Part shown: positions 1-64,000 of the stretch, piece after piece
How the letters are laid out: the number at the start of each line of letters is the position of its first letter
Position numbering within the stretch: position 1 is the stretch's first letter
Assembly (NCBI RefSeq): GCF_009931435.1
Contig: NZ_CP043415.1
Length of the DNA: 64,000 bases
Strand: one strand, 5' to 3'
Origin: Escherichia coli
GTDB lineage: Bacteria > Pseudomonadota > Gammaproteobacteria > Enterobacterales > Enterobacteriaceae
Notes under the pieces: generated by a model
Seen by the model: the letters and a program-made list of their open reading frames with translations, nothing else
What the model was told of the DNA's origin: nothing
The model's database searches: none
Translations under genes and position numbers: made by a program

Positions 1-515
1 TGTCTGCGCACCTTTTCCAGGCGCGCCTGCGCATACTGTTCTTCTTCCTGTGTGATATGTTCTGTCACATAGCCTTCTGTATCATAGCGGCAGGCACCGG
101 CTTTCATGGCGCCAAGATAGCTTTCTGAACGGGTGATGGCCTTCAGTGCCCTGCGCAGTTTTTTATGAGAGAGCGGGATATTCCGCTGAGACACCTCATC
201 CAGTAAAACTTCCCGGATACCACAGGCAAGAAGCCGGGGCGTGTTACCGTCAAACAATCCCGGCCACCAGGGTTTCAGAGTGTTCACCGCCTCATCCAGC
301 GAGGGCAGCGTCAGATAAATGGACAGCGCCTGTCTGGCCTGTGCTTTCTTCGCCGCCAGCTCTGCTTCCCGGGCAGCCTTCTCCGCCAGTTTCTGCTTTT
401 TCACCTTCCATTTTGGTGGCGTGGTGACATTGATGATGGTTTTCCGGCTGCGGACAGGCGTCTCTCCTTCCGTTTTCCGCTTCAGTGTCAGTACCGGTCG
501 TTTTTGCTCTGCCAT
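1..515 (-). CDS. finO: FinO fertility-inhibition RNA chaperone; ATG at 515-513, 3' end beyond window start
   Basis: Minus-strand translation from 515 reads [40 protein letters not shown]..., matching FinO; no stop before position 1 so absent from ORF track; no IS interruption seen. Confidence 0.85.
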
Positions 516-617
516 GCTTACTCTGACCTTCGTGAAAATATGCCCTGCAGGCCGTTGAAACAACTCATCGTAACAGGAAGTTAATTTCAACGACCTTTAA
601 CGTATAAATACTGACAA

Positions 618-1478
618 TTAAAGATATTGTTTAAACCATTGTGTCTGCACAGCTACTACACGTTCAAAAAACGCGCCCTCATAAATATCATAATGGCATG
701 CATCAGCTTCCTCGTATAATTCCTTAGTACCAGAAGCAACAGCATCATATAATGCTCTTCCCTGTTCCGGTGGATTAACGCTATCCTGGCCGGCAATAAC
801 AACCAAAACTGGGCACTGTACTTTGGCTGCGCTCTCTGCCGGTTTATATTGCAACGTTTCCATGACCGTAAGGAAAGGTATTTTTATATCCATTTCGGGA
901 TGCCGGGCTTTGATTTTCTCGAAGAATACCTTCGATTCATCATCACTTAGTACCCGTGTAACCCCCACAAACATCTCTTTCCCGGTGTTTTTCTTCTTCT
1001 CTGCCATTTTATTCAGCGTGGATAGAAAAGACGCTCTCTCCGATTCATTCATCTCTCCGGTAACCAGAACCTCACCGTCAGCAAAAGCCAGCTGGCTGAC
1101 AATACATTTTACGCGTTGGTCCTGCGCAGCTGCACTGAAGACATGCCCCCCTCCCAGCGATGTTCCCCATAACCCAATACGCTGATTATCAATACATTCC
1201 TGCTTTTCTGCCCAATTGATAACTGAAATAATATCTTCGGTCTGCATTGCAGGAACCAGACGACCTCGTTCTCCATCACTCTCACCGAATCCTCGATAAT
1301 CAAAAGTAATCGTTGCGAATCCTGCTTCTGTGAAGGCATTCGCAAAGCAAGGGAGCAGAACATTCCTGATACCGCAAAACCCATGGCATAAGATAATCAA
1401 AGGATGTTTTATATTTCCTTCAGGAACACGAAATGTCAGGGCAATACCTTCAGAGAGTTTGTGATCCGTAATTTTCAT
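618..1478 (-). CDS. alpha/beta hydrolase, 286 aa (orf286-like gene between traX and finO)
   Basis: ORF track 286 aa; G-x-S-x-G nucleophile elbow (GTSLGGG); position between traX and finO as in R100-type plasmids. Confidence 0.7.
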   Translation of the reverse strand: MKITDHKLSEGIALTFRVPEGNIKHPLIILCHGFCGIRNVLLPCFANAFTEAGFATITFDYRGFGESDGERGRLVPAMQTEDIISVINWAEKQECIDNQRIGLWGTSLGGGHVFSAAAQDQRVKCIVSQLAFADGEVLVTGEMNESERASFLSTLNKMAEKKKNTGKEMFVGVTRVLSDDESKVFFEKIKARHPEMDIKIPFLTVMETLQYKPAESAAKVQCPVLVVIAGQDSVNPPEQGRALYDAVASGTKELYEEADACHYDIYEGAFFERVVAVQTQWFKQYL

Positions 1479-1536
1479 AAATATCCTGTGTTATGTTGTT
1501 TATTAATAAGCAGAATCAGCGTCAGTATCATACCAG

Positions 1537-2283
1537 TCACAACGCCAGAATGCCCAGCACAGCCAGATGACAGCCATAGAACGTCGGGAAAAAATCTCCG
1601 GGCCAGAAACGGGGTAATGATTTTCCTACACGCGACACCAGACCAACGGTCAGCACCGTCATCACAAGACCAGCTACAGCCGCCGCATCACTGGAGGCAA
1701 GGTTAAGTGCCGGAATCACGGCCAGCAGGCATGCAACCAGCACCAGACGTTCCGTTCTGTCTTCCGCCCGGTACAGCCGGTGACTGACTGCCAGCATCAG
1801 CAGCCCGGCAATGCCGTAACTGGTGCCGGACAAAGGCCCCCACAGTGCCATCAGGAGAATGGCCGCTGCAGTACGCCACCCACTGCGCGTTTCACACCAT
1901 GTCAGCACCTGTGCCGCCACTGCAAAGGCAAACAGGATATTCCCCTCATACCAGGGAAAGCCGGCCAGATAATATGCGAACTGGGCAATCATCGCCCATC
2001 CCCACAGCCGGTTAATGGCCGGTTGCCGGATATGCGCATGACGGGACAGATTCAGCCCCCACACCAGGGCAAACAGCGGAAAGGCCCCACGCCCAACCAG
2101 AAACATCCACGACTGGTCCAGATGCCGAATGCGGTTTGCATGGTCCAGAACCATCAGCACCAGTGCCACCGTTTTGATGATATCCCGCTGTCCGGGTGAC
2201 CAGACCAGCAACGACTGCAACCAGGTATCGGTCCGGGCAGCCAGTGAATCATTACGTGTTGTGTTCGTGTTATCCGTTGTCAT
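1537..2283 (-). CDS. traX: TraX pilin N-acetylase, polytopic membrane protein
   Basis: 248 aa hydrophobic ORF immediately downstream of traI; F tra operon synteny. Confidence 0.85.
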   Translation of the reverse strand: MTTDNTNTTRNDSLAARTDTWLQSLLVWSPGQRDIIKTVALVLMVLDHANRIRHLDQSWMFLVGRGAFPLFALVWGLNLSRHAHIRQPAINRLWGWAMIAQFAYYLAGFPWYEGNILFAFAVAAQVLTWCETRSGWRTAAAILLMALWGPLSGTSYGIAGLLMLAVSHRLYRAEDRTERLVLVACLLAVIPALNLASSDAAAVAGLVMTVLTVGLVSRVGKSLPRFWPGDFFPTFYGCHLAVLGILAL

Positions 2284-2302
2284 CAGCGTTTATCTTCCTG
2301 TG

Positions 2303-5300
2303 TCAGTCTCCGCCCAGGGTTTTCTCTTTCTGCAGGTCACGAACCATATCCCGCTCCATCTGCTGCAGTCGCTCCTGCAGCAGATTTTCCCGGGCAACCT
2401 CCCGGACCGCTTCCCGCACCCGTTGTGGTTCACGCAGTACACTCTCCGGCAGCGCGGCTTCCCGTTCAGATATGGCAGACCGGTCACGCTCCAGCCCGGC
2501 AATATCCCTGACAGCCTGCTCTGTTTTGCCGTCCGGCAGGTCAGGTTTGTTCTCTGCCATTTTACGGACAATTTCATCCGCACGGCGTTCCGTTTCACGG
2601 CGGATGGCCTCTTCAGCCTGCCGCTGTGCCAGTACCTCTGCCGTGACCGGTTCGCCATTTCCGGCTCCCGGCTGAACGCTGTTGTCCGGGATATCCCCCC
2701 ACACGCGACCACCGGTGATGGTACCGGGATTCCACGGACGACCTTCACCGGCGATTCTTACCACCACACCGCTGTCAGGATTATCACGGGCAATCCGGAC
2801 ACCATCCTGCATATTATCAGCCAGCAGGCTCTCTCCGTTACGGCTGCCCTGCAGGGCCACGAACTGCGCATCCCCGCTGCCTTTCACCCGGCCTTCACCA
2901 CTGAAGCCCCGCAGCCCGTTTCCGTCATCCGTGGTCAGCGGATTCAGCCAGATACCGGCGGACTTGCCGTTACGGTCAAAAGCCGGCAGTGCCACATACG
3001 GTTGCGGATATTTACGTCCCGGAGCAATAAACCGTGCAGGACTGTCTCCCCCGGCCAGCCCCGCCTGACGGAGAACGGCACGGCCTGCCGCCACGTCCCG
3101 CAGCTCCCGCGCCGTACTGAACAACCGCTCTGCATTCATGACCTCCCGGTCCGGTTTCGGCTCAAACACATCGTGGGCAGTTCCTTTCTGTACGGCATTG
3201 TTGATGGCATCCGTCCAGCCCTGACGGTTATCGGTGTACACCTGCACATGCTGCTTCATACGCGACAGGGCCACATAGGCTGACTCAAAGCCGGCCATCT
3301 GTTTCCGGTTACCTTCCGTGCCTTCAAGCGCAATGGCAAAGGTTTCACTTGCCCCCTGCGCACCGTGAGCGGTGATGGCATAGGCCAGGTCAATATGTTG
3401 CTCTGCCTGCTCCTGGCCGGGGCGAATCTCCCGGGTCTGCAGTCCGTCCGACAGCGTGACACTGTCACCGGAAACCGCTGTCACCGTCCAGACGCTGTTG
3501 GCCACATAACCGCGCTCCCGGTCACTCTTCGTGAAGCGCATCCGGTCACCGGTTCCCACCCGGATGGTGTCCGGAGTGTATAGTGTGACGCCTTCAGCCA
3601 CCGCCTCCCGGGGCGAAATCAGCCGCGTGTTACCTTCCGCATCCTCCAGGGTTATCAGCCCGTCATCCTTACTGATACCGGCAATCCGGTGATACACATT
3701 ATCCACCAGGGCAAGTGCGTCCCGATGTGTCTCCCAGGTGGAGAGACGACGCAACTCCCCGTCGCGTATATTCGCTGTGTTCAGGACAGGCACCATGACC
3801 TGCTCTTTTCCCAGCTCACCGGCCTTTTCCAGTGCATCATGAATCATGCTGTTCAGCACGCGCCGGTCCTCATTCAGGTGCGTAACAATCAGCGTCTGCT
3901 CCCGTGCTTCCGGTGTCCTGCCGGTATAGTCGCGGACAATGGCTTCATACAGTGTCATGGGGACATCCGGAAAAGCCTCGCCTTTCAGCATCGCTTTCTG
4001 CTGCGCTTCTGCCAGTTTCGCTTCCTGGCTGTGACTGAACTCCGTCACGGAGTGCTCCGGTGCCCATGCGCCCTCCAGACGTGGCACCTGAGACGGTTTC
4101 ACACTCTCAAGCCCGGACAGTGCCCTTTCCACATCCCGGTTAATCAGGCTGTATACCGCCTCCCGCAGTTCCGGCGTCTGACGCACAATCTCCTTCATGA
4201 TGGCCACATCGGCAGCACTGCGCGTCTGCTGGAGACGGAAAGGCTGACCGGGCGCGATGGCCTGCAGCTGGTCCGTGTCACCGCTGGCCACGGCACGACC
4301 ACCACCGGCCGCAATCAGGGCGTATGCCCGTGCCATGTCGGTATTGCCCACCATTGAGCTCTCATCGAGCAGGAACAGCGTGTTGCTGAAATCCGGCGTT
4401 TCTCCGCTGCGCTGCTGCAGCTGCGTGTCATGCAGAAAGGACGCCAGTGTCTGTGCATCCACGCCTGCGCTGCGCATCTCCCCGACCGCACGGTGCGTGG
4501 GCCCCAGCCCAACGACACGGGGACGCTCACTCTCCGGCAGCATGTTCACGGCTGACATCACCGCCCGGAACTGTGTGGTCTTACCCACCCCGGCATACCC
4601 CTGCACCACCGTGAAACGGTCGGACGTTTCCAGTATCATGCGGGTGGCGGCACGCTGTCCTGATGTCAGTTTCTCCATGAGTTCGCCAGGTACTCTCTCC
4701 ATCAGCGGCGTGACCGCCTCCTTACCCTCGAGAATATGGCGAAGAATGCTCTTTTCTGCCTCATACGACGCACGGGAAACCAGCAGGTCTGTGCCATAGC
4801 CTTTAGCCACATCCACATGCAGTAAATCACCCCGTTTTATCTGCGCATCGATTTCCCGCCCCAGTTCAGTAAAACTGGTTCCTTCTGCAGCAAACGACTT
4901 TGCCTCTGTCAGCAGGTCCACATGGCTGAAGGCCAGGTTTTTACTTTCCACCACCGGAAGGGCCAGATGAATGGCCTGCTGTGCCGGCGTGTGAAGTGCG
5001 GACTTCTGATGACTGATAGCCGTTTCCAGCGATGTCTCACCGGCACGCGCCTTTATCTGCTCAGAAACCACCGTAAAGGAGGGATGGCGGGCAAGTTTTT
5101 CCGCAGTACGGGTTTCATCCAGTGAGGAATACAGCCGGACATCACGACCGCTGCGGGCCAGACCGTTCAGGGTGGCGTTGTCCATTGCCATCTGTGTGAC
5201 GGAGGCAAAAACCTTCGCACTGTCGCTGACGGAATGCCCGGGCGTTTCCACCCAGCCGTTCTCCAGCTTCAGTGCCGTGAACGGTGAATCAGCCACAGGC

Positions 5301-7573
5301 AGGGTGGCCGGTTCAGCCCGCCCCGGCACAACAACCGTCATCGCATCTTCACTGACGGATGCCACCTGCAGGCGGTCACCGCCGGAGACGCGGAGTCCGG
5401 GAATTTTCCCTGTCACCCTCAGTCGCTCGCCGTCTGCCACCGGCATTTTTTCCGGCCGGAACAGCGACCAGCTGCTGTCCAGGGAGGAAATACGCACCAC
5501 CTGCGTTTCACCCTGCGCATCCCGCAGGGTCAGGCTGTGACTCTGCGCCGTCACCCGGTCGATAACATAGCGGTCATGACTGCGTGTCTCCGGGTTCCAC
5601 TGCTCCATCACCATCCCCGGACGGTACATATCCCGCAGATAACGGCTCCGGCTGTCCAGCCAGACCGGTGACAGGGCGGTCATGGTTACCTCCGGGTGTC
5701 CGAGCACGCCCTGTGTTTTCAGCTCACTGCGAATGGCCTGTGTCAGTATGGCCTGTTCCCGTACCCCGCTGACCTGTGCCACGCTCTCTTCTCCGGCTTT
5801 CACGCTGACCGCAAAATCTCCTGCCAGCCGGGCATAGCGGACATTACGGTCCGGTTCACTGATGATGGTGGCCGGTCGCTGTTCTCCCCCCTGCCAGCGA
5901 TATGTGTTCACCCCGGCATCCTTCATGGCCATCAGTGCACTGCCTGTACCGGTTCGCTGCCCGCTGTCGGTTATCAGGACCTGTACGTTATGACGTGCAG
6001 CACCGTCCAGCAGGGTTAACGTCTCTTTCAGGGAGAGTTTTTCGCCCTGGTCAACGATAACAGTACTGCCCGGCGTGAAGGCCATGCCTTCCAGCAGCTG
6101 ACGACGTCCGGTTATCAGCTCACCGGACAACCGTTCATCCTGCTTCAGGTTCATCTGCGAGCGACGGTCAGCAGCGATAATCTGCACCTCCCGCCCCTGC
6201 TCCCGGGCCATCATGACCAGTTCAGCCACCCGCTCACGCTGCCCGGCTGCACCGCCCTGCCCGGACACAATGGCCAGCGACGGACGGTCCTGTGCCAGAA
6301 CACTGACCGCATCGCTGTAACCAGCCGTCCGGGGGACACTTTTCTCCGGATGTACGGTCACCCGGTTCTGTTTCATGATGTCACGACTGAGTGCCCGGAC
6401 TGACAGCTCATCGAGCACATGAATCCCGGACGTGAACAGCCCCTTCTCACGATCGAGGGGGATAAGCTGCTCACGGCTGATGGCCTCATCGATACCGGCG
6501 CGTGCCCGTTCAATCACACCATTTTCCGGCGGCAGTATGCCGACCGTTCTGGCCAGCACGTCCGTGTACGTAAACTGCACTTTTCGTTCACTTAATCCGG
6601 CAATGGCCTGTGTCACCGCCTGCTGCACATCCGGCCCCTCCTGTGAAACAGCCCCGGGCGCCTGCGTGCGGGTCTCCGCACGCTGATCCGCCGCGTCACG
6701 ATATGCCCGGATGTCGAACCCGGTTTCCTTCAGCGTCTGCATCCATTCAGCCATTCTGACTTCAGGATCGACGTGCTGTTTGGATTTTCGCGTATCCAGT
6801 GCCGCCACATCCCGGGATTTCAGCGAGGCATCTTCCCCGACGGCCTCCCGGATTGCCTGTGAGCGTCCGGAAAAGGCCTCCACCGGTACGCCCGGCATTT
6901 CCCACATACCGTGCTTACCCACCACTTCGGTTTCATAGCCCAGCGCCTCAACCTGCTCTTTCAGTTTTTCCCGGTAGAGCCTGCCAAAGGCAATCTGATT
7001 AGCGTACACATTCTCAATGAACCCCGTTTTCCCCACTTTGTCACTGCTCAGTGTCTTCCATTCGCCGTTATGCTGCGTGACATTAGCCACCACCGCATGC
7101 GTGTGTAACTGTGGTTCCTGATCGCGACTGGTGTCGTGGTTAAACAGTGCCATCACCAGATTACCGGTCAGCACCGTTTCTGACTGTCCGTCCGTCATCA
7201 CCCGTGTGGAGGCCAGCGCCTCCACCTGACGAACAGCAAAGTCCACGGCCTGGTTATGTGCATCAATCAGGCGCTTATCGCCACCTAACATGGCCATCAT
7301 GGAGACACTTTTGGGGGCGGAGAAGGTCAGGTCGTAGCCGGGACGATGCCTGTTACTGCCATCCTGCATGCGGCTTAGATCCGCTCCGTCCGGCAGCCTT
7401 CCCTCCAGAAGACGGGTAAAAACATCCTTATCGACACTGCCCTGCAGTCCCAGCTGTTCAGCCCCCCTGCCGGCCCAGCGTTCTCCCATGCTGCCCAGCA
7501 CATAGTAATTATCCTTGTCGGTATAATAGTTCCCGGCACTGCCGGCCGATCTGACCTGCGCGATACTCATCAT
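2303..7573 (-). CDS. traI: TraI relaxase/helicase, 1756 aa
   Basis: N-terminus [26 protein letters not shown] with tandem catalytic Tyr pairs, HTHAVVANV His motif, Walker A GYAGVGKTT; length equals F TraI. Confidence 0.97.
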   Translation of the reverse strand: MMSIAQVRSAGSAGNYYTDKDNYYVLGSMGERWAGRGAEQLGLQGSVDKDVFTRLLEGRLPDGADLSRMQDGSNRHRPGYDLTFSAPKSVSMMAMLGGDKRLIDAHNQAVDFAVRQVEALASTRVMTDGQSETVLTGNLVMALFNHDTSRDQEPQLHTHAVVANVTQHNGEWKTLSSDKVGKTGFIENVYANQIAFGRLYREKLKEQVEALGYETEVVGKHGMWEMPGVPVEAFSGRSQAIREAVGEDASLKSRDVAALDTRKSKQHVDPEVRMAEWMQTLKETGFDIRAYRDAADQRAETRTQAPGAVSQEGPDVQQAVTQAIAGLSERKVQFTYTDVLARTVGILPPENGVIERARAGIDEAISREQLIPLDREKGLFTSGIHVLDELSVRALSRDIMKQNRVTVHPEKSVPRTAGYSDAVSVLAQDRPSLAIVSGQGGAAGQRERVAELVMMAREQGREVQIIAADRRSQMNLKQDERLSGELITGRRQLLEGMAFTPGSTVIVDQGEKLSLKETLTLLDGAARHNVQVLITDSGQRTGTGSALMAMKDAGVNTYRWQGGEQRPATIISEPDRNVRYARLAGDFAVSVKAGEESVAQVSGVREQAILTQAIRSELKTQGVLGHPEVTMTALSPVWLDSRSRYLRDMYRPGMVMEQWNPETRSHDRYVIDRVTAQSHSLTLRDAQGETQVVRISSLDSSWSLFRPEKMPVADGERLRVTGKIPGLRVSGGDRLQVASVSEDAMTVVVPGRAEPATLPVADSPFTALKLENGWVETPGHSVSDSAKVFASVTQMAMDNATLNGLARSGRDVRLYSSLDETRTAEKLARHPSFTVVSEQIKARAGETSLETAISHQKSALHTPAQQAIHLALPVVESKNLAFSHVDLLTEAKSFAAEGTSFTELGREIDAQIKRGDLLHVDVAKGYGTDLLVSRASYEAEKSILRHILEGKEAVTPLMERVPGELMEKLTSGQRAATRMILETSDRFTVVQGYAGVGKTTQFRAVMSAVNMLPESERPRVVGLGPTHRAVGEMRSAGVDAQTLASFLHDTQLQQRSGETPDFSNTLFLLDESSMVGNTDMARAYALIAAGGGRAVASGDTDQLQAIAPGQPFRLQQTRSAADVAIMKEIVRQTPELREAVYSLINRDVERALSGLESVKPSQVPRLEGAWAPEHSVTEFSHSQEAKLAEAQQKAMLKGEAFPDVPMTLYEAIVRDYTGRTPEAREQTLIVTHLNEDRRVLNSMIHDALEKAGELGKEQVMVPVLNTANIRDGELRRLSTWETHRDALALVDNVYHRIAGISKDDGLITLEDAEGNTRLISPREAVAEGVTLYTPDTIRVGTGDRMRFTKSDRERGYVANSVWTVTAVSGDSVTLSDGLQTREIRPGQEQAEQHIDLAYAITAHGAQGASETFAIALEGTEGNRKQMAGFESAYVALSRMKQHVQVYTDNRQGWTDAINNAVQKGTAHDVFEPKPDREVMNAERLFSTARELRDVAAGRAVLRQAGLAGGDSPARFIAPGRKYPQPYVALPAFDRNGKSAGIWLNPLTTDDGNGLRGFSGEGRVKGSGDAQFVALQGSRNGESLLADNMQDGVRIARDNPDSGVVVRIAGEGRPWNPGTITGGRVWGDIPDNSVQPGAGNGEPVTAEVLAQRQAEEAIRRETERRADEIVRKMAENKPDLPDGKTEQAVRDIAGLERDRSAISEREAALPESVLREPQRVREAVREVARENLLQERLQQMERDMVRDLQKEKTLGGD

Positions 7574-9771
7574 CAGAAATCATCTCCCGGCTCAACATCC
7601 TCCCCGCGCTCCCGGTGCACATTAATGTTCACCTCTTCACGACGCTGCATCTGCTGCTGGATGTCCGGATGATTTTCCTGTTGCCATGCCTCATAAGCGG
7701 CCATATCCACCACTTCACCGGATTCACTGATCCCGGGTGGCAGTTGCTGTTCCATCTCTTCTTCCGGTTTCATTTTCAGCTCCTGCTCGATCCCCCCTGC
7801 CGGAACATTCACACCTGAATCTGACTTCTTATCGTTGATGGCAGGAGACATCGGCTGTTGCGGCTGTTGCGGCTGTTGCGGCTGTTGCGGCTGTTGCGGC
7901 TGTTGCGGCTGTTCAGCCTGAGTCACGTCTTCTCCGGAAACAACTTCCGGCACATCCGGTTCGAAGAGGCTGGCCATCTGACGACCTTCTGCTTCCCTTG
8001 CGGCAAGTACGGCGCTCAGGCGGTTCTCCATTTCCGGGTTGATGTCACGCGGAATAAACTCAGGGGCAACCTTCGGACGTGCCTGATATTTCAGTGAGAG
8101 TTTTACTGCCGGATACGGTCCGGGCAGGGTGACATAACAGGTCAAATCCGGCAGAGACTGAATGTCGGAATAACTGACCAGCGTCTGGCGCTCCATATCC
8201 TTACCGGTCGATACCCCGTCACGTACCGGATCAGCACCGTAGGAGTACTGCTCGCTGGCTTTCAGGTGCTCTTTCTCACCAATCTCACCGGCAGCGAACT
8301 CTGCAATCTTATGGCTGGGAGAACGGAAAAAGGCACGGGTGTTCATGACGTCAAACAGCGTGGCAGCCGCTTTCTCACCGTAGATATCTTCCAGCTGGGC
8401 ATAGGACTGGATACCAAACACATAACAGCCACCGAACTTACGGGCTTCCGGCAGGATCTCCACCAGGTCCGGCAGTTTGTGTAACGTGGGTAGCTCATCA
8501 CAGAAAAACCACACACGACGGTTACGGTTTTCTCCCATTGCCAGCAGACCACGAATGGCAATGGACAGCCACATGGAGATCACCGGCTTCAGGGAGGCAT
8601 GGGTGTCGGCATTCGACGAGATAAACAGCCAGCCGTTTTTCTGATCTTCCCGGACACCCCGCATCCAGTCACGGATGGTAAAAGACTCACCGTTATGCTC
8701 AATCCCCTGCAGGTAACGGATGGCTTTCACGTAGTTGGTCAGCACAGCACGGATGGAAATCGCCGTTTTCTCAATTTTCTCTTCCACCAGGTTGGCCGCC
8801 GGTGAATTACGCAGGAAGGTACGCAGTTTTTCGATTTTGATGGAAAGCAGTGTGTCCACCAGTTTGCTGTAGCTACGGTTGGGGTCATTACGCATCAGGT
8901 ACGCCGCTTCCGCAAAAATGGTACGTCCTGAACCCTGCCAGAACGGGTCCTCTTTTGTGCCCATCGGGATCAGGGTATTTGCCGTATTATCAAAATCCGG
9001 CTGTGTCAGACACTCCTTCCATAAATCCCAGGCGGCACAGCGGGCATCCAGCGGATTCAGGATTTTATCGATGGAGGGATCATAGTAACTTTTAACAAAT
9101 TCCCCCGAACGGTCATAAATCACCACCATATCACCGCGCTGACGGGCGTAGTTGGCCAGACGACGGATAACTTCCGACTTACCGGCCCCGACCGTGCCGT
9201 GCAGACAGAAGTTCTGGATTTCGGAATCCCGGATAATCGGCAGGTCTCCAATCCGGATATCGGAGTCCTTGCCGTCTTTTTTCAGCATCCGGGCAACGTC
9301 TTTCGGATTGTCTGTCAGCTGACGACCACCTGTGGCTTCATTTTCGCTCTGTTGTTTACCCTGACGCCCCAGAATCCAGGAGACAACAAAGAAGGTAATC
9401 AGGCAAATAACCAGTGCCACAACAGCAGCCAGCACGAAGGCGGACCATAACTGCTCACTGCACCAGATCATATATTTGTCATGCAGTACCTGAGCAGCGT
9501 TCATGCGGAAGGTTTTACCGTAATACTGGATCTCATAGACCGGCTGGGATTTGATTAAATCCCGCATGCCTTCCAGCGTGGTACACCACCAGTAAATACA
9601 GCCGTTCACAAACGTCTGCCAGCTTATTTTTATCCATAAAACCAGACCAACGAGTATCCAGAAAAAAATAAACAGGCAGTAAAGCATGATATTGGCGATC
9701 TGGCTGAACATGCGGATACGCATGGACGCAATCTGACCGCCCTGGGTCATATCCTTTGCGTTAAAACTCAT
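7573..9771 (-). CDS. traD: TraD type IV coupling protein
   Basis: 732 aa, N-terminal TM segments, Walker [10 protein letters not shown]-terminal (QQP)n tract and acidic tail ...EDVEPGDDF. Confidence 0.97.
7852..7905. repeat. 9-bp tandem repeat (CGGCTGTTG)x6 encoding the TraD QQP tract
   Basis: Six perfect tandem copies read directly in the sequence. Confidence 0.9.
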
Positions 9772-9912
9772 GATGATATTCCGAAGAAAAAAAGTCAGTC
9801 GGACTGATTATTAATGATGAAAAGATTAATAACCGTTAAATTCCGGCTTCGCCGGCAACACTTCACGGTCGCACAAAGAATTTGCACAACCGCTCAGTGT
9901 TTTCATATTTAT

Positions 9913-9950
9913 TTCGGAAACGCCGGGGAGAAATAAAATTTATTTTATTT
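9913..9950 (-). terminator. Hairpin downstream of traT (candidate terminator)
   Basis: Inverted repeat CCGGGGAGAAATAAAA / TTTTATTTCTTTCCGGGG in the traT-traD intergenic region; no clean U-run. Confidence 0.4.
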
Positions 9951-10023
9951 CTTTCCGGGGTTGGACAACGAGCAAAGCGAGGCGTCAGTCAGGAGGCCGG
10001 TCAGACCAGCCTCCGGAAGATAA

Positions 10024-10758
10024 TCAGAGAATATTTGCGATTGATTTGGCCAGCTGGTCTTCGAGAACAGGCTTCGCCTCTTCAAATTTCAGGTTAACCT
10101 TGTTCGCATTTGAGACCACACGGGTCTGGTATTTATGCTGGTTACCTGTTTCTGTACTGGTCTGAATTTTCGCACCTGATGTGCCCTGACGCAGGGCGGC
10201 AACATTATCCGTTGTCACCGTTGCCTTAGTACGCTCTGCAATCTGCACATCCGTGATCATGGTATAGTTCACATCTTCCACCATCGCATCTGCAGCCATA
10301 CCCACCAGACCGGCAGCAAGGCCCACACCGAGTGTGGCACCGGCAGAATTGGAATTATATCCGGTGATACCGGCACCTAACGCTGCACCAACTGCTGCGC
10401 CTTCATAACCACGGTTCAGCCATCCCTGAGACTCCCGCAGATCCATCTTATCGGCCTTCAGCACATTCGCCTGAATCCAGTAGTAGGCTTTATCCGGAGA
10501 AGTCACCACCTGATACCCTTTTGCTTTCACAGCATCAGCAATTTTGCCCTGCAGCCCACTCATGTCTTTATCAGACGTGTTTTTGATCTGCAGAAATACC
10601 GTGCGTTCGCTGGCGGGTTCAAGCCAGATGGTCTCACTCATCTGAGTCTTCACCTCAAGGTTACGCTTCTTGATTGCTGTGCTCATCGCACCACACCCTG
10701 AAAGGGCCAGAGTGGAACTGACCAGTGCAACCATCATTAGTTTTTTTGTTTTCATCAT
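10024..10758 (-). CDS. traT: TraT surface-exclusion outer-membrane lipoprotein
   Basis: 244 aa; lipobox LALSGC; sequence matches TraT as remembered. Confidence 0.95.
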
Positions 10759-10779
10759 ATATTTACTCTCTAATATCTT

Positions 10780-11301
10780 TTATTTTACTCTTGATAACTT
10801 CTTGTTTTTGACGTAACTATTGATTGCATCAATAACACCAACAAATTGATATCTACCGATATCTAATTGAATCAAGAACGCCATAATAACCGTCACTAAA
10901 ATTGCGCCAAAACCGTATATAATCCCTCCACCTAAAAAAGACCATAAAAATATAACCCCCATATACACAATGAAATACACTTTAAGTTTTGATGATATAA
11001 CCCTCATTACGGATGATGTCTTTAGGAATTCTTCCGGCAGAGAGAAATATAACATTCTAATCCTTGCCACAATAAACAGAATAATAAGTCCAAGCCATCC
11101 TCCGGCTAACACAGCAGTGAGTGTTTCACTTGTCTTTTGTGTTATTAGAAATGACATTAGCAAGGGACAAAAAATCATCCACCCCATGATGATAAGCCCG
11201 GGTTTTAATCCCTGCCATAGTGACGGAATTCTAATATCTCCTGAGTCAATATGTTTCTTTAAAACTTCCAACTCACTACTGATAATTTGTTGTGTAATCA
11301 T
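10780..11301 (-). CDS. traS: TraS entry-exclusion inner-membrane protein
   Basis: 173 aa hydrophobic ORF between traG and traT; assignment by position. Confidence 0.6.
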   Translation of the reverse strand: MITQQIISSELEVLKKHIDSGDIRIPSLWQGLKPGLIIMGWMIFCPLLMSFLITQKTSETLTAVLAGGWLGLIILFIVARIRMLYFSLPEEFLKTSSVMRVISSKLKVYFIVYMGVIFLWSFLGGGIIYGFGAILVTVIMAFLIQLDIGRYQFVGVIDAINSYVKNKKLSRVK

Positions 11302-11333
11302 GGTCTCTCCATACCCTACCCAACATGTTATGA

Positions 11334-14150
11334 TTATTTTTTATGCTGGTAACTCTTTGCTTTCTCTAAAAGCTCTTTCGGACTATCAGCACCAGGTATT
11401 CTTTCCTGAGCCAGCTTTTCTTCATTATATTTATTATTCTGAGTTAATGCTTCTGTTTTATGATGATTTTGTAGTTCAGAATACTGCCCTTTTACAATAT
11501 TTTCCTCGCCTCGGATGCTGTTCTGAGTATCTCCGATATTACCTCGATATTCTGTGACCATATTATCAACCTGATGTTTTACATCATTACGGATATTACT
11601 GTCCTGCGTTCTTTGCTCAATAATGGCCTGATGTCCCTGATGATCAGCAATAATATCCTGGCTGCCACCACCCGAAGGTACGCTCTCCATTCCTTTACCT
11701 ATATCTCTACGGGATTCACGCCAGGTGTTATCAACACCAGGCTGTACCTGTTCCTGCACAAAAGACCACGCCATAGCCCGACGGCGTTCTGCAATCTCCG
11801 GCGAACTGGTATTTGTCAGAATAGCTTCAACATCCTGCGGTGCGTTTTTCATCACATACTGTGCAAACTGTTGCGACAGATCTTCACTCATCTGCCCACT
11901 CATACTCTCAGTACGGGATGCCATTTCAGCATATTCATGGCTGCGGGTCATATTCGTCGTGTACTGGTCGTAACTCTGTTTCGCTGAATTCAGGGCTGCA
12001 GACAACTGATCCACACGGGAATCAGCATTATTGTCAGTATGGCTGCCGGATTCACTGACTTTGCGGCTGGTAAAGTAATCGCTGGCTTCTTTAAAGTCTT
12101 GTGTAGCTCTGGCATCGATATCATGACGAGCATCATGGCTGGCCCGTGAACCACTACTGGCTTCATGTGAGTCAAGATCACTGCCATCAATGCTTGCCTT
12201 AGCTCCGGCCTGGAGACCAACCCCTCCACCGTTACCCAATACACTTATGCCTAAATGCCCTTTAGCATAAGCATCACCGTAAAGGCCAAGCGACGCATTT
12301 GTACTTCTCGAGGCCAGTTCTCTCGTCGCCTGCTCATTACTGATATTATGCGCCTTCGCATAGCTTTCCACTGCACTGCGCATACGGCTGGCCATCATGG
12401 AGTCCTGAGCACTCATCGTGCTGTCAGCACCACCAGTGACAGAGTCACTGCTCCCCCGGTTAGAGCCAAACTGACTGAGTGTGTTCCAGGCACTGGCAAT
12501 ACTGCTGCTGAAACCATGCAGGGCACTTTCGGCTCTGTTCGACGCCTCCCGGGCCATTTCCTGTTGTGCCGCTGCAATCTGACGCGTTGCATTGATACCG
12601 ACCGGTAACCGGGACATCGCTCCGCTTGCATCCATCACCATATTACCGTCACGGGTCTGTGTGGCGGTTGCGCCACTGCCGGTCTGGTACATCATCTGAC
12701 CAAACGACGTGGTGCTGTTGGTGCTCCAGCTGAAGCCGTTCACGTTTTCCGTCTGCATGTTGCCGTAGGAGTAATTACCGTCAACCACACTGCCTGCTGC
12801 ACTGGCCGTTGGACTGATAGATGAAGAGGCGAAGTGGCTGTACACGCTGGAAAAACCTGCGCCAAGGCCTTTTACCATCATCCATGACAACGGGGGGATC
12901 ATGGCTGAAAGATACCCGGCAGTGGAGGCCAGGTCAGAGTATTTCAGCTGTATCTGAGAGAGTTCAGACAACACGACCGGCGCACCATTCTGTTTCGCAT
13001 AGAATGTCATGGCACTGTTCAGAATGGCATACAACAACGGCCAGGTCTGCAGCCACATCAGGGCAAACACATACCCCTTTAATACAGACAATGTCAGCTT
13101 GTTAAAGACAGCCGCCAGTATCAGGAGCGGGAATATACCAATGGCAATCCCCGTCAGGATAGTCTGGACCATCGGCAGGTTTCGCATAGTTACATGACCA
13201 ATGGAGACATGTGCCAGACGTTGTTTCTCCATCGATGACGTGGTGGCCAGACTTACCAGGCTGGCGGTGTCACCGTTACGGGCTGCATTACTGGTGATAC
13301 CCTCTTTCAGGGCATTCATGGTGACGTTCTGGCGCATAATCTGGCTGGCAGACTGACTGGAGCCGTAGAAATAACTGTAACTGTCACTGACCAGTTGTCT
13401 GAATAACAGGTCCGGGTCCGGTCTGCCGCCAAATATCTGCTGCACATAATAATGCCAGGTCTTGCCTCCCGTCTTTGTATCGAGATTCAGCCTGTCTTTC
13501 AGCGTGACCGACGCATCCTTACAAGTTATGAAATTATTATTGTTGTCATAAACGCCCCGTAGCGGGCTGGGGCGGGAAAAAATCAGCGTGTAGGGGTCAG
13601 CGGAGGCCATCAGGTCTTCCAGCGTGTATTTATGATTCAGGTAAATATCACCCAGCACGCAGTTCTGGACGTAGTCCTGGAACAGATTGATGATTTCCGG
13701 ATTCCGGGACAGGAAATCGGTGCTTTTCACAATCAGATTCGCCCCGAACAGCATCCCCGTTTTGCTGTAGGTGACGCTGTCCGGTTGCGTGAAGATCATC
13801 TCGTAACTGGCCACCATTGCATGCCCGATACGGGTCGTCAGTGAAAGTGGCATCGCCAGACCGACCGGCACATTATCCACCCGGTGAACTTTGACCAGGT
13901 CACTGTTATCAATAATCTGCACCGATGTGCGGACATTAACCAGCAGGCTGATAAGCACAAACACGGCCACCCAGCCCAGCAAATCCATCACGTTGTGCCG
14001 CTGTACCCACATTACGGCCACCGCGAGAACAGACAATGTGAGCGCAATTTTTTCAATGGAATCCCACGTCCAGGTTCCCATAAAGGCGGCAATGGCGTTC
14101 AGGTTATTCCGCAACCACTCACCACCGGCAATCACATAAACTTCATTCAC
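11334..14150 (-). CDS. traG: TraG (F-type) mating-pair stabilisation / pilus assembly
   Basis: 938 aa with N-terminal TM region; synteny. Confidence 0.9.
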   Translation of the reverse strand: MNEVYVIAGGEWLRNNLNAIAAFMGTWTWDSIEKIALTLSVLAVAVMWVQRHNVMDLLGWVAVFVLISLLVNVRTSVQIIDNSDLVKVHRVDNVPVGLAMPLSLTTRIGHAMVASYEMIFTQPDSVTYSKTGMLFGANLIVKSTDFLSRNPEIINLFQDYVQNCVLGDIYLNHKYTLEDLMASADPYTLIFSRPSPLRGVYDNNNNFITCKDASVTLKDRLNLDTKTGGKTWHYYVQQIFGGRPDPDLLFRQLVSDSYSYFYGSSQSASQIMRQNVTMNALKEGITSNAARNGDTASLVSLATTSSMEKQRLAHVSIGHVTMRNLPMVQTILTGIAIGIFPLLILAAVFNKLTLSVLKGYVFALMWLQTWPLLYAILNSAMTFYAKQNGAPVVLSELSQIQLKYSDLASTAGYLSAMIPPLSWMMVKGLGAGFSSVYSHFASSSISPTASAAGSVVDGNYSYGNMQTENVNGFSWSTNSTTSFGQMMYQTGSGATATQTRDGNMVMDASGAMSRLPVGINATRQIAAAQQEMAREASNRAESALHGFSSSIASAWNTLSQFGSNRGSSDSVTGGADSTMSAQDSMMASRMRSAVESYAKAHNISNEQATRELASRSTNASLGLYGDAYAKGHLGISVLGNGGGVGLQAGAKASIDGSDLDSHEASSGSRASHDARHDIDARATQDFKEASDYFTSRKVSESGSHTDNNADSRVDQLSAALNSAKQSYDQYTTNMTRSHEYAEMASRTESMSGQMSEDLSQQFAQYVMKNAPQDVEAILTNTSSPEIAERRRAMAWSFVQEQVQPGVDNTWRESRRDIGKGMESVPSGGGSQDIIADHQGHQAIIEQRTQDSNIRNDVKHQVDNMVTEYRGNIGDTQNSIRGEENIVKGQYSELQNHHKTEALTQNNKYNEEKLAQERIPGADSPKELLEKAKSYQHKK

Positions 14151-15520
14151 AGCGTGCTCCCTCCGAAGTGATAGTTGTTCTGGTAACGACTGAGCATGCG
14201 GGCGGAAAGCTGCTGACGCATGTAGCTCATCTGACGATCGACAACCAGCAGCGCATCCTGCTGTACCTGCACCTGTGACTGAAACGCCGCAATCTGCCGG
14301 GTGGCATCATTCATGTTGTCGTTAATATGCCCGATAACCGCTTCGTCATAATTTCCCGTGGCCACCATCGCCCGGGCCTGCTGTATCAGCTCCTGAATGT
14401 ACTGCAGCAGGATGTCGTAACCGATATAGTCCGTCAGCTGGTAAATCATACTGTTGGAAACACCGAGCATCTGCGGGTCAACCAGGTATTTGAAGACGGG
14501 GATGGTGGTACTGGAAATAAAGCCTTTTTCCTTGTCATCCAGAGGCGTGTCACTGACAGCCTTGTTCTGAATGCTGGCCAGAAGTTTAGTAATCTGAGAC
14601 TTCAGTGCATTATCCCGGCTGATGGTCACCGGTGTGTCTGCCACCACTTTCAGGCATTTATCAGAATCGTTGCAGTGATAAATTTTTGCTGTGCCGCCTT
14701 CCATCATGGCCCGGATAATTGAGCGGTCAGTGGTTCTGGCTGACAGCGGTGTGATTTCGCCGTTGGGACCAAACACCAGTGAGCCGGTCAGCGTCATCAC
14801 AAACTCTTTCAGCTCTTTGTTGCCGTCAAACATTCTGTTTTTGGAAAGCGCATTCCACATGATGTTAATGTTTTTGGTCACCCGCTCCTTATCCTTGTCG
14901 CTGGCTTTATCCCTGACGCTGTCAGATTTACCGCCAACGGTACATCCCTGCCGGGAAGCCGCCCAGTCAGCAAAAATATTGCTCTCACCGGCAATGTCCT
15001 GACAGACTTTTTGCTGGGACACCTGCGTCCGGGGGAAAAGCCCGCCGATAATCCCCTGCGCCGCCTGGCAGGAACTGAGGTTCATGCTGTTAATGTCGCT
15101 TGCCATTTTCTGCAGGAAGTCTTTTGCGGTTTTGATTTCCGGCACCGTTGTCTGCAGGGCAAGGTCAAAAAAGTAACCGGCAGCATTACTCATAATCTGC
15201 TTAACAAAACGCTGCAGCTGCTCACCATTAATAAAACTGAACGAACCGAGATAAGCGTCGATGCCGCCACATCCGGCATTGATATCCGGCAGCGTCATGG
15301 AAATCAGCTGAACATTTTTGACCTGAGTACGGGCATACAGGGAGCCGCCGTAAGCATAGCCGGCAGCCTGCCCCTGCCAGACGCCCGGCTGTGTGGTATT
15401 GGAGGCGAAGCCCAGCTTGTTAAAGAACTGATTCATGTCGCTGTTCACATCCGCTGACGCTGCAGGCGTCACCGTCAGTAAGGCGGCACAAAGAATAAAA
15501 AGAGGCTTAATGCGAAGCAT
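14147..15520 (-). CDS. traH: TraH pilus assembly protein
   Basis: 457 aa with signal peptide; synteny. Confidence 0.9.
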   Translation of the reverse strand: MLRIKPLFILCAALLTVTPAASADVNSDMNQFFNKLGFASNTTQPGVWQGQAAGYAYGGSLYARTQVKNVQLISMTLPDINAGCGGIDAYLGSFSFINGEQLQRFVKQIMSNAAGYFFDLALQTTVPEIKTAKDFLQKMASDINSMNLSSCQAAQGIIGGLFPRTQVSQQKVCQDIAGESNIFADWAASRQGCTVGGKSDSVRDKASDKDKERVTKNINIMWNALSKNRMFDGNKELKEFVMTLTGSLVFGPNGEITPLSARTTDRSIIRAMMEGGTAKIYHCNDSDKCLKVVADTPVTISRDNALKSQITKLLASIQNKAVSDTPLDDKEKGFISSTTIPVFKYLVDPQMLGVSNSMIYQLTDYIGYDILLQYIQELIQQARAMVATGNYDEAVIGHINDNMNDATRQIAAFQSQVQVQQDALLVVDRQMSYMRQQLSARMLSRYQNNYHFGGSTL

Positions 15521-15932
15521 TATTGCTGCCCTCCCTTAATGTGTTCTCCCGGCGCATACGGCGTTTCAACAGGAATATCCCGATATTTCCGTATATTAAT
15601 TCGTACATTGGGAACAGAAAAAATGTAACAAGAAACCCGACTGCAAGCGCATATAACGCATACGGAATGACATATATCAGGATATTCCACATATAAATCG
15701 AATTATTTAATTCTTGGTCCATTTTCCACGAATCAATACAGGCATCAAAAATAATATTCATAGCTGTCCATAAAACAATTCCGGCAGTCAGAAATACCAG
15801 AGGCAATCCAGCATACCTGTCAGTAATTCTGGAAATGTATTTATAATCTCGTTCTGTACTTCTGATTTTGAGTTCAGGATTATTTTTATTTTCTCTCATT
15901 ATAAGTTCCCTCTGATATTTCCGATAATTCAT
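15507..15932 (-). CDS. trbF: TrbF (small membrane protein); true start probably internal
   Basis: Position between trbJ and traH; hydrophobic. Confidence 0.55.
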   Translation of the reverse strand: MNYRKYQRELIMRENKNNPELKIRSTERDYKYISRITDRYAGLPLVFLTAGIVLWTAMNIIFDACIDSWKMDQELNNSIYMWNILIYVIPYALYALAVGFLVTFFLFPMYELIYGNIGIFLLKRRMRRENTLREGSNNASH

Positions 15933-16260
15933 TCAGACCAGTCCTGCGGCTGTAATATATTTCAGACACCGAAATCCATCCCACAATTGCCCCCACAAAA
16001 AACACAACAGAAACAGAAAAGGTAAGGCACAGCGAAACGACAATTTCTACAGGGCTGGCGGGATAAAAAAGCCCCTGATGGATAAAGGGGATATTCAGGC
16101 TGACGATTATTCCCGTCGCGATGCCGGATATTCCGGCAATGAGTAACACCACCTGCTTATTTCGCACCTTTTTTCCCTCCGTACATCTGCAGAACGGTAT
16201 CCATCCGCGCCATAAAACCGGCGGCATCCGTTGCCCCCTGTAAAAGCGGTAATGCCTCAA
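15886..16260 (-). CDS. trbJ: TrbJ; true start probably near 16164 (about 93 aa)
   Basis: Position after trbB; hydrophobic small ORF; track ORF overlaps trbB 3' end. Confidence 0.5.
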   Translation of the reverse strand: MRHYRFYRGQRMPPVLWRGWIPFCRCTEGKKVRNKQVVLLIAGISGIATGIIVSLNIPFIHQGLFYPASPVEIVVSLCLTFSVSVVFFVGAIVGWISVSEIYYSRRTGLNELSEISEGTYNERK

Positions 16261-16702
16261 GCGTGTTGACGTTGACCAGGAAGGTGGTCGGTGTGGCCAC
16301 CGGAATATTCGGGAAGAAGGTCTGCATCACGTCCGGTGGCACCGGTAATGCTTCCGGAAAGGCGGTATCCCCCTGACCATCCAGGGTGTAGGGAAAAACG
16401 GAAAAGCCGTACTGCTGTGCCAGCTGCTTCAGTACCGGGTCAAACTGGTGACAGTAAGGGCAATGCCCCTGCATAAACAGCACCACCTTCCAGTCGGCCA
16501 GGTTAACCTGCCTGCCATTACTGAGGCGGAACCAGCGGGGAGCCGGCTTTGCTGTCCTGGCTGACGTGCCTGCTGCCGGTTGTGCAGGCTGCGTAGCCAT
16601 ACCCTGCGGATTCCAGAGTCGCTCTATTTCATCCCGGGTGGAGGCCTGCACAGCAGCGGCGCTCAGCAACAGGGTGAACAGCAGTGATTTAGTGAGAGAC
16701 AT
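16157..16702 (-). CDS. trbB: TrbB periplasmic thioredoxin-like disulfide isomerase
   Basis: 181 aa; signal peptide; CPYC active-site motif. Confidence 0.85.
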   Translation of the reverse strand: MSLTKSLLFTLLLSAAAVQASTRDEIERLWNPQGMATQPAQPAAGTSARTAKPAPRWFRLSNGRQVNLADWKVVLFMQGHCPYCHQFDPVLKQLAQQYGFSVFPYTLDGQGDTAFPEALPVPPDVMQTFFPNIPVATPTTFLVNVNTLEALPLLQGATDAAGFMARMDTVLQMYGGKKGAK

Positions 16703-16973
16703 GTCCGCCCTCCTGCTGCCCTTCCATCATGGCCTGTTGCCTGGCTTCCAGTGCCTCACGCTCTTCCCGGCTGACACGGGCAATCCATGCATCCAGCACC
16801 TGGTATGCGCCGAACAGTACGAGAATGGCCGCAATCAGCTCCGCCAGAAAAAAAGCCATCCAGGGTTTGCTGTAAACAAGACGGGCGACGATATGAAACC
16901 AGACACCCAGGGAAAATACCCACATTCCCGTAATATCAAGCCGGGGTAAAGAGAATCTGCGTTTACTTATCAT
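16689..16973 (-). CDS. traQ: TraQ pilin chaperone
   Basis: 94 aa membrane ORF, same length as F TraQ; synteny. Confidence 0.7.
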   Translation of the reverse strand: MISKRRFSLPRLDITGMWVFSLGVWFHIVARLVYSKPWMAFFLAELIAAILVLFGAYQVLDAWIARVSREEREALEARQQAMMEGQQEGGHVSH

Positions 16974-17053
16974 GTTAAACTCCGGTTATTATTTACATGA
17001 GAGTATTCATGTCTGTAATATTCGCGTTTGTGTGATATTAATCAGAGGTACAA

Positions 17054-17368
17054 ATGGAAAAGCGATCTTTTAAAGAAAAACTGGAAATAATCAGAAACAT
17101 AATAAGAGAGTCGTTACTGGGAAATGCGGCAATTATTGCGCTGATATATGCAGCATCACATTCATTACCGGTCAATGCCTTCCCTGACTATCTTGTAATA
17201 AGTTTATTAAGTATCGCAGCAGTCATCGTTGTATTATGGTTATTTTCAATTATCTATATTTATTTTTGTGAGCTATTCAGAAGCCACTGGATTGCGGTAT
17301 GGTTTATCATATGGTCTTCAGTAATCAACCTCATTATTTTGTATGGTTTTTATGACCATTTTATATGA
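17054..17368 (+). CDS. artA: ArtA (anti-tra-strand ORF)
   Basis: 104 aa hydrophobic ORF on the opposite strand exactly between traQ and trbA, as in F. Confidence 0.55.
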   Translation: MEKRSFKEKLEIIRNIIRESLLGNAAIIALIYAASHSLPVNAFPDYLVISLLSIAAVIVVLWLFSIIYIYFCELFRSHWIAVWFIIWSSVINLIILYGFYDHFI

Positions 17369-17369
17369 C

Positions 17370-17717
17370 TTAGCCTGTCATAAGCCCCCTTATAAAAAAC
17401 CACATCACTCCGGACCATACCGATGACAACACAATACAGATAAATATTCTTCTGAACCTGTCGAAGCTCGTAACGTCCGGTAATGCGGCCGCAACTATTG
17501 AAACAACCAGTGCTGCGCCCTGACTCATAATTGCACCACACAGAAACCAGAGACTGGCGGTAAGCACATATAAACACGCGATATTAATAACAAGGAAAAC
17601 CAGTGAGCTCAGGAGAAACATTTTCCTGTCATTACGCTCAGAAAAGAAATAACCGGCAATAATGACAAACATTAACAGAACAACACCTGTAAACATTTTC
17701 AAATAATCTTCACTCAT
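17370..17717 (-). CDS. trbA: TrbA
   Basis: 115 aa membrane ORF, same length as F TrbA; position. Confidence 0.6.
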   Translation of the reverse strand: MSEDYLKMFTGVVLLMFVIIAGYFFSERNDRKMFLLSSLVFLVINIACLYVLTASLWFLCGAIMSQGAALVVSIVAAALPDVTSFDRFRRIFICIVLSSVWSGVMWFFIRGLMTG

Positions 17718-17732
17718 AAATCAAATCCGCGA

Positions 17733-18506
17733 TTAAAAATTGGGTTTAAAATCTTCAGAAACGTTCAGGAACTGTTTTGCCAGGTCGTCCTGCGAAATAA
17801 AGCCGTATGATAACGGGCGAACACTGCCCTGTTTCGGGTCAACCAGCATCATGGCCGGGAAATATTTCACGCCGAGGCGCTGCGCCTGCCCCTGGTCAGT
17901 CCGGGAATCCGGCAACAGCGGATTAATCACGCCATCCACGGAAACGGGAATAACACTCAGACCATACGTATCCCGGAAGCCATTAATGACCTGCGCCAGT
18001 TGCCCGTCGATGGGGTCCTGCCCCCGGTAAAAAAACATGATGCCGTAGTGTTCAGCCAGTTTCGCAATGGCCTGTCGCTGCTGCGCCTGGTCTGCTGCCA
18101 GCTGGTTCCGTACCGTGCCGTTGTAATGGCTGTACTGCAGGTTATAGTCCAGTTCAGGATGTGCCAGCATGGCCTTTCTGGCGCTCATGGTGAAAAGCCC
18201 GGCCTGCTGAGTCCAGTAATTTTGCAGCCGGAAATATTTCACAAAATTATCCACGCCGGGATACAGAATGGCTTCGTACAGCGCCCGCTTTGTTGCCGTC
18301 TGCAGTGCGGCCAGTTTCTGCATAATATCCGGTTCCTGACGGGGGGCTGCAGGTACAGGTTTATTTTCTTTTTCCTTCGGATTTATTTTCTCGTTATACC
18401 ACTGCCAGCCTGCATCTTTTCCTGACGCCGGAAAGATAAAGCAGCAGAGTAACAGTGGCAGTAATGCTTTATTCATCTTCATTCCTTTCATCACTTTTTC
18501 TTTCAT
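17733..18506 (-). CDS. traF: TraF thioredoxin-fold pilus assembly protein
   Basis: 257 aa ORF with signal peptide (true start probably a few codons internal); synteny. Confidence 0.9.
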   Translation of the reverse strand: MKEKVMKGMKMNKALLPLLLCCFIFPASGKDAGWQWYNEKINPKEKENKPVPAAPRQEPDIMQKLAALQTATKRALYEAILYPGVDNFVKYFRLQNYWTQQAGLFTMSARKAMLAHPELDYNLQYSHYNGTVRNQLAADQAQQRQAIAKLAEHYGIMFFYRGQDPIDGQLAQVINGFRDTYGLSVIPVSVDGVINPLLPDSRTDQGQAQRLGVKYFPAMMLVDPKQGSVRPLSYGFISQDDLAKQFLNVSEDFKPNF

Positions 18507-18729
18507 CAGGTTTCTGCAGGTCAGTCAGGGCAGAAAAACAAAAATACAGAATAAACAGGAGCACACCGGAGTAAAGGATAACGAAAGCAGCGGCAAGCAT
18601 CCCGTCTGCCGTGGTTTCTTTTACCGTATCCCACGACCAGATAATTACCGGAGAAATGACAATCGCTGTAATCAAAAGCCGGATAAGAAAATCAATAAAA
18701 CGGTTCGACGTGAATATGACTTTCATCAT
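18469..18729 (-). CDS. trbE: TrbE
   Basis: 86 aa membrane ORF between traN and traF. Confidence 0.55.
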   Translation of the reverse strand: MMKVIFTSNRFIDFLIRLLITAIVISPVIIWSWDTVKETTADGMLAAAFVILYSGVLLFILYFCFSALTDLQKPDERKSDERNEDE

Positions 18730-18752
18730 TTCCCCCGGTTATTTCCCATACC

Positions 18753-20561
18753 TTACTGTCCTGCCTGTTTCAGCTGGTCAGCAATCTGCTCTTTCACTTT
18801 CTGCGTCAGAACGCCACTGTCCGGGATTTTCTGGTTATTCATCAGGTCTTCGTAGAAGTTAGTGAAATCCAGTCTGTTGAACTGAATTTTCTGCAGCTCA
18901 TCAACCGTAATCCCCCGACAGTCAGGATGCTTCGCACTACCAAAACTGATACGCAACTGACCGTTGCGCCCCTGCTGCTGGACTATCTGCGCCAGCTTCG
19001 AATCAAACTGACAGTAGCTGCGTTTTTTCTCCAGACAGACACCCAGCACTTTCTTCGAACAGAACTCCCCGACGCTGACGGTCAGTTTGTTTGATTTTGC
19101 TTTAGCCAGGGCCTTTTCATCACTGCTGCATTTGGCCAGCCCGATATCCTGTCCCCAGCCGCTGTCCTTACAGCAGTTGCTGTATCCGGCTGCAGCCTTC
19201 TTACAAAATTTCGCCTGACCGGTGAAAGCACGGACATCCACCCCGTTCAGCGCCGCAACATCCTTACCTGCTGCGGCCAGTGCCGCCAGCTGAGAAACGG
19301 CTTCGGCAAAATCATTACTCTGCCCGCTCTGAGCCTTATCGCATTCGCCATCGAGACAGAAGACGTCTCCCCCACAGACCATCACTTTCCCGGATGTTTT
19401 TGACTCACAGGAGTACGTGGCATATTCATGCAGACAGGCACCTTCTTCGGAGTAAAAGGCACACTGGTGTGACACCAGGGTACAGGCAGGATTGTCGGTG
19501 TAGGTCTGACAGGTTCCCTTGTCTGCTGACTGCGTGACATACGTGTCCCGGTATGCCCAGCAGCTCTGGTACATGCTGTATGACTGACCGTCTTTCACCA
19601 GCGTCCTGTTCCCGCCAGCCTCCGTACATTCTGTTTTTGTCAGTTTCCCCAGCTCCTTGCTGAACGGGCAGCTTTCAGACCAGACAACATACGGGGTGTA
19701 CGAGGCTTTTTTTACCCTGACAACCAGACGCAGCTTCATTGCCGTATGACGTTTGAATTTTGTATTCCCGACCCGGACGGGGTGAGATGACGTAAAAGCC
19801 ACACCGGCAGTCAGTGTTTTCTGTACTGGTGTAAATGAGGCATCTGCTGAGTATTTGGCATTCCAGCTCAGTGGGGTTCCCAGTACTGTAATTGTCATAG
19901 GTACACTCTTCTGCAGGTAAGTACGACTCCAGCTGTAATGCGCATCGACAATTTCACCGGTAACGGGAGAGGTAATGGAGACAACATACTGACCATTCAC
20001 TTCACGTGCAGGTAGCTGACTCATTTCATACTCCAGCGTCCGGGTTTCCCATGTGGTACTCCCCTGCAGCTCCATACGGGCAGTTCGTGTGCAGTACTGC
20101 TCCACCTGTAAATCCCGCTCACAGGTGTAATTCGTGTATTCACTCCTGCTAATCTCCTGCGCACTGCACTGCTGCCCGGTGTTTCCCACAATGCTGTCAG
20201 CCCGGTTCACCACATCCCTGCCGGTCTGGATAAACGGTGCATCCGGTGAAAGAATGTCTTTCGGCTTGTTCATGAATGACTCTGTAATGGTTTTTCCGGT
20301 TTCACCGGTCGCCCATTCCGTGGTGCCGTCATTTTTCAGGCCGCCATCCCCGCCGGCAGTCACGCCACCGTAATATTTTGTCTCGTCCGGATTCGCGTTA
20401 TAGCCGGGGATACTCTCCTGTGGCTTAAAGCCCTGAATACTGCTGCTTCCCTGCCCTTTGATCTGGTGAGCAAAATCAGAACCGGCCCGGTAATCACTGT
20501 TGCTGTCAGCCTGTGCCATGCCGGCAACCAGAGCCAGTATCAGAGGTAAAATACGTTTCAT
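18753..20561 (-). CDS. traN: TraN outer-membrane mating-pair stabilisation protein
   Basis: 602 aa, Cys-rich C-terminal half, signal peptide. Confidence 0.92.
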   Translation of the reverse strand: MKRILPLILALVAGMAQADSNSDYRAGSDFAHQIKGQGSSSIQGFKPQESIPGYNANPDETKYYGGVTAGGDGGLKNDGTTEWATGETGKTITESFMNKPKDILSPDAPFIQTGRDVVNRADSIVGNTGQQCSAQEISRSEYTNYTCERDLQVEQYCTRTARMELQGSTTWETRTLEYEMSQLPAREVNGQYVVSITSPVTGEIVDAHYSWSRTYLQKSVPMTITVLGTPLSWNAKYSADASFTPVQKTLTAGVAFTSSHPVRVGNTKFKRHTAMKLRLVVRVKKASYTPYVVWSESCPFSKELGKLTKTECTEAGGNRTLVKDGQSYSMYQSCWAYRDTYVTQSADKGTCQTYTDNPACTLVSHQCAFYSEEGACLHEYATYSCESKTSGKVMVCGGDVFCLDGECDKAQSGQSNDFAEAVSQLAALAAAGKDVAALNGVDVRAFTGQAKFCKKAAAGYSNCCKDSGWGQDIGLAKCSSDEKALAKAKSNKLTVSVGEFCSKKVLGVCLEKKRSYCQFDSKLAQIVQQQGRNGQLRISFGSAKHPDCRGITVDELQKIQFNRLDFTNFYEDLMNNQKIPDSGVLTQKVKEQIADQLKQAGQ

Positions 20562-21199
20562 TTCCCGGAATCTCCTTTCCCTGCCAGTAAATCATGAGCC
20601 ACCTGCCGGCAGTCACCCGTGGCGGCCACTTTCTCCAGCGCCTGGCCGACCCGCAGGTTTCCCCGGATGATGTCGTATCCCTGACTGCAGAACACCACCA
20701 GTGCCGGTACAGTGCGAATGCCGTACTGTGAAAACAGCGTCGGGTCGATCTGAACACCATCAGTCGCGCCGTCTTTCACCAGGGACAACACAGCTTCAGC
20801 GGTGGTCTTCAGGTCATTGTTCACCATGCCCCGCAGTGTGGCCGGAATACCGTAGTGCCGGGTTTCGCCCAGCATTCGTTTCAGCCCCTCTTCGGGAATG
20901 GAAAACGACACAAAATACAGAGCACCCTGCCGGGGTTTCCCGTCCTGCGAAGCCTGCTGTTTACGAACCAGCTCATCCAGGAAATGGTTATCTGAACGCT
21001 GAAGGGGGTTTTCCAGCACCTGTTTCTCCGCCCAGGCTTTCAGCTGATGGTCAGGTTTTTCACGCAGTTGTCTGCTTAAATTTTCCTGCTGCTTCAGGAA
21101 CTGGCGGTTTTCAGGAGTGTTCACGTTTTCTGACGCCATAACCGCCCCGTTCAGCATCATCAGCAGTGCTGCCAGAGATTTCATACTCAGCTTCATCAT
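20558..21199 (-). CDS. trbC: TrbC pilus assembly protein
   Basis: 213 aa with signal peptide; synteny. Confidence 0.85.
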   Translation of the reverse strand: MMKLSMKSLAALLMMLNGAVMASENVNTPENRQFLKQQENLSRQLREKPDHQLKAWAEKQVLENPLQRSDNHFLDELVRKQQASQDGKPRQGALYFVSFSIPEEGLKRMLGETRHYGIPATLRGMVNNDLKTTAEAVLSLVKDGATDGVQIDPTLFSQYGIRTVPALVVFCSQGYDIIRGNLRVGQALEKVAATGDCRQVAHDLLAGKGDSGK

Positions 21200-21204
21200 T
21201 CACC

Positions 21205-22197
21205 TCACAGGAAGACACAGTTACGTTTACGCCACATCAGGTAGCCGAAGTTTTTCTTTGTGTTGGGCGGATTTTTCCCGGTTTCCCAGCGGGTCACGCT
21301 GCGCCCGAACGGGTGGCACTGCCCGCTGTCCGGGTACATATTCACCATCTGGTAACGCCAGCGTTCTTTGGGCAGGATTGGGGACGGATATTCATTACAG
21401 ACGGCGTTATTTTTCCCGATGGTTTCCATAATCATGCCCTGACGGTGCAGCTTGAACGCCATGCGTTCACTGACCAGCAGGGAGGACTGCAACGGACTGG
21501 ACTCATTACTCACCCAGCCATTGAACGGGTACATACTGCCCTGCGAACCGGCACACCAGAACAGAACATCGAGAGGCATATTAAAGGCGCTGGCAATCGC
21601 ATCTGCTGCACAGGCCCCCTGTGCTATCGGATTGGCAAAGATGACAGCTTCCGGATTGAGAATGGTGGTCAGGCTGCTGTCCGTCCAGGTGGGGTCGATT
21701 TCAGAAAGATAAGCGATATCCAGGTCACCACCTTCCAGACAGCCCAGCGATGTGATGATGTTAAGCCAGTACGTCAGCGGGTATTTGTACCAGTGAACGT
21801 GATAGAACGCCCCGTTCACCTGCTTCTCATCCTTTTTCGCCGTTCCCTGTGCCGTTTTACCAAAAGCCGGCAGGCTGAAGCCCAGGTTCACCATGCATCC
21901 CGGTGATCGGGTGACGTCCGTCAGCGCCATCGGCTCCCAGTAACCAATGGCCAGCCCGATACGCCTGAACAGCGGCGGCGGTGCCGGACAAATCTGAATG
22001 GGCATCGACGGGTTCGCCGTGTCGGGGACCTTACCCTGACTGACTTTGATACTGCCCAGCGAGAGCGGGAAAATACAGCTCCAGCAGATATCCGTGATCG
22101 GGTTTACAAAACGCCCCTCACAGGCAGAATCCGCAGACGCTGCAGGGACATGACCGGCGAGAAGGAATAACATCAGCAGCCACAGGCTTCGCTTCAT
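21205..22197 (-). CDS. traU: TraU pilus assembly protein
   Basis: 330 aa with signal peptide; synteny. Confidence 0.92.
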   Translation of the reverse strand: MKRSLWLLMLFLLAGHVPAASADSACEGRFVNPITDICWSCIFPLSLGSIKVSQGKVPDTANPSMPIQICPAPPPLFRRIGLAIGYWEPMALTDVTRSPGCMVNLGFSLPAFGKTAQGTAKKDEKQVNGAFYHVHWYKYPLTYWLNIITSLGCLEGGDLDIAYLSEIDPTWTDSSLTTILNPEAVIFANPIAQGACAADAIASAFNMPLDVLFWCAGSQGSMYPFNGWVSNESSPLQSSLLVSERMAFKLHRQGMIMETIGKNNAVCNEYPSPILPKERWRYQMVNMYPDSGQCHPFGRSVTRWETGKNPPNTKKNFGYLMWRKRNCVFL

Positions 22198-22940
22198 TTT
22201 CTGCCCTCCTCTGCCGGAATAAATTCCACCTTCAGGAAGCGATCGCCGGGAACGGCGCTCACCCGTGCCGGGACCTGATCAATGCCGAGGCGCTGGCAGA
22301 GCACACCGTTCTGGTCAAAGTAAACACGGCTGTCCAGAGACTTCTGCATCTCCGGGATACTGCCCTGCACGAGGATAATTTTGCTCTCCAGTATGGGCGG
22401 CGTCTGGCGTTTCATCCAGGCCACCTGCGCCGGATCATCGCCATTGATGAAATACAGCGTCTGGTTAAAAGGAACATACTGCAGCGGATTCATCACTTCA
22501 CCCTGACGGGCAAACACCCGCCCTTCGTTATCCCGGATATCCGCAGCCAGTCTGACGGACGGGTCAAACAACCGGCTGCCGTATTTCTCCGTGCGTCCGA
22601 TACCGGGCACGGCAGGGGGCCGCAGACTGTTGCGGATCACCCGCTCCTTAAAGGCATCCATTTTCCGGCCCATCTCACCGGACTGCTCCAGTGCCGTCAG
22701 GCGCTGCATGATCACCGTCAGCATGTCCGGCTCCTTTACCGGCCACAGATCGCCCCAGGTACCAAGATCGGCGGCGGCCACACTCTGCCCCCATATCAGC
22801 AGGGCAATCAGCCCCCGGCATCTCATGGTTCCGCCCTCATTCGCCGGGCAATATCCTGCTGGATTTCCCGGGTGATATCCGGTGCCCCCTGTACCACAGC
22901 AGGCGACACCAGAATGACCGCGTGGTGTTTCTGCTGCCAC
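22194..22940 (-). CDS. traW: TraW pilus assembly protein; true start probably internal (overlaps trbI)
   Basis: Position between trbI and traU; track ORF 248 aa. Confidence 0.88.
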   Translation of the reverse strand: MAAETPRGHSGVACCGTGGTGYHPGNPAGYCPANEGGTMRCRGLIALLIWGQSVAAADLGTWGDLWPVKEPDMLTVIMQRLTALEQSGEMGRKMDAFKERVIRNSLRPPAVPGIGRTEKYGSRLFDPSVRLAADIRDNEGRVFARQGEVMNPLQYVPFNQTLYFINGDDPAQVAWMKRQTPPILESKIILVQGSIPEMQKSLDSRVYFDQNGVLCQRLGIDQVPARVSAVPGDRFLKVEFIPAEEGRK

Positions 22941-23209
22941 GCCTGCAGGCTGGCTTCCAGTGCCGTGTTAAAACGCGCTGAAAGGGCTTTTGACTGCGCT
23001 TCTGACAGTTGTTTCTGACTGGCGCTGTCAAAAAACGCATCCACGGTCTGTTTCATGTTGAAGGCGACAGTCACCGGTGCGTTCAGTCTGACAATGCCGT
23101 AACTGACGGCTGCGTTCAGTAACACCATTGCCAGGCATCCCGGCACCGTCCACCACCAGTGGCTGCGTCGTTCTGCCGTGACGTCGGCGGGTTTCTGCGT
23201 TGAACTCAT
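22823..23209 (-). CDS. trbI: TrbI
   Basis: 128 aa with one TM segment, directly after traC. Confidence 0.75.
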   Translation of the reverse strand: MSSTQKPADVTAERRSHWWWTVPGCLAMVLLNAAVSYGIVRLNAPVTVAFNMKQTVDAFFDSASQKQLSEAQSKALSARFNTALEASLQAWQQKHHAVILVSPAVVQGAPDITREIQQDIARRMRAEP

Positions 23210-25833
23210 GCCACACTCCTGTATTTCTCATGTTCTTCCAGCCAGGCTTCCAGCGAAGCCATTTCCGGCCCTGACTTCTTCCACGCCAGCTGCCACACTG
23301 CCTCATGAATACTCAGCCCCTCTTTACGCTTCTGCTGCACAAACTCAAAATCCGGGCCGTCAGAGCTGTACATGGCGCGGCTTAACGGGTCCACAAACAG
23401 ACGGTGCCAGGAGGAATGGTTTTCCACCTGCAGCAGGAAGGAACTGAACCACTGGTCTTTGGCCGCACCAAACTTACCAATCATGTCGCGCTGCAGTGGC
23501 AGGAACTGGTCCGGATACAGTTGGTTGTATTTCGCGAACTCCTTCGCACTCTGTTTGAGGATAATTTTGTAGGAGGAGTTACCCCATGCCGCGCGGGCAG
23601 CACTGGAGGCCTTATCAGAGTCAAAGTCGACGATGTTCTGTGTGATGGTGATATAGGCACCGGTATGACGGCGGGCCGTACGGTAGCCCTTCTCAATAAA
23701 TTCACCGACCTTGTGATTTTTGAAGTCCAGCAGACGCCAGCCTTCATCAATAACGTTCAGTTTCTTGAGGTTACGCGGCGTGCGGTACATCCTGTTCTCG
23801 ATGTAGATAATCAGGGAGAACATCACCGCAACCAGCAGTGACGGACGGTCTTCCAGTCCGCCCAGCTCCAGCACCACCATTTTTGCGTCATCCCGCAGGG
23901 ACGGCTCATCAGAGTTAAAATACTGGCCGTAAGTGCCGTTGGCAGTGTACTGGTCAAGCAGCACAATCATTTCGTCCAGACGGCTGCGGATAGTCGGTGA
24001 CTCGGCATACTGCTCGCTGTCACTGGCGTTTTTCAGGAAATCCACCACGTCATCAATACGTGCTCTGTTCTCTTTGGCCAGCCAGGAGGCTCTGACCGCC
24101 TGCAACAGCAGACCTTCATGCACTTCATCCAGGTTACCGTTGGGGCTGGCCATCACTGACAACTGGTCACGGACACGCTCCGCTGACTGGTCAATATCGG
24201 TGATGTTCGCAAACGGGTTAAAACGCAGGGTTTCACCGTCCAGATACACCCCGCCCATGTTCTCACACAGGGACTTGTATCCATCCCCCATGTCGAACAC
24301 CACGGCAAAGCCTCCGGAGTCCAGCACGCTGCGGATAAGTGGCTGTATCAGCCCGGTTTTACCGGCCCCGGAGGTGCCACAGACCGCCATGTTGTAGTTG
24401 GTGTTATTCATCCCCCGGAAGAAAATATCGATAAACGCCAGCTGGTTACGGTAGGTGGGTGCCAGCAGACCTGCCGGTGTCAGGGGGTTATCCGCCACTA
24501 ACGGCATCAGGTTGGCAACATTAAAGCTCTCTGCGCGCTGAACCACTCCGGCCTCTTTCAGCTGTTTAAACAGCCCTTTCCCGGCCATAAAGGGCAGGCA
24601 GGTCAGGAAATTGCGCATGTGGTTAAAGCGCGGTGAAATCAGCTCAAAACCGTTTTTACGAAAGCTGTTCAGGATGTCCTGCTCCACTTCCAGTGCCGTT
24701 TCATTATTGTCCTTGCAGAAGGCTGTGATGTTGAGGAAGTAGGACACGACAGAGGACTGACCGGAGCCCAGCCGCTGACGCAGTTCCCCCCACTCCTTCG
24801 CCTCTTTCTCCACGGACGGAAACCATTTGGCATAGGAGGTCTTCGACTTTTTCTCCAGGTCCATGTACTTCAGGTTGGCTTCGCTGTGGGTTTTCACCTG
24901 GTCTTCCACCACCAGAGTCAGCGTCAGGATGAACGGACAGGAGATGGACAGTTCCGGGTTCAGCAGGTTGCTGTAGTTGTCGGCCATGTTCCACAGGAAG
25001 GCGATTTCCGGGTTACGGGCCAGATGGAAATTCAGGATGCGGGCCGTGCTGTTCCTGCCGTTCTCACGCAGGCCCAGCGTCAGGTAATCAGCCCGGACTT
25101 TCAGATCAAAACTGTCCTCCACACACTGATAATTCAGATCAGAATACGGGTCCAGCTGACGTCTTTTCGGGTACAGGGAATCCGGGTTATGGTTAATCAT
25201 CTCCCCGACAATATCGATAAAGGCCTGTGCATCCACCGTCTGTGTGGTGATACTGGCCCCCTGTAACGACGCCCGGATGATTTTCACCAGGTTTTCCATT
25301 TCCAGAATGTCGGCCCGGCTTTTTTTCTTCGAGGGAGAACAGTACGAGATAAACACCCGGTAATGGCGCAGGGTCAGGGGCAGATTCATTCCCTCCGGCA
25401 GCGGAAACTGTGTCGCTGCCGCTTTCATATAATAGGCCCGGGTAATGGCGTTAAACCGTTCAGCCTGTTCACCTGACCAGGAGAACTCACGCAGCCCGTA
25501 TTCAATCCTGTCACCAACCAGCTGACTGGACATCAGATGGATACACAACGGAATACCGCGCGGCAGTTTGGTGCGCAGCATGTGATCGAGGGCCTCCACA
25601 ATGGACTCATTCGCCCCATTGATGGGGATGGCTTCCAGCATAAAGCCCATCGTGGTGTCATTCATGAACAGACCGGATTCCTGGTTGTAATCACGGTACG
25701 GCAGCAGACGGCTGAACTGCGGGAAGCTCATTTCGCCCAGAACTTCATTGGCCTTTGCGGATTCGTCAGGCAGTTTCAGTGCTGTGACGAGGGAGTTAAC
25801 CGCCTGAGTGACGGCCTCAAGTGGGTTATTCAC
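23206..25833 (-). CDS. traC: TraC (VirB4-type ATPase)
   Basis: 875 aa; Walker A GTSGAGKT; synteny. Confidence 0.97.
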   Translation of the reverse strand: MNNPLEAVTQAVNSLVTALKLPDESAKANEVLGEMSFPQFSRLLPYRDYNQESGLFMNDTTMGFMLEAIPINGANESIVEALDHMLRTKLPRGIPLCIHLMSSQLVGDRIEYGLREFSWSGEQAERFNAITRAYYMKAAATQFPLPEGMNLPLTLRHYRVFISYCSPSKKKSRADILEMENLVKIIRASLQGASITTQTVDAQAFIDIVGEMINHNPDSLYPKRRQLDPYSDLNYQCVEDSFDLKVRADYLTLGLRENGRNSTARILNFHLARNPEIAFLWNMADNYSNLLNPELSISCPFILTLTLVVEDQVKTHSEANLKYMDLEKKSKTSYAKWFPSVEKEAKEWGELRQRLGSGQSSVVSYFLNITAFCKDNNETALEVEQDILNSFRKNGFELISPRFNHMRNFLTCLPFMAGKGLFKQLKEAGVVQRAESFNVANLMPLVADNPLTPAGLLAPTYRNQLAFIDIFFRGMNNTNYNMAVCGTSGAGKTGLIQPLIRSVLDSGGFAVVFDMGDGYKSLCENMGGVYLDGETLRFNPFANITDIDQSAERVRDQLSVMASPNGNLDEVHEGLLLQAVRASWLAKENRARIDDVVDFLKNASDSEQYAESPTIRSRLDEMIVLLDQYTANGTYGQYFNSDEPSLRDDAKMVVLELGGLEDRPSLLVAVMFSLIIYIENRMYRTPRNLKKLNVIDEGWRLLDFKNHKVGEFIEKGYRTARRHTGAYITITQNIVDFDSDKASSAARAAWGNSSYKIILKQSAKEFAKYNQLYPDQFLPLQRDMIGKFGAAKDQWFSSFLLQVENHSSWHRLFVDPLSRAMYSSDGPDFEFVQQKRKEGLSIHEAVWQLAWKKSGPEMASLEAWLEEHEKYRSVA

Positions 25834-25992
25834 ATGAATTCCTTAGTTGAAAAATAAAGCGAGAAATGCGGTAGCCATGAAGGGAATACCTGTAATTAAC
25901 GCGCCATTTCCCGGCGCATATACAAAGATTTCTGTTTTCTGAATATCCACTCATGTTCATCCGGAATTAAATCACTATGTTCTGCGACTGAC

Positions 25993-26214
25993 TTATGCAT
26001 AATGTTTTCTCTGTCTTTCCTGATACGCCTGACATTCAACGCACAACGTCACACCGGGAAATATTTTCCGCCGGGCTTCCGGAATAGGATTTCCGCATGC
26101 TTCACAGAGATAAACAGGAATACCATGAGCATTTATTTTCTGGCGTATCCGGTTTATTCCTGTCATGGTCAGTTGTTCTGTCACTGAATATGCTTCATCG
26201 GCTTCATCACTCAC
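25993..26214 (-). CDS. traR: TraR (DksA/TraR-family C4 zinc finger)
   Basis: 73 aa; CEACGNPIPEARRKIFPGVTLCVEC four-Cys motif. Confidence 0.85.
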   Translation of the reverse strand: MSDEADEAYSVTEQLTMTGINRIRQKINAHGIPVYLCEACGNPIPEARRKIFPGVTLCVECQAYQERQRKHYA

Positions 26215-26348
26215 GGAATATTCCTCCCGACATGTTCTGACACGCTACCGCCCATCCCTTTTCACGCACAGGGCACTCGTTTTACAGGCAGATTTTGAAT
26301 ACAGAAAGCCCGCCGGCATTGCCGGCTGATATACAACTTCAGGGCCAG

Positions 26349-26864
26349 TTAATTAATACGTGGTTTTCCCCACGCAGACGGTTTAATAACAAAAAACACG
26401 CTGGATGGCTGATGATAAACATCCTGGTTATCAATATAAGGCGCTATCCATAATGCTGCCGTCTGCTCACCCGTTCTTAGCGGACGAGGAGGTGTTACCG
26501 GCGTAACTGAACTGACCGGAACAACCGTTTTCACTTCCCGGGCAGCGGTAAACAGCGGGCGAGGTGCCAGCAGTTTCTGCTCCGGATGTGCTGTCACCGC
26601 AGGTCTGCTGCCGGACGGAGTGGTCGCGGTGACGGTCTGCACCGGCATTGTCCGGAAGTTCCCTTCAGCCAGGCGCGGCAGTGATGCCGCAACCGGCTTT
26701 GCTTCTGAGGACTGCTCCAGTTTTTTGGCCTTCTCATTGGCCTGCTCCATCGTCATACAGGTATCGGATGTGGTGGCGTTACACTCAAATTCCGTACTGG
26801 TTCCGGCACAGCCGGAAAGTAATAAGGTCCCCAGCAGAGGAATAAAGAAAGAAATCTGTTTCAT
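26349..26864 (-). CDS. traV: TraV outer-membrane lipoprotein
   Basis: 171 aa; lipobox LLSGC. Confidence 0.9.
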   Translation of the reverse strand: MKQISFFIPLLGTLLLSGCAGTSTEFECNATTSDTCMTMEQANEKAKKLEQSSEAKPVAASLPRLAEGNFRTMPVQTVTATTPSGSRPAVTAHPEQKLLAPRPLFTAAREVKTVVPVSSVTPVTPPRPLRTGEQTAALWIAPYIDNQDVYHQPSSVFFVIKPSAWGKPRIN

Positions 26865-27112
26865 TGTCCCTCACCTTTCTCATCGCAGTTCACAAAATCC
26901 TTCTTCAAATCCCTGACCGTACAGGTTTTTACAATGTCAGGATTTTCAAAAACCGTACTCCGTGATGATTTATAAACATATGCCACAATGCGTTTCCCAC
27001 CCGCATCAGGTTCTGGTGCACTGACTTCACATAACGGAGGTGTTATTCCGGACTCATACAGCACCGGATAATTTATTTTTTTGACGCTGCCATCAGAAAC
27101 CAGCTTATTCAT
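26861..27112 (-). CDS. trbG: TrbG
   Basis: 83 aa ORF between trbD and traV; position only. Confidence 0.55.
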   Translation of the reverse strand: MNKLVSDGSVKKINYPVLYESGITPPLCEVSAPEPDAGGKRIVAYVYKSSRSTVFENPDIVKTCTVRDLKKDFVNCDEKGEGQ

Positions 27113-27458
27113 CGAAGGGCTCCTTATATTTCTGAATAATTCTGTCGATTAGTTCTTTCACCGGAACAGATTTTCCGCCACCGGATTGTCCGGCAACCAC
27201 AATATGCCCCGGAGAAGAAAATAAACTCATCGACATACCCTTCTTCATCACACCGACAGCAGCCATATTAAAATTGTCCGGCAATGACTCAGAACCGAAT
27301 TTCTCCGGTGCAGGAAGTACGATTCTTGTGGCGCAGTTACTGAGAACAGCATGCATAAAATCATCTGACACGGTTTTACCCGGCACAGAGAGGGCTGTAA
27401 TAACATTAATATTACGCATGTTCATTTTTATCTCCGTTGTTTCTGTTTGTTCTGTCAT
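27105..27458 (-). CDS. trbD: TrbD (true start probably internal; F TrbD is about 65 aa)
   Basis: Position between traP and trbG. Confidence 0.5.
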   Translation of the reverse strand: MTEQTETTEIKMNMRNINVITALSVPGKTVSDDFMHAVLSNCATRIVLPAPEKFGSESLPDNFNMAAVGVMKKGMSMSLFSSPGHIVVAGQSGGGKSVPVKELIDRIIQKYKEPFDE

Positions 27459-28002
27459 CAGGAAGATAAACAGGGCATTTCCTGATTTTTCCCGGCAGGG
27501 AAGCGTCTTCCGTATAAACTTCCTTCAGATGTTCATCTGCGGTTACCACCCGGATACATTTCATTTTTCCGGGTCGCACCGGATATTTCCCGGTGATCGC
27601 TGCCAGCGAGACATACATCAGTGCCAGTGTTGCCCATAATGCGGTGACCAGTTGCATCAGTGACCGGTCAGTCTCCCTGACATAATCTGCAGCATCAGCC
27701 GCGCGGTAATGGCAGATATCCTGTATTTCTGATCTGCCTGAAGAATCAGAGGAAGAAAACCAGCATTCACTGACCGGGAACTGTCCGGCAGGTGCTGTTT
27801 GTCTTACGAAGTTAATCTCCTTAACCAGTAATTTCCCCGGCGTGGTGTTGTCCTTCCATAAAACAAACAGAGCCATCAGGGCCATTGTGGCCAGTGGCAG
27901 AATGACGGTGTACTTCAGACACCAGAACAGTCCTCGCAGAACCCGGGCGACAACATACCGGGCGGCATGGCACGCCTGACGGGACGACATATTATTTGCC
28001 AT
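27412..28002 (-). CDS. traP: TraP
   Basis: 196 aa membrane ORF after traB, same length as F TraP. Confidence 0.7.
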   Translation of the reverse strand: MANNMSSRQACHAARYVVARVLRGLFWCLKYTVILPLATMALMALFVLWKDNTTPGKLLVKEINFVRQTAPAGQFPVSECWFSSSDSSGRSEIQDICHYRAADAADYVRETDRSLMQLVTALWATLALMYVSLAAITGKYPVRPGKMKCIRVVTADEHLKEVYTEDASLPGKIRKCPVYLPDDRTNRNNGDKNEHA

Positions 28003-29419
28003 CGTTGCCCCCTCCCTGGCTGCCGGACATAAACTGCTGCGGATTCAGGTTGCCCAGCTGCTTCAGCATCTGGTCAGTATTAAAGCCGTTAAGATGACTT
28101 TCAGCCGATGGCGGAACAGGAACCGGACTTTCCGGATTGTCTTCTTCCGCTCTGCTCTGCGTGCGTTCCAGCGCCATCTCTTCCACGGTTTTCAGCTGGA
28201 AGCCGTCCTGGAACACCACGGTCACTTCGTTGCCCGCACCAATCGGTATCACCGGGTGATACTGTTCGGCACGTTTGATGTAGTAGTCACTGAGCGTCTG
28301 TGCGGCTTTCGATGCGCCGCCACCGATACCCATTTTCAGGACATCACCAGCCCCGTAAGCGGCTGTGGCACCCAGCCCGACAGCCGGCTGGGAGGCGCGC
28401 TCCATTCCCTGACCGATACCGTCAACAAATCCCGCGCCCCATGCCCAGCCGAGGATTTTGCCGTTACGCATCACCACTTCGCCCTTGATACCGTTTTTAC
28501 CCCGGAAGCTGACATGCCCCTTAATCGGCATATCAATAGTTTTGCCGTCCTTCAGGCAACTGATATTGCGGGTGCGTACAATGGCACGCTCACTGGACAC
28601 ATCCCCCCAGGCTTCCAGACCCACAAAACATCCCGTTGCGTCATACGTCTTGCTGTTCGGCATTTCCACCAGGCCGGTGATACGCAGCTGCATCGGCACC
28701 GTGGATTCATTACCGGTGACAGAGGCATTGGCATCCGCCCCTTCAATCAGCATGGCTTTCGCAAAACTTCCTGACGGAATGTACGGCAGTGATGGTCCCT
28801 GTTTTCCCTCATTACGGGTAAACACCTTACGCTGTATCCGGTTAGGCACCGGCACAGACTGGTACGTCACCTGTGGTGGTGGCGTGACACCATTCCCGGG
28901 ATAAAACGCCGTCGGCGGTGGAACAGCAACGCTGCCCTGCGGCGGGAAGGATACGGGGGTGTTTCCTGGCTGTGGTTCGCCTTCCGGGCCGGGCGGTGAG
29001 GCAGGCATCTGCGGTACAGGCTCACCGGTCGCCGTGACGGGATTAGCACCCAGGGCTTTTACCTGCTCTGCCAGGGCGGCATTGTCCTGTCCCAACTTTT
29101 CAATACGACGCTGGTCATCACCGCGCTGTTTGTTCAGAACATCCAGCTCACGACGGATTTCCTCATACTGCTTCTGCATCTGCGCTGCCGTCACCTGCAT
29201 CTCGGTGGTGGCATGCTGACGCACCTTGTCATCAAAGGTCGTATCCACCACACCGGTCATATCCGGCACAGGCTCCTGTTCAGCCACGGTTTCACCGTTA
29301 CCGGACATGTCCACATCAGACAGATACAGTGCCCCACCAATCGCGGAGGCTGTACCGACAACCACAATCCCCAGCCACAGGTACTGCTTGCGTTTCACAA
29401 TGGTATTGATACTGGCCAT
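27992..29419 (-). CDS. traB: TraB (VirB10-like)
   Basis: 475 aa; Pro-rich linker; synteny. Confidence 0.93.
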   Translation of the reverse strand: MASINTIVKRKQYLWLGIVVVGTASAIGGALYLSDVDMSGNGETVAEQEPVPDMTGVVDTTFDDKVRQHATTEMQVTAAQMQKQYEEIRRELDVLNKQRGDDQRRIEKLGQDNAALAEQVKALGANPVTATGEPVPQMPASPPGPEGEPQPGNTPVSFPPQGSVAVPPPTAFYPGNGVTPPPQVTYQSVPVPNRIQRKVFTRNEGKQGPSLPYIPSGSFAKAMLIEGADANASVTGNESTVPMQLRITGLVEMPNSKTYDATGCFVGLEAWGDVSSERAIVRTRNISCLKDGKTIDMPIKGHVSFRGKNGIKGEVVMRNGKILGWAWGAGFVDGIGQGMERASQPAVGLGATAAYGAGDVLKMGIGGGASKAAQTLSDYYIKRAEQYHPVIPIGAGNEVTVVFQDGFQLKTVEEMALERTQSRAEEDNPESPVPVPPSAESHLNGFNTDQMLKQLGNLNPQQFMSGSQGGGNDGK

Positions 29420-30147
29420 CAGTTGCCCTCCCCGTCACGGATGACATACACATCCATGCGCGCACCTGCCAGTAACTGGCTGGCAGGCTGGCTGAACATC
29501 ACGGCACGGGTTCCCGGCTGCCAGAAGTCACTTTCCCGGATATTCAGGGCAGACAGCGTTTTATTTTCCACGGCAAAGCGGACCATCTTCAGGTGATTCC
29601 CCGTCCATACGGCATCTGCCACTGAAGACAGCCCCGCCGGGGCCTGCAGGGTTTCCTTTGTCACTGGGACCTGATACCAGCCTGCGGGTAATTTTCCGCC
29701 ACGGACGGCCTGGCTGATGGTCACAAGCAGGGATTCGTAAGGCGTGGACGTTTCCCACGCACCGGCTTCTTCTCCGGTTCCGCGCAGGTCACTGACCAGC
29801 TGAATGGTACGCCCCGCGCCTTCACGGGGAACGGCCTGAATGGAAAGATTCAGACCACGTTCTGTTTCCAGAATGAACGTAAAGGGCTTTTTGTTGACGG
29901 TGGCAACCACCACACCGCCGGAGGCGGTCTGCTCATTATTGGTCAGGGCACCATCCAGACTGTTCACGGCGATAATCCGGTCACCGGGAACGGTAAACAG
30001 ATTCGGGCTGGTATTGCTGATGGCAATACTGGCCTGACCACCGTTCACCATTGGCACCACGGTGGGGGCCAGCGTACCGTTTGCGGCCATCACGCTGCAG
30101 GAAAAAAACAGGCTGCCGAATATTATTGCCGTATTATTTTTTCTCAT
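29419..30147 (-). CDS. traK: TraK (VirB9/secretin-like)
   Basis: 242 aa with signal peptide; synteny. Confidence 0.9.
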
Positions 30148-30700
30148 CGTCTGTTTCCCCGAAATTATCCAGCCAGGTCACCCCGTTTTCCCGCTTCAGA
30201 ATAAGGATGTAATGTTTGATATCAGTGAAAGGTTTTGAATCACCAATCCAGGTTTTAAGCACACCTCGAATTTCCACACGGCCATACTGAGGCCAGACAC
30301 GAACACTGGTCTGGAAAAAGGCTGAGTTCACGTTATCGTTTTTAATACGCTTCGCTTCTTCAGCCAGAATAACTTTCATCTGGTTCTGTGCGCCCGGGCG
30401 GATATATTGCAGAAGCGCCTGATGTGAGGCATCGGCGGTTTCTGATGAAACATTCAGACGGAGGGCAATAAATGACAGCGCCATCTGCTGTAAATAAGAG
30501 GCGTCGGCACTGTTCTGTGACACGGCAAAGGGGGCATTAAATGCCATTGGCGTCACGGCAGTGCGTTGCTCATTCTGAAGACGGTAGTTATTCACCCCCT
30601 GAATGACGTTAACAGAGAGGCTGAGAACAATAAGCACTGACATAAATATAAAGGCGATGGCCATTACACGACTGGTACTTAAACGGGCACCGTGTTCCAT
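30134..30700 (-). CDS. traE: TraE
   Basis: 188 aa with N-terminal TM; synteny. Confidence 0.9.
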
Positions 30701-30721
30701 ATAACAATCCTGGTATCAGTT

Positions 30722-31033
30722 CTATTTAATCCACTGCCGGAAACACGAATCGGGAACATTATGAAAAATACCGCGCAGCAGGGCTGTTGGCATATACCAG
30801 TAAATCAGGTCACGTAACCAGGAACTGCCCCGCCCTTTTTTCAGTTTTTTAATCCCGAAATAAACCAGAACCGCTGCACCAATACCGAACAGATATTTCG
30901 ATGTTGTGATACCCCAGCCAATACAGATTGCTGCGGGGATCAGTTCATCCAGTGGCAGGCCAAACCAGCGGCTCTGGTTGGTCAGTGTTTCCGGGAAACG
31001 ATATTTCTTAAGTTTATTCTCGTCTCCCGACAT
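30722..31033 (-). CDS. traL: TraL
   Basis: Small membrane ORF after traA. Confidence 0.85.
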
Positions 31034-31047
31034 CGTTTTATTTCCTG

Positions 31048-31413
31048 TCAGAGGCCAACGACGGCCATACCCACAGCAATAAATACAGAGATGATGGCAA
31101 AACCGGCCAGGAACTTGACGTTTTTGGTCATCATGTACATGACCGCACCGACCAGAACTTCAGCCAGAACAACCCATTTAACAACACTGGAGTCCTTACC
31201 GAAGGTCGCCTTAACCGTGGTGTTACCACTTGCCATCAGGTCCTGACCACTGCTGCCGGCGGCCATCGCCAGCTGCGGGAAGAACATCATCAGAACAGCA
31301 GCCGGGATCACAGCGCGAGCCAGGCGAAGCATATTCAGACGAGTGAATTTAGAAAAAAACGACTTCTTTTTGACGGGCGCAGAAACACCCTGAACACTTA
31401 AAACGGCGTCCAT
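31048..31413 (-). CDS. traA: TraA propilin (F-type pilin)
   Basis: 121 aa; long leader then mature pilin ...[70 protein letters not shown]. Confidence 0.95.
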
Positions 31414-31455
31414 ATGATTCCTCTGTTTAATATTGATAGTGAAAAATAAAACTCT

Positions 31456-31671
31456 TTATATATCGTCTATGCTTTCAGCTTCCTCCTTTACTAAAGATGC
31501 ATTATAAAAGTCTGGAAAACGATTGAGATGATCTTTTAGTCTAATGAACACCTCATTAGTTTTTGTTCTTCCGCTACGATCTCTAGCTGCTAAAAGTTTC
31601 TGATTGGTTGTCTCATCCAGTATTAATAAGACTTTGTTACCCGGTGCGGCTCTGGTTCTCCCTCTGCTCAC
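31456..31671 (-). CDS. traY: TraY (short R100-like form, RHH), GTG start
   Basis: 71 aa basic ORF between traJ and traA; GTG start preceded by GGAGGA. Confidence 0.7.
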   Translation of the reverse strand: MSRGRTRAAPGNKVLLILDETTNQKLLAARDRSGRTKTNEVFIRLKDHLNRFPDFYNASLVKEEAESIDDI

Positions 31672-31806
31672 GTTTCCTCCGCATAATTACTTGAGATAAT
31701 AAAATATAATCATATAAATCATCTTTAATGAAAACAAAAATAGAGTAAATTATATTAACAAAAACGGGAACCAATGGTTCCCGCAAAGTAACAATAAGTT
31801 AACAGC

Positions 31807-32454
31807 CTATCTTCCCAATATTTCTTTTACTTTAGCATATAAAGGAAGTATCTTTTCCGTTCTAATCATTTCATCCAACCAGAGATCTCTAGAACTAAAT
31901 CCATGTCGTTTAAATAATTTCATGGTTTTCTTCTTTGATTTAGACACAGTGATGTTCATCTTTGCTGATGAATAATGATGGCTAAACCCTATCAGATATG
32001 GCTCAATGCCTACATATTCATCAGATAGTACAATTAATTCATTGGTGTATTTAGACACAACAAACGATGACAGATTATCATTTGCTACCCAAATAAATCT
32101 CCAGATAAAGAAATAGCCGCATGGTGTGATAACACTTTCTATGATCACACTCCATAACATATTATTAAGTAATATGTCATTATTACAATTTACACCATAA
32201 ACTGAAGAGCATGATTCAATCTCTGCTCTGGATAACTGTAATTTACATTCCAACGTTAAACTATCAAACCATTCATCACATGAATTAAATGACGATCTGA
32301 TAAGTTTTTCAAAGCGGTTATTTTCCTGAATAAAAGAACCATCCTCGAAGCGGACACATACTGGATATTTTAAAAACGAAATAGCCTCTCCAAGACTATG
32401 AGGGAAATGCAATTGACTGATGAGTGCTCTTTCTCTACGATCCATCGCACACAT
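31807..32454 (-). CDS. traJ: TraJ transfer activator (non-F allele); track ORF extends to 32532 but ATG at 32454 with RBS at 32461-32466 is the likely start
   Basis: Position between traM and traY; start lies under the finP stem-loop I complement. Confidence 0.7.
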
Positions 32455-32524
32455 AGGAACCTCCTCTAAGGATTCTATGGACAGTCGATGCAGGGAGTGG
32501 CTGCTCCCTGCATCGGCGATTTTC
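32448..32524 (+). ncRNA. finP: FinP antisense RNA (candidate)
   Basis: Two stem-loops antisense to the traJ RBS/start: CATAGGAA...TTCTATG, then CGATGCAGGGAG-TGGCTG-CTCCCTGCATCG followed by GCGATTTT. Confidence 0.45.
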
Positions 32525-32644
32525 AGTTTCAATTTTTAACGTGGCATTAACCACATAATCAATATACTAATTATTCTGATTATTGTCATCAGTTTGAACC
32601 ATAAAAAACCATGATATTTGAACAAAGTCAAAATTTATTTCACT

Positions 32645-33028
32645 TTATTCATCATCATTTTTTGGAAAGAACCTTTCCATCTCAACCGACACCTTCTCTC
32701 TGATATCTTCAACCATATTGGCATATTCAAACTTCGGTTTTCCGGAAACATGAGGGCTAAGAGACTCAATACCTAAAATCTTTGCCACCGTTGACTGCGT
32801 TTTTACAACACACTCAAGAAGAAGTTTATTAAACTCTGCCTGATTAAACGCTGATTCTTTTCGTTCCATCTGCGCTTCATAAACTCGCAATCCTAACTCA
32901 AGCAACATAGAGGCAATACTTGAATAACTAACATCTTTCTCTTTTGCTCCCTCTGCTCGCCTTTGCACAGCAATAGCATTTATTTTTTCAGACACATGGT
33001 CATTAACATAAACCTGAATTTTGGCCAT
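32645..33028 (-). CDS. traM: TraM relaxosome accessory protein
   Basis: 127 aa MAKIQVYVNDHVSEKINAIAVQRR...; adjacent to oriT. Confidence 0.93.
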   Translation of the reverse strand: MAKIQVYVNDHVSEKINAIAVQRRAEGAKEKDVSYSSIASMLLELGLRVYEAQMERKESAFNQAEFNKLLLECVVKTQSTVAKILGIESLSPHVSGKPKFEYANMVEDIREKVSVEMERFFPKNDDE

Positions 33029-33039
33029 AACACACCTTA

Positions 33040-47413: not shown

Positions 47414-47839
47414 TCAGTCCAGTGCCGCGTAAATCGCGTTACATTCGGGGTGAAATTCGATGTGGCTCCACAACTGCGCATCGCGCATCCGGTAAAGCTG
47501 GGTCAGTCCTGCATCCCCACTGTCGTGGTACAGCCACAACTGGCGGTTAATCACAAGGGAAGTCAGAATGATGCCTGCGGCATCGGCGCTGACCGTGCGG
47601 TCAAACCAGTTTTCACCGTTGACCAGATGAAAACGGTCGCCATCCGGCATCATGTAACCGCCACCGTCCGGCAGGCGGATGAAGTGCCAGAATCCGCCTT
47701 CATATTCCGGCATCATTTTTTTCGCCAGCGCGTATACAGACGCTTCGGCATACAGAAAATCCAGGCCAAACAGGTAAGGCAGAAAAGACAGACGGTCGCA
47801 CTCTTCAACGTTCAGAGTGACAGGTTTCGCATACTGCAT
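47414..47839 (-). CDS. ArdB/KlcA-family antirestriction protein (candidate)
   Basis: 141 aa; [20 protein letters not shown] resembles the KlcA/ArdB family as remembered. Confidence 0.65.
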
Positions 47840-48220
47840 GATGTTTTCCTCCGTTGTTCACATATTCCGCGACACCGGGCGGTGCCGTGCCTCCATAAAA
47901 GCCGGGCGATAAGGCGGGGATGCACAGGGCGCAAGGGAAGCCGCAGCCTGACGCACACGGCTGACGGGAGTTGGAGGGTGAGACAGCGAAATCTGAGCGG
48001 GTGAACGACCGGAAAATCACGGCAGACGGGAAGGAGGGACCGGGTGACCGCAGCGGCGAAGCGTACCCTTGCATCCCTGCCAGCCCGGCTAAGATGGAGG
48101 CACGGCACAGCCCGCACACGACACGGCGGCCACATAACTGAAAATCCACAAGGCCATGCCCCGCATGGCTGGGTAAAGCGGAGCCGCCGGCGACTTCCTT
48201 TGTGCTCTGTCCGGGGACCG

Positions 48221-48248
48221 GCAGGAAAAAGGCGGGGATTTCCCCGCC
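48221..48248 (-). terminator. Rho-independent terminator after the 256-aa gene
   Basis: Minus strand GGCGGGGAAATCCCCGCC followed by TTTTT. Confidence 0.5.
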
Positions 48249-48252
48249 ATCA

Positions 48253-49023
48253 TCAGCCCCTGATTTTTGCCAGGGCATCCGCCATGCTGCGGATTTCATC
48301 CCGTGCCTCCAGAACAACCTCCCGCAGAATATCCCGGTCAAACCAGCGACGGGACGGTTCATCCGGTATACGCAGCACATCACAGACCAGACCACTGGCC
48401 AGGATATGCTCCACACACTCACAGACCAGGTACATTTCCACAGAGGAAAAACGTGCGCCACGGTTCAGAATGGCATCGAGCACCACGGGCAGATTTTCGT
48501 CATCTTCATCAAGCCAGCAGGGGTAATCGCTTTCCTTCACAACCAGACGAAAGCGGCGCGTCTGGCGGGTCAGCAACGTCTGACCGGTGGTGGTCAGCGC
48601 CGCCCGGATACGCCGCGCATCGTCTGCCACCTGGTAACAGATGCTTCGTACTGCATTGCGCACCGCATCAAGAACTGCCCTGATTTCGTCTTCGGTCAGC
48701 CATTCACCGGCATACGGAAAAGACACCTGTGTTCCGTCTGCCGGAAGTACCGGCAGCGACTGCCACTGACTGCCGGACAGAACAAGTTCCGCCCCGGTTC
48801 CGGTCAGTTTCTGAATGGCGGAGGCCAGGTGCGGCGGCAGTACGCCATCGTGGCGGTTAACGAGTAACGTCGCCAGCCGGGGCGCATCCAGCCGCACGTA
48901 AATGCTGATCCAGCCCGGATACTTCAGGTTACGCTGGTCAACATCCGTCTCTTCCGGCCAGCCCTGCGCCAGCAGCAGGTCGCGGGCATGACGACAAATC
49001 AGTGCATTCAGCGTTTTATTCAT
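48253..49023 (-). CDS. Hypothetical protein, 256 aa
   Basis: ORF track only; no recognised motif. Confidence 0.6.
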
Positions 49024-49067
49024 GATTCATGGTCTCCCTGAATCGCCGCCCGGAGGCGGCGATAACA

Positions 49068-49535
49068 TCAGTCGTTTTCGTGCGTGTTGTTTTTCAGCAG
49101 GATGCGGGCCTGATTAACCACCGCCTGACGGCGGGTAACGCATTCCGGGACGGCGAGGCCGTAATCACGGGCGGCCCATTCACGCTTCCACAATGCCTGT
49201 TCAGCGGTCTGAATCAGGGACGCCAGCAGTTCAGCAGGGACGGTCACCTGGCGGTTTTCGCTCACGTTGCTGATAATCTCCATCGCCGCGGCGGAAGAAA
49301 TACCGGACTCAATTCGCTGGTCTTCCGGGATGTCCTCCAGGCGCGCCAGGACGGTCCTGATTTCATGATCGGACAGGGAAATATCCATTCCGTCAGCGAG
49401 GGCCTGAATCTCTTCCGGGGACCAGACAACCAGCATCAACGGCGTGTCTCCCGGATACTTTGCTGCCAGCTCCCGGCATAGCGTTTCGCATGTTCCGTAC
49501 ATTCTCGTCTCCTTCTCAATCTTTAAAGCACGCAT
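49068..49535 (-). CDS. Hypothetical protein, 155 aa (paralogue of the 133-aa protein)
   Basis: Shared RQVTVPAELL motif. Confidence 0.6.
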   Translation of the reverse strand: MRALKIEKETRMYGTCETLCRELAAKYPGDTPLMLVVWSPEEIQALADGMDISLSDHEIRTVLARLEDIPEDQRIESGISSAAAMEIISNVSENRQVTVPAELLASLIQTAEQALWKREWAARDYGLAVPECVTRRQAVVNQARILLKNNTHEND

Positions 49536-49737
49536 CCAGTTCCAGAATTTCGGTATATGCCTCCATCAGGAGGCGGTTTGCGCGAAACAACGTCTGACGC
49601 ACCAGACGTTCCGGAAGGGTGTCAGCATTAAAGCTGTACCGCCGCTCCATCTCATTCATGGTTGTACGCAGGTCGCACATGGCATTGGCCACCTCCGCCA
49701 CTTCGGCGCGAAGTTTTTCGTGTCCGGCATAGTGCAT
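49516..49737 (-). CDS. Small hypothetical protein, 73 aa, starts 1 nt after the methyltransferase stop
   Basis: ORF track; compact operon spacing. Confidence 0.45.
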   Translation of the reverse strand: MHYAGHEKLRAEVAEVANAMCDLRTTMNEMERRYSFNADTLPERLVRQTLFRANRLLMEAYTEILELDACFKD

Positions 49738-50421
49738 TTACGCAGCCTCCGGCATAAACCAGTCATCATTCGCGGCCCCCTGCTGCATGGCCCGTTGCAC
49801 GGCGGAAAGGCGTTGCTGCCCGGCACGGTGATACTGCTCAAGCAGCTCGATACCGATATACCGGCGTCCGGACTGGAGGGCGGCGACGCAGGTTGAGCCG
49901 CTGCCTGCAAACGGGTCCAGCACAATTGCGTTCGGGTGTGTGAAGCTCTCAATCAGCGGTTGCAGGCTGGTAACGGGCTTTTCCGTCGGGTGATGGCGAT
50001 TGCCCGAATATTTCCAGCCCAGCACGTCCGGCAGCGGGTTTTGTGGCAGACGTGGACGGCCTTTTGCCAGGATGTAGGCGCATTCGTGGCGATAGCCCAC
50101 ATATGCGGCCTTCGATGTGTAGTTTTTGGTGAAGACCAGGTGACCAACCACGCTGAATCCCGCATTTTTCCAGGCGGCCACAAAGCGATCGACGCGGTTC
50201 CAGCCATAGAAGCTGACCATCAGCGCATCTTTTTTGAGTACGCGGTACATTTCATTACAGGCCGGTTGCAGCCATTCATCGGTTTTATCGCCAGCGATGG
50301 TGCGCCCGGAACGGTCACGGAAACCGACGAGGTACGGCGGGTCGGTGAGGATGAAATCAATGGCGTTATCAGGGATACGGGCTATAACATCGATGCAGTT
50401 ACCGAGGACAAAACGGGACAT
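49738..50421 (-). CDS. Orphan DNA methyltransferase, beta-class N6-adenine/N4-cytosine type
   Basis: 227 aa; DPPY near N-terminus, SAM motif LDPFAGSGSTCVAA near C-terminus; no adjacent endonuclease. Confidence 0.88.
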   Translation of the reverse strand: MSRFVLGNCIDVIARIPDNAIDFILTDPPYLVGFRDRSGRTIAGDKTDEWLQPACNEMYRVLKKDALMVSFYGWNRVDRFVAAWKNAGFSVVGHLVFTKNYTSKAAYVGYRHECAYILAKGRPRLPQNPLPDVLGWKYSGNRHHPTEKPVTSLQPLIESFTHPNAIVLDPFAGSGSTCVAALQSGRRYIGIELLEQYHRAGQQRLSAVQRAMQQGAANDDWFMPEAA

Positions 50422-50804
50422 ACAAAACGCCTTCTCTTACAGAGGGCACCGGGAGGGCACCCCTGTGGTGCCCGTTCCCCGCTGCCTGTGGGCTGTTCAC
50501 CGCGTCCGGTAACGGGTCAGGCCGACCGTGGAATACCGCAGCCGTCGTCTGTTTGACGGCAAGGTTATGCCGCGAAAGCGGCTTGAAGGGCGTTCATCAG
50601 AAAAGGGCGACAGGCTGGCGTACACTGTCACCGACGCCAGCCGGGAGCGGTAAAAGCGCCCGTCCCGTGCCCGCCGGACGCGGGACACTGACCACAGGCA
50701 GCGTTTATGCCGCGCCGCGTCAGCCGGCGCAGTAAAAAGAGGAGCATGGCGACATCCTTTACCGGAAAAGAAACGGGCAGTTGCCCGCCCGTCTCCGTCA
50801 TACT

Positions 50805-51707
50805 TCATCCACCGTAATGCGCCACCTTGTCGACTATCCACGCAGGTCCGGTGACTTCCGGCAGCTCATCGTCATCTGTCGGGGAAGACCATTCCAGTTC
50901 CCCCCACAGCACATCAACAAGCTCTCCACGCTCATATCGCTGCCAGCCACAGAAATTGCAGCCCTGTTCGGCGTACCAGTGCTCCAGCGTGCAGCCGAAA
51001 CGGCGGCTTAATTCTGCAACAACGTCGCTTTCCGGCTGACACCACGGCGTGTCGAAATCCACCTGAATGAAGTTTTCCCCCTGACTGCTGATATTCAGGT
51101 CATACCCACAAGGCCACTTCACGCCATACCGTTCTGTATACCAGTGATATGCAGAAGGAACACCGTTCAGAACACCACCGTTAAAGCCATTCACTTCAAC
51201 ATCCAGGCGGGTCGGCAGAACCGTCAGCAGGTCAAACGGCATGGTTTTTTCCGGCACTACGTTGTCACACAGACGGTTCCACCACACCGATACATCCTCG
51301 TTACCCCAGATGTCACACCAGTCACCTCTTTTTGCGGTGAAATGCACAGTGATGGTTTCCCTGACATCATCCGGTAACCCTTCCCAGCGACGCTGTCCAG
51401 TACCGCTCTGCAGCCAGAGTTCATGCAGCATCAGGCAGTTTTGCTCATCCAGCAGTACACCGTTCTGCAGGTGTGTCAGCCAGCGGGTGAACGCGATATT
51501 TTCCGTCGATACAGCACCACGTCCGGCAGCCGTCACTCCGGGGCACTGCTCAGAGCGGATATTTTCAGTGATCTGCAGAAGTCCGGCACTTCCGGCCAGA
51601 AACAGCTGAATACCTTCATTTGTGGCGCGGCGATAAAACGGTGTGACTGCACCGCTGGCCCGTCGTTTAATCTCAGCAATCTGTGCCGGTTCACCAGAAA
51701 AATGCAT
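50805..51707 (-). CDS. Hypothetical protein, 300 aa; ATG sits at the predicted 3' end of the group II intron
   Basis: ORF track; Trp/Cys-rich; no family assigned. Confidence 0.6.
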   Translation of the reverse strand: MHFSGEPAQIAEIKRRASGAVTPFYRRATNEGIQLFLAGSAGLLQITENIRSEQCPGVTAAGRGAVSTENIAFTRWLTHLQNGVLLDEQNCLMLHELWLQSGTGQRRWEGLPDDVRETITVHFTAKRGDWCDIWGNEDVSVWWNRLCDNVVPEKTMPFDLLTVLPTRLDVEVNGFNGGVLNGVPSAYHWYTERYGVKWPCGYDLNISSQGENFIQVDFDTPWCQPESDVVAELSRRFGCTLEHWYAEQGCNFCGWQRYERGELVDVLWGELEWSSPTDDDELPEVTGPAWIVDKVAHYGG

Positions 51708-54096
51708 ACGATCGGGTAGCAGTGATGCATTACTGCATCACCGCCCCCTAAGAACCGTACGTGCCAGTTTCCCGGCATACGGCTCAAGCCTTTCTAAGCC
51801 CACTCTCATGAGCCGGTTTCACTACATGTATACCTTTCGCATGAACAAGTGTGTGACACATCGGATGCAGCATAATCAAATTGGAGAGGCAGTTGCTCCC
51901 TCCATCGACTCGCCGTATGATGTGATGAACCTGCCACTGGGAATCAGATGTAATCCTCTCATCACATATGGGGCATCGGCCCCGCTGCTCAAACCAGATT
52001 TGAATGAGCTTTTTCCGTCCTTGCAGTTTGTGCCGCATTTTGTCTGCACAACGCTCCTCAAAGTACATCTCCCATTGAGGATCGAACGGATTAGCTGCAA
52101 TTTTAATCGGTTTAAACCGGTTGATAGGCGTATCGATTGCTTTCCTCAGATTTGCATACTGAGGCTTACCGTTGGCAAGGAGTTCTCCGGTAGCCGTGGA
52201 GAAAGACCAGTTTCGGGCACCTTGTTGATGGAAATATCTTTTCCGAATCCACTTCTTTCCCTTATTGGGATGACGCCGAACAGCCCAACGCCATAAAGCC
52301 AGCCAGATCTCATTGTCAACTTTGTTAAATGCGACCTTGGCCACAATGTGTTGATGGTAAGCCGCCCACCCTTTGATCATTGGGTTCAGCATGCGGATCA
52401 ACGTAAGCTGATCCATAGCTTTGTTGCCTTTGATTACAGCGCGTATTTTCTTTAAAAAGGAACTGACATTGGCTTTAGAGGGTTTGATCAGCATCTTACC
52501 GCCATATTTGCGAATGTTCTGTCCAAGAAAATCAAATCCTTCCTCGATATGTGTGATTTTCGTCTTTTCCGGAGAAAGCATTAATCCTCTTTCAGCCATA
52601 AACCGCCTGACGACGGGTAATACCTGAGACTCAAGAAGTTCTTTTGACTCTCCAGTGATAATAAAATCATCAGCATATCTCACATAGTTAACTTTCGGGT
52701 TAACCAATCGTCCCTTGACTGTTCTCTTTTTAAACTCCGAAGCAAGAAGCGCCTCCAGTCCATCCAGAGCAATGTTAGCCAGTACAGGAGAAATTATTCC
52801 CCCCTGAGGAGTTCCTGAATTTACAGGGAATAACTGCCCCTTTTCCCTGTAACCCGCTTTAAGCCACTTTGTCAGGATTTGTCTGTCTGTTGAGGTGTTA
52901 TCGATTAGCCATTGATGAGATATATTGTCAAAGCATCCCCGTATATCCCCCTCAAGCACCCATTCAGCGGATGTTTTCTGCGCAAGAACACAGAAGCACT
53001 GTGCTATCGCATCTGCAGTAGACCTTCCAGTCCGAAAGCCGAAGGATCTCTGGTCAGCAGTGACTTCAGCAACGGGCTCAAGAGCCAGCAAATACAACGC
53101 CTGCATCGCCCGATCCTTCATAGTGGGTATCCCAAGGGGACGAGACTTCCCATTTGACTTAGGTATATAAACCCGCTTAAGTGGCTGTGGTTTGTAACCA
53201 CGCCGTTTCAGCAGGTTAATAGCAAGAAATTTAACCTCCGGGGAAGACCATGTCTGACCATCAACCCCAGGAGTACGTTTCCCGCTATTCTCTGTAACTC
53301 GTCTGACAGCAACTGCTCTGCCACTAAACGAGTGAGTCAGTATCCATTGCAAGGATTTGACCTTGCCATGTTTACCTTCTCGTGTTGCCTTTACGATACG
53401 CGCTTGCAGTCTCCGCACTTCCCGATAGCACTGACGCCAGTTGATACTGTGCCAGGAGTCACCGTTAAGTAAGGACGCACCTTTACAGGTTGTAGCCTGC
53501 TCAGTCATCTGCTTTTCCTTTCTGGAAGATTACTCAAACTCTCTCGTAATGAAAGACCCAGTGGAAGTCTGCCCGCTTTCGCGTAGGGTAATGTTGCCGG
53601 GCTCAACCCTTATCCGGTCCATTACAGACTGGCATTCGCTTTTTCCACCTTCTTTTACCCGCACCGCCAACAGTATCCCTTGCGGTTAACCTGCCTCACG
53701 AGGCAGCGATACGGGCTTACCATGTTCCACCTGAATAACAACAGTAGGTTAGACTCTGCTCACAACACCGGTGGTTTATTGTCCGTGTACCCCTAGCAAA
53801 CAGAGGAGTAACCAACCACATACCTTTTGGTTCAAGCCTGTCAGCATCTTTGGCTTGTTCTGGTTAACGACGCTTCAGCAGTTCACATATGTTAGTCATG
53901 CTACCGAGCCTAGACCTCCTCCGCCTGATGCTGGCAGATTACATGTAACCTCACGGTTTCATGCGATCCGAAGATCCGGTTTCATTGTCCTGACAGCTTC
54001 ACACCCCACCGTTACCAGTGACGCATGTGTCAGTAGGCTACTGATGACGGAACATCAGGTTCCCTGACGGAATCGAACTCCGCTGGAACAATTATT
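51708..54096 (-). mobile_element. Group II intron (3' boundary approximate)
   Basis: 5' end GTGCGAC (complement of 54096-54090); domain V GAGCCGTATGCCGGGAAACTGGCACGTACGGTTC at 51752-51785; internal RT ORF. Confidence 0.8.
51784..53508 (-). CDS. Group II intron-encoded reverse transcriptase/maturase with C-terminal HNH endonuclease
   Basis: 574 aa; YADD motif; maturase region; HH...C..C HNH-like C-terminus. Confidence 0.95.
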   Translation of the reverse strand: MTEQATTCKGASLLNGDSWHSINWRQCYREVRRLQARIVKATREGKHGKVKSLQWILTHSFSGRAVAVRRVTENSGKRTPGVDGQTWSSPEVKFLAINLLKRRGYKPQPLKRVYIPKSNGKSRPLGIPTMKDRAMQALYLLALEPVAEVTADQRSFGFRTGRSTADAIAQCFCVLAQKTSAEWVLEGDIRGCFDNISHQWLIDNTSTDRQILTKWLKAGYREKGQLFPVNSGTPQGGIISPVLANIALDGLEALLASEFKKRTVKGRLVNPKVNYVRYADDFIITGESKELLESQVLPVVRRFMAERGLMLSPEKTKITHIEEGFDFLGQNIRKYGGKMLIKPSKANVSSFLKKIRAVIKGNKAMDQLTLIRMLNPMIKGWAAYHQHIVAKVAFNKVDNEIWLALWRWAVRRHPNKGKKWIRKRYFHQQGARNWSFSTATGELLANGKPQYANLRKAIDTPINRFKPIKIAANPFDPQWEMYFEERCADKMRHKLQGRKKLIQIWFEQRGRCPICDERITSDSQWQVHHIIRRVDGGSNCLSNLIMLHPMCHTLVHAKGIHVVKPAHESGLRKA

Positions 54097-54491
54097 CAGG
54101 CGACTTCATGTCGCACATTTGAGCACCAGTTTGGCATGGGAATTCTCCTCTCACATGCGGCCTCCACCAGGCCGTGCCGCACCTGTAACCGGGCGACCGC
54201 ATACGAATGCAGGTGCGGCCCCGAAGCCGCAGCGCGTGGAGGAGGAACGACGAAACGTGACCGGGTGAGGAGGCCGGCGACAGCGACACACTTGCATCGG
54301 ATGCAGCCCGGTTAACGTGCCGGCACGGCCTGGGTAACCAGGTATTTTGTCCACAGAACCGTGCACAAAATGCTGTGGATAAGCTGGACACAGCCGTCCA
54401 CAGCAGGCATACAGCCACACCCTCAGAGAATTGAGCGTTTTTTAGTCACAATAATGACATTTGACTGTGTGTGGATTCAGTTATTAGAATA

Positions 54492-54507
54492 CTGTATATG
54501 CATACAG
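54492..54507 (+). promoter_or_regulatory. LexA (SOS) box CTGTATATGCATACAG upstream of impC
   Basis: CTGT-N8-ACAG palindrome about 24 bp upstream of the impC ATG. Confidence 0.7.
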
Positions 54508-54530
54508 CAAAAGAAAAGGGAGATGAGAAC

Positions 54531-54779
54531 ATGATCCGCATTGAAATTCTTTTCGACCGCCAGAGCACAAAAAACCTCAAATCAGGCACACTTCAGGCGC
54601 TACAGAATGAAATCGAACGACGTCTGAAACCACACTACCCGGAAATCTGGCTGCGTATAGACCAGGGCAGCGCCCCGTCTGTATCTGTCACAGGAGCCCG
54701 CAACGACAAGGATAAAGAACGTATCCTGTCTCTGCTGGAAGAAATCTGGCAGGACGACAGCTGGCTGCCTGCAGCATGA
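54531..54779 (+). CDS. impC: ImpC (DinI-family); track ORF starts at 54471
   Basis: MIRIEILFDRQS...KDKERILSLLEEIWQDDSWL resembles DinI. Confidence 0.8.
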   Translation: MIRIEILFDRQSTKNLKSGTLQALQNEIERRLKPHYPEIWLRIDQGSAPSVSVTGARNDKDKERILSLLEEIWQDDSWLPAA

Positions 54780-55195
54780 GTACCGTTTATCACCGTCCGG
54801 CTGACCCTTCAGGCAATGACAGTTACGTGCGACCGTTGTTTGCCGATCGTTGCCAGGCCGGTTTTCCTTCGCCTGCCACTGATTATGCTGAGCAGGAACT
54901 GGATCTGAACAGCTATTGCATCAGCAGACCTGCAGCCACCTTCTTTCTGCGCGCCAGCGGTGAATCGATGAACCAGGCTGGCGTGCAGAATGGTGATCTG
55001 CTGGTAGTGGACAGGGCCGAAAAACCACAACACGGGGACATCGTTATCGCTGAGATCGACGGGGAGTTCACCGTCAAACGACTGCTGTTGCGCCCACGCC
55101 CGGCACTGGAGCCGGTTTCAGACAGCCCGGAGTTCCGCACACTGTATCCGGAAAACATCTGTATTTTTGGTGTTGTCACTCACGTTGTTCATTGA
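54776..55195 (+). CDS. impA: ImpA (UmuD-like, S24 LexA-type peptidase)
   Basis: 139 aa; CQAGFPSPATDY, SGESM and K in FTVKRL align to UmuD. Confidence 0.88.
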   Translation: MSTVYHRPADPSGNDSYVRPLFADRCQAGFPSPATDYAEQELDLNSYCISRPAATFFLRASGESMNQAGVQNGDLLVVDRAEKPQHGDIVIAEIDGEFTVKRLLLRPRPALEPVSDSPEFRTLYPENICIFGVVTHVVH

Positions 55196-56152
55196 TTTGC
55201 GGGGGGTGAACCGTTGCATCTCTCCGGAGGTTTTTGGTCATCAGCTCAGGGAACAAGTAAAGAGCTGGACAGGACTCGCCATGGGGGTGGGCATTGCACC
55301 TACAAAAACGCTGGCCAAAAGTGCACAGTGGGCAACAAAGCAATGGCCACAGTTTTCCGGTGTGGTCGCGCTGACGGCAGAAAACCGTAATCGGACCTTC
55401 AAGTTACTGGGGCAGCAGCCTGTTGGTGAAGTCTGGGGAGTAGGACGCAGACTGACGGAAAAGCTGAATGCGCAGGGTATTAACACAGCGCAGCAGCTGG
55501 CGCAGGCTAACACGGCATTCATCCGGAAAAACTTCAGCGTCATTCTTGAGCATACAGTACGCGAACTCAACGGCGAGTCCTGCATATCTCCGGAAGAAGC
55601 CCCACCGGCAAAACAGCAGATTGTCTGTAGCCGCAGTTTTGGTGAACGAATCACAGACAAAGATGCCATGCACCAGGCTGTTGTTCAGTATGCAGAGCGG
55701 GCCGCAGAGAAACTACGTGGGGAGCGTCAGTATTGCCGGCAGGTGGCGACATTTATACGAACGTCACCCTTTGCAGTGAAAGCCCCTGTTACAGCAATTC
55801 CGCTGTGGAAAAGCTTCCATTGCCTACACAGGACAGCCGGGACATTATTGCCGCAGCATGCAGAGCGTTAAACCATGTCTGGCGTGAAGGGTACCGCTAT
55901 ATGAAGGCAGGAGTCATGCTGGCTGATTTCACACCATCGGGTATAGCGCAGCCGGGATTATTTGATGAAATCCAGCCCCATAAAAACAGCGAAAAGTTAA
56001 TGAAAACACTCGATGAACTGAACCAGTCGGGAAAAGGGAAAGTGTGGTTTGCGGGGCGAGGAACCGCCCCTGAATGGCAAATGAAACGGGAAATGTTGAG
56101 TCAGTGTTATACAACTAAATGGCGAGATATTCCCCTGGCCAGGCTGGGTTAG
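55167..56152 (+). pseudogene. impB: impB (UmuC-like) remnant: 5' ~100 codons absent, plus a frameshift near 55780
   Basis: Track ORFs 55167-55871 and 55733-56152 together align to UmuC from about residue 100 onward; no N-terminal catalytic region between impA and this point. Confidence 0.75.
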
Positions 56153-56153
56153 T

Positions 56154-56570
56154 TCAGTCATCTCCGAACATATTTTCAGCGTTTCTTCTGGTCTGGTCTT
56201 CACCGTCATTTCTCGACAGACTCTGCTCTGTAAGAGGAGTACTGCAATCCACAGACGTATGGAGACCAGATTGTTTTTCCAGTAATTCAAGCAATTTCTT
56301 TTCAACCGAAAAAGCACCTGGTATTACGCTGGAAATCACCTTATTAATATCATCCAGAGTCGTATTTTCTGTCAGTAACTCCGATATCAGCAAAGGAAGA
56401 CGTTTATCTATAGCTGCAAACGCCGCACCAGTAACTAACATCGCGCGCATGAAACGTCCCCGCTCCTTCAGTTTTTCATTTGCAATGAGCTCATCTGCTA
56501 TCTTATCTCCTGTCCGTTCATCCGGGAAAAGTTCAAATGAGCAGCGTCTGGATTTATTTTCATCACTCAT
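56154..56570 (-). CDS. parR: ParR/StbB partition adaptor
   Basis: 138 aa directly downstream of parM. Confidence 0.7.
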   Translation of the reverse strand: MSDENKSRRCSFELFPDERTGDKIADELIANEKLKERGRFMRAMLVTGAAFAAIDKRLPLLISELLTENTTLDDINKVISSVIPGAFSVEKKLLELLEKQSGLHTSVDCSTPLTEQSLSRNDGEDQTRRNAENMFGDD

Positions 56571-57543
56571 TAGTCACACCACCTTTCATTTTTATCATTC
56601 CCATGACTAAATCAAACTGCGGGGATGAGCTCAGATAAAAGCGCTCATCAGGAACCTTAGTCAGGTTCTTCACAGCCTCGGCCACAATTTCAGCCCCACC
56701 ACCAACACACATTACATGTGTATAGTCGGTGAAACGGCTGATGACATCATTAACTCGTTTAATAAGCAACTTCTGCCGTTCATTGATAACATTAATGATA
56801 GACTCACGCTGTTCAGCATTATAAATGCGACGGGAAAGGTAGTCAGGTTCATTACGGTGCACAATGATATTGTCAGCCTGGAATGAGCTCACTCTTGTAT
56901 TAGCATGTACAGCCATCTGTTCCTTAACCCCGGATGTAATCAGGGACACGCCGATATTCGGATCACACCAGGTTTTTGTAATCCCTGTCATTTTGCTACG
57001 AACATGCGACACATCAAGAGTTGTACCACCGAGATCTACGATCAAAAGGGATTCATCATCCTCAAGCCCCGCAAGAACACTGAAACCAGCGGGAATACTT
57101 TCAGGAAGAACGGAAACACTGCGAATAACAAATGCATCACTCCCCTGCACCCGTACTTCACGCATCACATTTTTTTTCTTTCTTTCAATGTTTTGCTTAT
57201 TTTTCTGATTGTTGGCGTCAAGGTATTCAGAGATCGGCAATGTGACGATGACATCAATAGGCTGCGCTTTCAGGCCGGTCTGCTGTAGCGCATGCTGAAT
57301 GGCCACAACATTCACATCACTGTACTGATAGCGTGTTTCAGTCGTTACGACAGCATCAGCACTTAATGGATCAAATGAAAACTTCTCGCCGTCGATCTCG
57401 TAATTAGCCGGGGCAGCATCATCCAGTAAACTAAAAGACCATTCCGGTTTAAAGCTGTTAGGGCTGATTAACGTTTTCACGTCACCATCCTCCAACCAGG
57501 CAAGTTTAATGTTGGTAGAACCATCATCAATAAAGATTTTCAT
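56563..57543 (-). CDS. parM: ParM/StbA actin-like segregation ATPase; start MKIFIDDGSTNIKL (track ORF extends to 57612)
   Basis: Strong similarity to R1 ParM as remembered (IDDGSTNIKL, DLGGTTLD, GGGAE motifs). Confidence 0.9.
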   Translation of the reverse strand: MKIFIDDGSTNIKLAWLEDGDVKTLISPNSFKPEWSFSLLDDAAPANYEIDGEKFSFDPLSADAVVTTETRYQYSDVNVVAIQHALQQTGLKAQPIDVIVTLPISEYLDANNQKNKQNIERKKKNVMREVRVQGSDAFVIRSVSVLPESIPAGFSVLAGLEDDESLLIVDLGGTTLDVSHVRSKMTGITKTWCDPNIGVSLITSGVKEQMAVHANTRVSSFQADNIIVHRNEPDYLSRRIYNAEQRESIINVINERQKLLIKRVNDVISRFTDYTHVMCVGGGAEIVAEAVKNLTKVPDERFYLSSSPQFDLVMGMIKMKGGVTNE

Positions 57544-57956
57544 AACCAGTCTCCGTTGCTCATAAACAAATAGAAAAAACAAATATGCTTCATACATGCA
57601 ATGTATATTCAATTATAATGGAAAGATGGTCTTTCTGAAAGGGTACAAGCAACATAAAAACACAATAAACTGCATGTATATCGCACGTACAACCTTAAGA
57701 CCAGAGAAAATCATAGATACAAAAAACATTATGAGTGTTATATGTGATACATAAATGCAATATAAAAATATCTTTGACATCATGGTTCAGGTTAAGGGAA
57801 GGGAATGAAATGGTGAAACTGAGAGGAAAGGAAAGCGGTGACGAATCATGTCACCATATACAGAAAGATGTCTAATGGGGACTCTTTAGGTACACTAAGA
57901 ATCCCCATAACGCATTTAAAAGACACACATTAGATACCCTTAAGGTATCCGATAGC

Positions 57957-58265
57957 TTATTGACCTATTGCGCCATCACGTTCAAGCTTCTCTCTTATAG
58001 CCTCAATAATATATGAGCTAAAATCCAGAGATGTTTTACTGGTCGCTTTAAGTTCCGCATGAGCTTCAAAATACGACAGCGGTATGGCCTTAAGATTCTT
58101 AGCCTTCGTCCTGGCGGCCACGGGACGACCTGAAACTTCCTCTGTACCTTCATTTGGCTGAGACGGGACTGTTGCTGTTACGGCAGAAGAAGAAGTTTGT
58201 AATCTGGCAGAATCCACCAGGTTTTTCAGTTTTTCAGCCTGTGCACTAAATTTCGCTTTGCTCAT
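57957..58265 (-). CDS. Small partition adaptor (ParG-like ribbon-helix-helix), candidate partner of the ParA ATPase
   Basis: 102 aa directly downstream of the ParA-like gene; C-terminal DFSSYIIEAIREKL. Confidence 0.5.
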   Translation of the reverse strand: MSKAKFSAQAEKLKNLVDSARLQTSSSAVTATVPSQPNEGTEEVSGRPVAARTKAKNLKAIPLSYFEAHAELKATSKTSLDFSSYIIEAIREKLERDGAIGQ

Positions 58266-58351
58266 GAGATAACCCAGGATGTTTGTTAGATACTCAAAAG
58301 ATATCCTTTAAAAACCCAAAGAATACTATATGGATACCCAATAGATACACT

Positions 58352-58996
58352 TTACTGTTTGTTATTTTCAATCAGATGATTGATTTCTTCGATCAGGGCA
58401 ATAACTTCCTTACCTCCTGCCGAATAGCGCCCATGAACAGACTCAGTGATTCCCATCCCAGTCTCAATGACATCCTCAAATTCTGCACGAGCAGAAATGC
58501 GGCTCTTCATCAGCTTCAGATGTTTGAACGATGGCAGGATTGCATCAAGCTTAGGGAATTTCTTCTTGTTAGGATTAACTTTACAGAGATACAGGTGAGC
58601 AGTTATATCAGTCCCCATGATAGAGCTGATTTCGTCCAGTACTCCATCAAAATGCATCAAACCAATACGCTCAGTCAGGGAGTCTTTTGAAGGGACAATA
58701 ACGCAGTCTGCAAAGGCAATCGCAGTACGGGTAAGATCTGAGTCAAATCCCCCACAGTCAATAAGTAACGTCTTATCGCTGTTCTTGTAGGGAGTCATAA
58801 TTTCGATTAACTCATCCACTGTTTTGGGTACTTTCACGGAAATTTCTTTTCCTTCAGGTCTCAGCCCCAGAATGATAGAAAGCCCGGTATGAGTATCCAG
58901 ATCAACTGTATCAGACTTCATTTCACCAACAATGTTTACGGATGAAGTTGTCTTACCCACACCACCTTTGGGATGCGTATTAGCAATAACAGGCAT
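58352..58996 (-). CDS. ParA-family (type Ib) partition ATPase; start MPVIANTHPKGGVGKTT (track ORF extends to 59074)
   Basis: Deviant Walker A KGGVGKTT. Confidence 0.85.
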   Translation of the reverse strand: MPVIANTHPKGGVGKTTSSVNIVGEMKSDTVDLDTHTGLSIILGLRPEGKEISVKVPKTVDELIEIMTPYKNSDKTLLIDCGGFDSDLTRTAIAFADCVIVPSKDSLTERIGLMHFDGVLDEISSIMGTDITAHLYLCKVNPNKKKFPKLDAILPSFKHLKLMKSRISARAEFEDVIETGMGITESVHGRYSAGGKEVIALIEEINHLIENNKQ

Positions 58997-59177
58997 AGTG
59001 TATCTCCAGAATCCACATGTAATACCCATAAAGCCCCCCCAAAGACACCTTTCGGATATCCAAGAGGTACTCAATAGATGTTTTTTTTACTCTATACCGG
59101 CCCGGCATGTCAACAGAATATGAAATACCGATAATATATCCATGAGATATCCGAAAGGGATTTAAAAAAGTCAGAGC

Positions 59178-59540
59178 TTAAGGAATTCTTTTGAGCATAG
59201 ACACCGCATCGGACTCAAGCATCGAAAACTGCACCCGGTGCCGTGCAGCCACATCCAGTGCAAATACCTTCGTGTAGACCTCCGTTGAACTGATGGACTT
59301 ATGCCCCATCAGGCTCTGCAGGACCTTCAGCGGTATACCGACATACAGCATGTGCATCGCATAGGAATGGCGGAACGTATGTGGCGTGACCGGGACAGAT
59401 AACGTCACACCGTCAGCGGTAACCGCTTCCCCAATCCAGGCCCTGACCGTTCTGTCCGTCACTTCCCAGATCCGCGCTTTCTCTCTCCTGCCTGTCCGTT
59501 TATTACGCCGTTCCATGGGGATTTTCAGTGTGGCCACCAT
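59178..59540 (-). pseudogene. Tyrosine recombinase (XerC/D-like) C-terminal catalytic fragment
   Basis: HTFRHSYAMHML (HxxR box), LMGHKSISSTEVYTKV (catalytic Tyr); in-frame TAG about 20 codons upstream of the ATG and no intact N-terminal domain. Confidence 0.6.
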
Positions 59541-59941
59541 CGTCTGCAGCTGGCTGACGTACCAAGAGTCGGAGAGCGGAACCAGCCGGTGAGTCTACTG
59601 CCCGGCTGGCGTTCTTCCTGCCGTCCTGGCTGCTTTTTCTGTCCGCTGCTTCAGAGTGACCAGCAGGTATTTTGGCAGTTCATCATGAACCATCGACATA
59701 TCCCTCAGTGAAGAGGAGGCTTATGGATGGTGTCGCTGCGGTAATTTCAGAACGTGCCATCATCCGTCCTGTATAGCGCATCTTCCTGCAGAAGGGTTTC
59801 AGCCGCCGCGGTAATAAATGCTCGTACCGTGCAGATAGCATTCTGCACACTCCCCGAACTGATATACACGGGTTCAAGAGATTCGGTAACTCCATCACGG
59901 TGTACCAGTGCGTTTCGGACCTTGATTACCCTCTCAAGTTC

Positions 59942-60526
59942 CTACAAAGGCCACTCATGCGGTGTTGCCAGCATCGTTGAAAAATACCGATCTATCACTT
60001 TGTGGCTCTGAAACGTTTTCTTCGCCACAAGAGACTGAGCTCGCCAGGTATAAACCTTCTCAGGAGTGGCTGTATCCGGTTCCTGCTCGACCCATTTGGA
60101 AGCACGTAATTTTCTTCTGTCTTCCTTATTAGCAATCAGCGAATCAGCTACCTGCAGAAATCGCTGCAAATGTGGAGGATGATTAAGAAGTGCCCTTGCG
60201 CTGTACATCAGAAAACTGTCCAACACACTCACACAATGAACGTAAGCCATTCGCTCCACAATTCCCGGTTGGTTGAACTGCATCAGGTTCTCTAACTCAA
60301 ACAATTCATCTTTTGCATCCTGCAGACGGTCAGGAATACTGGCAAGCGAAGCCTCAAAATATTGCTGCTCAGCCGCCTCTTCCATCCAGTCCTGAAACCA
60401 GCTGTATTCCTGTGCTGCCGCATCCCATTCAGGAGTTCCTTCCTCAGCATCCGTGTAATTTTCCGCAATCCATTCATCAGTGCGTTCTTCCTGAATTTCA
60501 AACAGCAGTTCTTTCATTTTTCCCAT
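59942..60526 (-). CDS. Hypothetical protein, 194 aa, acidic N-terminus
   Basis: ORF track only. Confidence 0.5.
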   Translation of the reverse strand: MGKMKELLFEIQEERTDEWIAENYTDAEEGTPEWDAAAQEYSWFQDWMEEAAEQQYFEASLASIPDRLQDAKDELFELENLMQFNQPGIVERMAYVHCVSVLDSFLMYSARALLNHPPHLQRFLQVADSLIANKEDRRKLRASKWVEQEPDTATPEKVYTWRAQSLVAKKTFQSHKVIDRYFSTMLATPHEWPL

Positions 60527-60714
60527 TTATACCTCACTGAATCTCCTGAAATCCCGCCTGGCATTTGTCTGTGCTCATTCCAGGATTAGATTTATTCAGT
60601 ATCCATGCTTGGCGTAATGTGATGCGATGTTTTTATCCAGAGGTATACCGCACGAAAGCATGAACCGCCCCGGAAATCCTGGAGACTAAACTCCCTGAGA
60701 AAGAGGTAAACAGG

Positions 60715-61041
60715 ATGACTAAAAATACTCGTTTTTCCCCCGAAGTCCGTCAACGCGCAGTTCGTATGGTTCTGGAAAGTCAGGGCGAATATGACTCACA
60801 GTGGGCGGCAATTTGTTCCATTGCCCCAAAGATTGGCTGTACGCCGGAGACTCTGCGTGTCTGGGTTCGCCAGCATGAGCGGGATACCGGGGGCGGTGAT
60901 GGTGGGCTCACCAGCGCTGAACGTCAGCGTCTGAAAGAGCTGGAACGTGAAAATCGTGAACTGCGCTGCAGTAACGATATCCTTCGCCAGGCTTCCGCTT
61001 ATTTTGCGAAGGCGGAGTTCGACCGCCTCTGGAAAAAATGA
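60715..61041 (+). CDS. IS629 OrfA
   Basis: 108 aa [26 protein letters not shown]... Confidence 0.95.
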
Positions 61042-61928
61042 TGCCACTGCTGGATAAGCTGCGTGAGCAGTACGGGGTCAGACCGGTATGCAGCGAACTG
61101 CATATTGCCCCGTCAACGTATTACCATTGTCAGCAACAGCGACATCATCCGGATAAACGCAGTGCCCGTGCGCAGCACGATGACTGGCTGAAGAAAGAGA
61201 TACAGCGCGTATACGATGAAAATCACCAGGTATACGGTGTGCGTAAAGTCTGGCGTCAGTTGTTACGGGAAGGTATCAGAGTGGCCAGATGCACTGTGGC
61301 ACGTCTCATGGCAGTTATGGGACTTGCCGGTGTTCTCCGGGGTAAAAAGGTCCGCACTACCGTCAGCCGGAAAGCCGTTGCCGCATGCGACCGCGTAAAC
61401 CGTCAGTTCGTGGCAGAACGTCCAGACCAGTTGTGGGTGGCTGATTTTACCTGGGTAAGCACATGGCAGGGCTTCGTTTATGTGGCGTTCATCATTGATG
61501 TGTTCGCCGGATACATCGTGGGATGGCAGGTCTCATCATCCATGGAAACAACATTCGTGCTGGATGCACTGGAGCAGGCGTTGTGGGCCCGTCGGCCGTC
61601 CGGCACAATCCATCACAGTGATAAAGGTTCTCAGTATGTATCGCTGGCCTACACGCAGCGGCTTAAGGAAGCCGGATTACTGGCATCAACAGGGAGTACT
61701 GGCGACTCGTATGACAACGCGATGGCGGAGAGCATCAATGGTCTTTACAAAGCGGAGGTAATACACCGTAAGAGCTGGAAAAACCGGACAGAAGTGGAAC
61801 TGGCCACACTAACGTGGGTGGACTGGTATAACAATCGACGATTGCTGGGAAGGCTGGGCCATACTCCTCCGGCAGAAGCAGAAAAAGCTTATTATGCTTC
61901 CATCGGAAACAATGATCTGGCAGCCTGA
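61038..61928 (+). CDS. IS629 OrfB (DDE transposase catalytic part)
   Basis: 296 aa integrase-core ORF overlapping orfA. Confidence 0.95.
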
Positions 61929-62031
61929 GTTCACAGATAAAACACTCTCCAGGAAACCCGGGGCGGTTCATTCAGTGGTGAACAGTCCATTCCGGAGACG
62001 GAATATCTTGTTAAGGCTGTATATTATACTG

Positions 62032-62073
62032 GCTGTAAACAACATGGCCACCAAGGACCATGTTGTTTACAGC
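62032..62073. other. 16-bp perfect inverted repeat hairpin between IS629 and the iutA stop
   Basis: GCTGTAAACAACATGG ... CCATGTTGTTTACAGC; no adjacent U-run. Confidence 0.4.
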
Positions 62074-62099
62074 ATACCCTTGTTACAAAAGAATCCCCG

Positions 62100-64000
62100 T
62101 CAGAACAGCACTGAGTAGTTCAGACCAAAGGTTCGGCCCCGGCCTTTGTAGTCGTACAGTGAAGCAGGGCCGTAACCCGGGCTGTAGTACAGAGGTGCAC
62201 GCTGTCCCCAGACAGTGGTATAGTCACGGTCGAAGAGGTTCTCAACGCTGAAGCTGAGTGTTCCCACCGGAAGCAGCCAACTACTGATAAAATCGACGGT
62301 AGTGTAACCATTAATATCGTTACCCTCTGCATCGCTTACGTCGAAAGAAGTGGTGCTCTGCACACGCAGACTCCACGGTTCCGGCGCCCAGCTAATGTAA
62401 GCTGTCGCTTTCGATGGACTTGATTCCTTCACGTCATATTTTTGCCATTGACCGTTCACTTTCGACTCGGTTTTCAGCACATTGAAGTTCACACCGGTAC
62501 TCCAGTCAGTATCCGGGATCAGGTAGTCCACCGCACCTTCCACGCCGTAAATACGGCGCCTGTCGTCCTTCACACTGATGGTCAGATCTTTATTCCTTTC
62601 CACGCTCTTATTGGAAAGCGAGTAATATGCTGCGATTTGAGTCCGCAGGTTGTCACCGGTAAAGCGCCAGCCCAGTTCATAAGAATCGACTTTCACGCCT
62701 TCCAGCTTACTGTCGCTGACGTTCACGCTCTTTGTCAGGGGAAGATGGCCGTTCACTGCTGCACCATAGATGCCGCGACCATAATATTTCCCCGGATCCG
62801 GCAATGCCACCCCCTGGGAAAAATTGAACCATGCCTGCTGACGTTCGGTGATGTGCATCAGCAGACCAGCATTGAACAGAAAGTTATCGTAATCTACCGA
62901 ACCACCAGGAATGGCGTCGGCAGATATCGCCTTCCCGGCAGCAATCTTCTGTTGCTGCATGTAGTCGATAAAATCATCTACCCTGTTCTCAGTATACTGA
63001 TAGCGTACGCCACCGCTGACGGTAAAAATATCATTAATGTCATAGCTGGATTGCAGGAAGGCCGCCAGATTGGTGATGTCATATGACGGATAGCGCCCGG
63101 TGGTGTAAATCTTATGGTTGTTCAGCCCTCCGGAAGCACTTGCCTGAGCCAGATCGAAGAACATCTGGTTGGAGGTAAAGCGCTCATGCTCAGCATCCAG
63201 CCCCCAGGTGATTTGCCAGCCGTCCATCAGTTGGCTGTTCAGAGTCAGTTTCATGCCGTACTGGTCGGTATCCTGCTGTGACGAGGAGAAAGCCGTCGCC
63301 TGTTTATTCGCATTTACCGTCGGGAACGGGTAGAACCGCAACGACTCATCGCGGTAGTAAACCTGACCGACCAGTTCCTGTCTCAGGAAATCACTGTCAG
63401 AGTACTGCAGGCTGATCAAATGCCGCTCAGTGCCGGGAATGCGGTCAGAATTCAGCCCCTTACTGACGTATGGTGTGCTGCTCCCGCTGATGGCGGAAAA
63501 GCCTTTCCCGAGATTAAGCCCGTAATTGTCGTCCCCCTGACTTTTATAGTACTGCGTTATCAGTTGAAGCTGCCGGGATTCATCGATGTTCAGCGTACCG
63601 GTTCCCATGATGTCCAGCCGATTGGAGTGCTGCAGGCCGGTCTGGGTGTTATCAAGCAGGGTAGCATCGCCGTTACCGTCAAACCAGCCGCCAAATTTCT
63701 GATATGCCACGGAAAGACGTCCGGAGATATGGTCATTTCCGCCGGAGACAGCACCGGCAATGCGCTCATCGTGATCTTTACTGCTGTTAAAGCCACTTTT
63801 TGTGCCAGCCTCAAACTCCATCATGGTTTCCGGCTGGCCTTTTTTGGTCACGATGTTTATCAACCCTCCGGTACTCCCGCCACCGTACAGGGCCGTCGCG
63901 CCGGAGATCACTTCAATATGGTCGATATTAAAAGGATCGACAGAGTCCAGTTGTCGGCTGTCGGAACGTGAAGAGTTGAGGCGCACACCGTCAATCAGGA
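62100..64000 (-). CDS. iutA: IutA aerobactin TonB-dependent receptor, 3' portion (N-terminus beyond window end)
   Basis: Matches IutA over more than 600 aa as remembered; C-terminus ...RTFGLNYSVLF. Confidence 0.93.
   Translation of the reverse strand, partial: LIDGVRLNSSRSDSRQLDSVDPFNIDHIEVISGATALYGGGSTGGLINIVTKKGQPETMMEFEAGTKSGFNSSKDHDERIAGAVSGGNDHISGRLSVAYQKFGGWFDGNGDATLLDNTQTGLQHSNRLDIMGTGTLNIDESRQLQLITQYYKSQGDDNYGLNLGKGFSAISGSSTPYVSKGLNSDRIPGTERHLISLQYSDSDFLRQELVGQVYYRDESLRFYPFPTVNANKQATAFSSSQQDTDQYGMKLTLNSQLMDGWQITWGLDAEHERFTSNQMFFDLAQASASGGLNNHKIYTTGRYPSYDITNLAAFLQSSYDINDIFTVSGGVRYQYTENRVDDFIDYMQQQKIAAGKAISADAIPGGSVDYDNFLFNAGLLMHITERQQAWFNFSQGVALPDPGKYYGRGIYGAAVNGHLPLTKSVNVSDSKLEGVKVDSYELGWRFTGDNLRTQIAAYYSLSNKSVERNKDLTISVKDDRRRIYGVEGAVDYLIPDTDWSTGVNFNVLKTESKVNGQWQKYDVKESSPSKATAYISWAPEPWSLRVQSTTSFDVSDAEGNDINGYTTVDFISSWLLPVGTLSFSVENLFDRDYTTVWGQRAPLYYSPGYGPASLYDYKGRGRTFGLNYSVLF

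Follow-up and report, generated by a model that had tools for sequence, protein, structure and literature searches.

The finO gene and its neighbours

The analysed sequence, here called the window, is a stretch of 64,000 nt from an F-like plasmid of Escherichia coli (contig NZ_CP043415.1, assembly GCF_009931435.1). At its very beginning lies finO (1..515, minus strand), which is placed distal to the tra operon and downstream of traX, the order on the minus strand being traI-traX-orf286-finO. A preliminary description of this DNA had claimed that finO has its start codon and is free of insertion sequences within the window, and both statements hold: the ATG was found at 515..513 on the minus strand, the reverse-strand translation of positions 1-515 yields codons 1-171 of 185 with none interrupted before the open reading frame leaves the window at position 1, and the DNA is continuous at ~114-123, the counterpart of the position at which IS3 resides in F (finO nt ~393-402). 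The window translation is the same as the first 171 residues of the 185-aa FinO of identical relatives, and the full-length protein of these relatives matched NCBIfam NF010317 with 347 bits (cut-off 136), Pfam FinO_N (PF12602) with 131 bits and ProQ/FinO (PF04352) with 96 bits; the structure PDB 1DVO was matched with an E-value of 1.5e-85. Residues known to contact or act on stem-loop II (SLII) of FinP are Trp36, Lys46, Lys81, Arg121, Lys125, Arg165 and Lys176 (PMC3105414). The first six are all kept within the window, and Lys176, which like the others except Trp36 is a cross-linking residue, lies beyond its edge and is conserved in the relatives. Together with a dN/dS of 0.15 for finO compared to R100, the conservation of the RNA-contact residues argues that the function of FinO has been maintained.

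Upstream of finO, an orf286-type gene encoding an alpha/beta hydrolase (618..1478, minus strand) is located between finO and traX; it is 96% identical to the R100 ORF found at the same position and matched NCBIfam NF047920 (UilS-like AHL lactonase) with 513 bits at a cut-off of 400. A literature search on orf286, alone or in combination with finO, revealed nothing relevant. The tra series closes with traX (1537..2283, minus strand), ahead of orf286 and finO; this gene was identified by tblastn with TraX of F (92% identity) and by the annotation in relatives.

FinP and its putative promoter

The gene for the antisense RNA FinP (32448..32523, plus strand) was identified by a match to Rfam RF00107 over the entire model (1-76 of 76; 99 bits at a gathering threshold of 45, E 6.5e-19) with every pair canonical, by its fold and by a terminator-like call at the 3' end. 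The RNA comprises stem-loop I (SLI, 32452-32479), the spacer GACA (32480-32483), SLII (32484-32517) with the loop UGGCUG at 32498-32503, and the 3' tail GAUUUU (32518-32523). Both a 4-nt spacer and a 6-nt 3' tail are needed for FinO binding (PMC3105414), and FinP carries both. The predicted fold with its two stem-loops has a dG of -39.3 kcal/mol (z = -6.4), and none of 200 shuffled sequences was as stable. Among seven alleles, the stems either do not vary or differ by G-U changes only; since this is invariance and not covariation, the structure of the RNA rests on family membership and thermodynamics. SLI contains the complement of the traJ ribosome binding site AGGAGG (32460-32465) and of the traJ start codon ATG (32452-32454), which bears out the earlier claim of a finP-like antisense gene with two stem-loops over the traJ RBS. 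Likewise, the extent of 1 to 32524 that had been given for the system correctly brackets finO and the 3' end of finP.

A consensus scan revealed a putative finP promoter, TTGACT-17-TACGAT (32413..32441, plus strand), that lies within the opening codons of traJ. In its -35 element the leading pentamer TTGAC is invariant in the seven alleles compared, the -10 element TACGAT is the same as in F- and pSLT-type alleles, and a GATC at 32439-32442 overlaps this -10 element.

The traJ leader, TraJ and traM

On the opposite strand, finP is overlapped by the 5' untranslated region of the traJ mRNA (32449..32556, minus strand), which matched Rfam RF00243 at 32556-32449 with 115.5 bits (gathering 50) and contains stem-loops Ic and IIc, a 5' hairpin and the RBS AGGAGG (32465..32460) together with the ATG. 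A PJ-like sequence, ATGACA-17-TATATT (32561..32589, minus strand), has 10 of 12 matches in a consensus scan and aligns with the corresponding region of F and R100; it is the candidate traJ promoter. The traJ coding sequence (31807..32454, minus strand) specifies a protein of 215 aa, the activator whose translation FinP would block. TraJ gave no Pfam match and was assigned by NCBIfam: it matched the equivalog NF010273 (PRK13719 group) with 507 bits (cut-off 445) over residues 1-215 of 215, but the R100-type equivalog NF010272 with only 28.6 bits, and it is 25% identical to TraJ of F. The upstream neighbour is traM (32645..33028, minus strand; Pfam Tra_M, E 1.7e-53), whose product is 82% identical to TraM of F. 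Together, traM, traJ and traY form an allele-specific regulatory cassette that is different from that of F but complete.

Distribution of the finP/traJ allele

The finP/traJ allele of the window is present in ~205 PLSDB plasmids and is distinct from the alleles of F, R100 and pSLT. A minor sister allele was found in 12 PLSDB plasmids, of which the 8 listed are mostly of pig origin. Over 150 nt the two differ solely in the 6-nt tip of SLII, which is exactly inverted, UGGCUG in the window allele versus CAGCCA in the sister allele. Inversion of a hairpin tip might be a mechanism that diversifies fertility-inhibition alleles, in that a single template switch would swap the loops of both FinP and traJ and could yield a new antisense specificity class; we put this forward tentatively and regard it as rather doubtful. 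If it were true, a one-step tip inversion would allow escape from cross-repression by the FinP of a co-resident relative.

The tra operon and the rest of the plasmid

The genes from traY to traI make up the tra operon (2303..31671, minus strand), on which the TraJ/FinOP switch would act; it was delimited by the ORF list and by mapping of F proteins. It is complete and collinear with that of F, and the Tra and Trb proteins of F map to it in full length with 87-100% identity, except for a TraY of the short type. The genes essential for transfer of F are full-length and 92-100% identical, apart from the regulatory cassette, and the reading frame of trbF departs from F near its 3' end. Outside the operon, an IS100-type element of ~1.9 kb at ~38.9-40.7 kb splits a ParB-like gene of the leading region. 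Megablast searches with window positions 1-2300, 1-25000, 33001-45000 and 39001-64000 against PLSDB and the complete E. coli genomes of RefSeq revealed plasmids whose tra half is 100% identical to that of the window, and the IS100-type insertion at ~38.9-40.7 kb is absent from all of them. A search for proteins identical to the IS-truncated ParB-like product gave a single match, a draft contig of 20 kb (GCA_009899175.1) that ends at the IS and is therefore uninformative on finO. Relatives are typed as conjugative by MOB-suite, and the plasmid carries aerobactin.

Probable repression of transfer

Taken as a whole, the FinOP fertility-inhibition system of the window is most likely (we estimate roughly 85%) genetically intact and of the classical F-like type (MOBF12 group A), and it presumably represses transfer. 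The plasmid would then probably be transferred at a low, repressed rate. The preliminary description had called the plasmid probably transfer-repressed, and we infer the same from an open and conserved finO, FinP with its promoter-like site, an intact traJ leader and TraJ, and a complete tra operon. In a survey of 256 F-like plasmids, all classical (group A) ones were finO+, F being the sole exception (PMC5102898), and deletion of finO in a natural IncF plasmid of an AIEC strain led to ~100-fold higher tra expression (PMC12491478). By analogy with R100, R1, pSLT and this AIEC IncF plasmid, a Fin+ phenotype would be expected, with a finO-dependent drop in transfer and tra expression of at least 100-fold.

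The mechanism that we propose follows what is established for F, R1, R100 and pSLT, and it is extended to the plasmid studied here by inference. FinP, an antisense RNA of ~76 nt, would be transcribed from a constitutive promoter within the first traJ codons, and both of its loops would pair with the stem-loops complementary to them in the traJ leader, hiding AGGAGG and the ATG. FinO, whose gene comes last, after the tra operon, would bind SLII plus its 3' tail, shield FinP from cleavage by RNase E at the GACA spacer and accelerate formation of the duplex of FinP and traJ mRNA. With TraJ scarce, the PY promoter would be off and the tra operon of ~30 kb silent in most cells; compared to the derepressed state, transfer would be reduced ~100- to 1000-fold, and new transconjugants would be transiently derepressed.

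It is conceivable, albeit unlikely, that all parts are present and repression is nevertheless weak or absent, be it by an inactivating missense mutation in FinO, a low level of finO mRNA, a weak finP promoter or an override by host or environment. FinO differs from that of R100 at 20 of 185 positions, and activity is beyond what a sequence measures; small lesions gave rise to the drd mutants known for R1 and R100, and a paper of van Biesen and Frost from 1992 reportedly states, going by its title, that the level of repression varies among F-like plasmids. Against this stand the dN/dS value and the full conservation of the listed RNA-contact residues. Moreover, full-length ORFs for this FinO variant occur widely, with 851 index blocks of the public collection containing the exact 185-aa protein; the -10 element of finP is that of functional alleles, and, as in R100, finO is preceded by orf286. 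According to the same 1992 work, the orf286-finO arrangement is said to go along with more finO mRNA and stronger repression.

Far less probable is damage to finO in its last 43 nt by truncation, frameshift or an IS, by which the C-terminal helix would be lost and the plasmid derepressed like F. It is true that the window stops at codon 171 of 185, with Lys176 outside, and that insertions do occur nearby, as in the relative NZ_CP144927.1 with an IS1A within the traX-orf286-finO stretch. However, the unseen target, in which the 14 remaining codons and the stop codon lie, amounts to a mere 43 nt, and the seven public loci in which the visible 515 nt recur all carry one and the same 43-nt continuation, which ends in TAA and completes a FinO of 185 aa. 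In addition, the annotation of three plasmids with 100% identity to the first 25 kb of the window includes a full-length FinO. Within 60 nt beyond position 1 of the window, the 3' continuation of finO is expected to read ...CAGAACCGGATCAAGGATGAGCTGCGGGCGATCCTGGCAGAATAA (alternate excerpt of the expected 3' end: ...GAACCGGATCAAGGATGAGCTGCGGGCGATCCTGGCAGAATAA).

That FinOP is intact but irrelevant, transfer being impossible through a defect elsewhere in tra or in oriT, is equally improbable: the altered 3' end of trbF and the IS100-type element in the ParB-like gene could be taken in its favour, but neither gene is known to be essential for transfer of F, the essential tra genes are full-length, the regulatory cassette is another allele but complete, and the relatives are typed as conjugative.

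An intact FinOP system is ordinary, as it is the default state of natural F-like plasmids, and the finding matters little beyond annotation. For the aerobactin plasmid, intact FinOP predicts the usual mode of spread, with most donors silent and new transconjugants transferring in short bursts. This is in contrast to a constitutive "superspreader" such as F, and helps to estimate the risk of transfer, although it is the default to be expected for natural IncF plasmids.

Comparison with F, pSLT and R100

F, which is naturally derepressed (finO::IS3), is similar in the structural tra genes, the proteins from TraA to TraI being 87-100% identical to those of the window; the FinP stems and the -10 element TACGAT are the same, and the 5' part of finO is 91% identical at the DNA level. 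Unlike in F, finO of the window is free of IS3 and is preceded by orf286, whereas in F it follows directly after traX. TraJ (25% identity), the short-type TraY and the finP loops set the two plasmids further apart.

The Salmonella virulence plasmid pSLT shares the -35 element TTGACT, the -10 element TACGAT, the GATC overlapping the latter and the length of the SLI loop, but its SLII loop (UGACAG), the sequence after the tail, the type of TraJ and the host are all unlike those of the window plasmid. Transcription of finP in pSLT is reportedly Dam-dependent, and, given the conserved GATC, the same may apply to finP of the window.

R100/R6-5 (IncFII), which have a functional finO after orf286, show the same order traX-orf286-finO. 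FinO of R100 is 89% identical without gaps to that of the relatives, the orf286 products are 96% identical, the stems, spacer and tail of FinP are identical and the architecture of the traJ leader is alike. The finP loops differ, since the SLI loop of the window is 2 nt shorter and its SLII loop is UGGCUG instead of GUCGCU, and the window therefore has a different specificity allele. The TraJ proteins belong to different equivalogs (NF010272 in R100, NF010273 in the window), and the structural tra genes of the window are of the F type and not of the R100 type.

The finP locus and the traJ leader

Rfam searches placed FinP, the antisense RNA, at 32448-32523 (+; 99 bits, gathering 45) and the traJ 5' UTR at 32556-32449 (-; 115.5 bits, gathering 50). 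The finP-like antisense gene with two stem-loops, proposed in the preliminary description, was borne out by this match, in which all modelled pairs were canonical, and by the predicted fold: stem-loop I (SLI, 32452-32479, +) is followed by a GACA spacer, and stem-loop II (SLII, 32484-32517, +) by a GAUUUU tail. The fold had an energy of -39.3 kcal/mol (z = -6.4), which none of 200 shuffles equalled, and SLII with its tail was the sole terminator-like site called in the region. Sequences complementary to the AGGAGG and ATG of traJ lie within SLI, so finP does overlap the traJ RBS. A finP promoter-like site (TTGACT-17-TACGAT, 32413-32441) lies at the expected place with a GATC overlapping its -10, and a site resembling the traJ promoter PJ (ATGACA-17-TATATT, 32589..32561) lies ahead of the traJ leader. 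The 215-aa TraJ matches equivalog NF010273 over its full length (507 bits, cut-off 445).

Alleles of finP

Alongside the window allele, the alignment of finP took in the F, R100 and pSLT types and three more alleles, seven in all. Both stems, like the leading TTGAC of the -35, were invariant or carried G-U changes only, and a covariation check found too little stem variation to bear on structure. Differences lay mostly in the two loops. FinP loops set allele specificity, and the loop-concentrated sequence differences agree with this role. The window allele, promoter included, occurs with at least 99% identity in 205 PLSDB plasmids.

A sister allele from CP122838.1 (L006) differs from window 32403-32555 at four positions (32498, 32499, 32502 and 32503). 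The SLII tip at 32498-32503 reads TGGCTG in the window, and the 1400-1405 region of L006 has the exact reverse complement, CAGCCA; outside 32403-32555 ~5% of positions differ between the two loci. Judged by sequence, this looks like inversion of a hairpin tip via template switching, which would exchange the loop sequences of FinP and traJ and might alter antisense specificity. The inverted tip was found in 12 PLSDB plasmids versus the 205 with the window form; the eight listed of these 12 were mostly from pigs.

The finO gene and its product

FinO exceeded the cut-off of NCBIfam NF010317 (347 bits, cut-off 136), matched Pfam FinO_N and ProQ/FinO as well as the crystal-structure chain 1DVO (E 1.5e-85), and was 89% identical to R100 FinO without gaps. 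Residues described to cross-link to FinP SLII (K46, K81, R121, K125, R165 and K176) and Trp36, critical for the chaperone role (PMC3105414), are all kept, only K176 lying past the window edge. The dN/dS of 0.15 versus R100 finO indicates purifying selection on the gene. That FinOP is intact but its repression weak or ineffective is unlikely alongside these features.

The reverse strand of 1-515 contains 171 uninterrupted codons opening with ATG, as expected from the earlier claim of a finO start codon, and the frame continues past the window start. A lesion there would have to lie within few nucleotides: in NZ_CP075700.1 and CP057933.1, relatives identical to the window across 2300 nt, finO is 558 nt long, encodes 185 aa and stops 43 nt past the window start. 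Five more loci with the identical visible 515 nt were obtained by exact-protein look-up, and the same 43 nt to TAA was present in 7/7, leaving a lesion in this stretch very improbable. The public collection lists the exact 185-aa FinO in 851 index blocks; the full-length form is therefore common. No IS was found in visible finO: the F sequence, which indeed carries IS3, breaks at nt ~393-402 and picks up again after the element, whereas the equivalent site (window ~114-123) is continuous. In NZ_CP144927.1, a 97.8%-identical relative, IS1A is located inside the traX-orf286-finO stretch; this plasmid could be a natural derepressed variant if IS1A sits in finO.

The transfer region

An F-like plasmid transfer region, coded on the minus strand, makes up the first 33 kb of the window. 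In order, traM (33028..32645), traJ (32454..31807), traY, traA to traI, traX (2283..1537), a 286-codon alpha/beta hydrolase gene (orf286, 1478..618) and finO (from 515, leaving the window at position 1) were found. Among public sequences, the closest relatives found were E. coli plasmids that type as IncFIA/FIB/FIC, MOBF, MPF_F and conjugative, and 100% identity was seen in seven of them across 1-2300 and in three across the first 25 kb. The exact parent molecule was found neither in PLSDB nor among the complete E. coli genomes of RefSeq. The F Tra/Trb proteins are all collinear and full-length in the window (87-100% identity) except for the regulatory cassette, in which TraM is 82% and TraJ only 25% identical and TraY is of the short type; a plasmid that is transfer-defective for other reasons is scarcely to be expected. 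Since F Tra/Trb identities stand beside a differing cassette, the plasmid is, by sequence comparison, a mosaic in which the structural genes are of the F type, the regulatory cassette is non-F and the traX-orf286-finO end is of the R100 type.

Further, trbF (15507-15932, -) matches F TrbF partly in one reading frame (residues 1-97) and partly in another (residues 94-126); its open frame of 141 codons overlaps the traH start, giving a C-terminus unlike that of F TrbF. TraD (7573-9771, -) has 732 aa and its counterpart in the F record 717; the two are 97% identical with gaps, and the difference in length is internal to the protein. In the F record used, vapBC lies between traD and traI; it is absent from the window.

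The orf286 product, 96% identical to the R100 ORF, matched NCBIfam NF047920, UilS family quorum-quenching N-acyl-homoserine lactonase (618-1478, -; 513 bits, cut-off 400). Many F-like tra operons may carry an AHL lactonase gene at their end, a point on which no discussion was found in the literature searched. Van Biesen & Frost are said to have found in 1992 that repression is stronger, and finO mRNA more abundant, where orf286 precedes finO; if true, this would strengthen the conclusion of repressed transfer, but it was given little weight.

Other RNAs and elements

Putative antisense RNAs above gathering were found inside traI (AS-traI, 4648-4724, +, 105.9 bits in Rfam), inside traG (AS-traG, 13346-13431, +, 105 bits) and in a leading-region gene (AS-pc01, 45997-46096, +, 98.9 bits). 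A hok/sok locus is represented by its sok antitoxin RNA (36558-36734, -). The window also contains a group II intron (51711-54059, -; D1-D4 133 bits, domain V-type match 66 bits) and an ALIL frameshifting pseudoknot, typical of IS3-family elements (60996-61112, +). Aerobactin genes (iuc/iutA) lie in the right half according to the annotation of relatives. An IS100-type element of ~1.9 kb at ~38.9-40.7 kb is missing from all near-identical complete plasmids. This IS21-family element (38916-40717, +), whose two IS100-like ORFs encode 340 and 260 aa, splits a ParB-like leading-region gene (flanks 38045-38863 and 40727-42022, -); the same insertion was seen in one draft contig (GCA_009899175.1, VTMS01000041.1).

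Probable repression of transfer

By analogy with F, R1, R100 and pSLT, for which the mechanism is established, FinP would pair with the traJ leader by loop-loop contacts that cover the RBS, and FinO would bind SLII and its 3' tail, guard FinP from RNase E and aid duplexing. TraJ would be kept low, the tra operon promoter PY off and the operon silent in most cells. When finO was deleted from a naturally occurring IncF plasmid, the expression of tra genes rose ~100-fold (PMC12491478), and F transfers 2-3 orders of magnitude above finO+ relatives (PMC5102898). In a comparison of 256 MOBF12 plasmids, group A was all finO+ with F itself as sole exception (PMC5102898), so an intact finO is what one would expect. 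From sequence and analogy, we regard FinOP as genetically intact and repressing with a probability of about 0.85.

In sum, the window allele of finP differs from those of F, R100 and pSLT, and the traX-orf286-finO end is of the R100 type, unlike that of F, which is without orf286; the system is a classical FinOP member.

Follow-up and report, generated by a model that had tools for sequence, protein, structure and literature searches.

Coding minisatellites, or variable-number tandem repeats (VNTRs), whose unit is a multiple of 3 nt alter the length of low-complexity protein linkers. In the coupling protein TraD of F-like plasmids, Lang et al. (2011, Mol Microbiol 82:1071; PMC3245843, Fig. 8) described a "QQP motif" that is variable in length, comprising 5 residues in F (QPQQP) and 23 residues in R1, and that lies upstream of the TraM interaction domain. 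Theirs is the only mention of the motif in the searchable literature, and its length was not tested there. TrwB of R388 (PDB 1e9r/1gki), the archetype of the type IV coupling proteins, has a nucleotide-binding core homologous to that of TraD but offers no counterpart to TraD's 159-residue acidic extension with its QQP tract and TraM-binding tail. This C-terminal extension has been described as unstructured (PMC3245843; PMC10939261). By the title of Beranek et al. 2004, as cited in PMC3245843, the 38 C-terminal residues of R1 TraD are required and sufficient for TraM binding; for F TraD, it is the last ~8 residues that bind the tetramerization domain of TraM (PMC3159463; PMC10939261). The contact between TraM and the TraD tail is weak, and both avidity and tail flexibility have been invoked (PMC3159463). 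Loss of the last 15 TraD residues attenuates transfer (PMC10939261).

Here we analyzed a 64,000-nt stretch of an Escherichia coli contig (NZ_CP043415.1), hereafter the window, in which TraD carries a tract of the form QP(QQP)n between its NTP-binding domain and its TraM interaction domain, and in which the length of this tract differs from that of relatives. This is the same feature that Lang et al. described in 2011, an ordinary and known part of a known protein, and its 20 residues in the window fall between the lengths of F and R1. The F protein (NC_002483, WP_000009350.1, 717 aa) shows the same domain order, and its last 38 residues are identical to those of the window; its single QQP unit, compared with six in the window, makes up the whole 15-residue length difference. 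At the DNA level the array resembles coding VNTRs in its identical units, in whole-unit gain and loss with the frame kept, and in its high allelic diversity: units are identical even at synonymous positions, and whole-unit differences occur on near-identical backgrounds. Unlike phase-variable contingency loci, which have units of 1, 2, 4 or 5 nt, the QQP array cannot switch its gene off.

The array and its setting in traD

The array lies in a 732-aa ORF whose product matches three Pfam families: TraD_N, the N-terminal membrane domain of F-type TraD (residues 32 to 128, E = 1e-34), TrwB_AAD_bind (residues 172 to 561, E = 4e-117) and TraG-D_C. The product also matches TrwB in the PDB over residues 161 to 573 (E = 3e-47) and has a Walker A motif, GTVGAGKS, at residue 192. 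When the 3' 828 bases were queried, they showed ~98% DNA identity to F-plasmid traD, and the C-terminal protein segment is nearly identical to that of F TraD. All close plasmid matches annotate the counterpart of this ORF as traD. The gene and the other tra genes to which we refer below are as follows.

7573..9771, minus strand: traD, encoding a 732-aa type IV coupling protein (ORF, Pfam, TrwB match; the end includes the stop codon)
2303..7573, minus strand: traI, encoding a 1756-aa relaxase/helicase, directly downstream of traD (ORF; Pfam TrwC, TraI_2B, AAA_30, TraI_C)
10024..10758: traT, flanking traD on the side opposite traI (ORF and Pfam)
32645..33028, minus strand: traM, encoding a relaxosome protein, a 127-aa ORF (translation; counterpart annotated traM in plasmid pUTAK-5-1)

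The traD stop overlaps the traI start at 7573, and the gene order traT, traD, traI, read from ORFs, Pfam and the annotation of pUTAK-5-1, is that of an F-type tra operon. Over the stretch that holds the traM counterpart, pUTAK-5-1 is 99.997% identical to the window. Several E. coli plasmids of the IncFIA/FIB/FIC types that carry an entire F-type tra operon match the first 25 kb of the window at 100.0% identity, and Rfam places FinP, the traJ 5' UTR, AS-traI and AS-traG where they are expected. Taken together, the domains, the flanking traT and traI, the near-identical annotated plasmids and the Rfam elements identify the gene, on sequence grounds, as traD of an F-like conjugative plasmid with a complete IncF tra operon.

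Both the raw sequence read-out and Tandem Repeats Finder (TRF) placed a perfect array within traD, consisting of CGGCTGTTG repeated 6.9 times with no mismatch and no indel (TRF: period 9, 6.9 copies, 100% matches, score 124, consensus CGGCTGTTG). It is the top-scoring tandem array of the 64-kb window and is far beyond chance, as ~1e-27 perfect period-9 runs of this length would be expected in 64 kb of the window's base composition.

7852..7913, minus strand: 9-bp tandem array of 6.9 perfect units, CGGCTGTTG on the plus strand (TRF, sequence, codon read-out)
7852..7911, minus strand: QP(QQP)6 tract of 20 residues, TraD residues 621 to 640 (codon-by-codon read-out, residue mapping)

The original prediction, made from the letters of the DNA, had named the gene TraD and placed (QQP)6 at 7852-7905. 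Its gene assignment agrees with the evidence above, and the frame in which it read the units is also correct, since the reverse complement of the unit, CAA-CAG-CCG, reads Q Q P in frame with the 732-aa ORF. The six perfect units it counted occupy 7852..7905, as it had proposed; its end coordinate fell short, because the period-9 tract runs 8 more nt (CGGCTGTT) to 7913 and encodes QP(QQP)6.

Directly after the tract, the window, pMRY16-002_1 and both plasmids with near-identical backbones have Met (ATG) at residue 641 (7849..7851), where F and the remaining examined alleles have Val (GTG). The sequence upstream of this ATG is the repeat itself and holds no Shine-Dalgarno-like sequence, so that an internal start at Met641 seems unlikely.

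Another perfect tandem array of the window, (CAGTAG)x9, lies in the leading region of the plasmid at 43530..43583 (43530..43586 by TRF). It directly follows a ~645-bp segment that is present twice (35515-36144 and 42885-43529, ~96% identical) and is length-polymorphic, since pUTAK-5-1 has 5 units at the same place compared with 9 in the window. Only small hypothetical ORFs, with poly-Leu and (TA)n readings, overlap this array, and the 187-aa ORF just upstream of it is the counterpart of a SAM-dependent methyltransferase annotated in pUTAK-5-1. Approximately 1.95 kb at 38829..40780 are absent from pUTAK-5-1; this segment shows a 7-bp flank overlap, a possible target-site duplication, and has two plus-strand ORFs of 340 aa (rve integrase core and HTH) and 260 aa (IstB_IS21, E = 1e-111). 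By these features it is an IS21-family insertion that splits a ParB-like gene of the leading region into 38045..38863 and 40727..42022. Rfam matches in 51711..54059 (minus) and 60996..61112 (plus) comprise group II intron domains (RF00029, RF02012) and the ALIL pseudoknot, a frameshift element of IS3-family transposases, and indicate more mobile elements in the distal window.

Length variation across F-like traD alleles

To ask how far the number of units differs among F-like traD alleles, a comparison that had been suggested together with the statement that copy number may vary between plasmids, we used two nucleotide queries. The 828-nt query found matches in at least 5,000 plasmid records; with a 561-nt query there were 3,212 matching records, spread over 2,802 of the 5,426 complete E. 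coli genomes. Direct counts in 22 fetched alleles gave 0, 0, 1, 1, 1, 3, 3, 4, 4, 4, 5, 6, 7, 8, 8, 9, 10, 10, 13, 16, 17 and 26 units, so the expected variation is borne out over a range of 0 to 26. The regular form QP(QQP)n held in all 23 alleles examined (the 22 fetched alleles and the window), and the tract of the F plasmid, counted in the same direct way, is QPQQP. One allele (L004) has no QQP unit at all; its traD is annotated as intact, the adjoining traI is intact, and the plasmid that carries them is typed as conjugative.

Counting had begun from match spans in BLAST tables. These naive counts were one unit too low in R100-like alleles, owing to a 9-nt indel elsewhere in the gene, and were replaced by direct counting in the 22 fetched alleles.

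7951..7959, minus strand: PDV codons, residues 605 to 607, the site of a 9-nt indel 13 residues upstream of the tract (allele alignment)

F/R1-like alleles have the PDV codons and CCG units, and R100-like alleles lack PDV and have CCA units. The wider distribution was taken from 59 of the 3,212 matching E. coli RefSeq records, a non-random sample spaced evenly by BLAST rank. In all 59, the full-length match span differed from the query by a multiple of 9 nt, and after correction for PDV the counts ran from 0 to 26 units with a mode of 1 and a median of ~5, which places the six units of the window in mid-range; for 4 of the 59, PDV status was inferred and the count carries an uncertainty of +/-1 unit. 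Metagenome and genome contig collections were left out of this comparison, because their short-read assemblies would be biased against long arrays. A protein-database search with the C-terminal 203 residues was likewise kept out of the length distribution, as it returned mostly short fragments biased to few repeats, and served only to view the tract position in distant F-like TraDs.

We considered assembly artefact as a general cause of the length differences and rejected it: the alleles always differ in length by a multiple of 9 nt, such differences recur in data from many laboratories and platforms, and F and R1 have long been published with different lengths. Some single counts in public assemblies could be assembly errors.

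The array changes length on backgrounds that are otherwise almost unchanged. The window and pUTAK-5-1 differ by 2 substitutions in the 24,940 nt outside the array, yet carry 6 and 10 units, respectively; the window and pSTEC2018_607-c also differ by 2 substitutions outside the array, yet carry 6 and 7. A single TraI protein, WP_000948354.1 (1756 aa), adjoins arrays of 16, 17, 9 and 3 units, and another, WP_106486826.1, adjoins arrays of 13 and 3. The synonymous proline codon is uniform within arrays and specific to lineage, being CCG in F/R1-like and CCA in R100-like alleles. Because units are identical even at this synonymous position, their homogeneity points to gain and loss of units at the DNA level, rather than to selection on the amino acid sequence alone.

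Two alleles contain units of both types. The first, L005 (NZ_CP147061.1), has the longest array seen, with 26 units (80 residues), in which CCA occurs 23 times and then CCG 4 times; the second, L015 (NZ_CP053298.1), has 4 units, with CCA 3 times and then CCG 2 times. Both have an R100-type flank on the N-terminal side and an F-type flank on the C-terminal side, and the unit type switches in the matching order. Since the switch of unit type coincides with the switch of flank lineage, L005 and L015 look to be mosaic traD genes in which a crossover between lineages took place within the array.

The tract within the TraD tail

The tract starts 47 residues past the end of the TrwB-like core (residue 573) and ends 92 residues before the C terminus. 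The segments of the protein around it are as follows.

7576..8052, minus strand: C-terminal extension beyond the TrwB-like core, residues 574 to 732 (the TrwB structure match stops at 573; composition)
7768..7947, minus strand: predicted unstructured segment, residues 609 to 668, containing the QQP tract (AlphaFold2, alignment A1)
7576..7689, minus strand: TraM-binding tail as mapped in the literature, the last 38 residues, 695 to 732, ending DVEPGDDF (identical to F TraD)

The 159-residue extension is acidic, with a net charge of -21, and rich in Q, P and E. To view its conservation, we aligned the last 203 residues of TraD with 31 homologues, down to ~46% identity (alignment A1). Three zones can be told apart in it. 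The end of the core is conserved; next comes a low-complexity, Pro-rich spacer that lacks conservation and whose length, roughly 20 to 110 residues, varies with lineage; beyond it stands a conserved distal block (GGxEQEL...LPPG...) followed by an acidic tail. The QQP tract lies entirely inside the hypervariable Pro-rich spacer. At the corresponding point, more distant F-like TraDs, of the Klebsiella, Enterobacter, Serratia and Salmonella types, carry no more than QP, QPQQ or QPQQPQ. AlphaFold2, run on these 32 sequences only, gave residues 609 to 668 a pLDDT of 36 to 40 without secondary structure, low pLDDT being a mere proxy for disorder, and predicted confident helices at 579 to 602 and 690 to 717 on either side.

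These results bear on a further claim of the original prediction, that the repeat lies in a tail region that interacts with the relaxosome. The claim is correct for the entire C-terminal extension; the mapped TraM contact, however, starts at least 55 residues downstream of the tract. The repeat is thus inside the arm that docks the relaxosome, yet outside the mapped TraM contact site in the last 8 to 38 residues. Given that this contact maps elsewhere and that the segment is non-conserved and predicted to be unstructured, the tract is most likely a spacer rather than a contact site.

We put the probability at roughly 80% for a joint explanation in which traD contains an in-frame minisatellite of hypermutable length and the tract encoded by this array is a flexible spacer. 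Identical DNA units would allow replication slippage and unequal or inter-allelic homologous recombination to add or remove whole units, and with a 9-nt unit TraD would gain or lose 3 residues per step while the frame is kept. From the pattern of units we infer that slippage is the main mutational process. In the protein, QP(QQP)n would sit in the unstructured acidic extension, between the membrane-anchored hexameric ATPase core and the distal block with the TraM-binding tail, and the TraM bound by that tail would sit on oriT. The tract would then be a flexible spacer in a tether, its length under weak constraint and probably near neutral, and not a binding site.

The very high turnover, and the fact that long arrays persist in perfectly homogeneous form, would be compatible with selection on length as well. 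Under such an alternative, array length would be subject to diversifying or fluctuating selection and would set the reach or stiffness of the TraD tether, thereby modulating the efficiency of conjugation or relaxosome docking, discrimination between cognate and non-cognate relaxosomes or plasmids, or susceptibility to pilus-specific RNA phages, and hypermutability of the array would enable plasmids to try out new lengths rapidly. The very fast turnover on near-identical backbones and the broad range of 0 to 26 units are in keeping with this, as are the perfectly homogeneous arrays, which imply that arrays have kept expanding and contracting in the recent past. Lang et al. (2011, PMC3245843) speculated that variation in the TraD C terminus, including QQP length, may underlie the difference in R17 sensitivity between F and R1, and that phage resistance may have driven the diversification of type IV coupling proteins. 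However, a high mutation rate alone explains the diversity, and alleles of 0 or 1 unit are common and present on plasmids typed conjugative. In other F-like lineages, moreover, the spacer consists of unrelated sequence, roughly 20 to 110 residues long, which suggests a broad tolerance of length, and we found no test of QQP length against phenotype in the searchable literature. We therefore regard selection on length as unlikely and prefer a hypermutable minisatellite that encodes a spacer.

Pro-rich repeats are common peptide-recognition motifs, and the QQP repeats might themselves contact TraM, TraI or another component of the relaxosome, with more repeats providing more sites. The tract does lie in a C-terminal extension that is implicated overall in substrate and relaxosome binding (PMC10939261). 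Such a role is nonetheless very improbable, given that TraM binding maps well downstream of the tract, that the tract is not conserved among F-like TraDs while the distal block is, that the QQP unit occurs just once in F and is missing from some alleles that seem intact, and that the segment is without predicted structure. Least probable of all is an element acting at the level of DNA or RNA within traD (a regulatory RNA structure, an antisense transcript, an internal promoter or a protein-binding iteron), for although Rfam antisense RNAs such as AS-traI and AS-traG occur elsewhere in the tra operon, there are alleles without any full unit, the mRNA of the array region folded no better than shuffled sequence (z = 0.01), promoter- and terminator-like sites showed no excess at the array, no Rfam match fell on the array, and no plus-strand ORF of at least 80 aa ran across it.

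Implications for IncF plasmids

To the description of the QQP motif by Lang et al., our comparison adds the range of 0 to 26 units, the differences between near-identical backbones, the homogeneity of codons within arrays and the recombination junctions inside them. The array probably changes faster than any other site of the tra region that was compared (the first 25 kb of the window). As it differs between plasmids that are near-identical over 25 kb, it could serve as a fine-scale marker in the epidemiology of IncF plasmids.

The repeat may also complicate the assembly of traD from short reads, or its polishing. The protein search turned up several TraD fragments that are partial or look frameshifted, among them "TraD" fragments (P0013, P0018/P0019 and P0037) in which the array is read in another frame or is entered from unrelated sequence. 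These look like copies that were frameshifted or misassembled at the array, a hint that the repeat may trouble assembly.

Whether the length of the tether matters is a question that Lang et al. raised (PMC3245843), and no paper answering it was found in the searchable literature. The natural allele series of 0 to 26 units is suited to asking if the tether length of a type IV coupling protein affects relaxosome recruitment or the entry of RNA phages.

Follow-up and report, generated by a model that had tools for sequence, protein, structure and literature searches.

An IncF plasmid copy of the class 2 single-stranded DNA promoter (Frpo3/ssp2) as the probable driver of the klcA/ardB anti-restriction operon

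What could be the function of a long, GC-rich and structured region which precedes an anti-restriction gene of a conjugative plasmid and carries no recognizable gene? The question is raised by a non-coding gap of 413 bp (47840-48252) in a 64,000-nt stretch of an IncF conjugative plasmid, hereafter the window. The gap is flanked by two genes of the - strand. It begins at the stop codon of a yffB-like gene (48253-49023, -, from the list of open reading frames), which encodes a hypothetical protein of 256 aa, shows substitutions biased to third codon positions and occupies the same place as hypothetical genes of pBCE049-1, pESBL and F. On its other side lies a klcA/ardB-like anti-restriction gene (47414-47839, -; yfgB in F), recognized by the Pfam profile PF03230 (Antirestrict, E = 2.1e-26) and labelled antirestriction protein in homologous records, which would be the first gene driven by the element discussed here. 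A preliminary description had suggested that this region could be a distinct single-strand promoter, an sRNA or a regulatory element of the anti-restriction gene.

The GC content of the gap is 0.62-0.66, compared with ~0.50-0.60 in the flanks, which agrees with its earlier characterization as GC-rich. The terminator reported at its upstream edge is also present: a terminator scan places GGCGGGGAAATCCCCGCC, with a TTTTT run after it, at 48248-48231 on the - strand. This intrinsic terminator of the yffB-like gene (48231-48248) has a 7-bp all-GC stem, a 4-nt loop and a T5 tail. It does not form part of the repeated class 2 unit defined below and is missing from the ardA-linked copy of pESBL. A conserved palindrome, GGCCATGCCCCGCATGGCC (48147-48170), is situated ~35 nt outside the base of the main hairpin and contains an 8-bp helix (48152-48159 / 48163-48170). 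It is kept in all copies and on the - strand resembles a second, weaker terminator (scan match 48165-48147). The Rfam family AS-pc01 ('Antisense to pHK01_035') has a true match at 45997-46096 (+), adjoining a class 1 copy, and a sub-threshold echo at 48152-48252 (+; 20.5 bits, E = 0.57) over the terminator and this small palindrome. The echo at the edge of the class 2 unit is probably due to chance.

The orientation of transfer could be derived from the F-type nic sequence GTGGGGTGT/GGTGCTTT, an exact match to which is located at 33361-33377 on the + strand; from established knowledge of the F oriT we take this to be the nic site. The + strand is thus the transferred (T) strand. In F transfer the T strand goes in 5' end first, here toward higher coordinates. 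Genes of the leading region (hok/sok, psiB, ssb, klcA and the methylase gene) are all located on the - strand, and the T strand is therefore their template. The element is situated 14.5 kb inside the leading region and, as is characteristic of class 2, the gene next to it, klcA, is templated by the T strand. Rfam recognizes in the window a group II intron, sok (36558-36734), the traJ 5' UTR/FinP (32448-32556) and antisense RNAs located within traI and traG. Among database entries pBCE049-1 (IncFIA/FIB/FIC) gives the best match, with 100% identity across the element. Gene order (methylase, DUF1380, yffB-like gene, gap, klcA, DUF1380) is common to the window, pESBL and F.

Elements of this kind have been described in pESBL and F. 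Six operons of pESBL (NC_018659.1) were found by Wen et al. (NAR 2025, PMC12672017) to be induced in early transconjugants; hairpins were mined by these authors with a 300-nt sliding fold, and all six start sites, including that of the pESBL klcA copy, were determined in transconjugants by 5' RACE. The hairpins of klcA and ardA were assigned to class 2 of the ssDNA promoters, as opposed to class 1 (Frpo/ssi) and class 3 (the M.EcoGIX hairpin), and classes 2 and 3 were reported in F as well (PMC12672017). The F copy was found independently by Shaw et al. and named Frpo3 (bioRxiv 10.1101/2025.04.03.647016). Fraikin et al. call it ssp2 and place it between yffB and yfgB of F; in their work ssp2 was required for expression of the ArdB homologue yfgB and for transfer into restricting hosts (bioRxiv 10.64898/2026.01.09.698686). 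Complementary-strand synthesis stalls at the ssp2 stem, and UvrD is needed to pass it; deletion of ssp2 leads to faster conversion of downstream loci, and replacement of ssp2 by ssp3 keeps expression but abolishes the stall (bioRxiv 10.64898/2026.01.09.698686).

The gap of the window closely matches these sequences. Its mean column identity to positions 56958-57370 of pESBL (NC_018659.1; L003:11958-12370) is 97% in a MAFFT alignment, and its identity to the same klcA-upstream gap is 94% in a global alignment with gaps counted. Identity to the yffB-yfgB gap of F (L016:8343-8755) amounts to 96.9%, and the gaps of the window, pESBL and F are all 413 bp long. Similarity to the klcA-upstream gap of pESBL and to the F gap extends over the full 413 bp. 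A second class 2 copy precedes ardA in pESBL; no such second, ardA-linked copy is present in the window. A three-way alignment of the window with the klcA and ardA upstream regions of pESBL, together with an alignment of thirteen copies, delimits the stretch common to the klcA- and ardA-linked copies as the class 2 ssDNA-promoter unit (47847-48200, +). The unit extends from the inner side of the terminator to a Shine-Dalgarno sequence GGAGGA (47847-47852, -), 7 nt before the klcA ATG, which is kept in both klcA and ardA copies. With ~94-97% identity to proven non-Frpo ssDNA promoters of pESBL and F, the option of a distinct single-strand promoter is the one that is supported. The element has already been described and tested by others in 2025-2026; the present identification is independent but is not a discovery.

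The region had also been judged not to be a copy of the Frpo-like repeat, and rightly: a BLAST comparison against the window reveals no similarity between the gap and the class 1 (Frpo-like) copies at 35515-36141, 42885-43525 and 46220-46669, which match Frpo1/Frpo2 of F at 81-98%. Class 1 elements (Frpo, ssi1-3) were reportedly described by Masai and Arai in 1997. Class 1 and class 2 are alike in having long imperfect hairpins on the T strand, in their location in the leading region, in carrying promoter boxes in the stem and in reading toward oriT. Class 2 differs in being shorter and less stable (-87 compared with -110 to -119 kcal/mol) and dissimilar in sequence. Moreover, class 2 is linked to anti-restriction genes and class 1 to ssb or psiB, and a roadblock is reported for class 2 only.

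Folding analysis, recommended in the preliminary description, was performed on both strands. The 413-nt gap folds better than dinucleotide shuffles (z = -5.2 for the + strand and -4.1 for the - strand), and the core (47866-48124) does so to a greater extent (z = -5.9 and -4.85, respectively), none of 100-200 shuffles folding as well. When regressed on GC content, the 300-nt fold energy at this locus is only ~1.3-1.7 SD below expectation. The T strand folds better than its complement: the hairpin 47876-48114 has -70.1 kcal/mol on the + strand compared with -62.0 kcal/mol. Inverted repeats, noted earlier as palindromes, do exist here. Their arms are located at 47876-47907 / 48083-48114 (32 nt, 88% complementary) and at 47913-47924 / 48070-48081. 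The pair given as an example, GCAAGGG (47932-38) and CCCTTGC (48066-72), is real as sequence but is not the pairing of the best fold; in the minimum-energy structure CCCTTGC mostly pairs with GGATGCA..AGGG instead.

The main hairpin consists of arm A (47876-47930, +), arm B (48066-48114, +) and an apical domain (47931-48065). From the base inward, the stem starts with 5 bp and a G.A mismatch, followed by a perfect 15-bp helix (47882-47896 / 48094-48108). It continues through a 3x3 mismatch, in which A47897-A47899 are opposite A48091, A48092 and G48093, to a helix of 8 bp. The upper part has bulges on arm A only and 12 bp (47913-47924 / 48070-48081), above which the apical domain of 135 nt begins. 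The base of the hairpin is 37 nt before the klcA start codon.

Transcription of klcA requires RNA polymerase to travel toward lower coordinates; consequently, in the promoter duplex arising from folding of the T strand, the role of template falls to arm A and that of non-template strand to arm B, the 5' to 3' sequence of which is CCCTTGCATCCCTGCCAGCCCGGCTAAGATGGAGG. From this sequence we infer a -35-like box TTGCAT (48069-48074, +; our own assignment) and a -10-like box TAAGAT (48090-48095, +), directly downstream of which lies the 15-bp helix. A large stem-loop rebuilding promoter boxes in its stem, typical of class 2, is thereby found, given this choice of boxes. Matches of the two boxes to the consensus are weak (3/6 and 4/6). 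The spacer between the boxes on arm B measures 15 nt in the window (type a, see below), and its type b counterpart 20 nt; these lengths are compatible with sigma-70 only on extrusion of the bulged nucleotides. The motif CTTGCATC-N5-CAGCCCGGYTAA occurs twice in the 64 kb, both times on the T strand, compared with 0.00 occurrences expected. In the modelled fold the 3x3 mismatch bubble would cover positions -11 to -9 of the -10 box and leave the box pre-melted.

Transcription is predicted to start at 47886-47890 (~47888, -), 7 +/- 2 nt past the -10 box, a position derived from the geometry of the fold. A start at ~47888 would give a 5' UTR of ~49 nt ending in GGAGGA-N7-ATG. The published pESBL start lies inside the hairpin, in agreement with the prediction for an ssDNA promoter (PMC12672017). 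A sigma-70-type duplex promoter was not found by a promoter scan of 47300-48700, nor does the duplex contain one with a spacing of 16-18 nt.

The gap is 89-94% identical across IncF/IncI plasmids, and third codon positions of klcA differ by 15-18%. Free variation among related plasmids, which the preliminary description would have taken as a refutation, is contradicted by this conservation, and the lack of a transcription start, named there as well, is contradicted by the start mapped in the pESBL copy. At least 5000 enterobacterial plasmids carry the element, with identities of 80-100%. In an alignment of thirteen copies the outer stem does not vary. These thirteen copies fall into two types: type a comprises the window, F, pESBL and pKPC2_090045, and type b comprises pCFSAN027346-2, pJNE141411-1, Klebsiella pneumoniae ATCC 13883 and others. 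The mid-stem between the boxes is replaced on both arms in type b, with the hairpin retained (-92 kcal/mol), and TTGCAA is found in place of TTGCAT. The five extra bulged bases, which belong to arm A in type a, are transferred to arm B in type b; ~15 stacked rungs separate the boxes in either type. Variants of the -10 box (TACGAT, TAACGT) retain the first T, the A and the final T, and the mismatches are always present.

The arm replacement could have been regarded as compensatory, but this argument was dropped. Chimeras of type a and type b arms made in silico have fold energies of -70.0 and -79.5 kcal/mol compared with -72.3 and -77.6 kcal/mol for the natural pairs. Since the chimeras fold equally well, the replacement is not clean evidence of covariation. 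Arm A of type b is nearly an exact complement of arm B of type a. Diverged copies were sought with an exact 25-nt apical pattern in one genome per species; only nine loci were found, all of them near-identical enterobacterial plasmid sequence, and hence no deep covariation analysis is possible. Near-identical copies also occur on contigs labelled as Streptomyces morookaense, Oscillospiraceae, Oscillibacter, Collinsella MAGs and Acinetobacter idrijaensis (L007-L011, L013). Contamination or mis-binning is the most likely origin of these copies.

Given that homology, gene order, strand, fold, conservation and the box motif coincide in the absence of a duplex promoter, the region is very probably the IncF copy of the class 2 ssDNA promoter (Frpo3/ssp2) driving the klcA/ardB anti-restriction operon. 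Compared with the class 2 elements of pESBL and F, it has the same position between a yffB-like gene and klcA, the same strand relative to oriT and the same hairpin; the window differs by small substitutions only, all three being of type a. The start site, the activity restricted to ssDNA and the stalling would be expected on this plasmid by extension from the ~94-97% identical copies.

The following sequence of events could be proposed. During conjugation the + strand would enter the recipient 5' first from nic (~33370), and the element would arrive single-stranded. The segment 47876-48114 would then fold back, the stem of the long imperfect hairpin mimicking duplex promoter DNA, with arm B providing the non-template TTGCAT and TAAGAT, arm A serving as template and three mismatched pairs keeping the -10 box pre-melted. 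Host sigma-70 RNA polymerase could start at ~47888 and read the T strand toward lower coordinates, the transcript running through the strong Shine-Dalgarno sequence into klcA and the genes that follow, at a time when the complementary strand has not yet been synthesized. When this strand is made, the hairpin would be lost and the box spacers would become ~19-20 nt on the klcA-directed strand and 15 nt on the opposite strand, which would explain a promoter silent as duplex. By homology with ssp2 of F, the stem-loop could also stall complementary-strand synthesis coming from the yffB side until the hairpin is opened by UvrD, and the stall would prolong the single-stranded, expressing phase of everything nearer oriT.

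Such an element would explain how anti-restriction proteins are produced before the incoming plasmid becomes double-stranded, outrunning restriction by the recipient. Published work on F suggests that it also sets the length of the protected window by pausing DNA synthesis. In carrier plasmids, many of which have resistance genes, the element is almost never annotated, and the rare annotations call it a hypothetical protein.

The structural basis of the roadblock is less obvious. Fold energies of the three classes in the window are -87 kcal/mol for class 2 compared with -98 and -110 to -119 kcal/mol for the others; class 2 is thus the least stable, and overall stability fails to explain why a block is reported for it only. 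The longest perfect helix was considered as the cause and rejected, since 15 bp here compared with 12-17 bp in the other classes is not distinctive. The apical domain (135 nt, +) has 69% purine and 8% T. It does not fold better than shuffles (z = +0.86), and its sequence is near-invariant in the 13 copies (8 variable columns of ~127). Arm A contains a G4-like motif (47904-47937), the only one on the + strand of the window. In the F leading region a G4-like motif is present on the transferred strand only in the class 2 template arm, and in pESBL such motifs are confined to the two class 2 copies, one in each; in type b the motif is retained, with shorter loops, despite the replaced sequence. 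The motif scores 1.4 in a G4Hunter-style calculation, 27 regions of the window reach at least 1.2, and mononucleotide shuffles give ~1.3 G4-like motifs per strand. Given the modest score and the shuffle result, a G-quadruplex is a weak idea on its own and was kept only as a low-probability reading.

Considering the least stable fold, the invariant unstructured apical domain and the G4-like template arm together, class 2 might consist of two modules, a promoter stem and a separate roadblock determinant beyond simple hairpin stability; we regard this as a speculative and rather unlikely arrangement. If it is correct, a mini-hairpin at 54167-54333 (see below), which has neither the apical domain nor the G4-like motif, would act as a seventh ssDNA promoter but would not form a roadblock.

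The transcript of the hairpin could alternatively serve chiefly as an RNA primer for the complementary strand, klcA expression being secondary. The architecture found here resembles that of class 1. Elements of the Frpo type were originally discovered as signals for priming, and in vivo the conversion is primed by ssp1/Frpo transcripts (PMC12672017; bioRxiv 10.64898/2026.01.09.698686). The published conversion data point the other way for class 2: F yfgB, just downstream of ssp2, shows ~4% early conversion compared with 24-48% downstream of the ssp1 promoters, and ssp2 delayed synthesis rather than starting it (bioRxiv 10.64898/2026.01.09.698686). The distance of 37 nt between the hairpin base and the klcA start codon and the Shine-Dalgarno sequence 7 nt upstream of that codon likewise suit expression of klcA. 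Priming as the chief function is therefore very unlikely, and Frpo-like priming as a side function of the promoter is possible.

Activity at the RNA level, i.e., as an sRNA or as a structured klcA 5' leader or attenuator transcribed from a conventional duplex promoter, is still less probable. In its favour, folding of the - strand likewise exceeds that of shuffles (z = -4.1 to -4.85), and a second terminator-like hairpin is present (48165-48147). Nevertheless, no Rfam family reaches its gathering score in 47840-48252, and the sRNA option of the preliminary description thus finds no support; the best matches score 22.2 and 20.5 bits, below their respective cut-offs of 44 and 79, and sit at the terminator edge. 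No duplex promoter was found, as stated above, and it is the T strand, not the RNA-sense strand, that folds better. Since the start of the published homologue is inside the hairpin, most of the hairpin would be outside the klcA mRNA.

A protein-coding function has practically no likelihood: although a 190-aa 'DUF1472 domain-containing protein' is annotated across the element in some records (in CP043366.1 as CDS 1473-2045, equal to 47812-48384 of the window, spanning the element and overlapping the klcA start) and mechanical ORFs of 107-218 aa cross it in the window, neither the window ORF nor the CP043366.1 CDS gives a Pfam hit at E <= 10, all frames are shifted by single-base indels among the copies, most records annotate nothing at the element, and in a 56-aa + strand ORF (47971-48141) the six variable apical sites, read by hand, fall mostly at first codon positions. 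Lacking a Pfam match and containing frame-breaking indels, the CP043366.1 CDS is almost certainly an over-prediction, and the same features of the crossing ORFs (e.g., 47805-48461) bear out the earlier remark that the region has no convincing ORF.

The class 2 promoter is one of several hairpins of the leading region. A 300-nt sliding fold of the transferred strand shows sustained stable runs in the window at the three class 1 copies, at the element (-78 kcal/mol), at 50.45 kb (-89.5 kcal/mol) and at 54.1 kb (-76.6 kcal/mol), with scattered weaker windows elsewhere, e.g., at 41.3-41.9 kb. Exactly six windows below -75 kcal/mol are obtained for pESBL; they match the six promoters of Wen et al. 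(PMC12672017) and are located ahead of the methylase gene, klcA, ssb, ardA and two further genes.

The strong hairpin at 50428-50751 (-89.5 kcal/mol per 300 nt) is located directly upstream of the DNA methylase gene and matches the pESBL window 9460-9759; it therefore corresponds to the published class 3 (ssp3) promoter. Like class 2, class 3 (the M.EcoGIX promoter) is a non-Frpo hairpin promoter of the same gene block. Its sequence is unrelated and another gene is driven by it, and it is reported to be of similar strength but without roadblock activity. A CDS at 50497-50808 (-), annotated as a 103-aa 'hypothetical protein', overlaps this hairpin. Its product is rich in arginine, its frame is shifted by a 1-nt indel when F is compared with the window, and its substitutions are distributed 3/1/2 by codon position. 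Judged by sequence, this CDS looks spurious.

A class-2-like mini-hairpin is located at 54167-54333 (+; 167 nt, -52 kcal/mol, z = -4.5), ~30 nt upstream of the start of an interrupted DUF1281 gene. Its non-template arm CTTGCATCGGATGCAGCCCGGTTAACGTG (motif at 54291-54315) matches the class 2 promoter arm, with 0.00 chance matches expected, and an internal loop lies within the -10-like box. The mini-hairpin is conserved in pESBL and F, and 4361 plasmids carry it without annotation; its fold energy does not reach the -75 kcal/mol threshold used in the published scan. By its sequence features it may represent a seventh, unreported ssDNA promoter.

The DUF1281 gene is interrupted by a group II intron (51711-54116, -), with Rfam domains at 51711-51787 and 53913-54059 and a reverse transcriptase ORF at 51784-53508. 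By comparison with pESBL, it is inserted ~21 nt into the DUF1281 coding sequence, directly downstream of the 54167-54333 hairpin. If this hairpin is a promoter, the intron would be transcribed early from the transferred strand. A second intron, adjoining ssb, is present in pBCE049-1.

Follow-up and report, generated by a model that had tools for sequence, protein, structure and literature searches.

A GC-rich spacer upstream of a plasmid methylase gene as a probable class-3 single-stranded-DNA promoter

What is the role of a long, GC-rich and palindromic gap in front of a DNA methylase gene? The question is raised by a spacer in an Escherichia coli plasmid sequence of 64,000 nucleotides (the whole stretch analysed, hereafter called the window). 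A preliminary description had seen there a structured stretch without an open reading frame, and had proposed a promoter or a regulatory RNA. The spacer is located at nt 50422–50804, which is the exact gap between the start of a 227-aa methylase gene and the stop of a 300-aa DUF1281 gene. It abuts the start of the minus-strand methylase gene, and the location given for it, directly upstream of the methyltransferase, was therefore correct. Its GC-richness was confirmed as well (383 bp, ~64% GC, 0.62–0.66 across 200-nt windows), and the palindrome that had been quoted is present, with GGGCACC at 50455–50461 and GGTGCCC at 50467–50473. Besides this palindrome, the spacer contains a longer inverted repeat of 30 nt (50480–50509 with 50674–50703), which encloses 164 nt. 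The minimal free energy of the 383 nt folded as single-stranded DNA was −103.1 kcal/mol, as compared to −78.3 +/− 4.3 in shuffled sequences (z −5.74; none of 100 shuffles was as stable), and that of 345 nt was −96.0 kcal/mol. The complementary strand had an identical folding z in the window sequence. The main features of the locus are the following.

51707 to 50805, minus strand: DUF1281 gene, 300 aa, the neighbour upstream of the spacer.
50769–50796, minus strand: terminator-like RNA hairpin, then UUUUCC, located immediately past the DUF1281 stop (z −2.6; −22.2 kcal/mol when folded as RNA).
50422–50760, plus strand (transferred, template strand): the class-3 element, delimited by alignments, with the methylase start codon at one end and the GAGGAGC..GCGACATCCTT motif at the other.
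50430–50436, minus strand: Shine-Dalgarno sequence GAGAAGG, 8 nt before the methylase ATG, read from the sequence.
50421 to 49738, minus strand: methylase gene, 227 aa, N6/N4 DNA methylase, the putative driven gene.

Counterparts of the spacer on conjugative plasmids

The window corresponds to the leading region of an IncFIA/FIB/FIC plasmid, of which near-identical records exist. In the best-matching record, traM, traJ and traY are on the low-coordinate side, which places oriT at ~33.1–33.4 kb of the window. The psiB, ssb, antirestriction protein and methylase genes come after the oriT side, on the minus strand. With traM and traJ at low coordinates and a minus-strand orientation of the leading-region genes, the plus strand is, according to the known polarity of F transfer, the transferred strand here and the template for these genes. 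The spacer was found at 95% identity or more in all of the best 5,000 matching plasmid records, and the genera among these records were Escherichia, Salmonella, Klebsiella and Shigella.

Comparison with characterised plasmids revealed ~97% identity between the spacer and the region 5′ of M.EcoGIX in pESBL-EA11 (96.6% over 649 nt, flanks included), and ~95% identity with the corresponding region of F. When all three sequences were aligned together, the mean column identity was 95%, and the methylase itself was 94% identical to M.EcoGIX of pESBL. Wen et al. (Nucleic Acids Res 2025, PMC12672017) report six operons induced in pESBL transconjugants with a large hairpin upstream of each, and the hairpin 5′ of M.EcoGIX, unlike all others, is named “class 3”. 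The same article describes pESBL start sites mapped by 5′RACE and strong induction in transconjugants, a class 3 start site in agreement with the hairpin prediction, the conservation of classes 2 and 3 in F, and early induction from RNA-seq in pESBL and F. A transcript, one of the checks that the preliminary description had called for, is thus provided by the published start site of the 97% identical pESBL copy. The screen in that article selected hairpins below −75 kcal/mol, and the fold of the present spacer passes this threshold (−103.1 kcal/mol for the 383 nt). In the available text of a preprint (10.64898/2026.01.09.698686), an element called ssp3 was swapped in as a single-stranded DNA (ssDNA) promoter, with a strength equal to that of ssp2 and no roadblock activity. 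This text gives no location for ssp3, which is taken here to be the class-3 element.

Because of its homology to the pESBL and F copies, and with ssp3 taken as class 3, the spacer is a copy of a known, characterised element. From these comparisons, it is very likely the class-3 ssDNA promoter of the methylase, active on the transferred strand during conjugation. One report counts against a promoter at this place: in preprint 10.1101/2025.04.03.647016, no probable promoter was recognised by inspection ahead of the gene cluster that comes next after ardB, a spot that we take to be the present spacer. The element was already known, and since it was published in December 2025 the novelty of its recognition is low. 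The covariation-supported architecture, the test for the strand of selection and the candidate key bases reported below are additions to the published work.

The present copy shares with pESBL class 3 and F ssp3 (taken as the same element) its sequence (~97% and ~95%), downstream gene, strand, place in the leading region and large fold. It differs from the F copy in having a DUF1281 gene and a terminator-like hairpin upstream, as in pESBL, whereas F is without an intact annotated DUF1281 gene between the sop genes and the element. The hairpin at 50769–50796 is consistent with an insulator, which would shield the methylase operon from upstream transcription. It failed the T-run rule of our consensus scan for terminators, whose total was zero, and in divergent homologs unrelated hairpins occupy its site.

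A covarying fold and the strand that carries it

Methylase homologs sharing 77–87% identity led to ten further contigs. Seven of them contained a homologous spacer, 74–79% identical (Edwardsiella, Pectobacterium, Klebsiella, two Serratia and two metagenomes). At the Salmonella (L005/L006) and Erwinia (L009/L010) loci, a class-2-like hairpin, and not class 3, was found before the same methylase family, upstream of 2501. A scan with the invariant block, using one genome per species, detected 29 more copies in 22 contigs, from genera that include Citrobacter, Raoultella, Cedecea, Buttiauxella, Erwinia, Enterobacter and Hafnia; the same scan of viral contigs gave no match. Downstream of these copies was the methylase in at least 16 cases, DUF1281 in three and short ORFs without Pfam match in two. 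The class-3 copies before DUF1281 genes belonged to Citrobacter and Escherichia sp. (L017, L031, L035). As class-2-like hairpins can precede the methylase and class 3 can precede DUF1281, promoter modules have been exchanged between leading-region genes. The genes upstream of the element vary from locus to locus (HsdM, plasmid-stability, ParG, UmuD-like peptidase, unannotated ORFs), which indicates that the element belongs to the methylase operon and travels with the downstream gene.

In the alignment of ten sequences, conservation began at the start codon and ended with the GAGGAGC..GCGACATCCTT motif (~50760), and none was seen beyond it among the divergent homologs. RNAalifold predicted a fold made of P0, P1, a conserved mismatched internal loop, P2, P3 and a three-way junction leading to the P4-P5-P6 and P7-P8-P9 branches. 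Its parts are as follows, all on the plus strand.

50455–50473: P0 hairpin, GGGCACC-CCTGT-GGTGCCC, in the predicted 5′ UTR; compensatory changes in four of seven pairs (10 sequences) and three of four scored pairs (35 sequences).
50480–50491: P1 left arm, CGCTGCCTGTGG, pairing with 50692–50703 (probability ~1.0 with DNA parameters, four compensatory pairs); proposed template for the transcript start.
50503–50510: P2 left arm, pairing with 50673–50680 (probability ~1.0; four compensatory pairs with 10 sequences, five with 35).
50512–50524: left strands of P3 (ACGGG) and P4 (TCAGGCCG), a continuous template, complement of CTGACC/TTGACC (alifold, 10 and 35 sequences).
50527–50574: apical branch P5/P6, CGTGGAATACC..GCCGT / ACGGC..GGTTATGCCGCG, almost invariant; one P5 pair and two P6 pairs compensatory.
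50569–50582: alternative mini-hairpin GCCGC-GAAA-GCGGC (probability 0.76 with DNA parameters).
50583–50586: P4 right strand, TTGA, tentatively the first four bases of the −35 box.
50613–50642: P9 hairpin, GGCTGGCGT / ACGCCAGCC (probability 0.9–1.0, compensatory changes).
50664–50668: right strand of P3, an invariant CCCGT whose initial CC would complete the −35-like hexamer.
50673–50680: P2 right arm, within the 18-nt spacer between the −35-like and −10-like hexamers (covariation).
50684–50689: −10-like GACACT, consensus [G/C]ACACT, on the non-template arm, in the internal loop 50681–50693 that faces 50490–50502.
50692–50703: P1 right arm, CCACAGGCAGCG, putative downstream duplex of the pseudo-promoter (inverted repeat, DNA-parameter fold, covariation).
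50738–50760: small P11 hairpin with the GGAGC-N-GCGAC motif, which closes the element on its 3′ side (alifold, motif scan).

With ten sequences, 98.1% of the cells were paired and 18 of the 84 pairs were compensatory, as compared to at most three in slid controls. With 35 sequences, down to ~74% identity, the same branched architecture was recovered; 96.4% of the cells were paired, and compensatory changes affected 20 of 67 pairs, against 4–8 in the slid controls. The number of compensated cells in this larger set was 125, versus 42 +/− 5 in shuffles. Covariation had been proposed as a check in the preliminary description, for which the lack of a conserved structure would have told against the idea; the structure proved to be conserved, with compensatory changes. 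In the left strands of P3 and P4, GGGTCA was invariant, and P4 comprised one compensatory pair and two that alternate between G.T and A-T. The branch 50517–50661 was more conserved in sequence than pairing alone requires.

A G.T pair on one strand is an A.C mismatch on the other, so that the distribution of intermediates between two pairing states reveals the strand on which the fold is selected. Four pairs were found in both the C-G and T-A states, and for these, the intermediates on the plus strand were 50 G.T and a single A.C. The consensus fold energy was −83.7 kcal/mol on the plus strand, versus −59.8 on the mRNA-sense strand. For the pairs predicted on both strands with ten sequences, 13 G.T were counted against one A.C. 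When this stricter test was applied to 33–35 sequences, the difference was not significant (12 versus 13 cells; 7 versus 3 pairs). The two predictions diverge at 33 sequences, which accounts for these counts, and the test on intermediate states was used instead. Overall, the fold is selected in the transferred plus DNA strand and not in the mRNA, as would be expected of an ssDNA element and not of a regulatory RNA.

Putative promoter boxes

How might a folded single strand serve as a promoter? The plus strand would enter the recipient 5′ to 3′ from oriT (~33.2 kb), and for this reason the methylase gene would enter before its upstream spacer. Once single-stranded, the spacer would fold into a long, imperfect and branched hairpin, part of which would mimic a duplex sigma-70 promoter. 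The host RNA polymerase would then initiate on the left arm, around 50487, and transcribe toward lower coordinates, to produce a transcript with a 66-nt leader followed by the M.EcoGIX-like methylase operon. Synthesis of the complementary strand would iron out the hairpin, and the promoter would be lost. As a consequence, the methylase would be made only in a short burst upon entry.

Positions of the boxes can be proposed from the consensus fold. The −10 box would be GACACT (50684–50689), a hexamer of the mismatched loop whose A(−11) and T(−7) would be unpaired in advance. Its second base, A, and its sixth base, T, were constant (33 of 33 sequences each) and unpaired, the A facing a C and the T facing a T, and 14 nt of stem separated the hexamer from the end of P1 in 32 of 33. 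The A at position 2 and the T at position 6 of the −10 hexamer are the bases that sigma-70 flips out of the non-template strand. A50685 and T50689, invariant and unpaired, are therefore candidate key bases. The predicted start is at ~50487 +/− 2, 7 nt after the −10-like hexamer, with the RNA on the minus strand, and the leader of ~66 nt would contain P0 and the Shine-Dalgarno sequence.

The template 18–19 nt upstream of the −10-like hexamer reads GGTCA(A/G), and its partners in the consensus fold are TTGA (50583–50586, P4) and CC (50664–50665, P3). The −35 box may tentatively be read as TTGACC, joined across the three-way junction from these two segments; it would exist only if P4 stacks on P3. 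In duplex form the site reads CTGACC-17-AACAGC, without the key −10 bases, and the absence of a usable −10 in the duplex would explain an activity restricted to the single-stranded state. The hexamers are weak, GACACT matching the −10 consensus at three of six positions, and the 18–19 nt spacer to the proposed −35 is long. A scan of both strands with the sigma-70 consensus found no match of at least 9 out of 12. With DNA parameters, P3, P4 and P7, which the −35 model needs, had a probability of 0.07–0.2, versus 0.76 for the alternative mini-hairpin. The minimal free energy structure obtained with these parameters disagrees with the alifold junction, and several of its helices are not kept in homologs. 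Covariation cannot settle the junction helices, because they are nearly invariant.

Two other candidate boxes were rejected. A hexamer TA[A/C]A[C/A]T, conserved across the last T of the P9 stem and the beginning of its loop, was the best match on the transferred strand in our own PWM scan. As a working −10 it would be an apex hexamer without downstream duplex or separate template, and with no −35 at 15–19 nt. As a −35, TTGACG (50553–50558) was discarded for its lack of conservation and its position inside the covarying P6 stem.

Related elements, other readings and significance

Frpo/ssiD of F and ssi1–3 of ColIb-P9 are ssDNA promoters of class 1 (Masai and Arai 1997, Bates 1999, Couturier 2023). 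Published Frpo/ssi and candidate sequences, taken from Supplementary Table 2 of Samuel et al. 2024, were compared to the window by BLAST. Matches were found for class 1 at 35523–35872, 42893–43242 and 46243–46573, for F ssiE at 33965–34153 and for the Frpo'4 type at 47869–48204. No class 1 or class 2 homology was detected at 50422–50804 with the five known and the candidate sequences (E<0.01), nor was any found when the spacer was compared by BLAST to the rest of the window. Class 3 resembles class 1 in being a transferred-strand hairpin of 300–350 nt, placed 5′ of leading-region genes and active only when single-stranded. It differs by the lack of detectable sequence similarity and of an A/T-rich apex, and by its branched shape, as opposed to a single long stem. 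The GGAGC..GCGAC flank motif is common to class 3 and the three class-1 copies of the window.

This motif, written GGAGC-N(3-12)-GCGAC, occurred at 35902, 43272, 46605, 48180 and 50741, that is five times in 64 kb, whereas 1.7 occurrences are expected over both strands. All five are on the plus strand, at the 3′ flank of ssDNA promoter elements (three of class 1, one of class 2 and one of class 3); some class-3 copies of other genera are without it. F is described as having only two class-1 copies, whereas the window has three. The third Frpo-like copy (46243–46573, plus strand) is 77.5% identical to F ssiD and lies upstream of a DUF3560/SAM-methyltransferase cluster, and an Rfam AS-pc01 match (45997–46096) adjoins it.

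Class 2 (ssp2, called “Frpo3” by another group, and Frpo'4 of Samuel et al. 2024) is a GC-rich hairpin located 5′ of klcA/ardB, with its hexamers on the 3′ arm in the sense of the transferred strand. Like class 3 as read here, it has mismatches inside the −10, followed by a perfect stem. Its sequence is different, and its boxes are readable on one continuous arm (TTGCAT-15-TAAGAT). Class 2 is also a roadblock to strand conversion, and ssp3 is not, according to 10.64898/2026.01.09.698686. The class-2 copy of the window is in the spacer 47840–48252 (plus strand), 5′ of a klcA/ardB-type antirestriction gene, and shares 97% identity with F and 82% with Frpo'4. Its best Frpo'4 match is at 47869–48204, with TTGCAT-15-TAAGAT on the 3′ arm and three mismatches inside the −10. 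This spacer is probably the one that the preliminary description had counted as the first of two GC-rich spacers.

Another class-2-like hairpin was noticed at 54150–54340 (plus strand; TTGCAT-15-TAACGT, z −3.2), ahead of the point where the DUF1281 gene originally began, in a region 97% identical to the one just upstream of the DUF1281 gene in pESBL. It is not one of the six promoters listed in PMC12672017. A group II intron occupies ~51711–54117 on the minus strand (Rfam domains at 51711–51787 and 53913–54059, reverse transcriptase at 51784–53508), and appears to be inserted ~20 nt into the DUF1281 gene.

Three other readings of the spacer were weighed against that of an ssDNA promoter. Could it simply encode a protein? 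A RefSeq entry, WP_032236158.1, places a 103-aa hypothetical protein at 50497–50808 on the minus strand, whose translation would be coupled to that of the DUF1281 gene through an overlap, ATGA. The annotation is found in thousands of plasmids, and the ORF is intact in the window and in pESBL; the minus strand of the spacer also contains a 114-aa ORF starting with GTG (50497–50841) and a 57-aa ORF starting with ATG. Taken literally, the claim that the spacer lacks an ORF was therefore wrong. In effect it was right, because the annotated frame is broken in plasmid F (1-nt insertion) and in all seven divergent homologs (indels of 1, 2, 4 and 11 nt, and stop codons), and its product matched no Pfam family, so that the spacer is effectively non-coding. 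The product moreover has many Arg residues and a low complexity, which a chance ORF in GC-rich DNA would be expected to show, and gene callers place no gene at this position in the divergent loci. A coding function is hardly credible, and on these sequence comparisons the hypothetical protein is very probably a spurious call. In thousands of plasmid records its annotation covers the promoter hairpin, and a few records call a feature at this locus “arginase”. Nearly as improbable is a structured 5′ UTR or cis-regulatory RNA (riboswitch, thermometer or attenuator) made from a conventional upstream promoter. The arguments for it are that both strands fold equally in the window sequence, that alifold on the mRNA-sense alignment pairs an upstream CUCCUC with the Shine-Dalgarno sequence, and that a C.A of P0 on the plus strand in eight related sequences would be a G.U in RNA. 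They are outweighed by the excess of G.T over A.C (50 versus 1), which favours the plus strand, the template and antisense to the mRNA, and by an mRNA-sense consensus fold 24 kcal/mol weaker. No Rfam family was found even at a permissive threshold (best score 19.6 bits, against a gathering score of 138), and most of the structure is upstream of the predicted start. The element is separated from the upstream gene by a terminator-like hairpin, the consensus scan found no duplex promoter, and PMC12672017 describes the published start site as fitting the hairpin prediction. Of the initial alternative, a promoter or a regulatory RNA, the first term was kept, as a promoter of the special ssDNA type, and the second was abandoned.

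The third reading, compatible with a promoter, is that the spacer is mainly a single-strand initiation (ssi) signal, whose folded strand recruits primase or primes from an RNA polymerase transcript, methylase expression being secondary. We consider it unlikely, although better founded than the two others. It draws on F ssiE (33965–34153, plus strand, 97% identical to D90180, z −3.3), which adjoins oriT and has no minus-strand gene downstream. F ssiE was reportedly defined (Nomura et al. 1991) as a priming signal, and not as a promoter. The apical domain of class 3 aligns locally with it with a score of 51, versus 24 +/− 3.5 in shuffles, none of 300 shuffles reaching that value. The shared segments are GTTATGCCGC-AAAGCGGC-TGGAAGG .. 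TAC-ACTG .. CCGA-GCC .. GAAGCGG, on the same strand and folded in both. The excess of sequence conservation over pairing in the branch 50517–50661 points in the same direction, as does a CTG that is invariant in an unpaired loop, CTG being the start trinucleotide of DnaG. Frpo (class 1) transcripts, too, serve as primers for DNA synthesis in vitro, and probably do so in vivo as well. However, only ~90 nt of ssiE align, and it is without P1/P2, −10 loop or downstream gene, whereas the class-3 element is always followed directly by a correctly oriented gene, whose start codon is 60–69 nt from the predicted transcription start in almost every copy. In 10.64898/2026.01.09.698686, moreover, ssp3 was used as a pure promoter replacement, without roadblock activity. 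From its sequence, ssiE may descend from a class-3-like element, as a relic or as a module put to new use. The class-3 promoter could then be made of two modules, a conjecture that we hold as rather unlikely: a core pseudo-promoter (pre-melted nACACT with A(−11)/T(−7) unpaired, and the stitched TTGACC), and an apical module homologous to ssiE, for instance for priming or polymerase recruitment, which would have been reused at oriT without a promoter. This two-module reading is absent from the text of the cited papers.

With the spacer read as a class-3 ssDNA promoter, A50685 and T50689 become direct mutational targets that stem from the comparative analysis. More generally, ssDNA promoters set the first seconds of expression after the entry of a resistance plasmid. 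The class-3 promoter would contribute by driving a promiscuous, single-strand-specific methylase, which protects the incoming plasmid from restriction.

Follow-up and report, generated by a model that had tools for sequence, protein, structure and literature searches.

In the 64,000-nt stretch of Escherichia coli DNA analysed here (the window), a group II intron of 2406 nt lies on the minus strand at positions 54116-51711, within DUF1281 (also known as YubB or yfaB), a gene of the plasmid leading region. The 5' exon contributes a start codon at 54137-54135 and codons 2-7 (MPNWCSN; 54117-54137, minus strand, from empty sites and homologues), preceded by a Shine-Dalgarno (SD) sequence, GAGGAG, at 54145-54150 (minus strand), 7 nt upstream of the ATG. 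The 3' exon (50805-51710, minus strand) carries codons 8-308 and the stop codon, as assigned by domain and sequence analysis. A preliminary description of this DNA had proposed alignment with intron-less loci, and this alignment defined both boundaries: the intron is absent precisely from three empty sites (L001, L003, and L004), and filled and empty sites differ by its precise presence or absence at a specific target, without target duplication. The termini fit the pattern 5' GUGYG / 3' AY. The 5' splice-site consensus GUGCG (GTGCG, 54116-54112, minus strand) is invariant in six related introns; the 3' end, ...CCCGAT, stops at 51711 and reads ...CTACCCGAT; and the 5'-junction pattern of the site is ATGCCNAAYTGGTGYNNNAAYGTGCG. 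The preliminary description had recognised the GTGCG motif, which is real, but had it begin at 54096, inside 'aataat' and 20 nt off. It had also placed the 3' end at 51708, whereas the CGT at 51710-51708 is exonic and present in every empty site.

Both the ribozyme and the intron-encoded protein are intact, and Rfam and Pfam matches agree with the earlier identification of a group II intron with a reverse transcriptase (RT)/maturase/HNH reading frame. The conserved core of domain I (Rfam RF02012, group-II-D1D4-7) lies at 53913-54059 on the minus strand (133.4 bits, E 4.8e-28). Because only 57 nt precede this core, in a domain I of about 400 nt in total, there is no large subdomain Ia insertion. 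RF00029, which models domains V and VI, matches 51787-51711 on the minus strand (66 bits, E 8e-11), and the end of the model falls at 51711, in agreement with the empty-site boundary. Rfam and folding both place the 34-nt domain V at 51752-51785 (minus strand), where it had first been seen, with an AGC triad, a 2-nt bulge, and a GAAA (GNRA) loop. Domain VI (51714-51748, minus strand) folds at -47 kcal/mol (z -5.9). By fold and Rfam alignment its bulged branch-point A is at 51717 (position -7), 7 nt from the 3' splice site where 7-8 nt is the criterion; this fold, which had also been proposed as a check, supports the end at 51711. The reading frame in domain IV (51784-53508, minus strand) encodes a 574-aa protein with RT, maturase, and DNA endonuclease domains (RVT_N, RVT_1, GIIM (maturase, X), and HNH; Pfam E 3e-45, 3e-32, 9e-24, and 2e-09), and it matches NCBIfam TIGR04416 at 372 bits, above the cut-off.

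All 2406 of the 2406 intron nucleotides are identical to the EcI5 copy of pO157 Sakai, far beyond chance and with no difference from EcI5 in the catalytic core, and the intron-encoded protein is identical to the pO157 Sakai protein over 574/574 aa. The EcI5 intron and its target are textbook material, and EcI5 is a commercial targetron scaffold; the original papers are reportedly Zhuang 2009 and Dai and Zimmerly 2002a and 2002b. The natural host of EcI5 is pO157, and EcI5 is classed as IIB1/CL1 (PMC8643678). We are confident that the element is EcI5 (E.c.I5), a mobile bacterial group II intron with a IIB1 ribozyme (an assignment that rests on identity to published EcI5) and a CL1-lineage RT/maturase/HNH protein, and that it occupies its natural retrohoming site, in sense orientation, between DUF1281 codons 7 (AAT, Asn) and 8 (CGT, Arg). 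It is a known element at a known site. In pO157, the E. coli O157:H7 virulence plasmid, the same intron, with the same protein, is inserted in DUF1281 at the identical position, with flanks 99.8% identical over 2606 nt. The two loci differ in that (i) the carrier here is a conjugative IncFIA/FIB/FIC-type plasmid, whereas pO157 is non-conjugative; (ii) exon position -4 is A here instead of G (synonymous TCA/TCG); and (iii) a few downstream codons differ. We considered the A at -4 as a mark of intron co-conversion and rejected it, since an empty site (L009) has the same allele.

The preliminary description had the intron abut the start codon of a 300-aa gene. The ATG at 51707-51705 is indeed present, but it lies 3 nt downstream of the intron and is codon 9. 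Pairing between SD and anti-SD is predicted at -9.1 kcal/mol for the upstream ATG versus +0.3 kcal/mol for ATG 51707 in unspliced RNA, and ahead of Met9 there is no SD (+0.3 and -2.8 kcal/mol). The motif MPNWCxNR (M1 P2 N3 W4 C5 N7 R8) is invariant in 25 protein homologues, while residue 9 varies among M, L, I, V, and A. At 15 genomic loci, down to 33% identity, the DNA reads ATG CCN AAC TGG TGY NNN AAY MGN, each time with its own SD, followed by a codon 9 of CTG, CTT, ATT, TTA, or ATG, mostly not ATG. The host protein matches PF06924 (E 1e-45) and carries a ferredoxin-like C-terminal domain (PF18406, E 8e-15) as well as the N-terminal motif; NCBIfam has no model for it, and our literature search found no functional study of DUF1281, yfaB, or Api92. 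The Api92 crystal structure homologue (2IJR) aligns from residue 3 (E 2e-46), and in an AlphaFold model of the host protein (pLDDT 89.5) residues 4-12 form the first beta-strand. Together, conservation and modelling show the predicted true start of DUF1281 to be 54137-54135, upstream of the intron.

RefSeq/PGAP calls a gene of 300 aa (903 nt) from the inner ATG at filled and empty sites alike, as would be expected if the intron lay in a 5' untranslated region, the gene began at 51707, and the upstream in-frame ATG were irrelevant, leaving the coding sequence uninterrupted. We regard this as very improbable given the invariant motif, the usual absence of ATG at codon 9, the SD energies, and the placement of these residues in the first beta-strand by Api92 and the structure model; in LC567081 and with other gene callers the length is 308 aa. 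The alternative offered in the preliminary description, an intergenic insertion with an unchanged gene start, is also wrong, as the insertion is inside the coding sequence.

There is next to no chance that the intron ends at or inside the start codon of the 300-aa gene, so that splicing recreates an ATG and creates translation initiation. The closeness of ATG 51707 to the 3' splice site and the RefSeq call from that ATG lend the idea some appeal, and there is a real IIB1 clade whose targets are start and stop codons. However, it is already refuted by the empty sites, in which AAT CGT ATG is uninterrupted. The proposed join of ...GCTCAAAT to GCATTTT... does not occur either, since empty sites read ...GCTC[G/A]AAT CGT ATG [C/T]AT TTT. 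The Rfam model and branch-point spacing put the intron end at 51711, residue 9 is unconserved, and eight invariant codons with an SD lie upstream. The clade in question (groEL-type introns), the real-world counterpart of the start-codon idea, likewise combines a IIB1 ribozyme, a CL1 RT, and an endonuclease domain, and its ribozymes are about 70% identical to EcI5 (bioRxiv 10.1101/2024.12.23.630110). Its members are inserted within the start or stop codon, whereas EcI5 here lies between codons 7 and 8, and the whole start codon belongs to the 5' exon, beginning 21 nt before the 5' splice site. At the base of domain I, members of the clade also carry a 5'-subterminal subdomain Ia of 300-700 nt. 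EcI5 lacks this insertion, and the clade's authors, who note its absence, do not count EcI5 as a member (bioRxiv 10.1101/2024.12.23.630110).

We derived the exon-binding sequences (EBS) by covariation with the 5' exon across six introns. EBS2, AACCAG (intron positions 252-257; 53860-53865, minus strand), pairs with CTGGT of IBS2 (54129-54124, minus strand), and EBS1, GUUUGC (intron positions 316-321, in a hairpin loop; 53796-53801, minus strand), pairs with CAAAU of IBS1 (54122-54117, minus strand). Across the six introns, 88.9% of cells were paired versus 31-42% when the register was slid, none of 500 shuffles did as well, and 11 of 12 pairs were compensatory. The EBS1 assignment is also consistent with ectopic EcI5 sites, and native IBS1 pairs with only five of the six EBS1 bases. 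IBS3 is the C at 51710, the first 3'-exon base; its partner EBS3, a IIB hallmark pairing, was not located in a comparison limited to two 3' exons. Two other candidates were set aside. As a candidate EBS2, CACCGGU (intron position 344) complements ACTGGTG perfectly but does not co-vary in relatives. GUUUGAG at intron position 578 is complementary to CUCAAAU at 7/7 positions, but it lies in a domain IVa loop adjoining the SD of the RT and was judged coincidental (about 0.15 chance matches expected). A Pantoea ananatis plasmid intron in umuD (L008) has the same architecture, in frame in a plasmid gene, with ribozyme and RT 74% identical to those of EcI5. Its target gene and target sequence differ from those of EcI5, and its EBS2 co-varies with its own exon; its weak IBS1 match (4/6) suggests that it may occupy a non-cognate site.

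Critical target positions for EcI5 are C-18, C-17, A-15, A-14, and T+5 (PMC8643678). The first four are present in the 5' exon at 54134, 54133, 54131, and 54130, and T+5 is present at 51706, the middle base of codon 9. Target recognition covers -18 to +5, the stretch of DNA coding for the invariant P-N-W-C-x-N-R-(hydrophobic). Because this stretch encodes an invariant motif, the site should persist throughout the gene family, and the host gene could hardly escape by mutating it. Published EcI5 work suggests that the precursor RNA would splice with maturase help and release a lariat-protein particle, which would reverse-splice into empty DUF1281 sites. EBS1, EBS2, and EBS3 would pair with target positions -13 to +1 while the protein reads C-18, C-17, A-15, and T+5, and HNH would then nick the bottom strand and so prime reverse transcription.

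Among plasmids, about 150 sites are filled versus thousands that are empty, and about 2.6% of complete E. coli genomes have EcI5 in the leading-region gene. Beyond pO157, EcI5 is found on conjugative IncF plasmids, on plasmids of Salmonella, Shigella, and E. fergusonii, and at a few chromosomal look-alike sites; ectopic copies occupy target-like sites with A-14 and CTGGTG in common. Non-mobilizable pO157-type plasmids make up 92 of the 154 carriers. A peptide-pattern search, which recognises uninterrupted sites only, showed no occupied DUF1281 site beyond the EcI5 carriers and is thus no proof that such sites are absent. The carrier in the window matches an IncFIA/FIB/FIC conjugative plasmid at 100%, and DUF1281 lies at the distal end of the leading region.

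Joining of the exons is computed to give ...TCA AAT/CGT ATG..., with a predicted ligated junction of ...GGTGCTCAAAT to CGTATGCAT... and an in-frame 308-aa protein, without any ATG being re-formed at the junction. Left unspliced, the RNA codes for MPNWCSNVRHEVA only, with computed termination after 13 codons, and full-length protein thus depends on splicing. As predicted from these frames, full-length DUF1281 protein can only be obtained from spliced mRNA. The earlier view that expression depends on splicing therefore stands for the full-length protein, but the cause is an intron inside the coding sequence rather than at its start: this is the splicing dependence of an ordinary intron within a gene, not of a start-codon intron. 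A scan for sigma-70 promoters found none on the minus strand and none for the host gene.

Splicing and retrohoming activity have been reported for the identical EcI5 sequence (PMC8643678, PMC6003770). In E. coli, EcI5 splicing reaches only about 17%, with strong reductions in host mRNA and in reporter protein (PMC6003770). The intron probably reduces the level of DUF1281 protein. Should DUF1281 matter in establishing the plasmid, the presence of the intron would modulate it. These numbers could also be read to mean that the correctly placed intron is in effect a knockout, with negligible native splicing and a dispensable DUF1281 whose inactivation is tolerated. Bacterial group II introns are usually located where damage is tolerated (PMC3522654), and in the pO157-type majority of carriers a leading-region gene may be useless. 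We think this unlikely, as the 308-aa frame across the exons is unbroken in pO157 and other carriers as well as in the window, ribozyme and protein match experimentally active EcI5 exactly, and 17% splicing is not zero. A coding-sequence intron that lowers expression has a parallel in Ll.LtrB, which is likewise mobile and in sense orientation within a conjugative-plasmid gene (the relaxase gene ltrB of pRS01, Lactococcus lactis); there the host protein is made only after splicing, and host-gene expression is reduced by the intron (PMC6003770). Ll.LtrB differs in being of subgroup IIA and mid-gene in an essential transfer function, whereas EcI5 is IIB1 and lies seven codons into a leading-region gene.

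The position of EcI5 might be adaptive rather than incidental, through entry-burst expression, ribosome/ribozyme competition, and family-wide targets, although we give this only a slim chance. DUF1281 belongs to the leading region, the transferred strand serves as its template, and the 280-nt region upstream folds strongly as single-stranded DNA; no Frpo-type paralogue of this structured region was found within the window. Given this arrangement, conjugative entry could be followed at once by a burst of intron RNA and RT, which, if true, would coincide with resident plasmids offering empty DUF1281 sites to invade. A ribosome that initiates at the host ATG would sit over IBS2 and IBS1 (codons 3-7), and translation initiation may thus compete, on each transcript, with the ribozyme's recognition of the 5' exon. 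Reading the DNA of an invariant motif would, if true, give EcI5 potential targets across the DUF1281 family, in Enterobacterales and beyond.

Two minor points are new: the RefSeq 300-aa call is eight codons short, and the EcI5 homing site coincides with the invariant N-terminal motif of the protein. The short annotation masks the fact that EcI5 interrupts the coding sequence, in the protein's most conserved motif.

The minus strand of the window contains a complete group II intron, with Rfam matches there to both its domain I core (RF02012, 133 bits) and its domains V/VI (RF00029, 66 bits). It carries a 574-aa ORF with RVT_N, RVT_1, group II maturase and HNH domains that scores above the NCBIfam equivalog cut-off for group II RT/maturases. 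The Rfam matches and this ORF confirm the intron itself, as proposed in the preliminary description, but both of the coordinates proposed there (51708-54096) are revised. Comparison of empty and filled sites places the intron at 54116-51711 (minus strand, 2406 nt). Three empty sites read ...CCCATGCCAAACTGGTGCTCGAAT CGTATG[T/C]ATTTT..., and the filled site in the window reads ...GCTCAAAT [GTGCG ... CTACCCGAT] CGTATGCATTTT, with the intron in brackets. The GTGCG 5' end is thus at 54116 and not at 54096, and CGT at 51710-51708 is exon, so the 3' end does not abut the ATG at 51707-51705. The end at 51711 is the exact end of the Rfam domain V/VI model. Folding domain VI, suggested earlier as a check of the 3' splice site, gave a single branch-type bulged A at 51717, seven nt from the intron end, which likewise puts that end at 51711. 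Three independent observations agree on the boundaries: the end of the Rfam model, the bulged A, and pairing of the 5' exon with domain I.

The copy on pO157 (O157:H7 Sakai) is identical to the window intron in sequence (2406/2406 nt) and in its protein (574/574 aa). pO157 is the natural home of EcI5, an intron of subgroup IIB1 with a CL1-lineage RT (PMC8643678). Critical positions of the natural EcI5 target are C-18, C-17, A-15, A-14 (IBS2a) and T+5, minus denoting the 5' exon and plus the 3' exon (PMC8643678); all five are found at the window site. Because of this identity and these five positions, we identify the intron from its sequence as EcI5 itself at its own homing site: a known intron at a known site.

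The interrupted gene encodes a DUF1281/Api92-like protein (PF06924 and PF18406), known as yfaB on IncI plasmids and as YubB among UniRef names. RefSeq/PGAP starts it at ATG 51707 (300 aa) in filled and empty sites alike (the window and comparison loci L001, L002, L003 and L005). An in-frame ATG at 54137-54135 lies seven nt after GAGGAG, with an SD/anti-SD energy of -9.1 kcal/mol, whereas the inner ATG scores +0.3 in unspliced and -2.8 in spliced RNA. Among 25 homologues with identity as low as 45%, M1, P2, N3, W4, C5, N7 and R8 are invariant, and position 9 varies among M, L, A and V. Across 15 genomic loci with identity down to 33%, including Pantoea, Erwinia, Citrobacter, Cedecea, Pluralibacter, Shewanella, Proteus and Providencia, the gene begins ATG CCN AAC TGG TGY NNN AAY MGN, each with its own Shine-Dalgarno sequence, and codon 9 is CTG, CTT, ATT, TTA or ATG. 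The alignment to Api92, a crystallised homologue (PDB 2IJR), begins at residue 3, and residues 4-12 form the first beta-strand of the AlphaFold model (mean pLDDT 89.5). On the strength of the Shine-Dalgarno sequence, the invariant N-terminus, the variable residue 9, the Api92 alignment and the modelled strand, the host gene is 308 codons long, join(54137..54117, 51710..50805) on the minus strand, and ATG 51707, previously taken as its start, is codon 9. The intron separates codon 7 from codon 8 and is in phase 0. A modest new point is that the RefSeq start of the DUF1281 gene is eight codons short, in what looks like a systematic mis-annotation across thousands of plasmid records.

Ligation of the exons gives MPNWCSN/RMHFSG... 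(slash at the junction), 308 aa with the frame intact. No ATG is assembled at the junction, where one had been expected to be recreated, and the proposed start-codon mechanism is refuted. Dependence of expression on splicing survives in another form: production of the full-length DUF1281 protein is predicted to depend on splicing because the intron interrupts the coding sequence. The unspliced message encodes MPNWCSNVRHEVA and then a stop at intron positions 19-21. A product started at Met9 would be without a ribosome-binding site, would begin past the invariant motif and would lose half of the first beta-strand. When flanked by its homing site, EcI5 splices at about 17% in E. coli, and mRNA and reporter protein are markedly lower than from an intron-less construct (PMC6003770). 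We infer that EcI5 carriage is probably not neutral for DUF1281 output but reduces it.

To locate the exon-binding sites (EBS), we compared six related introns whose exons are unrelated, namely EcI5 and its relatives on plasmids of Pantoea, Klebsiella, Enterobacter, Bradyrhizobium and Rhizobium, by aligning domain I and the final 25 exon bases. Covariation with the 5' exon picks out two domain I segments. EBS2 is AACCAG (intron positions 252-257; 53865-53860 in the window). EBS1 is GUUUGC (intron positions 316-321; 53801-53796 in the window) and sits in the loop of a hairpin that has compensatory changes in its stem. Standard pairs occupy 88.9% of 72 cells, compared with 31-42% after a shift of the partner columns by 1-3 positions; 11 of 12 EBS/IBS pairs vary on both sides, and none of 500 shuffles matched the observed covariation values. 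IBS2 is therefore at -13..-9 and IBS1 at -5..-1, which fixes the 5' splice site. A first EBS2 candidate (CACCGGU, intron position 344) was rejected, as it showed no covariation in relatives. For EBS3, a comparison of two 3' exons yielded no assignable position.

All six bases of EBS1 are complementary to GCAAAC (Ala-Asn), which is the most frequent variant across the wider DUF1281 family and the majority form in Pantoea and Shewanella homologues (loci L012, L014 and L020), versus five of six bases pairing with the E. coli plasmid variant TC[A/G]AAT. This hints that EcI5 may have been tuned on another member of the gene family. Exon position -4 (54120) is A in the window (TCA, Ser6) and G (TCG) in pO157 and in the majority of empty sites; the EBS1 base opposite is U and pairs with both. 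The A is ruled out as a footprint of insertion, since an empty site (L009) has the same allele. Separately, GUUUGAG (53533-53539; intron positions 578-584), in a hairpin loop of domain IVa just upstream of the RT Shine-Dalgarno sequence, complements the last seven 5'-exon bases (7/7), probably by chance (about 0.15 matches expected).

The recognised target, -18 to +5, corresponds exactly to codons 2 to 9 of the DUF1281 gene. C-18 and C-17 are bases 1-2 of Pro2, and A-15 and A-14 bases 1-2 of Asn3; IBS2 runs from the end of Asn3 through the whole Trp4 codon to base 1 of Cys5; IBS1 takes in bases 2-3 of codon 6 and the complete Asn7 codon; IBS3 coincides with base 1 of Arg8, and T+5 falls on base 2 of codon 9, which encodes a hydrophobic residue. 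Every DUF1281 homologue retrieved has ATGCCNAACTGGTG unchanged in its DNA. Homing elements are well known to target DNA that encodes an invariant protein motif. That the EcI5 homing site coincides with the invariant N-terminal motif is a second modest new point, and it explains why the intron lies near a start codon with no link to initiation.

A specialised IIB1 clade inserted at start or stop codons has two defining features, namely this pattern of insertion and a subdomain Ia of 300-700 nt at the domain I base; its authors regard EcI5, whose ribozyme is about 70% similar but lacks the subdomain Ia insertion, as a non-member (bioRxiv 10.1101/2024.12.23.630110). Neither defining feature was found in the window intron: the conserved domain I core begins after just 57 nt of intron sequence, and the intron is inserted 21 nt downstream of the ATG. 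A relative on a Pantoea ananatis plasmid (L008, 2001-4409; 74% identity to EcI5) splits umuD in frame (DYVEA/ELDLNEL). Its IBS1 match is poor (4/6), and the comparison suggests that it may occupy a non-cognate site.

The window is part of an F-type conjugative plasmid. FinP, the traJ 5' UTR, sok and tra antisense RNAs (Rfam) and TraM, PsiA and PsiB (NCBIfam) were detected in it, and over 3.2 kb its sequence is 100% identical to an IncFIA/FIB/FIC plasmid from E. coli FDAARGOS_1058. Within the leading region, the host gene is found at the far end and shares its strand with psiB, psiA and orphan methyltransferases. Given an oriT adjoining traM, its template would be the transferred strand, by a logic that belongs to established F biology. 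The same strand logic has been described in PMC9849209. The 280 nt upstream of the true ATG (54138-54420) are non-coding, GC-rich and conserved, and form a long stem-loop when folded as ssDNA (-76 kcal/mol, z -4.75). The region has no paralogue within the window and no reconstituted -35/-10 by eye, and a promoter scan found no sigma-70 promoter on the host gene's strand. A speculative role for it is as a single-strand promoter or an initiation signal of the leading region; if it were such a promoter, intron expression might be tied to conjugative entry. Two tandem plus-strand ORFs (340 and 260 aa; 38916-40717), between psiB and the next minus-strand leading-region ORFs, were taken for a putative insertion sequence. 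The window also contains an ALIL pseudoknot (IS3-family frameshift signal) at 60996-61112 and a umuD-like gene (54776-55195, plus strand), the divergent neighbour of the EcI5 host gene.

The insertion is present in about 150 PLSDB plasmids, against thousands in which this locus lacks it. The DUF1281 locus occurs in about 3,000 E. coli genomes, with the site empty in nearly all. Near-identical E. coli plasmid loci also appear on contigs labelled uncultured Oscillibacter MAG and Acinetobacter idrijaensis (L010, L025), labels that are probably binning or contamination artefacts. The 3' junction is present in 154 PLSDB plasmids (149 Escherichia, 5 Salmonella), of which 92 are non-mobilizable (pO157-like), 58 conjugative and 4 mobilizable; Shigella plasmids also gave full-length domain I matches. 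A 2012 survey listed E.c.I5 from EDL933 and Sakai only (PMC3522654). The 5' junction region was found in 143 of 5,426 complete E. coli genomes, at 161 places (148 plasmid, 13 chromosomal). Chromosomal copies, two of them essentially identical to EcI5 (L006, 3018-5423; L007, 3015-5420), occupy look-alike sites. EcI5 has inserted antisense into a prophage gpU tail gene of the O157:H7 86-24 lineage (CCATACTGGTGATCAAAT/C) and into an integrase gene of strain BCE049 (GCTAACTGGTGAGCTAAC/G), and both sites keep A-14 and CTGGTG, as in the native target.

Follow-up and report, generated by a model that had tools for sequence, protein, structure and literature searches.

Here we describe an impCAB (umuDC-like) SOS mutagenesis operon that occupies positions 54461-56152 of the window (the whole 64,000-nucleotide, or 64-kb, stretch of Escherichia coli DNA analysed). 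The plasmid is IncF (FIA/FIB/FIC), and the operon is located at the far end of its leading region. The window comprises an F-type tra operon, oriT, a leading region (psiB, ssb and anti-restriction genes), then impCAB and then a parM/stbB partition locus. The features of the operon, in window positions, are the following:

54461-54490, + strand: impCAB promoter, sigma-70-like (-35 TTGACT, 18-nt spacer, -10 TAGAAT)
54463-54482, - strand: secondary, weaker LexA box, AACTGAATCCACACACAGTC, overlapping the -35 region
54490-54509, + strand: primary LexA (SOS) box, TACTGTATATGCATACAGCA, abutting the -10 element directly after the promoter
54531-54779, + strand: impC, complete open reading frame (ORF), 82 amino acids, DinI-like
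54776-55195, + strand: impA, UmuD-like S24 self-cleaving protein, 139 amino acids (145 in the intact form)
55185-55186, + strand: junction of a 334-bp deletion
55186-55786, + strand: impB remnant A, codons 103 (partial) to 303 (end of the palm, thumb/HhH and first half of the little finger)
55783-55786, + strand: contraction of a C run from C5 to C4, giving a -1 frameshift at codon 303/304
55787-56152, + strand: impB remnant B, codons 304-424 and the TAG stop (second half of the little finger and C-terminal DUF4113)

The control region is preserved. The promoter scores 10 of 12 against the consensus in our scan and is kept in intact operons, as judged by alignment. The primary LexA box has one match in the window, with 0 expected by chance, and differs by one base from its counterpart in the impCAB operon of pTF2; the same base is polymorphic among intact operons. 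The secondary box matches the pTF2 site exactly. The two pTF2 boxes have heterology indices of 1.60 (the primary box, experimentally SOS-responsive) and 13.49 (the secondary box), and in a constitutive-SOS strain ImpC is up 21-fold and ImpA 9-fold (PMC12211044). A reading made beforehand from the sequence alone (hereafter the sequence-only reading) had reported an intact LexA box; it is indeed present, together with the second box. An Rfam scan found no RNA element within impCAB, its only matches being to the neighbouring group II intron.

The first gene, impC, is also intact, as the same reading had proposed. Its product matches the Pfam DinI family (PF06183) at 3.6e-18, carries a single amino-acid difference (R/Q) from the IncI alleles and is labelled 'DinI-like family protein' by PGAP. 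ImpA is identical to the intact form through Val137, after which residues 138-145 (IHRTRELR) are replaced by VH. The Pfam Peptidase_S24 match spans residues 20-134 (profile positions 1-115 of 116) and scores 85.4 bits, against 85.2 bits for the intact protein, and ImpA aligns to UmuD residues 6-135 (of 139) at 4.9e-36. In that alignment, Ala28-Gly29, Ser64 (in GESM) and Lys101 (in FTVKRL) read opposite UmuD Cys24-Gly25, Ser60 and position 97. The altered C terminus falls outside the conserved S24 domain model. The earlier description of impA as intact thus holds for the peptidase core, which is unchanged, and fails for the last 8 residues, which are swapped for 2. A literature search on the effects of UmuD C-terminal truncation returned nothing usable. 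Since the control region and both ORFs are intact, ImpC and the C-terminally altered ImpA are probably still made after SOS induction.

The change in ImpA and the main lesion in impB arise from the same event. We aligned the operon with those of two IncI plasmids (L003 and L001), a plasmid from a human STEC isolate (L011), an Escherichia albertii plasmid (L007) and the nearest undeleted relative (L016). The alignments to intact or undeleted operons display one clean gap of 334 bp at 55185|55186, together with the loss of 1 bp from the C run. The gap runs from the third position of impA codon 137 through the first position of impB codon 103, the intact sequence around its ends being ...CACGT|GATACAC...GATGAAA|TGTTCA... 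Lost with it are the end of impA, the TGATG in which its stop overlaps the impB start, and the first 102 codons of impB with one further nucleotide. The sequence-only reading had estimated that about the first 100 codons of impB were missing and had linked the slightly short ImpA to a deletion across the impA-impB junction, and both statements agree with the alignments. The two edges of the deletion share no microhomology; an apparent 2-bp 'TG' match was dismissed after base-by-base comparison.

The missing codons are the catalytic part of the polymerase, again as first proposed. They hold all three aligned catalytic carboxylates (Asp6, Asp101 and Glu102 of the SIDE motif) as well as the Tyr11 position, and Asp6 and the S-I-D-E residues of ImpB align with the conserved D and the SIDE/WDE motifs of solved DNA polymerase IV chains. 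In Y-family polymerases, catalysis depends on metal binding by the residues equivalent to Asp6, Asp101 and Glu102. In agreement with this, the Pfam IMS domain (PF00817) is matched in the remnant at profile positions 99-146 of 148 only (26.5 bits), which is the last third of the catalytic domain, whereas intact ImpB matches positions 2-146 (133 bits, 8e-39).

What is left of impB is divided between two frames, remnant B being out of frame with remnant A. The contraction, defined relative to L016, L003 and L011, places the frameshift that had been noticed near 55780, and tblastn with intact ImpB recovers the switch directly: residues 103-303 align in frame 3 (55185-55787; 95% identity, E=0) and residues 301-424 in frame 2 (55778-56149; 97.6% identity, E=0). 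The IMS_C domain is split accordingly, with positions 1-55 of 109 in the ORF at 55167-55871 and positions 59-107 in the ORF at 55733-56152. The second ORF also carries DUF4113, the UmuC-type C-terminal extension (1.4e-20), joined to no catalytic domain. A complete, translationally coupled UmuC-like polymerase gene is absent here: the TGATG overlap and codons 1-102 are gone, the rest is frameshifted, and the remnant has no start codon with a ribosome-binding site.

At least 14 PLSDB plasmids carry the same deletion, as does pUTAK-5-1, whose remnant also contains ISEc23, and a search of 5,426 complete E. coli genomes gave at least 6 records with it. Deletion alleles were counted with a 1461-bp query, by span and number of pieces; an 80-bp junction query was discarded as a count, since intact operons also match it, their two 40-bp halves being merged into one place, which makes it non-diagnostic. 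Full coverage of the locus is seen in 2231 PLSDB and about 1,620 RefSeq records, and among those listed (the best 60 of 2231 in PLSDB and the best 40 of about 1,620 in RefSeq) the records without the deletion have the undeleted length. Because only these top-ranked records were listed, the deletion counts are minima. The deletion plasmids come mainly from cattle, veal, yak and dairy cow, and the impC and impA core is open in all 15 of them. PGAP annotates the identical sequence in NZ_CP065971.1 (I6I15_RS25750) as umuC, 'frameshifted; incomplete; partial in the middle of a contig; missing N-terminus'. The impB gene here is an ordinary, already annotated pseudogene in a well-known operon, and a literature search for published impB pseudogenes gave nothing usable. 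The broader notion that large, presumably F-type plasmids generally carry a decayed impB was rejected, four 119-136 kb STEC/bovine plasmids (not replicon-typed) having an intact, unflagged umuC/impB.

The plasmid itself can be placed with some precision. Positions 48400-62300 of the window align without a mismatch to NZ_CP065971.1 (E. coli FDAARGOS_1058 plasmid unnamed3), an FDA-ARGOS reference-grade assembly typed as IncFIA/FIB/FIC, conjugative and 128 kb. The part of this reference plasmid outside the window includes cnf2, cdtABC-III and aerobactin genes, by which it is classed as pVir-like. The closest complete plasmid (L018 766-15798 and L019 1-7822) bears cnf2, cdtABC type III, an hlyC/hlyA remnant and the aerobactin cluster, and the iutA end of that cluster extends into the window (about 62100-64000). 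Given these virulence genes and the iutA end, the source of the window is most likely a pVir-type plasmid of necrotoxigenic, cattle-associated E. coli.

Two mobile elements lie in the neighbouring leading region. An IS100-type element (IS21 family) at 38830-40779, with istA at 38916-39938 and istB at 39935-40717, splits a large ParB/Spo0J-like gene on the - strand into ORF halves at 38045-38863 and 40727-42022. This insertion is missing from the otherwise near-identical FDAARGOS_1058 plasmid, whose IS100 copy sits elsewhere. A 2.4-kb group II intron occupies 51711-54116 on the - strand (Rfam RF02012 at 53913-54059 and RF00029 at 51711-51787; reverse transcriptase/maturase ORF of 574 amino acids at 51784-53508). 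It sits in sense orientation after codon 7 of a DUF1281 (yfaB-like) gene, the likely true start of which is the ATG at 54137-54135 with AGGAG upstream, and splicing (AAT|GTGCG...GAT|CGT) would bring back the DUF1281 reading frame. PGAP places the DUF1281 start later, so that the intron looks intergenic. It is not found in the relatives L005 and L006.

We then placed the allele among its relatives using a distance matrix of impB codons 104-414. The nearest is L016 (pRHB38-C13_2, an IncFIA/FIB plasmid from pig faeces), with 5 differences, followed by L006 and L007 with 23-26; the intact alleles of IncI and other large E. coli plasmids stand at 31-35 differences. L016 keeps the 334 bp, has Glu102Lys (GAT AAA) and a -1 frameshift of its own in impB, and is truncated by IS66 and IS481 at its two ends; the IS66 removed impC and half of impA. 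L007, from E. albertii, has the same Glu102Lys together with a stop at impA Tyr17, and L006 has a stop at impB Trp155. Within the deletion lineage, L005 has an additional 13-bp deletion and L004 (CP063740.1) is without the 1-bp frameshift, having an IncI-like patch at the position corresponding to window 55778-55867. This patch, of about 90 bp, shows the IncI-type base at all 7 variable positions, which suggests a short recombination (gene-conversion) tract inside the pseudogene.

The Glu102Lys allele is present in 10 plasmids (7 from E. albertii of wild birds and 3 from pig E. coli), and full-length impB ORFs with SIDK instead of SIDE lie at 3514-4788 in L007 and at about 1991-3223 in L016. 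Judged by the residue it alters, the allele likely encodes a catalytically dead polymerase that preceded further decay. As the nearest undeleted relatives already carry it, impB may have been dead before the deletion; on a four-allele tree, presence and absence of Glu102Lys in the deletion progenitor are equally parsimonious. The Glu102Lys, Trp155 stop, impA Tyr17 stop and IS insertions among these close relatives indicate that the operon is decaying in this clade.

The remnant itself is little eroded. Compared with seven other alleles, it has 13 window-specific substitutions, 8 synonymous and 5 non-synonymous, a ratio that differs from the roughly 1:3 expected under long neutral drift. Pairwise pN/pS in the remnant is 0.2-0.35 and likewise bears no sign of such drift; the counts in impC and impA are too small for dN/dS. 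Most substitutions of the window allele are common to the undeleted L016 and so predate the deletion, which makes the decay recent. Three of the 5 non-synonymous changes are Leu-to-Gln replacements by the same T-to-A transversion (CTG to CAG) at 55414, 55474 and 55492, within 80 bp; that at 55474 is common to L016, and those at 55414 and 55492 arose after the split.

Taken together, we consider it highly probable (roughly 0.93) that the locus is a decayed copy of a plasmid-borne impCAB operon on an F-type (IncFIA/FIB/FIC, pVir-like) conjugative plasmid, with impB as a pseudogene. The remnant is 95-98% identical at the protein level to ImpB 103-424, and its disabling lesions are common to at least 15 plasmids. 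The 334-bp deletion took away the ribosome-coupled start of impB and its first 102 codons, and a later 1-bp slippage in the C run divided what remained between two frames. The lesion is one step of a lineage-wide decay, in which descendants of the deletion have gained the 13-bp deletion or ISEc23. With the N-terminal catalytic region lost and the rest frameshifted, the sequence itself shows that no ImpA'2-ImpB translesion polymerase can be made, and neither UV protection nor SOS mutagenesis dependent on imp is expected from the plasmid. ImpC and ImpA, left without their partner polymerase, are most likely leftovers not yet mutated.

Two alternatives would restore a polymerase, and we regard both as having next to no chance of being correct. 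A sequencing or assembly artefact hiding an intact gene would be in keeping with the position of the 1-bp lesion in a homopolymer, a typical context for long-read errors, but the identical 334-bp deletion recurs in at least 15 plasmids from differing laboratories, countries and hosts. The C4 run is present in every deletion record that was checked base by base (the window, L002/FDAARGOS_1058, L005 and L017) except the L004 type, other records are 100% identical over the region, and the match to the FDA-ARGOS assembly described above is without a mismatch. A split or relocated gene, whose N-terminal catalytic domain lies elsewhere so that the polymerase is rebuilt in trans or by recombination, has nothing found in its favour and is contradicted by our searches: neither ImpB 1-110 (tblastn) nor the deleted 334 bp (blastn) matched the 64-kb window above chance level, in any frame, and tblastn of the 128-kb reference plasmid recovered no other ImpB-like sequence. 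The finding that the sequence-only reading had named as able to overturn it, an N-terminal polymerase domain in another frame or location, was thus not made in either sequence. The remnant, moreover, is frameshifted and lacks a translation start.

The remaining alternatives leave impB as a pseudogene and concern why it was lost and what was kept. Loss of impB may have been adaptive, a mutagenic and potentially toxic polymerase being selected against, with a lower plasmid cost and the rest of the operon left behind; this would differ from decay without selection in evolutionary cause alone, the present role of the locus being the same. Such loss could have been favoured because cloned impCAB, when induced, severely impairs the growth of E. 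coli, and selection acts against transposon insertions that drive the operon (PMC10286972). Several independent impB lesions within a small clade (Glu102Lys, the Trp155 stop, the 334-bp deletion, two -1 frameshifts and IS insertion) point the same way, as does an impB 3' fossil of separate origin, fixed in about one quarter of the plasmids that match (IncF where checked). However, lesions after the first are neutral, so their number is no proof of selection, and impA and impC are also hit in L007 and L016. Most plasmids with full coverage keep the full-length form (14 deletions among the best 60 of 2231 PLSDB records), including the four 119-136 kb STEC/bovine plasmids, and impB is under purifying selection in I-complex plasmids (dN/dS about 0.11; PMC10286972). 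Intact operons being still the norm and impB being constrained in the I-complex, neutral decay remains the simplest reading, and we hold adaptive loss to be possible but doubtful. It is quite improbable, in our view, that impC and the truncated impA are kept as useful without the polymerase, for example as an SOS-inducible modulator of RecA/LexA on entering a new cell, with ImpC regulating RecA in the manner of DinI and ImpA acting as a checkpoint or partner protein like UmuD. All 15 deletion-bearing plasmids keep the promoter, LexA boxes, impC and impA S24 core perfectly, the operon lies in the leading region beside psiB, ssb and anti-restriction genes, and impC and impA of the I-complex are more constrained than impB (median dN/dS 0.001 versus 0.11; PMC10286972). 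Yet all 15 plasmids descend from a single deletion event and have few base differences, which deprives this preservation of statistical weight. Sister lineages lose these genes too, through the impA stop in L007 and the IS66 removal of impC and half of impA in L016, and deletion of impA, impB, impC or impCAB in pTF2 brought no significant change in SOS expression levels or conjugation frequency (PMC12211044). No sign that the pair has its own function emerged from the analysis. Very improbable also is the related idea that impC and the shortened impA have been selected as a polymerase-free module tuning RecA/LexA signalling or host polymerase choice in recipients; were it true, an operon for mutagenesis would, in cattle-associated plasmids of the pVir type, have become purely an SOS modulator through the loss of impB.

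For practical purposes, the decay of impB means that the imp locus here is not to be scored as a functional error-prone polymerase, for example in work on mutagenesis or SOS-linked resistance evolution; the case has little importance beyond correct annotation. The small clade of related alleles shows, as a natural series, how the operon decays step by step on IncF plasmids (Glu102Lys, the Trp155 stop, the 334-bp and 13-bp deletions, frameshifts and IS insertions), and this series could be a marker for tracing cattle-associated pVir-like plasmids.

The operon can be compared with several known systems. An impCAB operon is known from the IncI1 plasmid TP110 (Lodwick, Owen & Strike 1990, as cited in PMC12211044) and from other I-complex plasmids, where it has been studied in pMS7163B and pTF2. 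The window operon shares with these the gene order impC-impA-impB, the promoter and the LexA boxes, and is about 97-98% identical in nucleotide sequence over the shared parts, but it is without 334 bp, carries a -1 frameshift and sits on an IncF rather than an IncI backbone. Chromosomal umuDC of E. coli (DNA polymerase V) is likewise LexA-repressed, with UmuD resembling ImpA and with the Y-family IMS, IMS_C and DUF4113 architecture of ImpB. It differs in having no dinI-like first gene, and the UmuC-like partner in the window is a pseudogene. RefSeq NZ_CP065971.1 (I6I15_RS25750) and 5 other complete E. coli genomes carry a sequence identical to the window allele, and relative to FDAARGOS_1058 the window plasmid has an extra IS100 copy in its leading region.

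A second truncated impB is found on ColV-type IncF plasmids (for example NZ_CP027357.1) as a 3' fossil. It resembles the window allele in being non-functional and is about 96% identical over window 55628-56316, but it stems from an independent event: in NZ_CP027357.1 impB is reduced to its last ~525 bp, and neither impC nor impA adjoins it. There (L008 4001-4679) the fossil is bounded by an IS1 terminal repeat and unrelated DNA. By even-step sampling from the 3,832 locus-matching plasmids, roughly a quarter have this ~690-bp fossil (the impB 3' end and the stbB-side start) as their sole match. This independent truncation is far more widespread than that of the window. Some Shigella strains carry imp deletions. 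The impCAB operon of the Shigella flexneri virulence plasmid is reported to raise survival and induced mutagenesis after UV (Runyen-Janecky, Hong & Payne 1999, as cited in PMC12211044). It resembles the operon described here in that a large, F-like virulence plasmid carries it; it differs in being functional, whereas the window operon is left without a polymerase.

Follow-up and report, generated by a model that had tools for sequence, protein, structure and literature searches.

Two co-directional plasmid-segregation cassettes with separate repeat arrays in an R64-type block of an Escherichia coli IncF plasmid

A 3.5-kb stretch of the window (the whole piece of Escherichia coli DNA that was analysed, 64,000 nucleotides) contains two complete plasmid-segregation cassettes that run in the same direction, each with its own repeat arrays. 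One is an actin-type parM/parR pair and the other a ParA-type ATPase gene, yefA, with a small partner gene, yegA. A sequence-only reading had placed a parMR locus and a ParA-type pair co-directionally on the minus strand, and this was borne out, as all four genes are intact on that strand within 56154-58996. The tandem arrangement is an ordinary one: it is a backbone block of the long-sequenced IncI1 plasmid R64 and is found on more than 1,000 sequenced plasmids. The locus quite probably represents two independent active-partition cassettes, head to tail in one IncI1 (R64-type) block that now resides in an IncF ColV-type plasmid.

Genes of the two cassettes

The gene yefA (58352..58996, minus strand) encodes a deviant Walker-A ATPase of 214 aa. 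Its longest open reading frame reaches 59074, the end coordinate adopted in the sequence-only reading; the annotated start is the ATG at 58996 (MPVIANTHPKGGVGKTT), which is common to the homologues and is preceded by GGAG. The protein contains a Walker A motif with the signature lysine (KGGVGKTT) and a Walker B motif (DCGG), and matches the Pfam families AAA_31, MipZ and CbiA. Its match to the NCBIfam model ParA_partition (1.6e-14) has a score of 53.9, which is below the equivalog cut-off of 180 and therefore indicates a separate subfamily. The YefA family profile aligned over the full length with the 214-aa ParA of 5u1g (1.3e-11) and with ParF (4dzz, 2.2e-11). Judged by its sequence, YefA is a type Ib ParA, of the class of about 200-220 aa that has no N-terminal DNA-binding domain.

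The gene yegA (57957..58265, minus strand) encodes a candidate centromere-binding adaptor of 102 aa, often mislabelled "GroEL" in annotations. It is located immediately 3' of the ParA gene in seven of seven loci (the window and six diverse plasmids). YegA begins with a helix and ends in a conserved domain that resembles strand-helix-helix, the two being joined by a disordered linker; the conserved stretch reads KNLKAIP..YF.AH..LK..KTSLDFSSYI.EA.REKLERDG. In the AlphaFold monomer, helices span residues 4-19, 65-74 and 82-96, residues 20-60 are disordered, and the pLDDT is 75-84 over residues 61-100. The family comprises 77 cluster representatives among 1.84 billion proteins, nearly all of about 50-120 aa. 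No family match to YegA was obtained in Pfam, NCBIfam or PDB. Pfam scans of 20 and 60 family members yielded only a weak recurrent hit to DUF3950 (best E-value 0.0088), and neither Pfam ParG nor any ribbon-helix-helix (RHH) model was matched. PDB profile searches gave nothing significant, nor did hhalign comparisons with pB171 ParB, pESBL ParB and a ParD-type RHH antitoxin. An RHH fold is presumed for YegA, the sequence and fold searches all being below significance. No experimental study of the yefA-yegA pair was found in the searchable literature; in one paper that cites the report of the R64 genome, yefA is placed together with resD in the category of site-specific recombination (PMC4541600).

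The second cassette consists of parM (56563..57543, minus strand; 'parA' in R64), which encodes an actin-like segregation ATPase of 326 aa, and parR/stbB (56154..56570, minus strand; 'parB' in R64), which encodes the 138-aa ParM adaptor and overlaps parM by 8 nt. ParM matches the Pfam models for StbA_N (1.5e-81) and the ParM C-terminal domain (2.6e-72), and aligns with the R1 ParM structures in PDB at about 1e-103 over residues 1-317; the motifs DDGST, DLGGTTLD and GGGA are present in the translation. ParR matches Pfam Plasmid_stab_B (7.6e-28) and the pB171 ParR (2jd3; 2e-6, 30% identity). With an actin-fold ParM and a ParR downstream of it, the cassette is classified from these matches as a type II partition system. 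A terminator-like hairpin between the two cassettes (57836..57856, minus strand) is a consensus match only, and terminator-like sites in the region are no more numerous than in shuffled sequences.

Repeat arrays and candidate centromeres

The ParA pair is associated with degenerate GGTATC/GGATATC units at 11-bp spacing, which lie over the promoter, between the genes and downstream of them. The upstream array (58997..59165, minus strand), a candidate operator and centromere of the yefA operon, consists of GGATATC/GGTATT/GGTGTC units spaced by 11 bp around a TTGACA -35 box at 59113-59108. The -10 box is poor, and a consensus scan did not call the yefA promoter. A perfect 13-bp inverted repeat, CCTTTCGGATATC (59158-59146 and 59060-59048), brackets this promoter. 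The lag-11 autocorrelation of the array has a z-score of 5.2, and for 11/22-bp periodicity no other 180-bp window in the entire 64 kb scores higher.

The spacer between yefA and yegA (58266..58351, minus strand) is occupied by about eight 11-bp units with a consensus near tGgGTATCtwt (z=3.5 at lag 11 and 4.2 at lag 22), and each of the six further family loci that were examined has an equivalent array filling the corresponding spacer. The downstream array of the ParA system (57860..57956, minus strand) opens with the near-palindrome GGATACCTTAAGGGTATC (57950-57933), followed by about eight degenerate 11-bp units. It is the weakest of the three (z=2.4 at lag 11); a similar array lies 3' of the small gene in L003, where no ParMR adjoins.

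Upstream of parM, six 10-mers resembling ATTGCATGTA are located at 57761-57752, 57689-57680, 57678-57669, 57653-57644, 57613-57604 and 57602-57593 (up to 2 mismatches, both orientations counted). They flank the parM promoter TTCAGA-16-TATAAT (57639-57612). None of 100 shuffled sequences reached six such units (mean 3.3, maximum 5), and the stretch has a lag-11 z-score of 3.0. This six-iteron stretch around the parM promoter (57593..57761, minus strand) has the iterated repeats of a parC and is regarded as the candidate parC.

A model-free scan ranked every 90-bp window of the 64 kb by 11/22-bp periodicity. The three ParA-pair arrays took ranks 2, 4 and 6, the spacer array being second and the downstream array sixth; the parC stretch was fifth, so that the four stretches together held ranks 2, 4, 5 and 6. 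Rank 1 fell within the traM/traJ/traY transfer region of F type, presumably at the oriT/TraM-binding region. The scan was chosen in place of a position weight matrix (PWM) built from the units and run over the window; the PWM was circular and, at a loose threshold, produced a spurious cluster within a coding ORF (841-960), and was discarded. Tandem Repeats Finder reported nothing in 57500-59250 but an 8-bp duplication within yegA; it missed the arrays, whose units have degenerated too far for this program. The intervals 57613-57956 and 59075-59177, proposed earlier as the places to look for centromere repeats, both contain iterated repeats above chance. Both cassettes are complete and carry centromere-type arrays, which removes the concern raised in the sequence-only reading that one of the two might be truncated or lack a centromere.

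The iterons that flank the ParA operon form arrays of the type Ib kind and are taken as candidate centromeres. It is possible, if rather doubtful, that the arrays with 11-bp periodicity serve chiefly as transcriptional operators or represent bent, AT-rich promoter DNA, the true centromere being one array or lying elsewhere. The promoter lies within the upstream array and yegA starts right after the spacer array, and in pSM19035 and pB171 such sites do act as operators (PMC3074150; PMC7602700). However, the type Ib systems that have been characterised use these same operator arrays as their centromeres (PMC3074150; PMC7602700), and the downstream array of L003 has no gene to regulate, as a convergent umuC follows.

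Origin and distribution of the block

The locus is the same as the block resD-yefA-yegA-parA-parB-impBAC of R64, the IncI1 prototype (NC_005014, 44425-49938). The matched R64 range is 44709-50000, at 97-99.6% identity; by blastn, positions 55186-59664 are 97.1% identical and positions 54714-55185 are 99.6% identical. The genes have the order and orientation seen in R64, and the ParA and ParR protein accessions are identical. The names yefA, yegA, parA and parB also occur in the annotation of the IncI-gamma/K plasmid pHU590. In contrast to R64, the block lies here inside a plasmid typed as IncFIA/FIB/FIC and its resD is truncated. Homology stops at 59664, within the R64 integrase gene, leaving the C-terminal part of a resD-like tyrosine recombinase gene (59178..59664, minus strand) with an internal-Met ORF at 59540-59178. 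The fragment matches Pfam Phage_integrase (4.7e-14) and is 91% identical to residues 146-265 of the full 269-aa ResD. On the other flank, a 334-bp deletion relative to R64 has removed the 3' end of impA and the 5' end of impB.

Such decay of the IncI1-derived surroundings, together with the incompatibility typing of the host plasmid, might suggest that both cassettes are intact but form a redundant, hitch-hiking IncI1 remnant while the IncF (FIA/FIB) partition functions do the work. Deletion of par in the IncI1 plasmid pESBL likewise caused no visible destabilisation (PMC7602700). This explanation is considered improbable, as the four par genes and all arrays have been kept amid damaged flanks, with ParA and ParR identical in sequence to those of R64. 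Their retention suggests maintenance, though the time since acquisition may be short.

At least 1,074 plasmids in the plasmid sequence database PLSDB carry 80% or more of 56000-59300. YegA at 90% identity or more is found on about 1,100 plasmids and this ParM variant on about 1,080; the near-equal counts indicate that the two cassettes travel together. The pair of ParA gene and small gene also occurs alone, on a Klebsiella IncFII plasmid beside umuC, a Yersinia MOBF plasmid, pKPC_CAV1392, an IncI2 plasmid beside repA, a Klebsiella plasmid of MPF_T type (with a T-type mating-pair formation system) and an Aeromonas plasmid, which argues for a self-sufficient module. The strongest autocorrelation fell at lag 11 or 22 in each of the three non-coding positions, both in the window and in five of the six additional loci; the sixth, the Aeromonas locus (L008), showed this for the spacer array alone. 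The three-array layout is thus kept while the repeat sequences vary from plasmid to plasmid, as expected of specificity determinants.

It is very unlikely that only ParMR partitions the plasmid and that YefA-YegA has another stability role tied to ResD, such as multimer resolution or local regulation. The pair does follow resD immediately, both in R64 and in the window, and a recombinase gene is also near it in L003 and L005. However, none is adjacent in L004, L006, L007 and L008, and the IncI2 plasmid has no par-like module next to repA other than this pair. The whole length of YefA can be aligned with the partition ATPases ParF and 5u1g ParA, and arrays spaced by one turn and flanking an operon for ParA and a small protein are a type Ib signature (PMC7602700; PMC3074150). 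Par loci are also frequent neighbours of resolvase genes on which they do not depend, and the pB171-type locus too adjoins resD.

Comparison with known systems and proposed function

The double par locus of pB171 (par1, parMR; par2, parAB; with parC1 and parC2) likewise combines a type II system and a type I system with a small ParA, side by side. Its ParA also has 214 aa, arrays lie upstream and downstream of the ParA operon, and resD adjoins. It was represented here by a pB171-type plasmid, found via the 2jd3 ParR sequence, whose ParR is 98.8% identical to PDB 2jd3. The contrast drawn in the sequence-only reading between a divergent pB171 locus and a co-directional one in the window holds: in the pB171-type plasmid, parA and parB are read in one direction and parM and parR in the other, from a shared central region (PMC11950199), whereas the co-directional cassettes here have separate, adjacent arrays. 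Its suggestion that the centromere arrangement may differ agrees with these candidate arrays, which do not overlap. The window locus further has an extra array between the ParA and adaptor genes. Identities to the pB171 type are 19% for ParA, 36% for ParM and 30% for ParR, and the small partners do not align. Orthology is ruled out by these values and by the divergent gene order; the loci are analogous and related only at the level of the ParA superfamily.

The ParABS system of pESBL is a functionally proven type Ib system of IncI1, in which the 100-aa ParB lacks any motif that can be recognised and repeat arrays flank the operon at either end (PMC7602700). The pESBL/pMS7163B locus resembles yefA-yegA in its small ParA, its ParB of about 100 aa, its short flanking repeats and its position beside impCAB on I-complex plasmids (PMC7602700). 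It differs in its orientation relative to impCAB and in its repeat, the octamer GATAACAA as opposed to a GGTATC/GGATATC core, and it has no spacer array since its two genes overlap. With 24% identity between the ParA proteins and no detectable ParB similarity, YefA-YegA was rejected as the published pESBL par locus.

In the delta/omega system of pSM19035, too, a type Ib ATPase is paired with a small adaptor, which contacts it through a disordered N-terminus, and several parS arrays overlap the promoters of both genes (PMC3074150). It belongs to a Gram-positive plasmid, its repeats are contiguous 7-bp heptads in place of units at 11-bp spacing, and no sequence similarity was detected. The ParF/ParG/parH system of TP228 shares the full-length ParF match given above, a small adaptor in the operon and repeats upstream over the promoter, but YegA has no match to Pfam ParG. 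A ParFG homologue like that of pMET1 was rejected on the same grounds of sequence, the true ParFG homologue being a different family (PMC2262945). Like parMRC of R1, the parMR cassette has the order parC-parM-parR and iterons of about 10-11 bp that flank the promoter, and ParM is 52% identical to the R1/R100-type protein; it differs in iteron sequence, in having six copies in mixed orientation, and in its ParR, which is of the StbB/pB171 type.

In the proposed mechanism, YegA dimers would bind cooperatively to the GGTATC/GGATATC-core units, which lie one helical turn (11 bp) apart. Bound to the three arrays, YegA would both form the partition complex and repress the yefA-yegA operon. Its conserved N-terminal segment would contact nucleoid-bound YefA-ATP and stimulate the ATPase, and the gradient mechanism usual for ParA would set the spacing of plasmid copies along the nucleoid. 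In the other cassette, ParR would bind the ATTGCATGTA-like iterons of parC, repress transcription from the parM promoter and cap ParM filaments, by which sister plasmids would be pushed apart. Binding partners, autoregulation and the activity of both systems are inferred by us, and of two systems carried together one may be redundant or silent.

The locus reveals no new principle. On balance, though by a narrow judgement, YefA-YegA appears to be an experimentally uncharacterised type Ib family with an adaptor outside the curated families and a centromere in three one-turn-phased arrays, including one in the spacer between ATPase and adaptor genes, whose layout is kept from IncI1 and IncI2 to Yersinia and Aeromonas plasmids with plasmid-specific repeats. 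ESBL and virulence genes have major carriers in IncI1 plasmids and in the F-type hybrids that have taken up IncI1 backbone blocks, and such plasmids depend on segregation systems in order to persist. A 2026 NAR survey used the ParB proteins of pB171 and pSM19035 as reference adaptors, and of the R64 genes a 2023 study of the I-complex took only 'parAB' into account. As YegA is unlike any of the few reference adaptors, surveys that compare with references by BLAST are likely to score the locus as ParMR only. About 100 bp separate the downstream array from the ParMR parC in plasmids of the R64 type, and cross-regulation between the two motors could occur as in pB171, through a different geometry. 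Recognition of yefA-yegA as a probable second motor would change the prediction of incompatibility and stability for about 1,000 sequenced plasmids and correct the widespread 'GroEL' mis-annotation. The locus offers a compact, testable model for the coexistence of two segregation machines in cis.

Gene content of the par region

Two partition systems in tandem, one of them with a deviant-Walker-A ParA gene, had been proposed from the sequence alone, and both points are borne out. Four intact genes, all on the minus strand (56154-59165), are accompanied by four non-coding repeat stretches; both systems are complete, and repeats of centromere type accompany each. The first gene in the direction of transcription is yefA (58996-58352), which encodes a ParA-type ATPase of 214 aa with the motifs KGGVGKTT (deviant Walker A) and DCGG (Walker B). 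Its mechanical ORF extends to 59074, where the sequence-only reading had ended the region; the start used in RefSeq and common to all homologues is the ATG at 58996, which has GGAG ahead of it. The small partner gene yegA (58265-57957; 102 aa) follows after an 86-bp spacer, parM (57543-56563; 326 aa) lies 413 bp beyond the yegA stop codon, and parR/stbB (56570-56154; 138 aa) overlaps parM by 8 nt.

Judged by sequence matches, the family membership of ParM and ParR is unambiguous (Pfam E = 1.5e-81, 2.6e-72 and 7.6e-28; structure matches to R1 ParM, ~1e-103, and to pB171 ParR 2jd3, 2e-6). YefA matched AAA_31/MipZ/CbiA in Pfam and scored under the cut-off of NCBIfam ParA_partition. A profile of seven family members aligned over the full length to the 214-aa ParA 5u1g (1.3e-11) and to ParF 4dzz (2.2e-11). 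YefA is a divergent small ParA.

Searches of Pfam, NCBIfam and PDB with YegA gave no match, either with the single sequence or with 20- and 60-member profiles. When 1.84 billion representatives were searched exhaustively with an HMM, no more than 77 clusters were recovered, nearly all of them about 50-120 aa long. Three parts are common to the family: at the N-terminus a short segment that ends in A-x-L, next a linker that is variable and of low complexity, and at the C-terminus a domain with the pattern K-x-[LI]-x-x-[IV]-P...F-[DE]-A-H..LK..GKT.L.F..YI.EA.REKLERDG. AlphaFold predicted a helix (residues 4-19), disorder (20-60), an extended segment and two further helices (65-74 and 82-96), with pLDDT of 75-84 across residues 61-100. 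In many plasmid records the PGAP name of the 102-aa protein (57957-58265 and its PLSDB homologues) is 'molecular chaperone GroEL'. YegA is not similar to GroEL, and the label, clearly an error for a protein of 102 aa, looks like a mis-annotation that has been propagated.

Repeat arrays and candidate centromeres

Iterated repeats were searched for in 57613-57956 and 59075-59177 and were present in both stretches; a third array was also found. The 180 bp ahead of yefA are full of units with GGATATC, GGTATT or GGTGTC cores (minus-strand reading), spaced every 11 bp and surrounding a TTGACA box (59113-59108), and a perfect 13-bp inverted repeat, CCTTTCGGATATC, flanks the yefA promoter on both sides. 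Some eight units of 11 bp make up the yefA-yegA spacer (AGTGTATCTAT, TGGGTATCCAT, ATAGTATTCTT and so on). The downstream array occupies 100 bp past yegA, opens with GGATACCTTAAGGGTATC and then keeps the same phase. Lag-11 identity against shuffles gave z = 5.2, 3.5 and 2.4 for the upstream, spacer and downstream arrays, respectively. Upstream of parM, the candidate centromere parC contains six 10-mers resembling ATTGCATGTA, in both orientations, around TTCAGA-16-TATAAT, a number of copies reached by none of 100 shuffles. Between the downstream array and parC there is a terminator-like hairpin (57856-57836). The candidate parC also holds two isolated copies of GTATC, the core motif of the ParA-system arrays, at a distance of 30 nt (57717-57755); they would fit cross-regulation as in pB171 but do not exceed chance.

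In a model-free scan, all non-overlapping 90-bp windows of the entire 64 kb were ranked by 11/22-bp periodicity, and the four par-region stretches took ranks 2, 4, 5 and 6. Rank 1 fell to 33216-33305 in the F-type traM/traJ/traY region, with GATTC/GAATC motifs; this stretch presumably holds oriT-proximal TraM binding sites and thus serves as a natural positive control. Other high-ranking stretches were 10737-10826, 31714-31803 and 32839-32928; a repeat search of 10650-10950 and 31600-31900 found no exact-seed families there.

The ParA pair on other plasmids and in known systems

Divergent homologues of the small protein, with identities from 66% to ~47%, were found by tblastn on unrelated backbones, always directly 3' of a homologous ParA gene. 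Six such loci were compared: a Klebsiella IncFII plasmid (L003), where the pair adjoins umuC without ParMR, a Yersinia MOBF plasmid (L004), pKPC_CAV1392 (L005), an IncI2 plasmid with the pair beside repA (L006), a Klebsiella plasmid with a T-type mating-pair formation system (MPF_T; L007) and an Aeromonas plasmid (L008). The two-gene spacer is strongly 11/22-bp periodic in all six (z 4.3-5.4), and the regions upstream and downstream of the pair are also periodic in L003-L007; those of L008 showed no periodicity (lag-11 z 0.9 and -0.7). The repeat itself varies, being TGTAT in Yersinia, GGAATCC/GGATTTC in pKPC_CAV1392 and the IncI2 plasmid, and TGTACA in L007 and L008. This is the picture to be expected if a centromere-binding protein and its sites evolve together. 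ParM relatives of 62-65% identity were found without the ParA pair. These comparisons indicate that the pair is a portable module of conserved architecture, and the other loci assign the downstream array to the ParA system, not to ParMR.

A pB171-type reference plasmid was located through the ParR sequence of PDB 2jd3 (98.8% identity). Its locus has resD pointing rightward, then parB (91 aa, CopG family) and parA (214 aa) pointing leftward with parA transcribed first, then parM and parR pointing rightward. The double par locus of pB171 is thus divergent, as in the literature (PMC11950199), whereas that of the window is co-directional, a difference already noted in the sequence-only reading. 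A rearranged pB171 locus was rejected, the proteins being only distantly related: identity is 19% for ParA, 36% for ParM and 30% for ParR, and the small partners do not align at all. The window thus has an independent, analogous pairing of type Ib and type II systems in the same place beside resD. Identity with the experimentally validated par locus of the IncI1 plasmid pESBL, which comprises ParA, a 100-aa ParB and GATAACAA octamers (PMC7602700), was also rejected, as ParA is 24% identical and ParB unrelated.

Two independent motors in cis are the most likely reading, and a rather probable one. YegA dimers would coat one DNA face at the three one-turn-phased arrays, forming the partition complex and by the same binding repressing the operon; nucleoid-bound YefA-ATP would be stimulated by the YegA N-terminus, and plasmids would be positioned by a ParA gradient. 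ParR on parC would repress parM, and would cap ParM filaments that push sister plasmids apart. By analogy, every element of this two-motor model has precedent in other systems. In pESBL, repeats flank the operon on both sides and the adaptor has no recognisable motif (PMC7602700); in pSM19035, arrays cover the promoters of the ATPase and adaptor genes (PMC3074150); and a type I and type II pair occurs on one plasmid in pB171, pUTI89 and R27 (PMC9800825).

Origin, spread and significance

The window belongs to an E. coli IncFIA/FIB/FIC plasmid with aerobactin genes, and NZ_CP065971.1 is 100% identical across the par region. By sequence comparison the region is not an IncF invention and matches the IncI1 prototype R64 (44709-50000), with 97.1% identity over 55186-59664 and 99.6% over 54714-55185. 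In R64, resD is followed by the ParA-family gene, the small gene, ParM and ParR, and then by convergent impB-impA-impC; for ParA and ParR, R64 and the window's RefSeq twin share the same protein accessions. In pHU590 (IncI-gamma/K) the four genes are annotated with the R64 names yefA, yegA, parA and parB. In PLSDB, at least 80% of 56000-59300 is present in no fewer than 1,074 plasmids, the small protein occurs at >=90% identity in about 1,100 plasmids and this ParM variant in about 1,080; from these similar counts, both cassettes move as one unit.

The block is frayed at both ends, with the four par genes untouched. At one end resD is cut at 59664, where the R64-like block ends (flank 59541-61928); beyond it lie a 194-aa minus-strand ORF (59942-60526), without match in Pfam and NCBIfam scans, and an IS3-family element (60715-61928). 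A 334-bp deletion relative to R64 (49195-49528 missing) at 55185/55186 took away the 3' end of impA/umuD (its final codons) and the 5' end of impB/umuC (~300 nt). The umuC frame persists as two fragments only (55167-55871 and 55733-56152), and the gene table that PLSDB gives for the RefSeq twin, in which pseudogenes are left out, does not list umuC. Compared with pESBL and R621a, the window has a 2.4-kb insertion (51713-54116) between the DUF1281 gene and impC; the insertion encodes, on the minus strand, a reverse transcriptase/maturase of group II intron type (51784-53508) and is probably a complete group II intron, with boundaries from blastn alone.

The literature search found no functional work on yefA-yegA. 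In open-access papers yefA is mentioned only in passing, under 'site-specific recombination' together with resD in one case and under 'maintenance and stability' in another. A 2023 study of I-complex plasmids treated only 'parAB' of R64, reported in 48% of 460 plasmids, and stated that this system is the one in pESBL (PMC10286972). The loci compared for pESBL, pMS7163B, R621a and R64 (L013, 794-1420 and 495-797; L014, 4052-4977; L015, 5918-6843; L016, 45383-48225) appear to conflict with that statement: the first three have identical ParA (WP_000587689.1) and ParB (WP_001245884.1) accessions, and R64 carries the yefA-yegA-parM-parR block instead of the pESBL-type ParA/ParB. The R64-type pair was probably not scored by the 2026 NAR survey of partition systems, because its queries were the pB171 and pSM19035 adaptors. 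Plasmid specialists will not be surprised by the tandem arrangement, since this backbone feature was sequenced long ago and is very common. What is new is modest: yefA-yegA can be described as a type Ib family of its own, not covered by existing models, in which the layout of three arrays is conserved.
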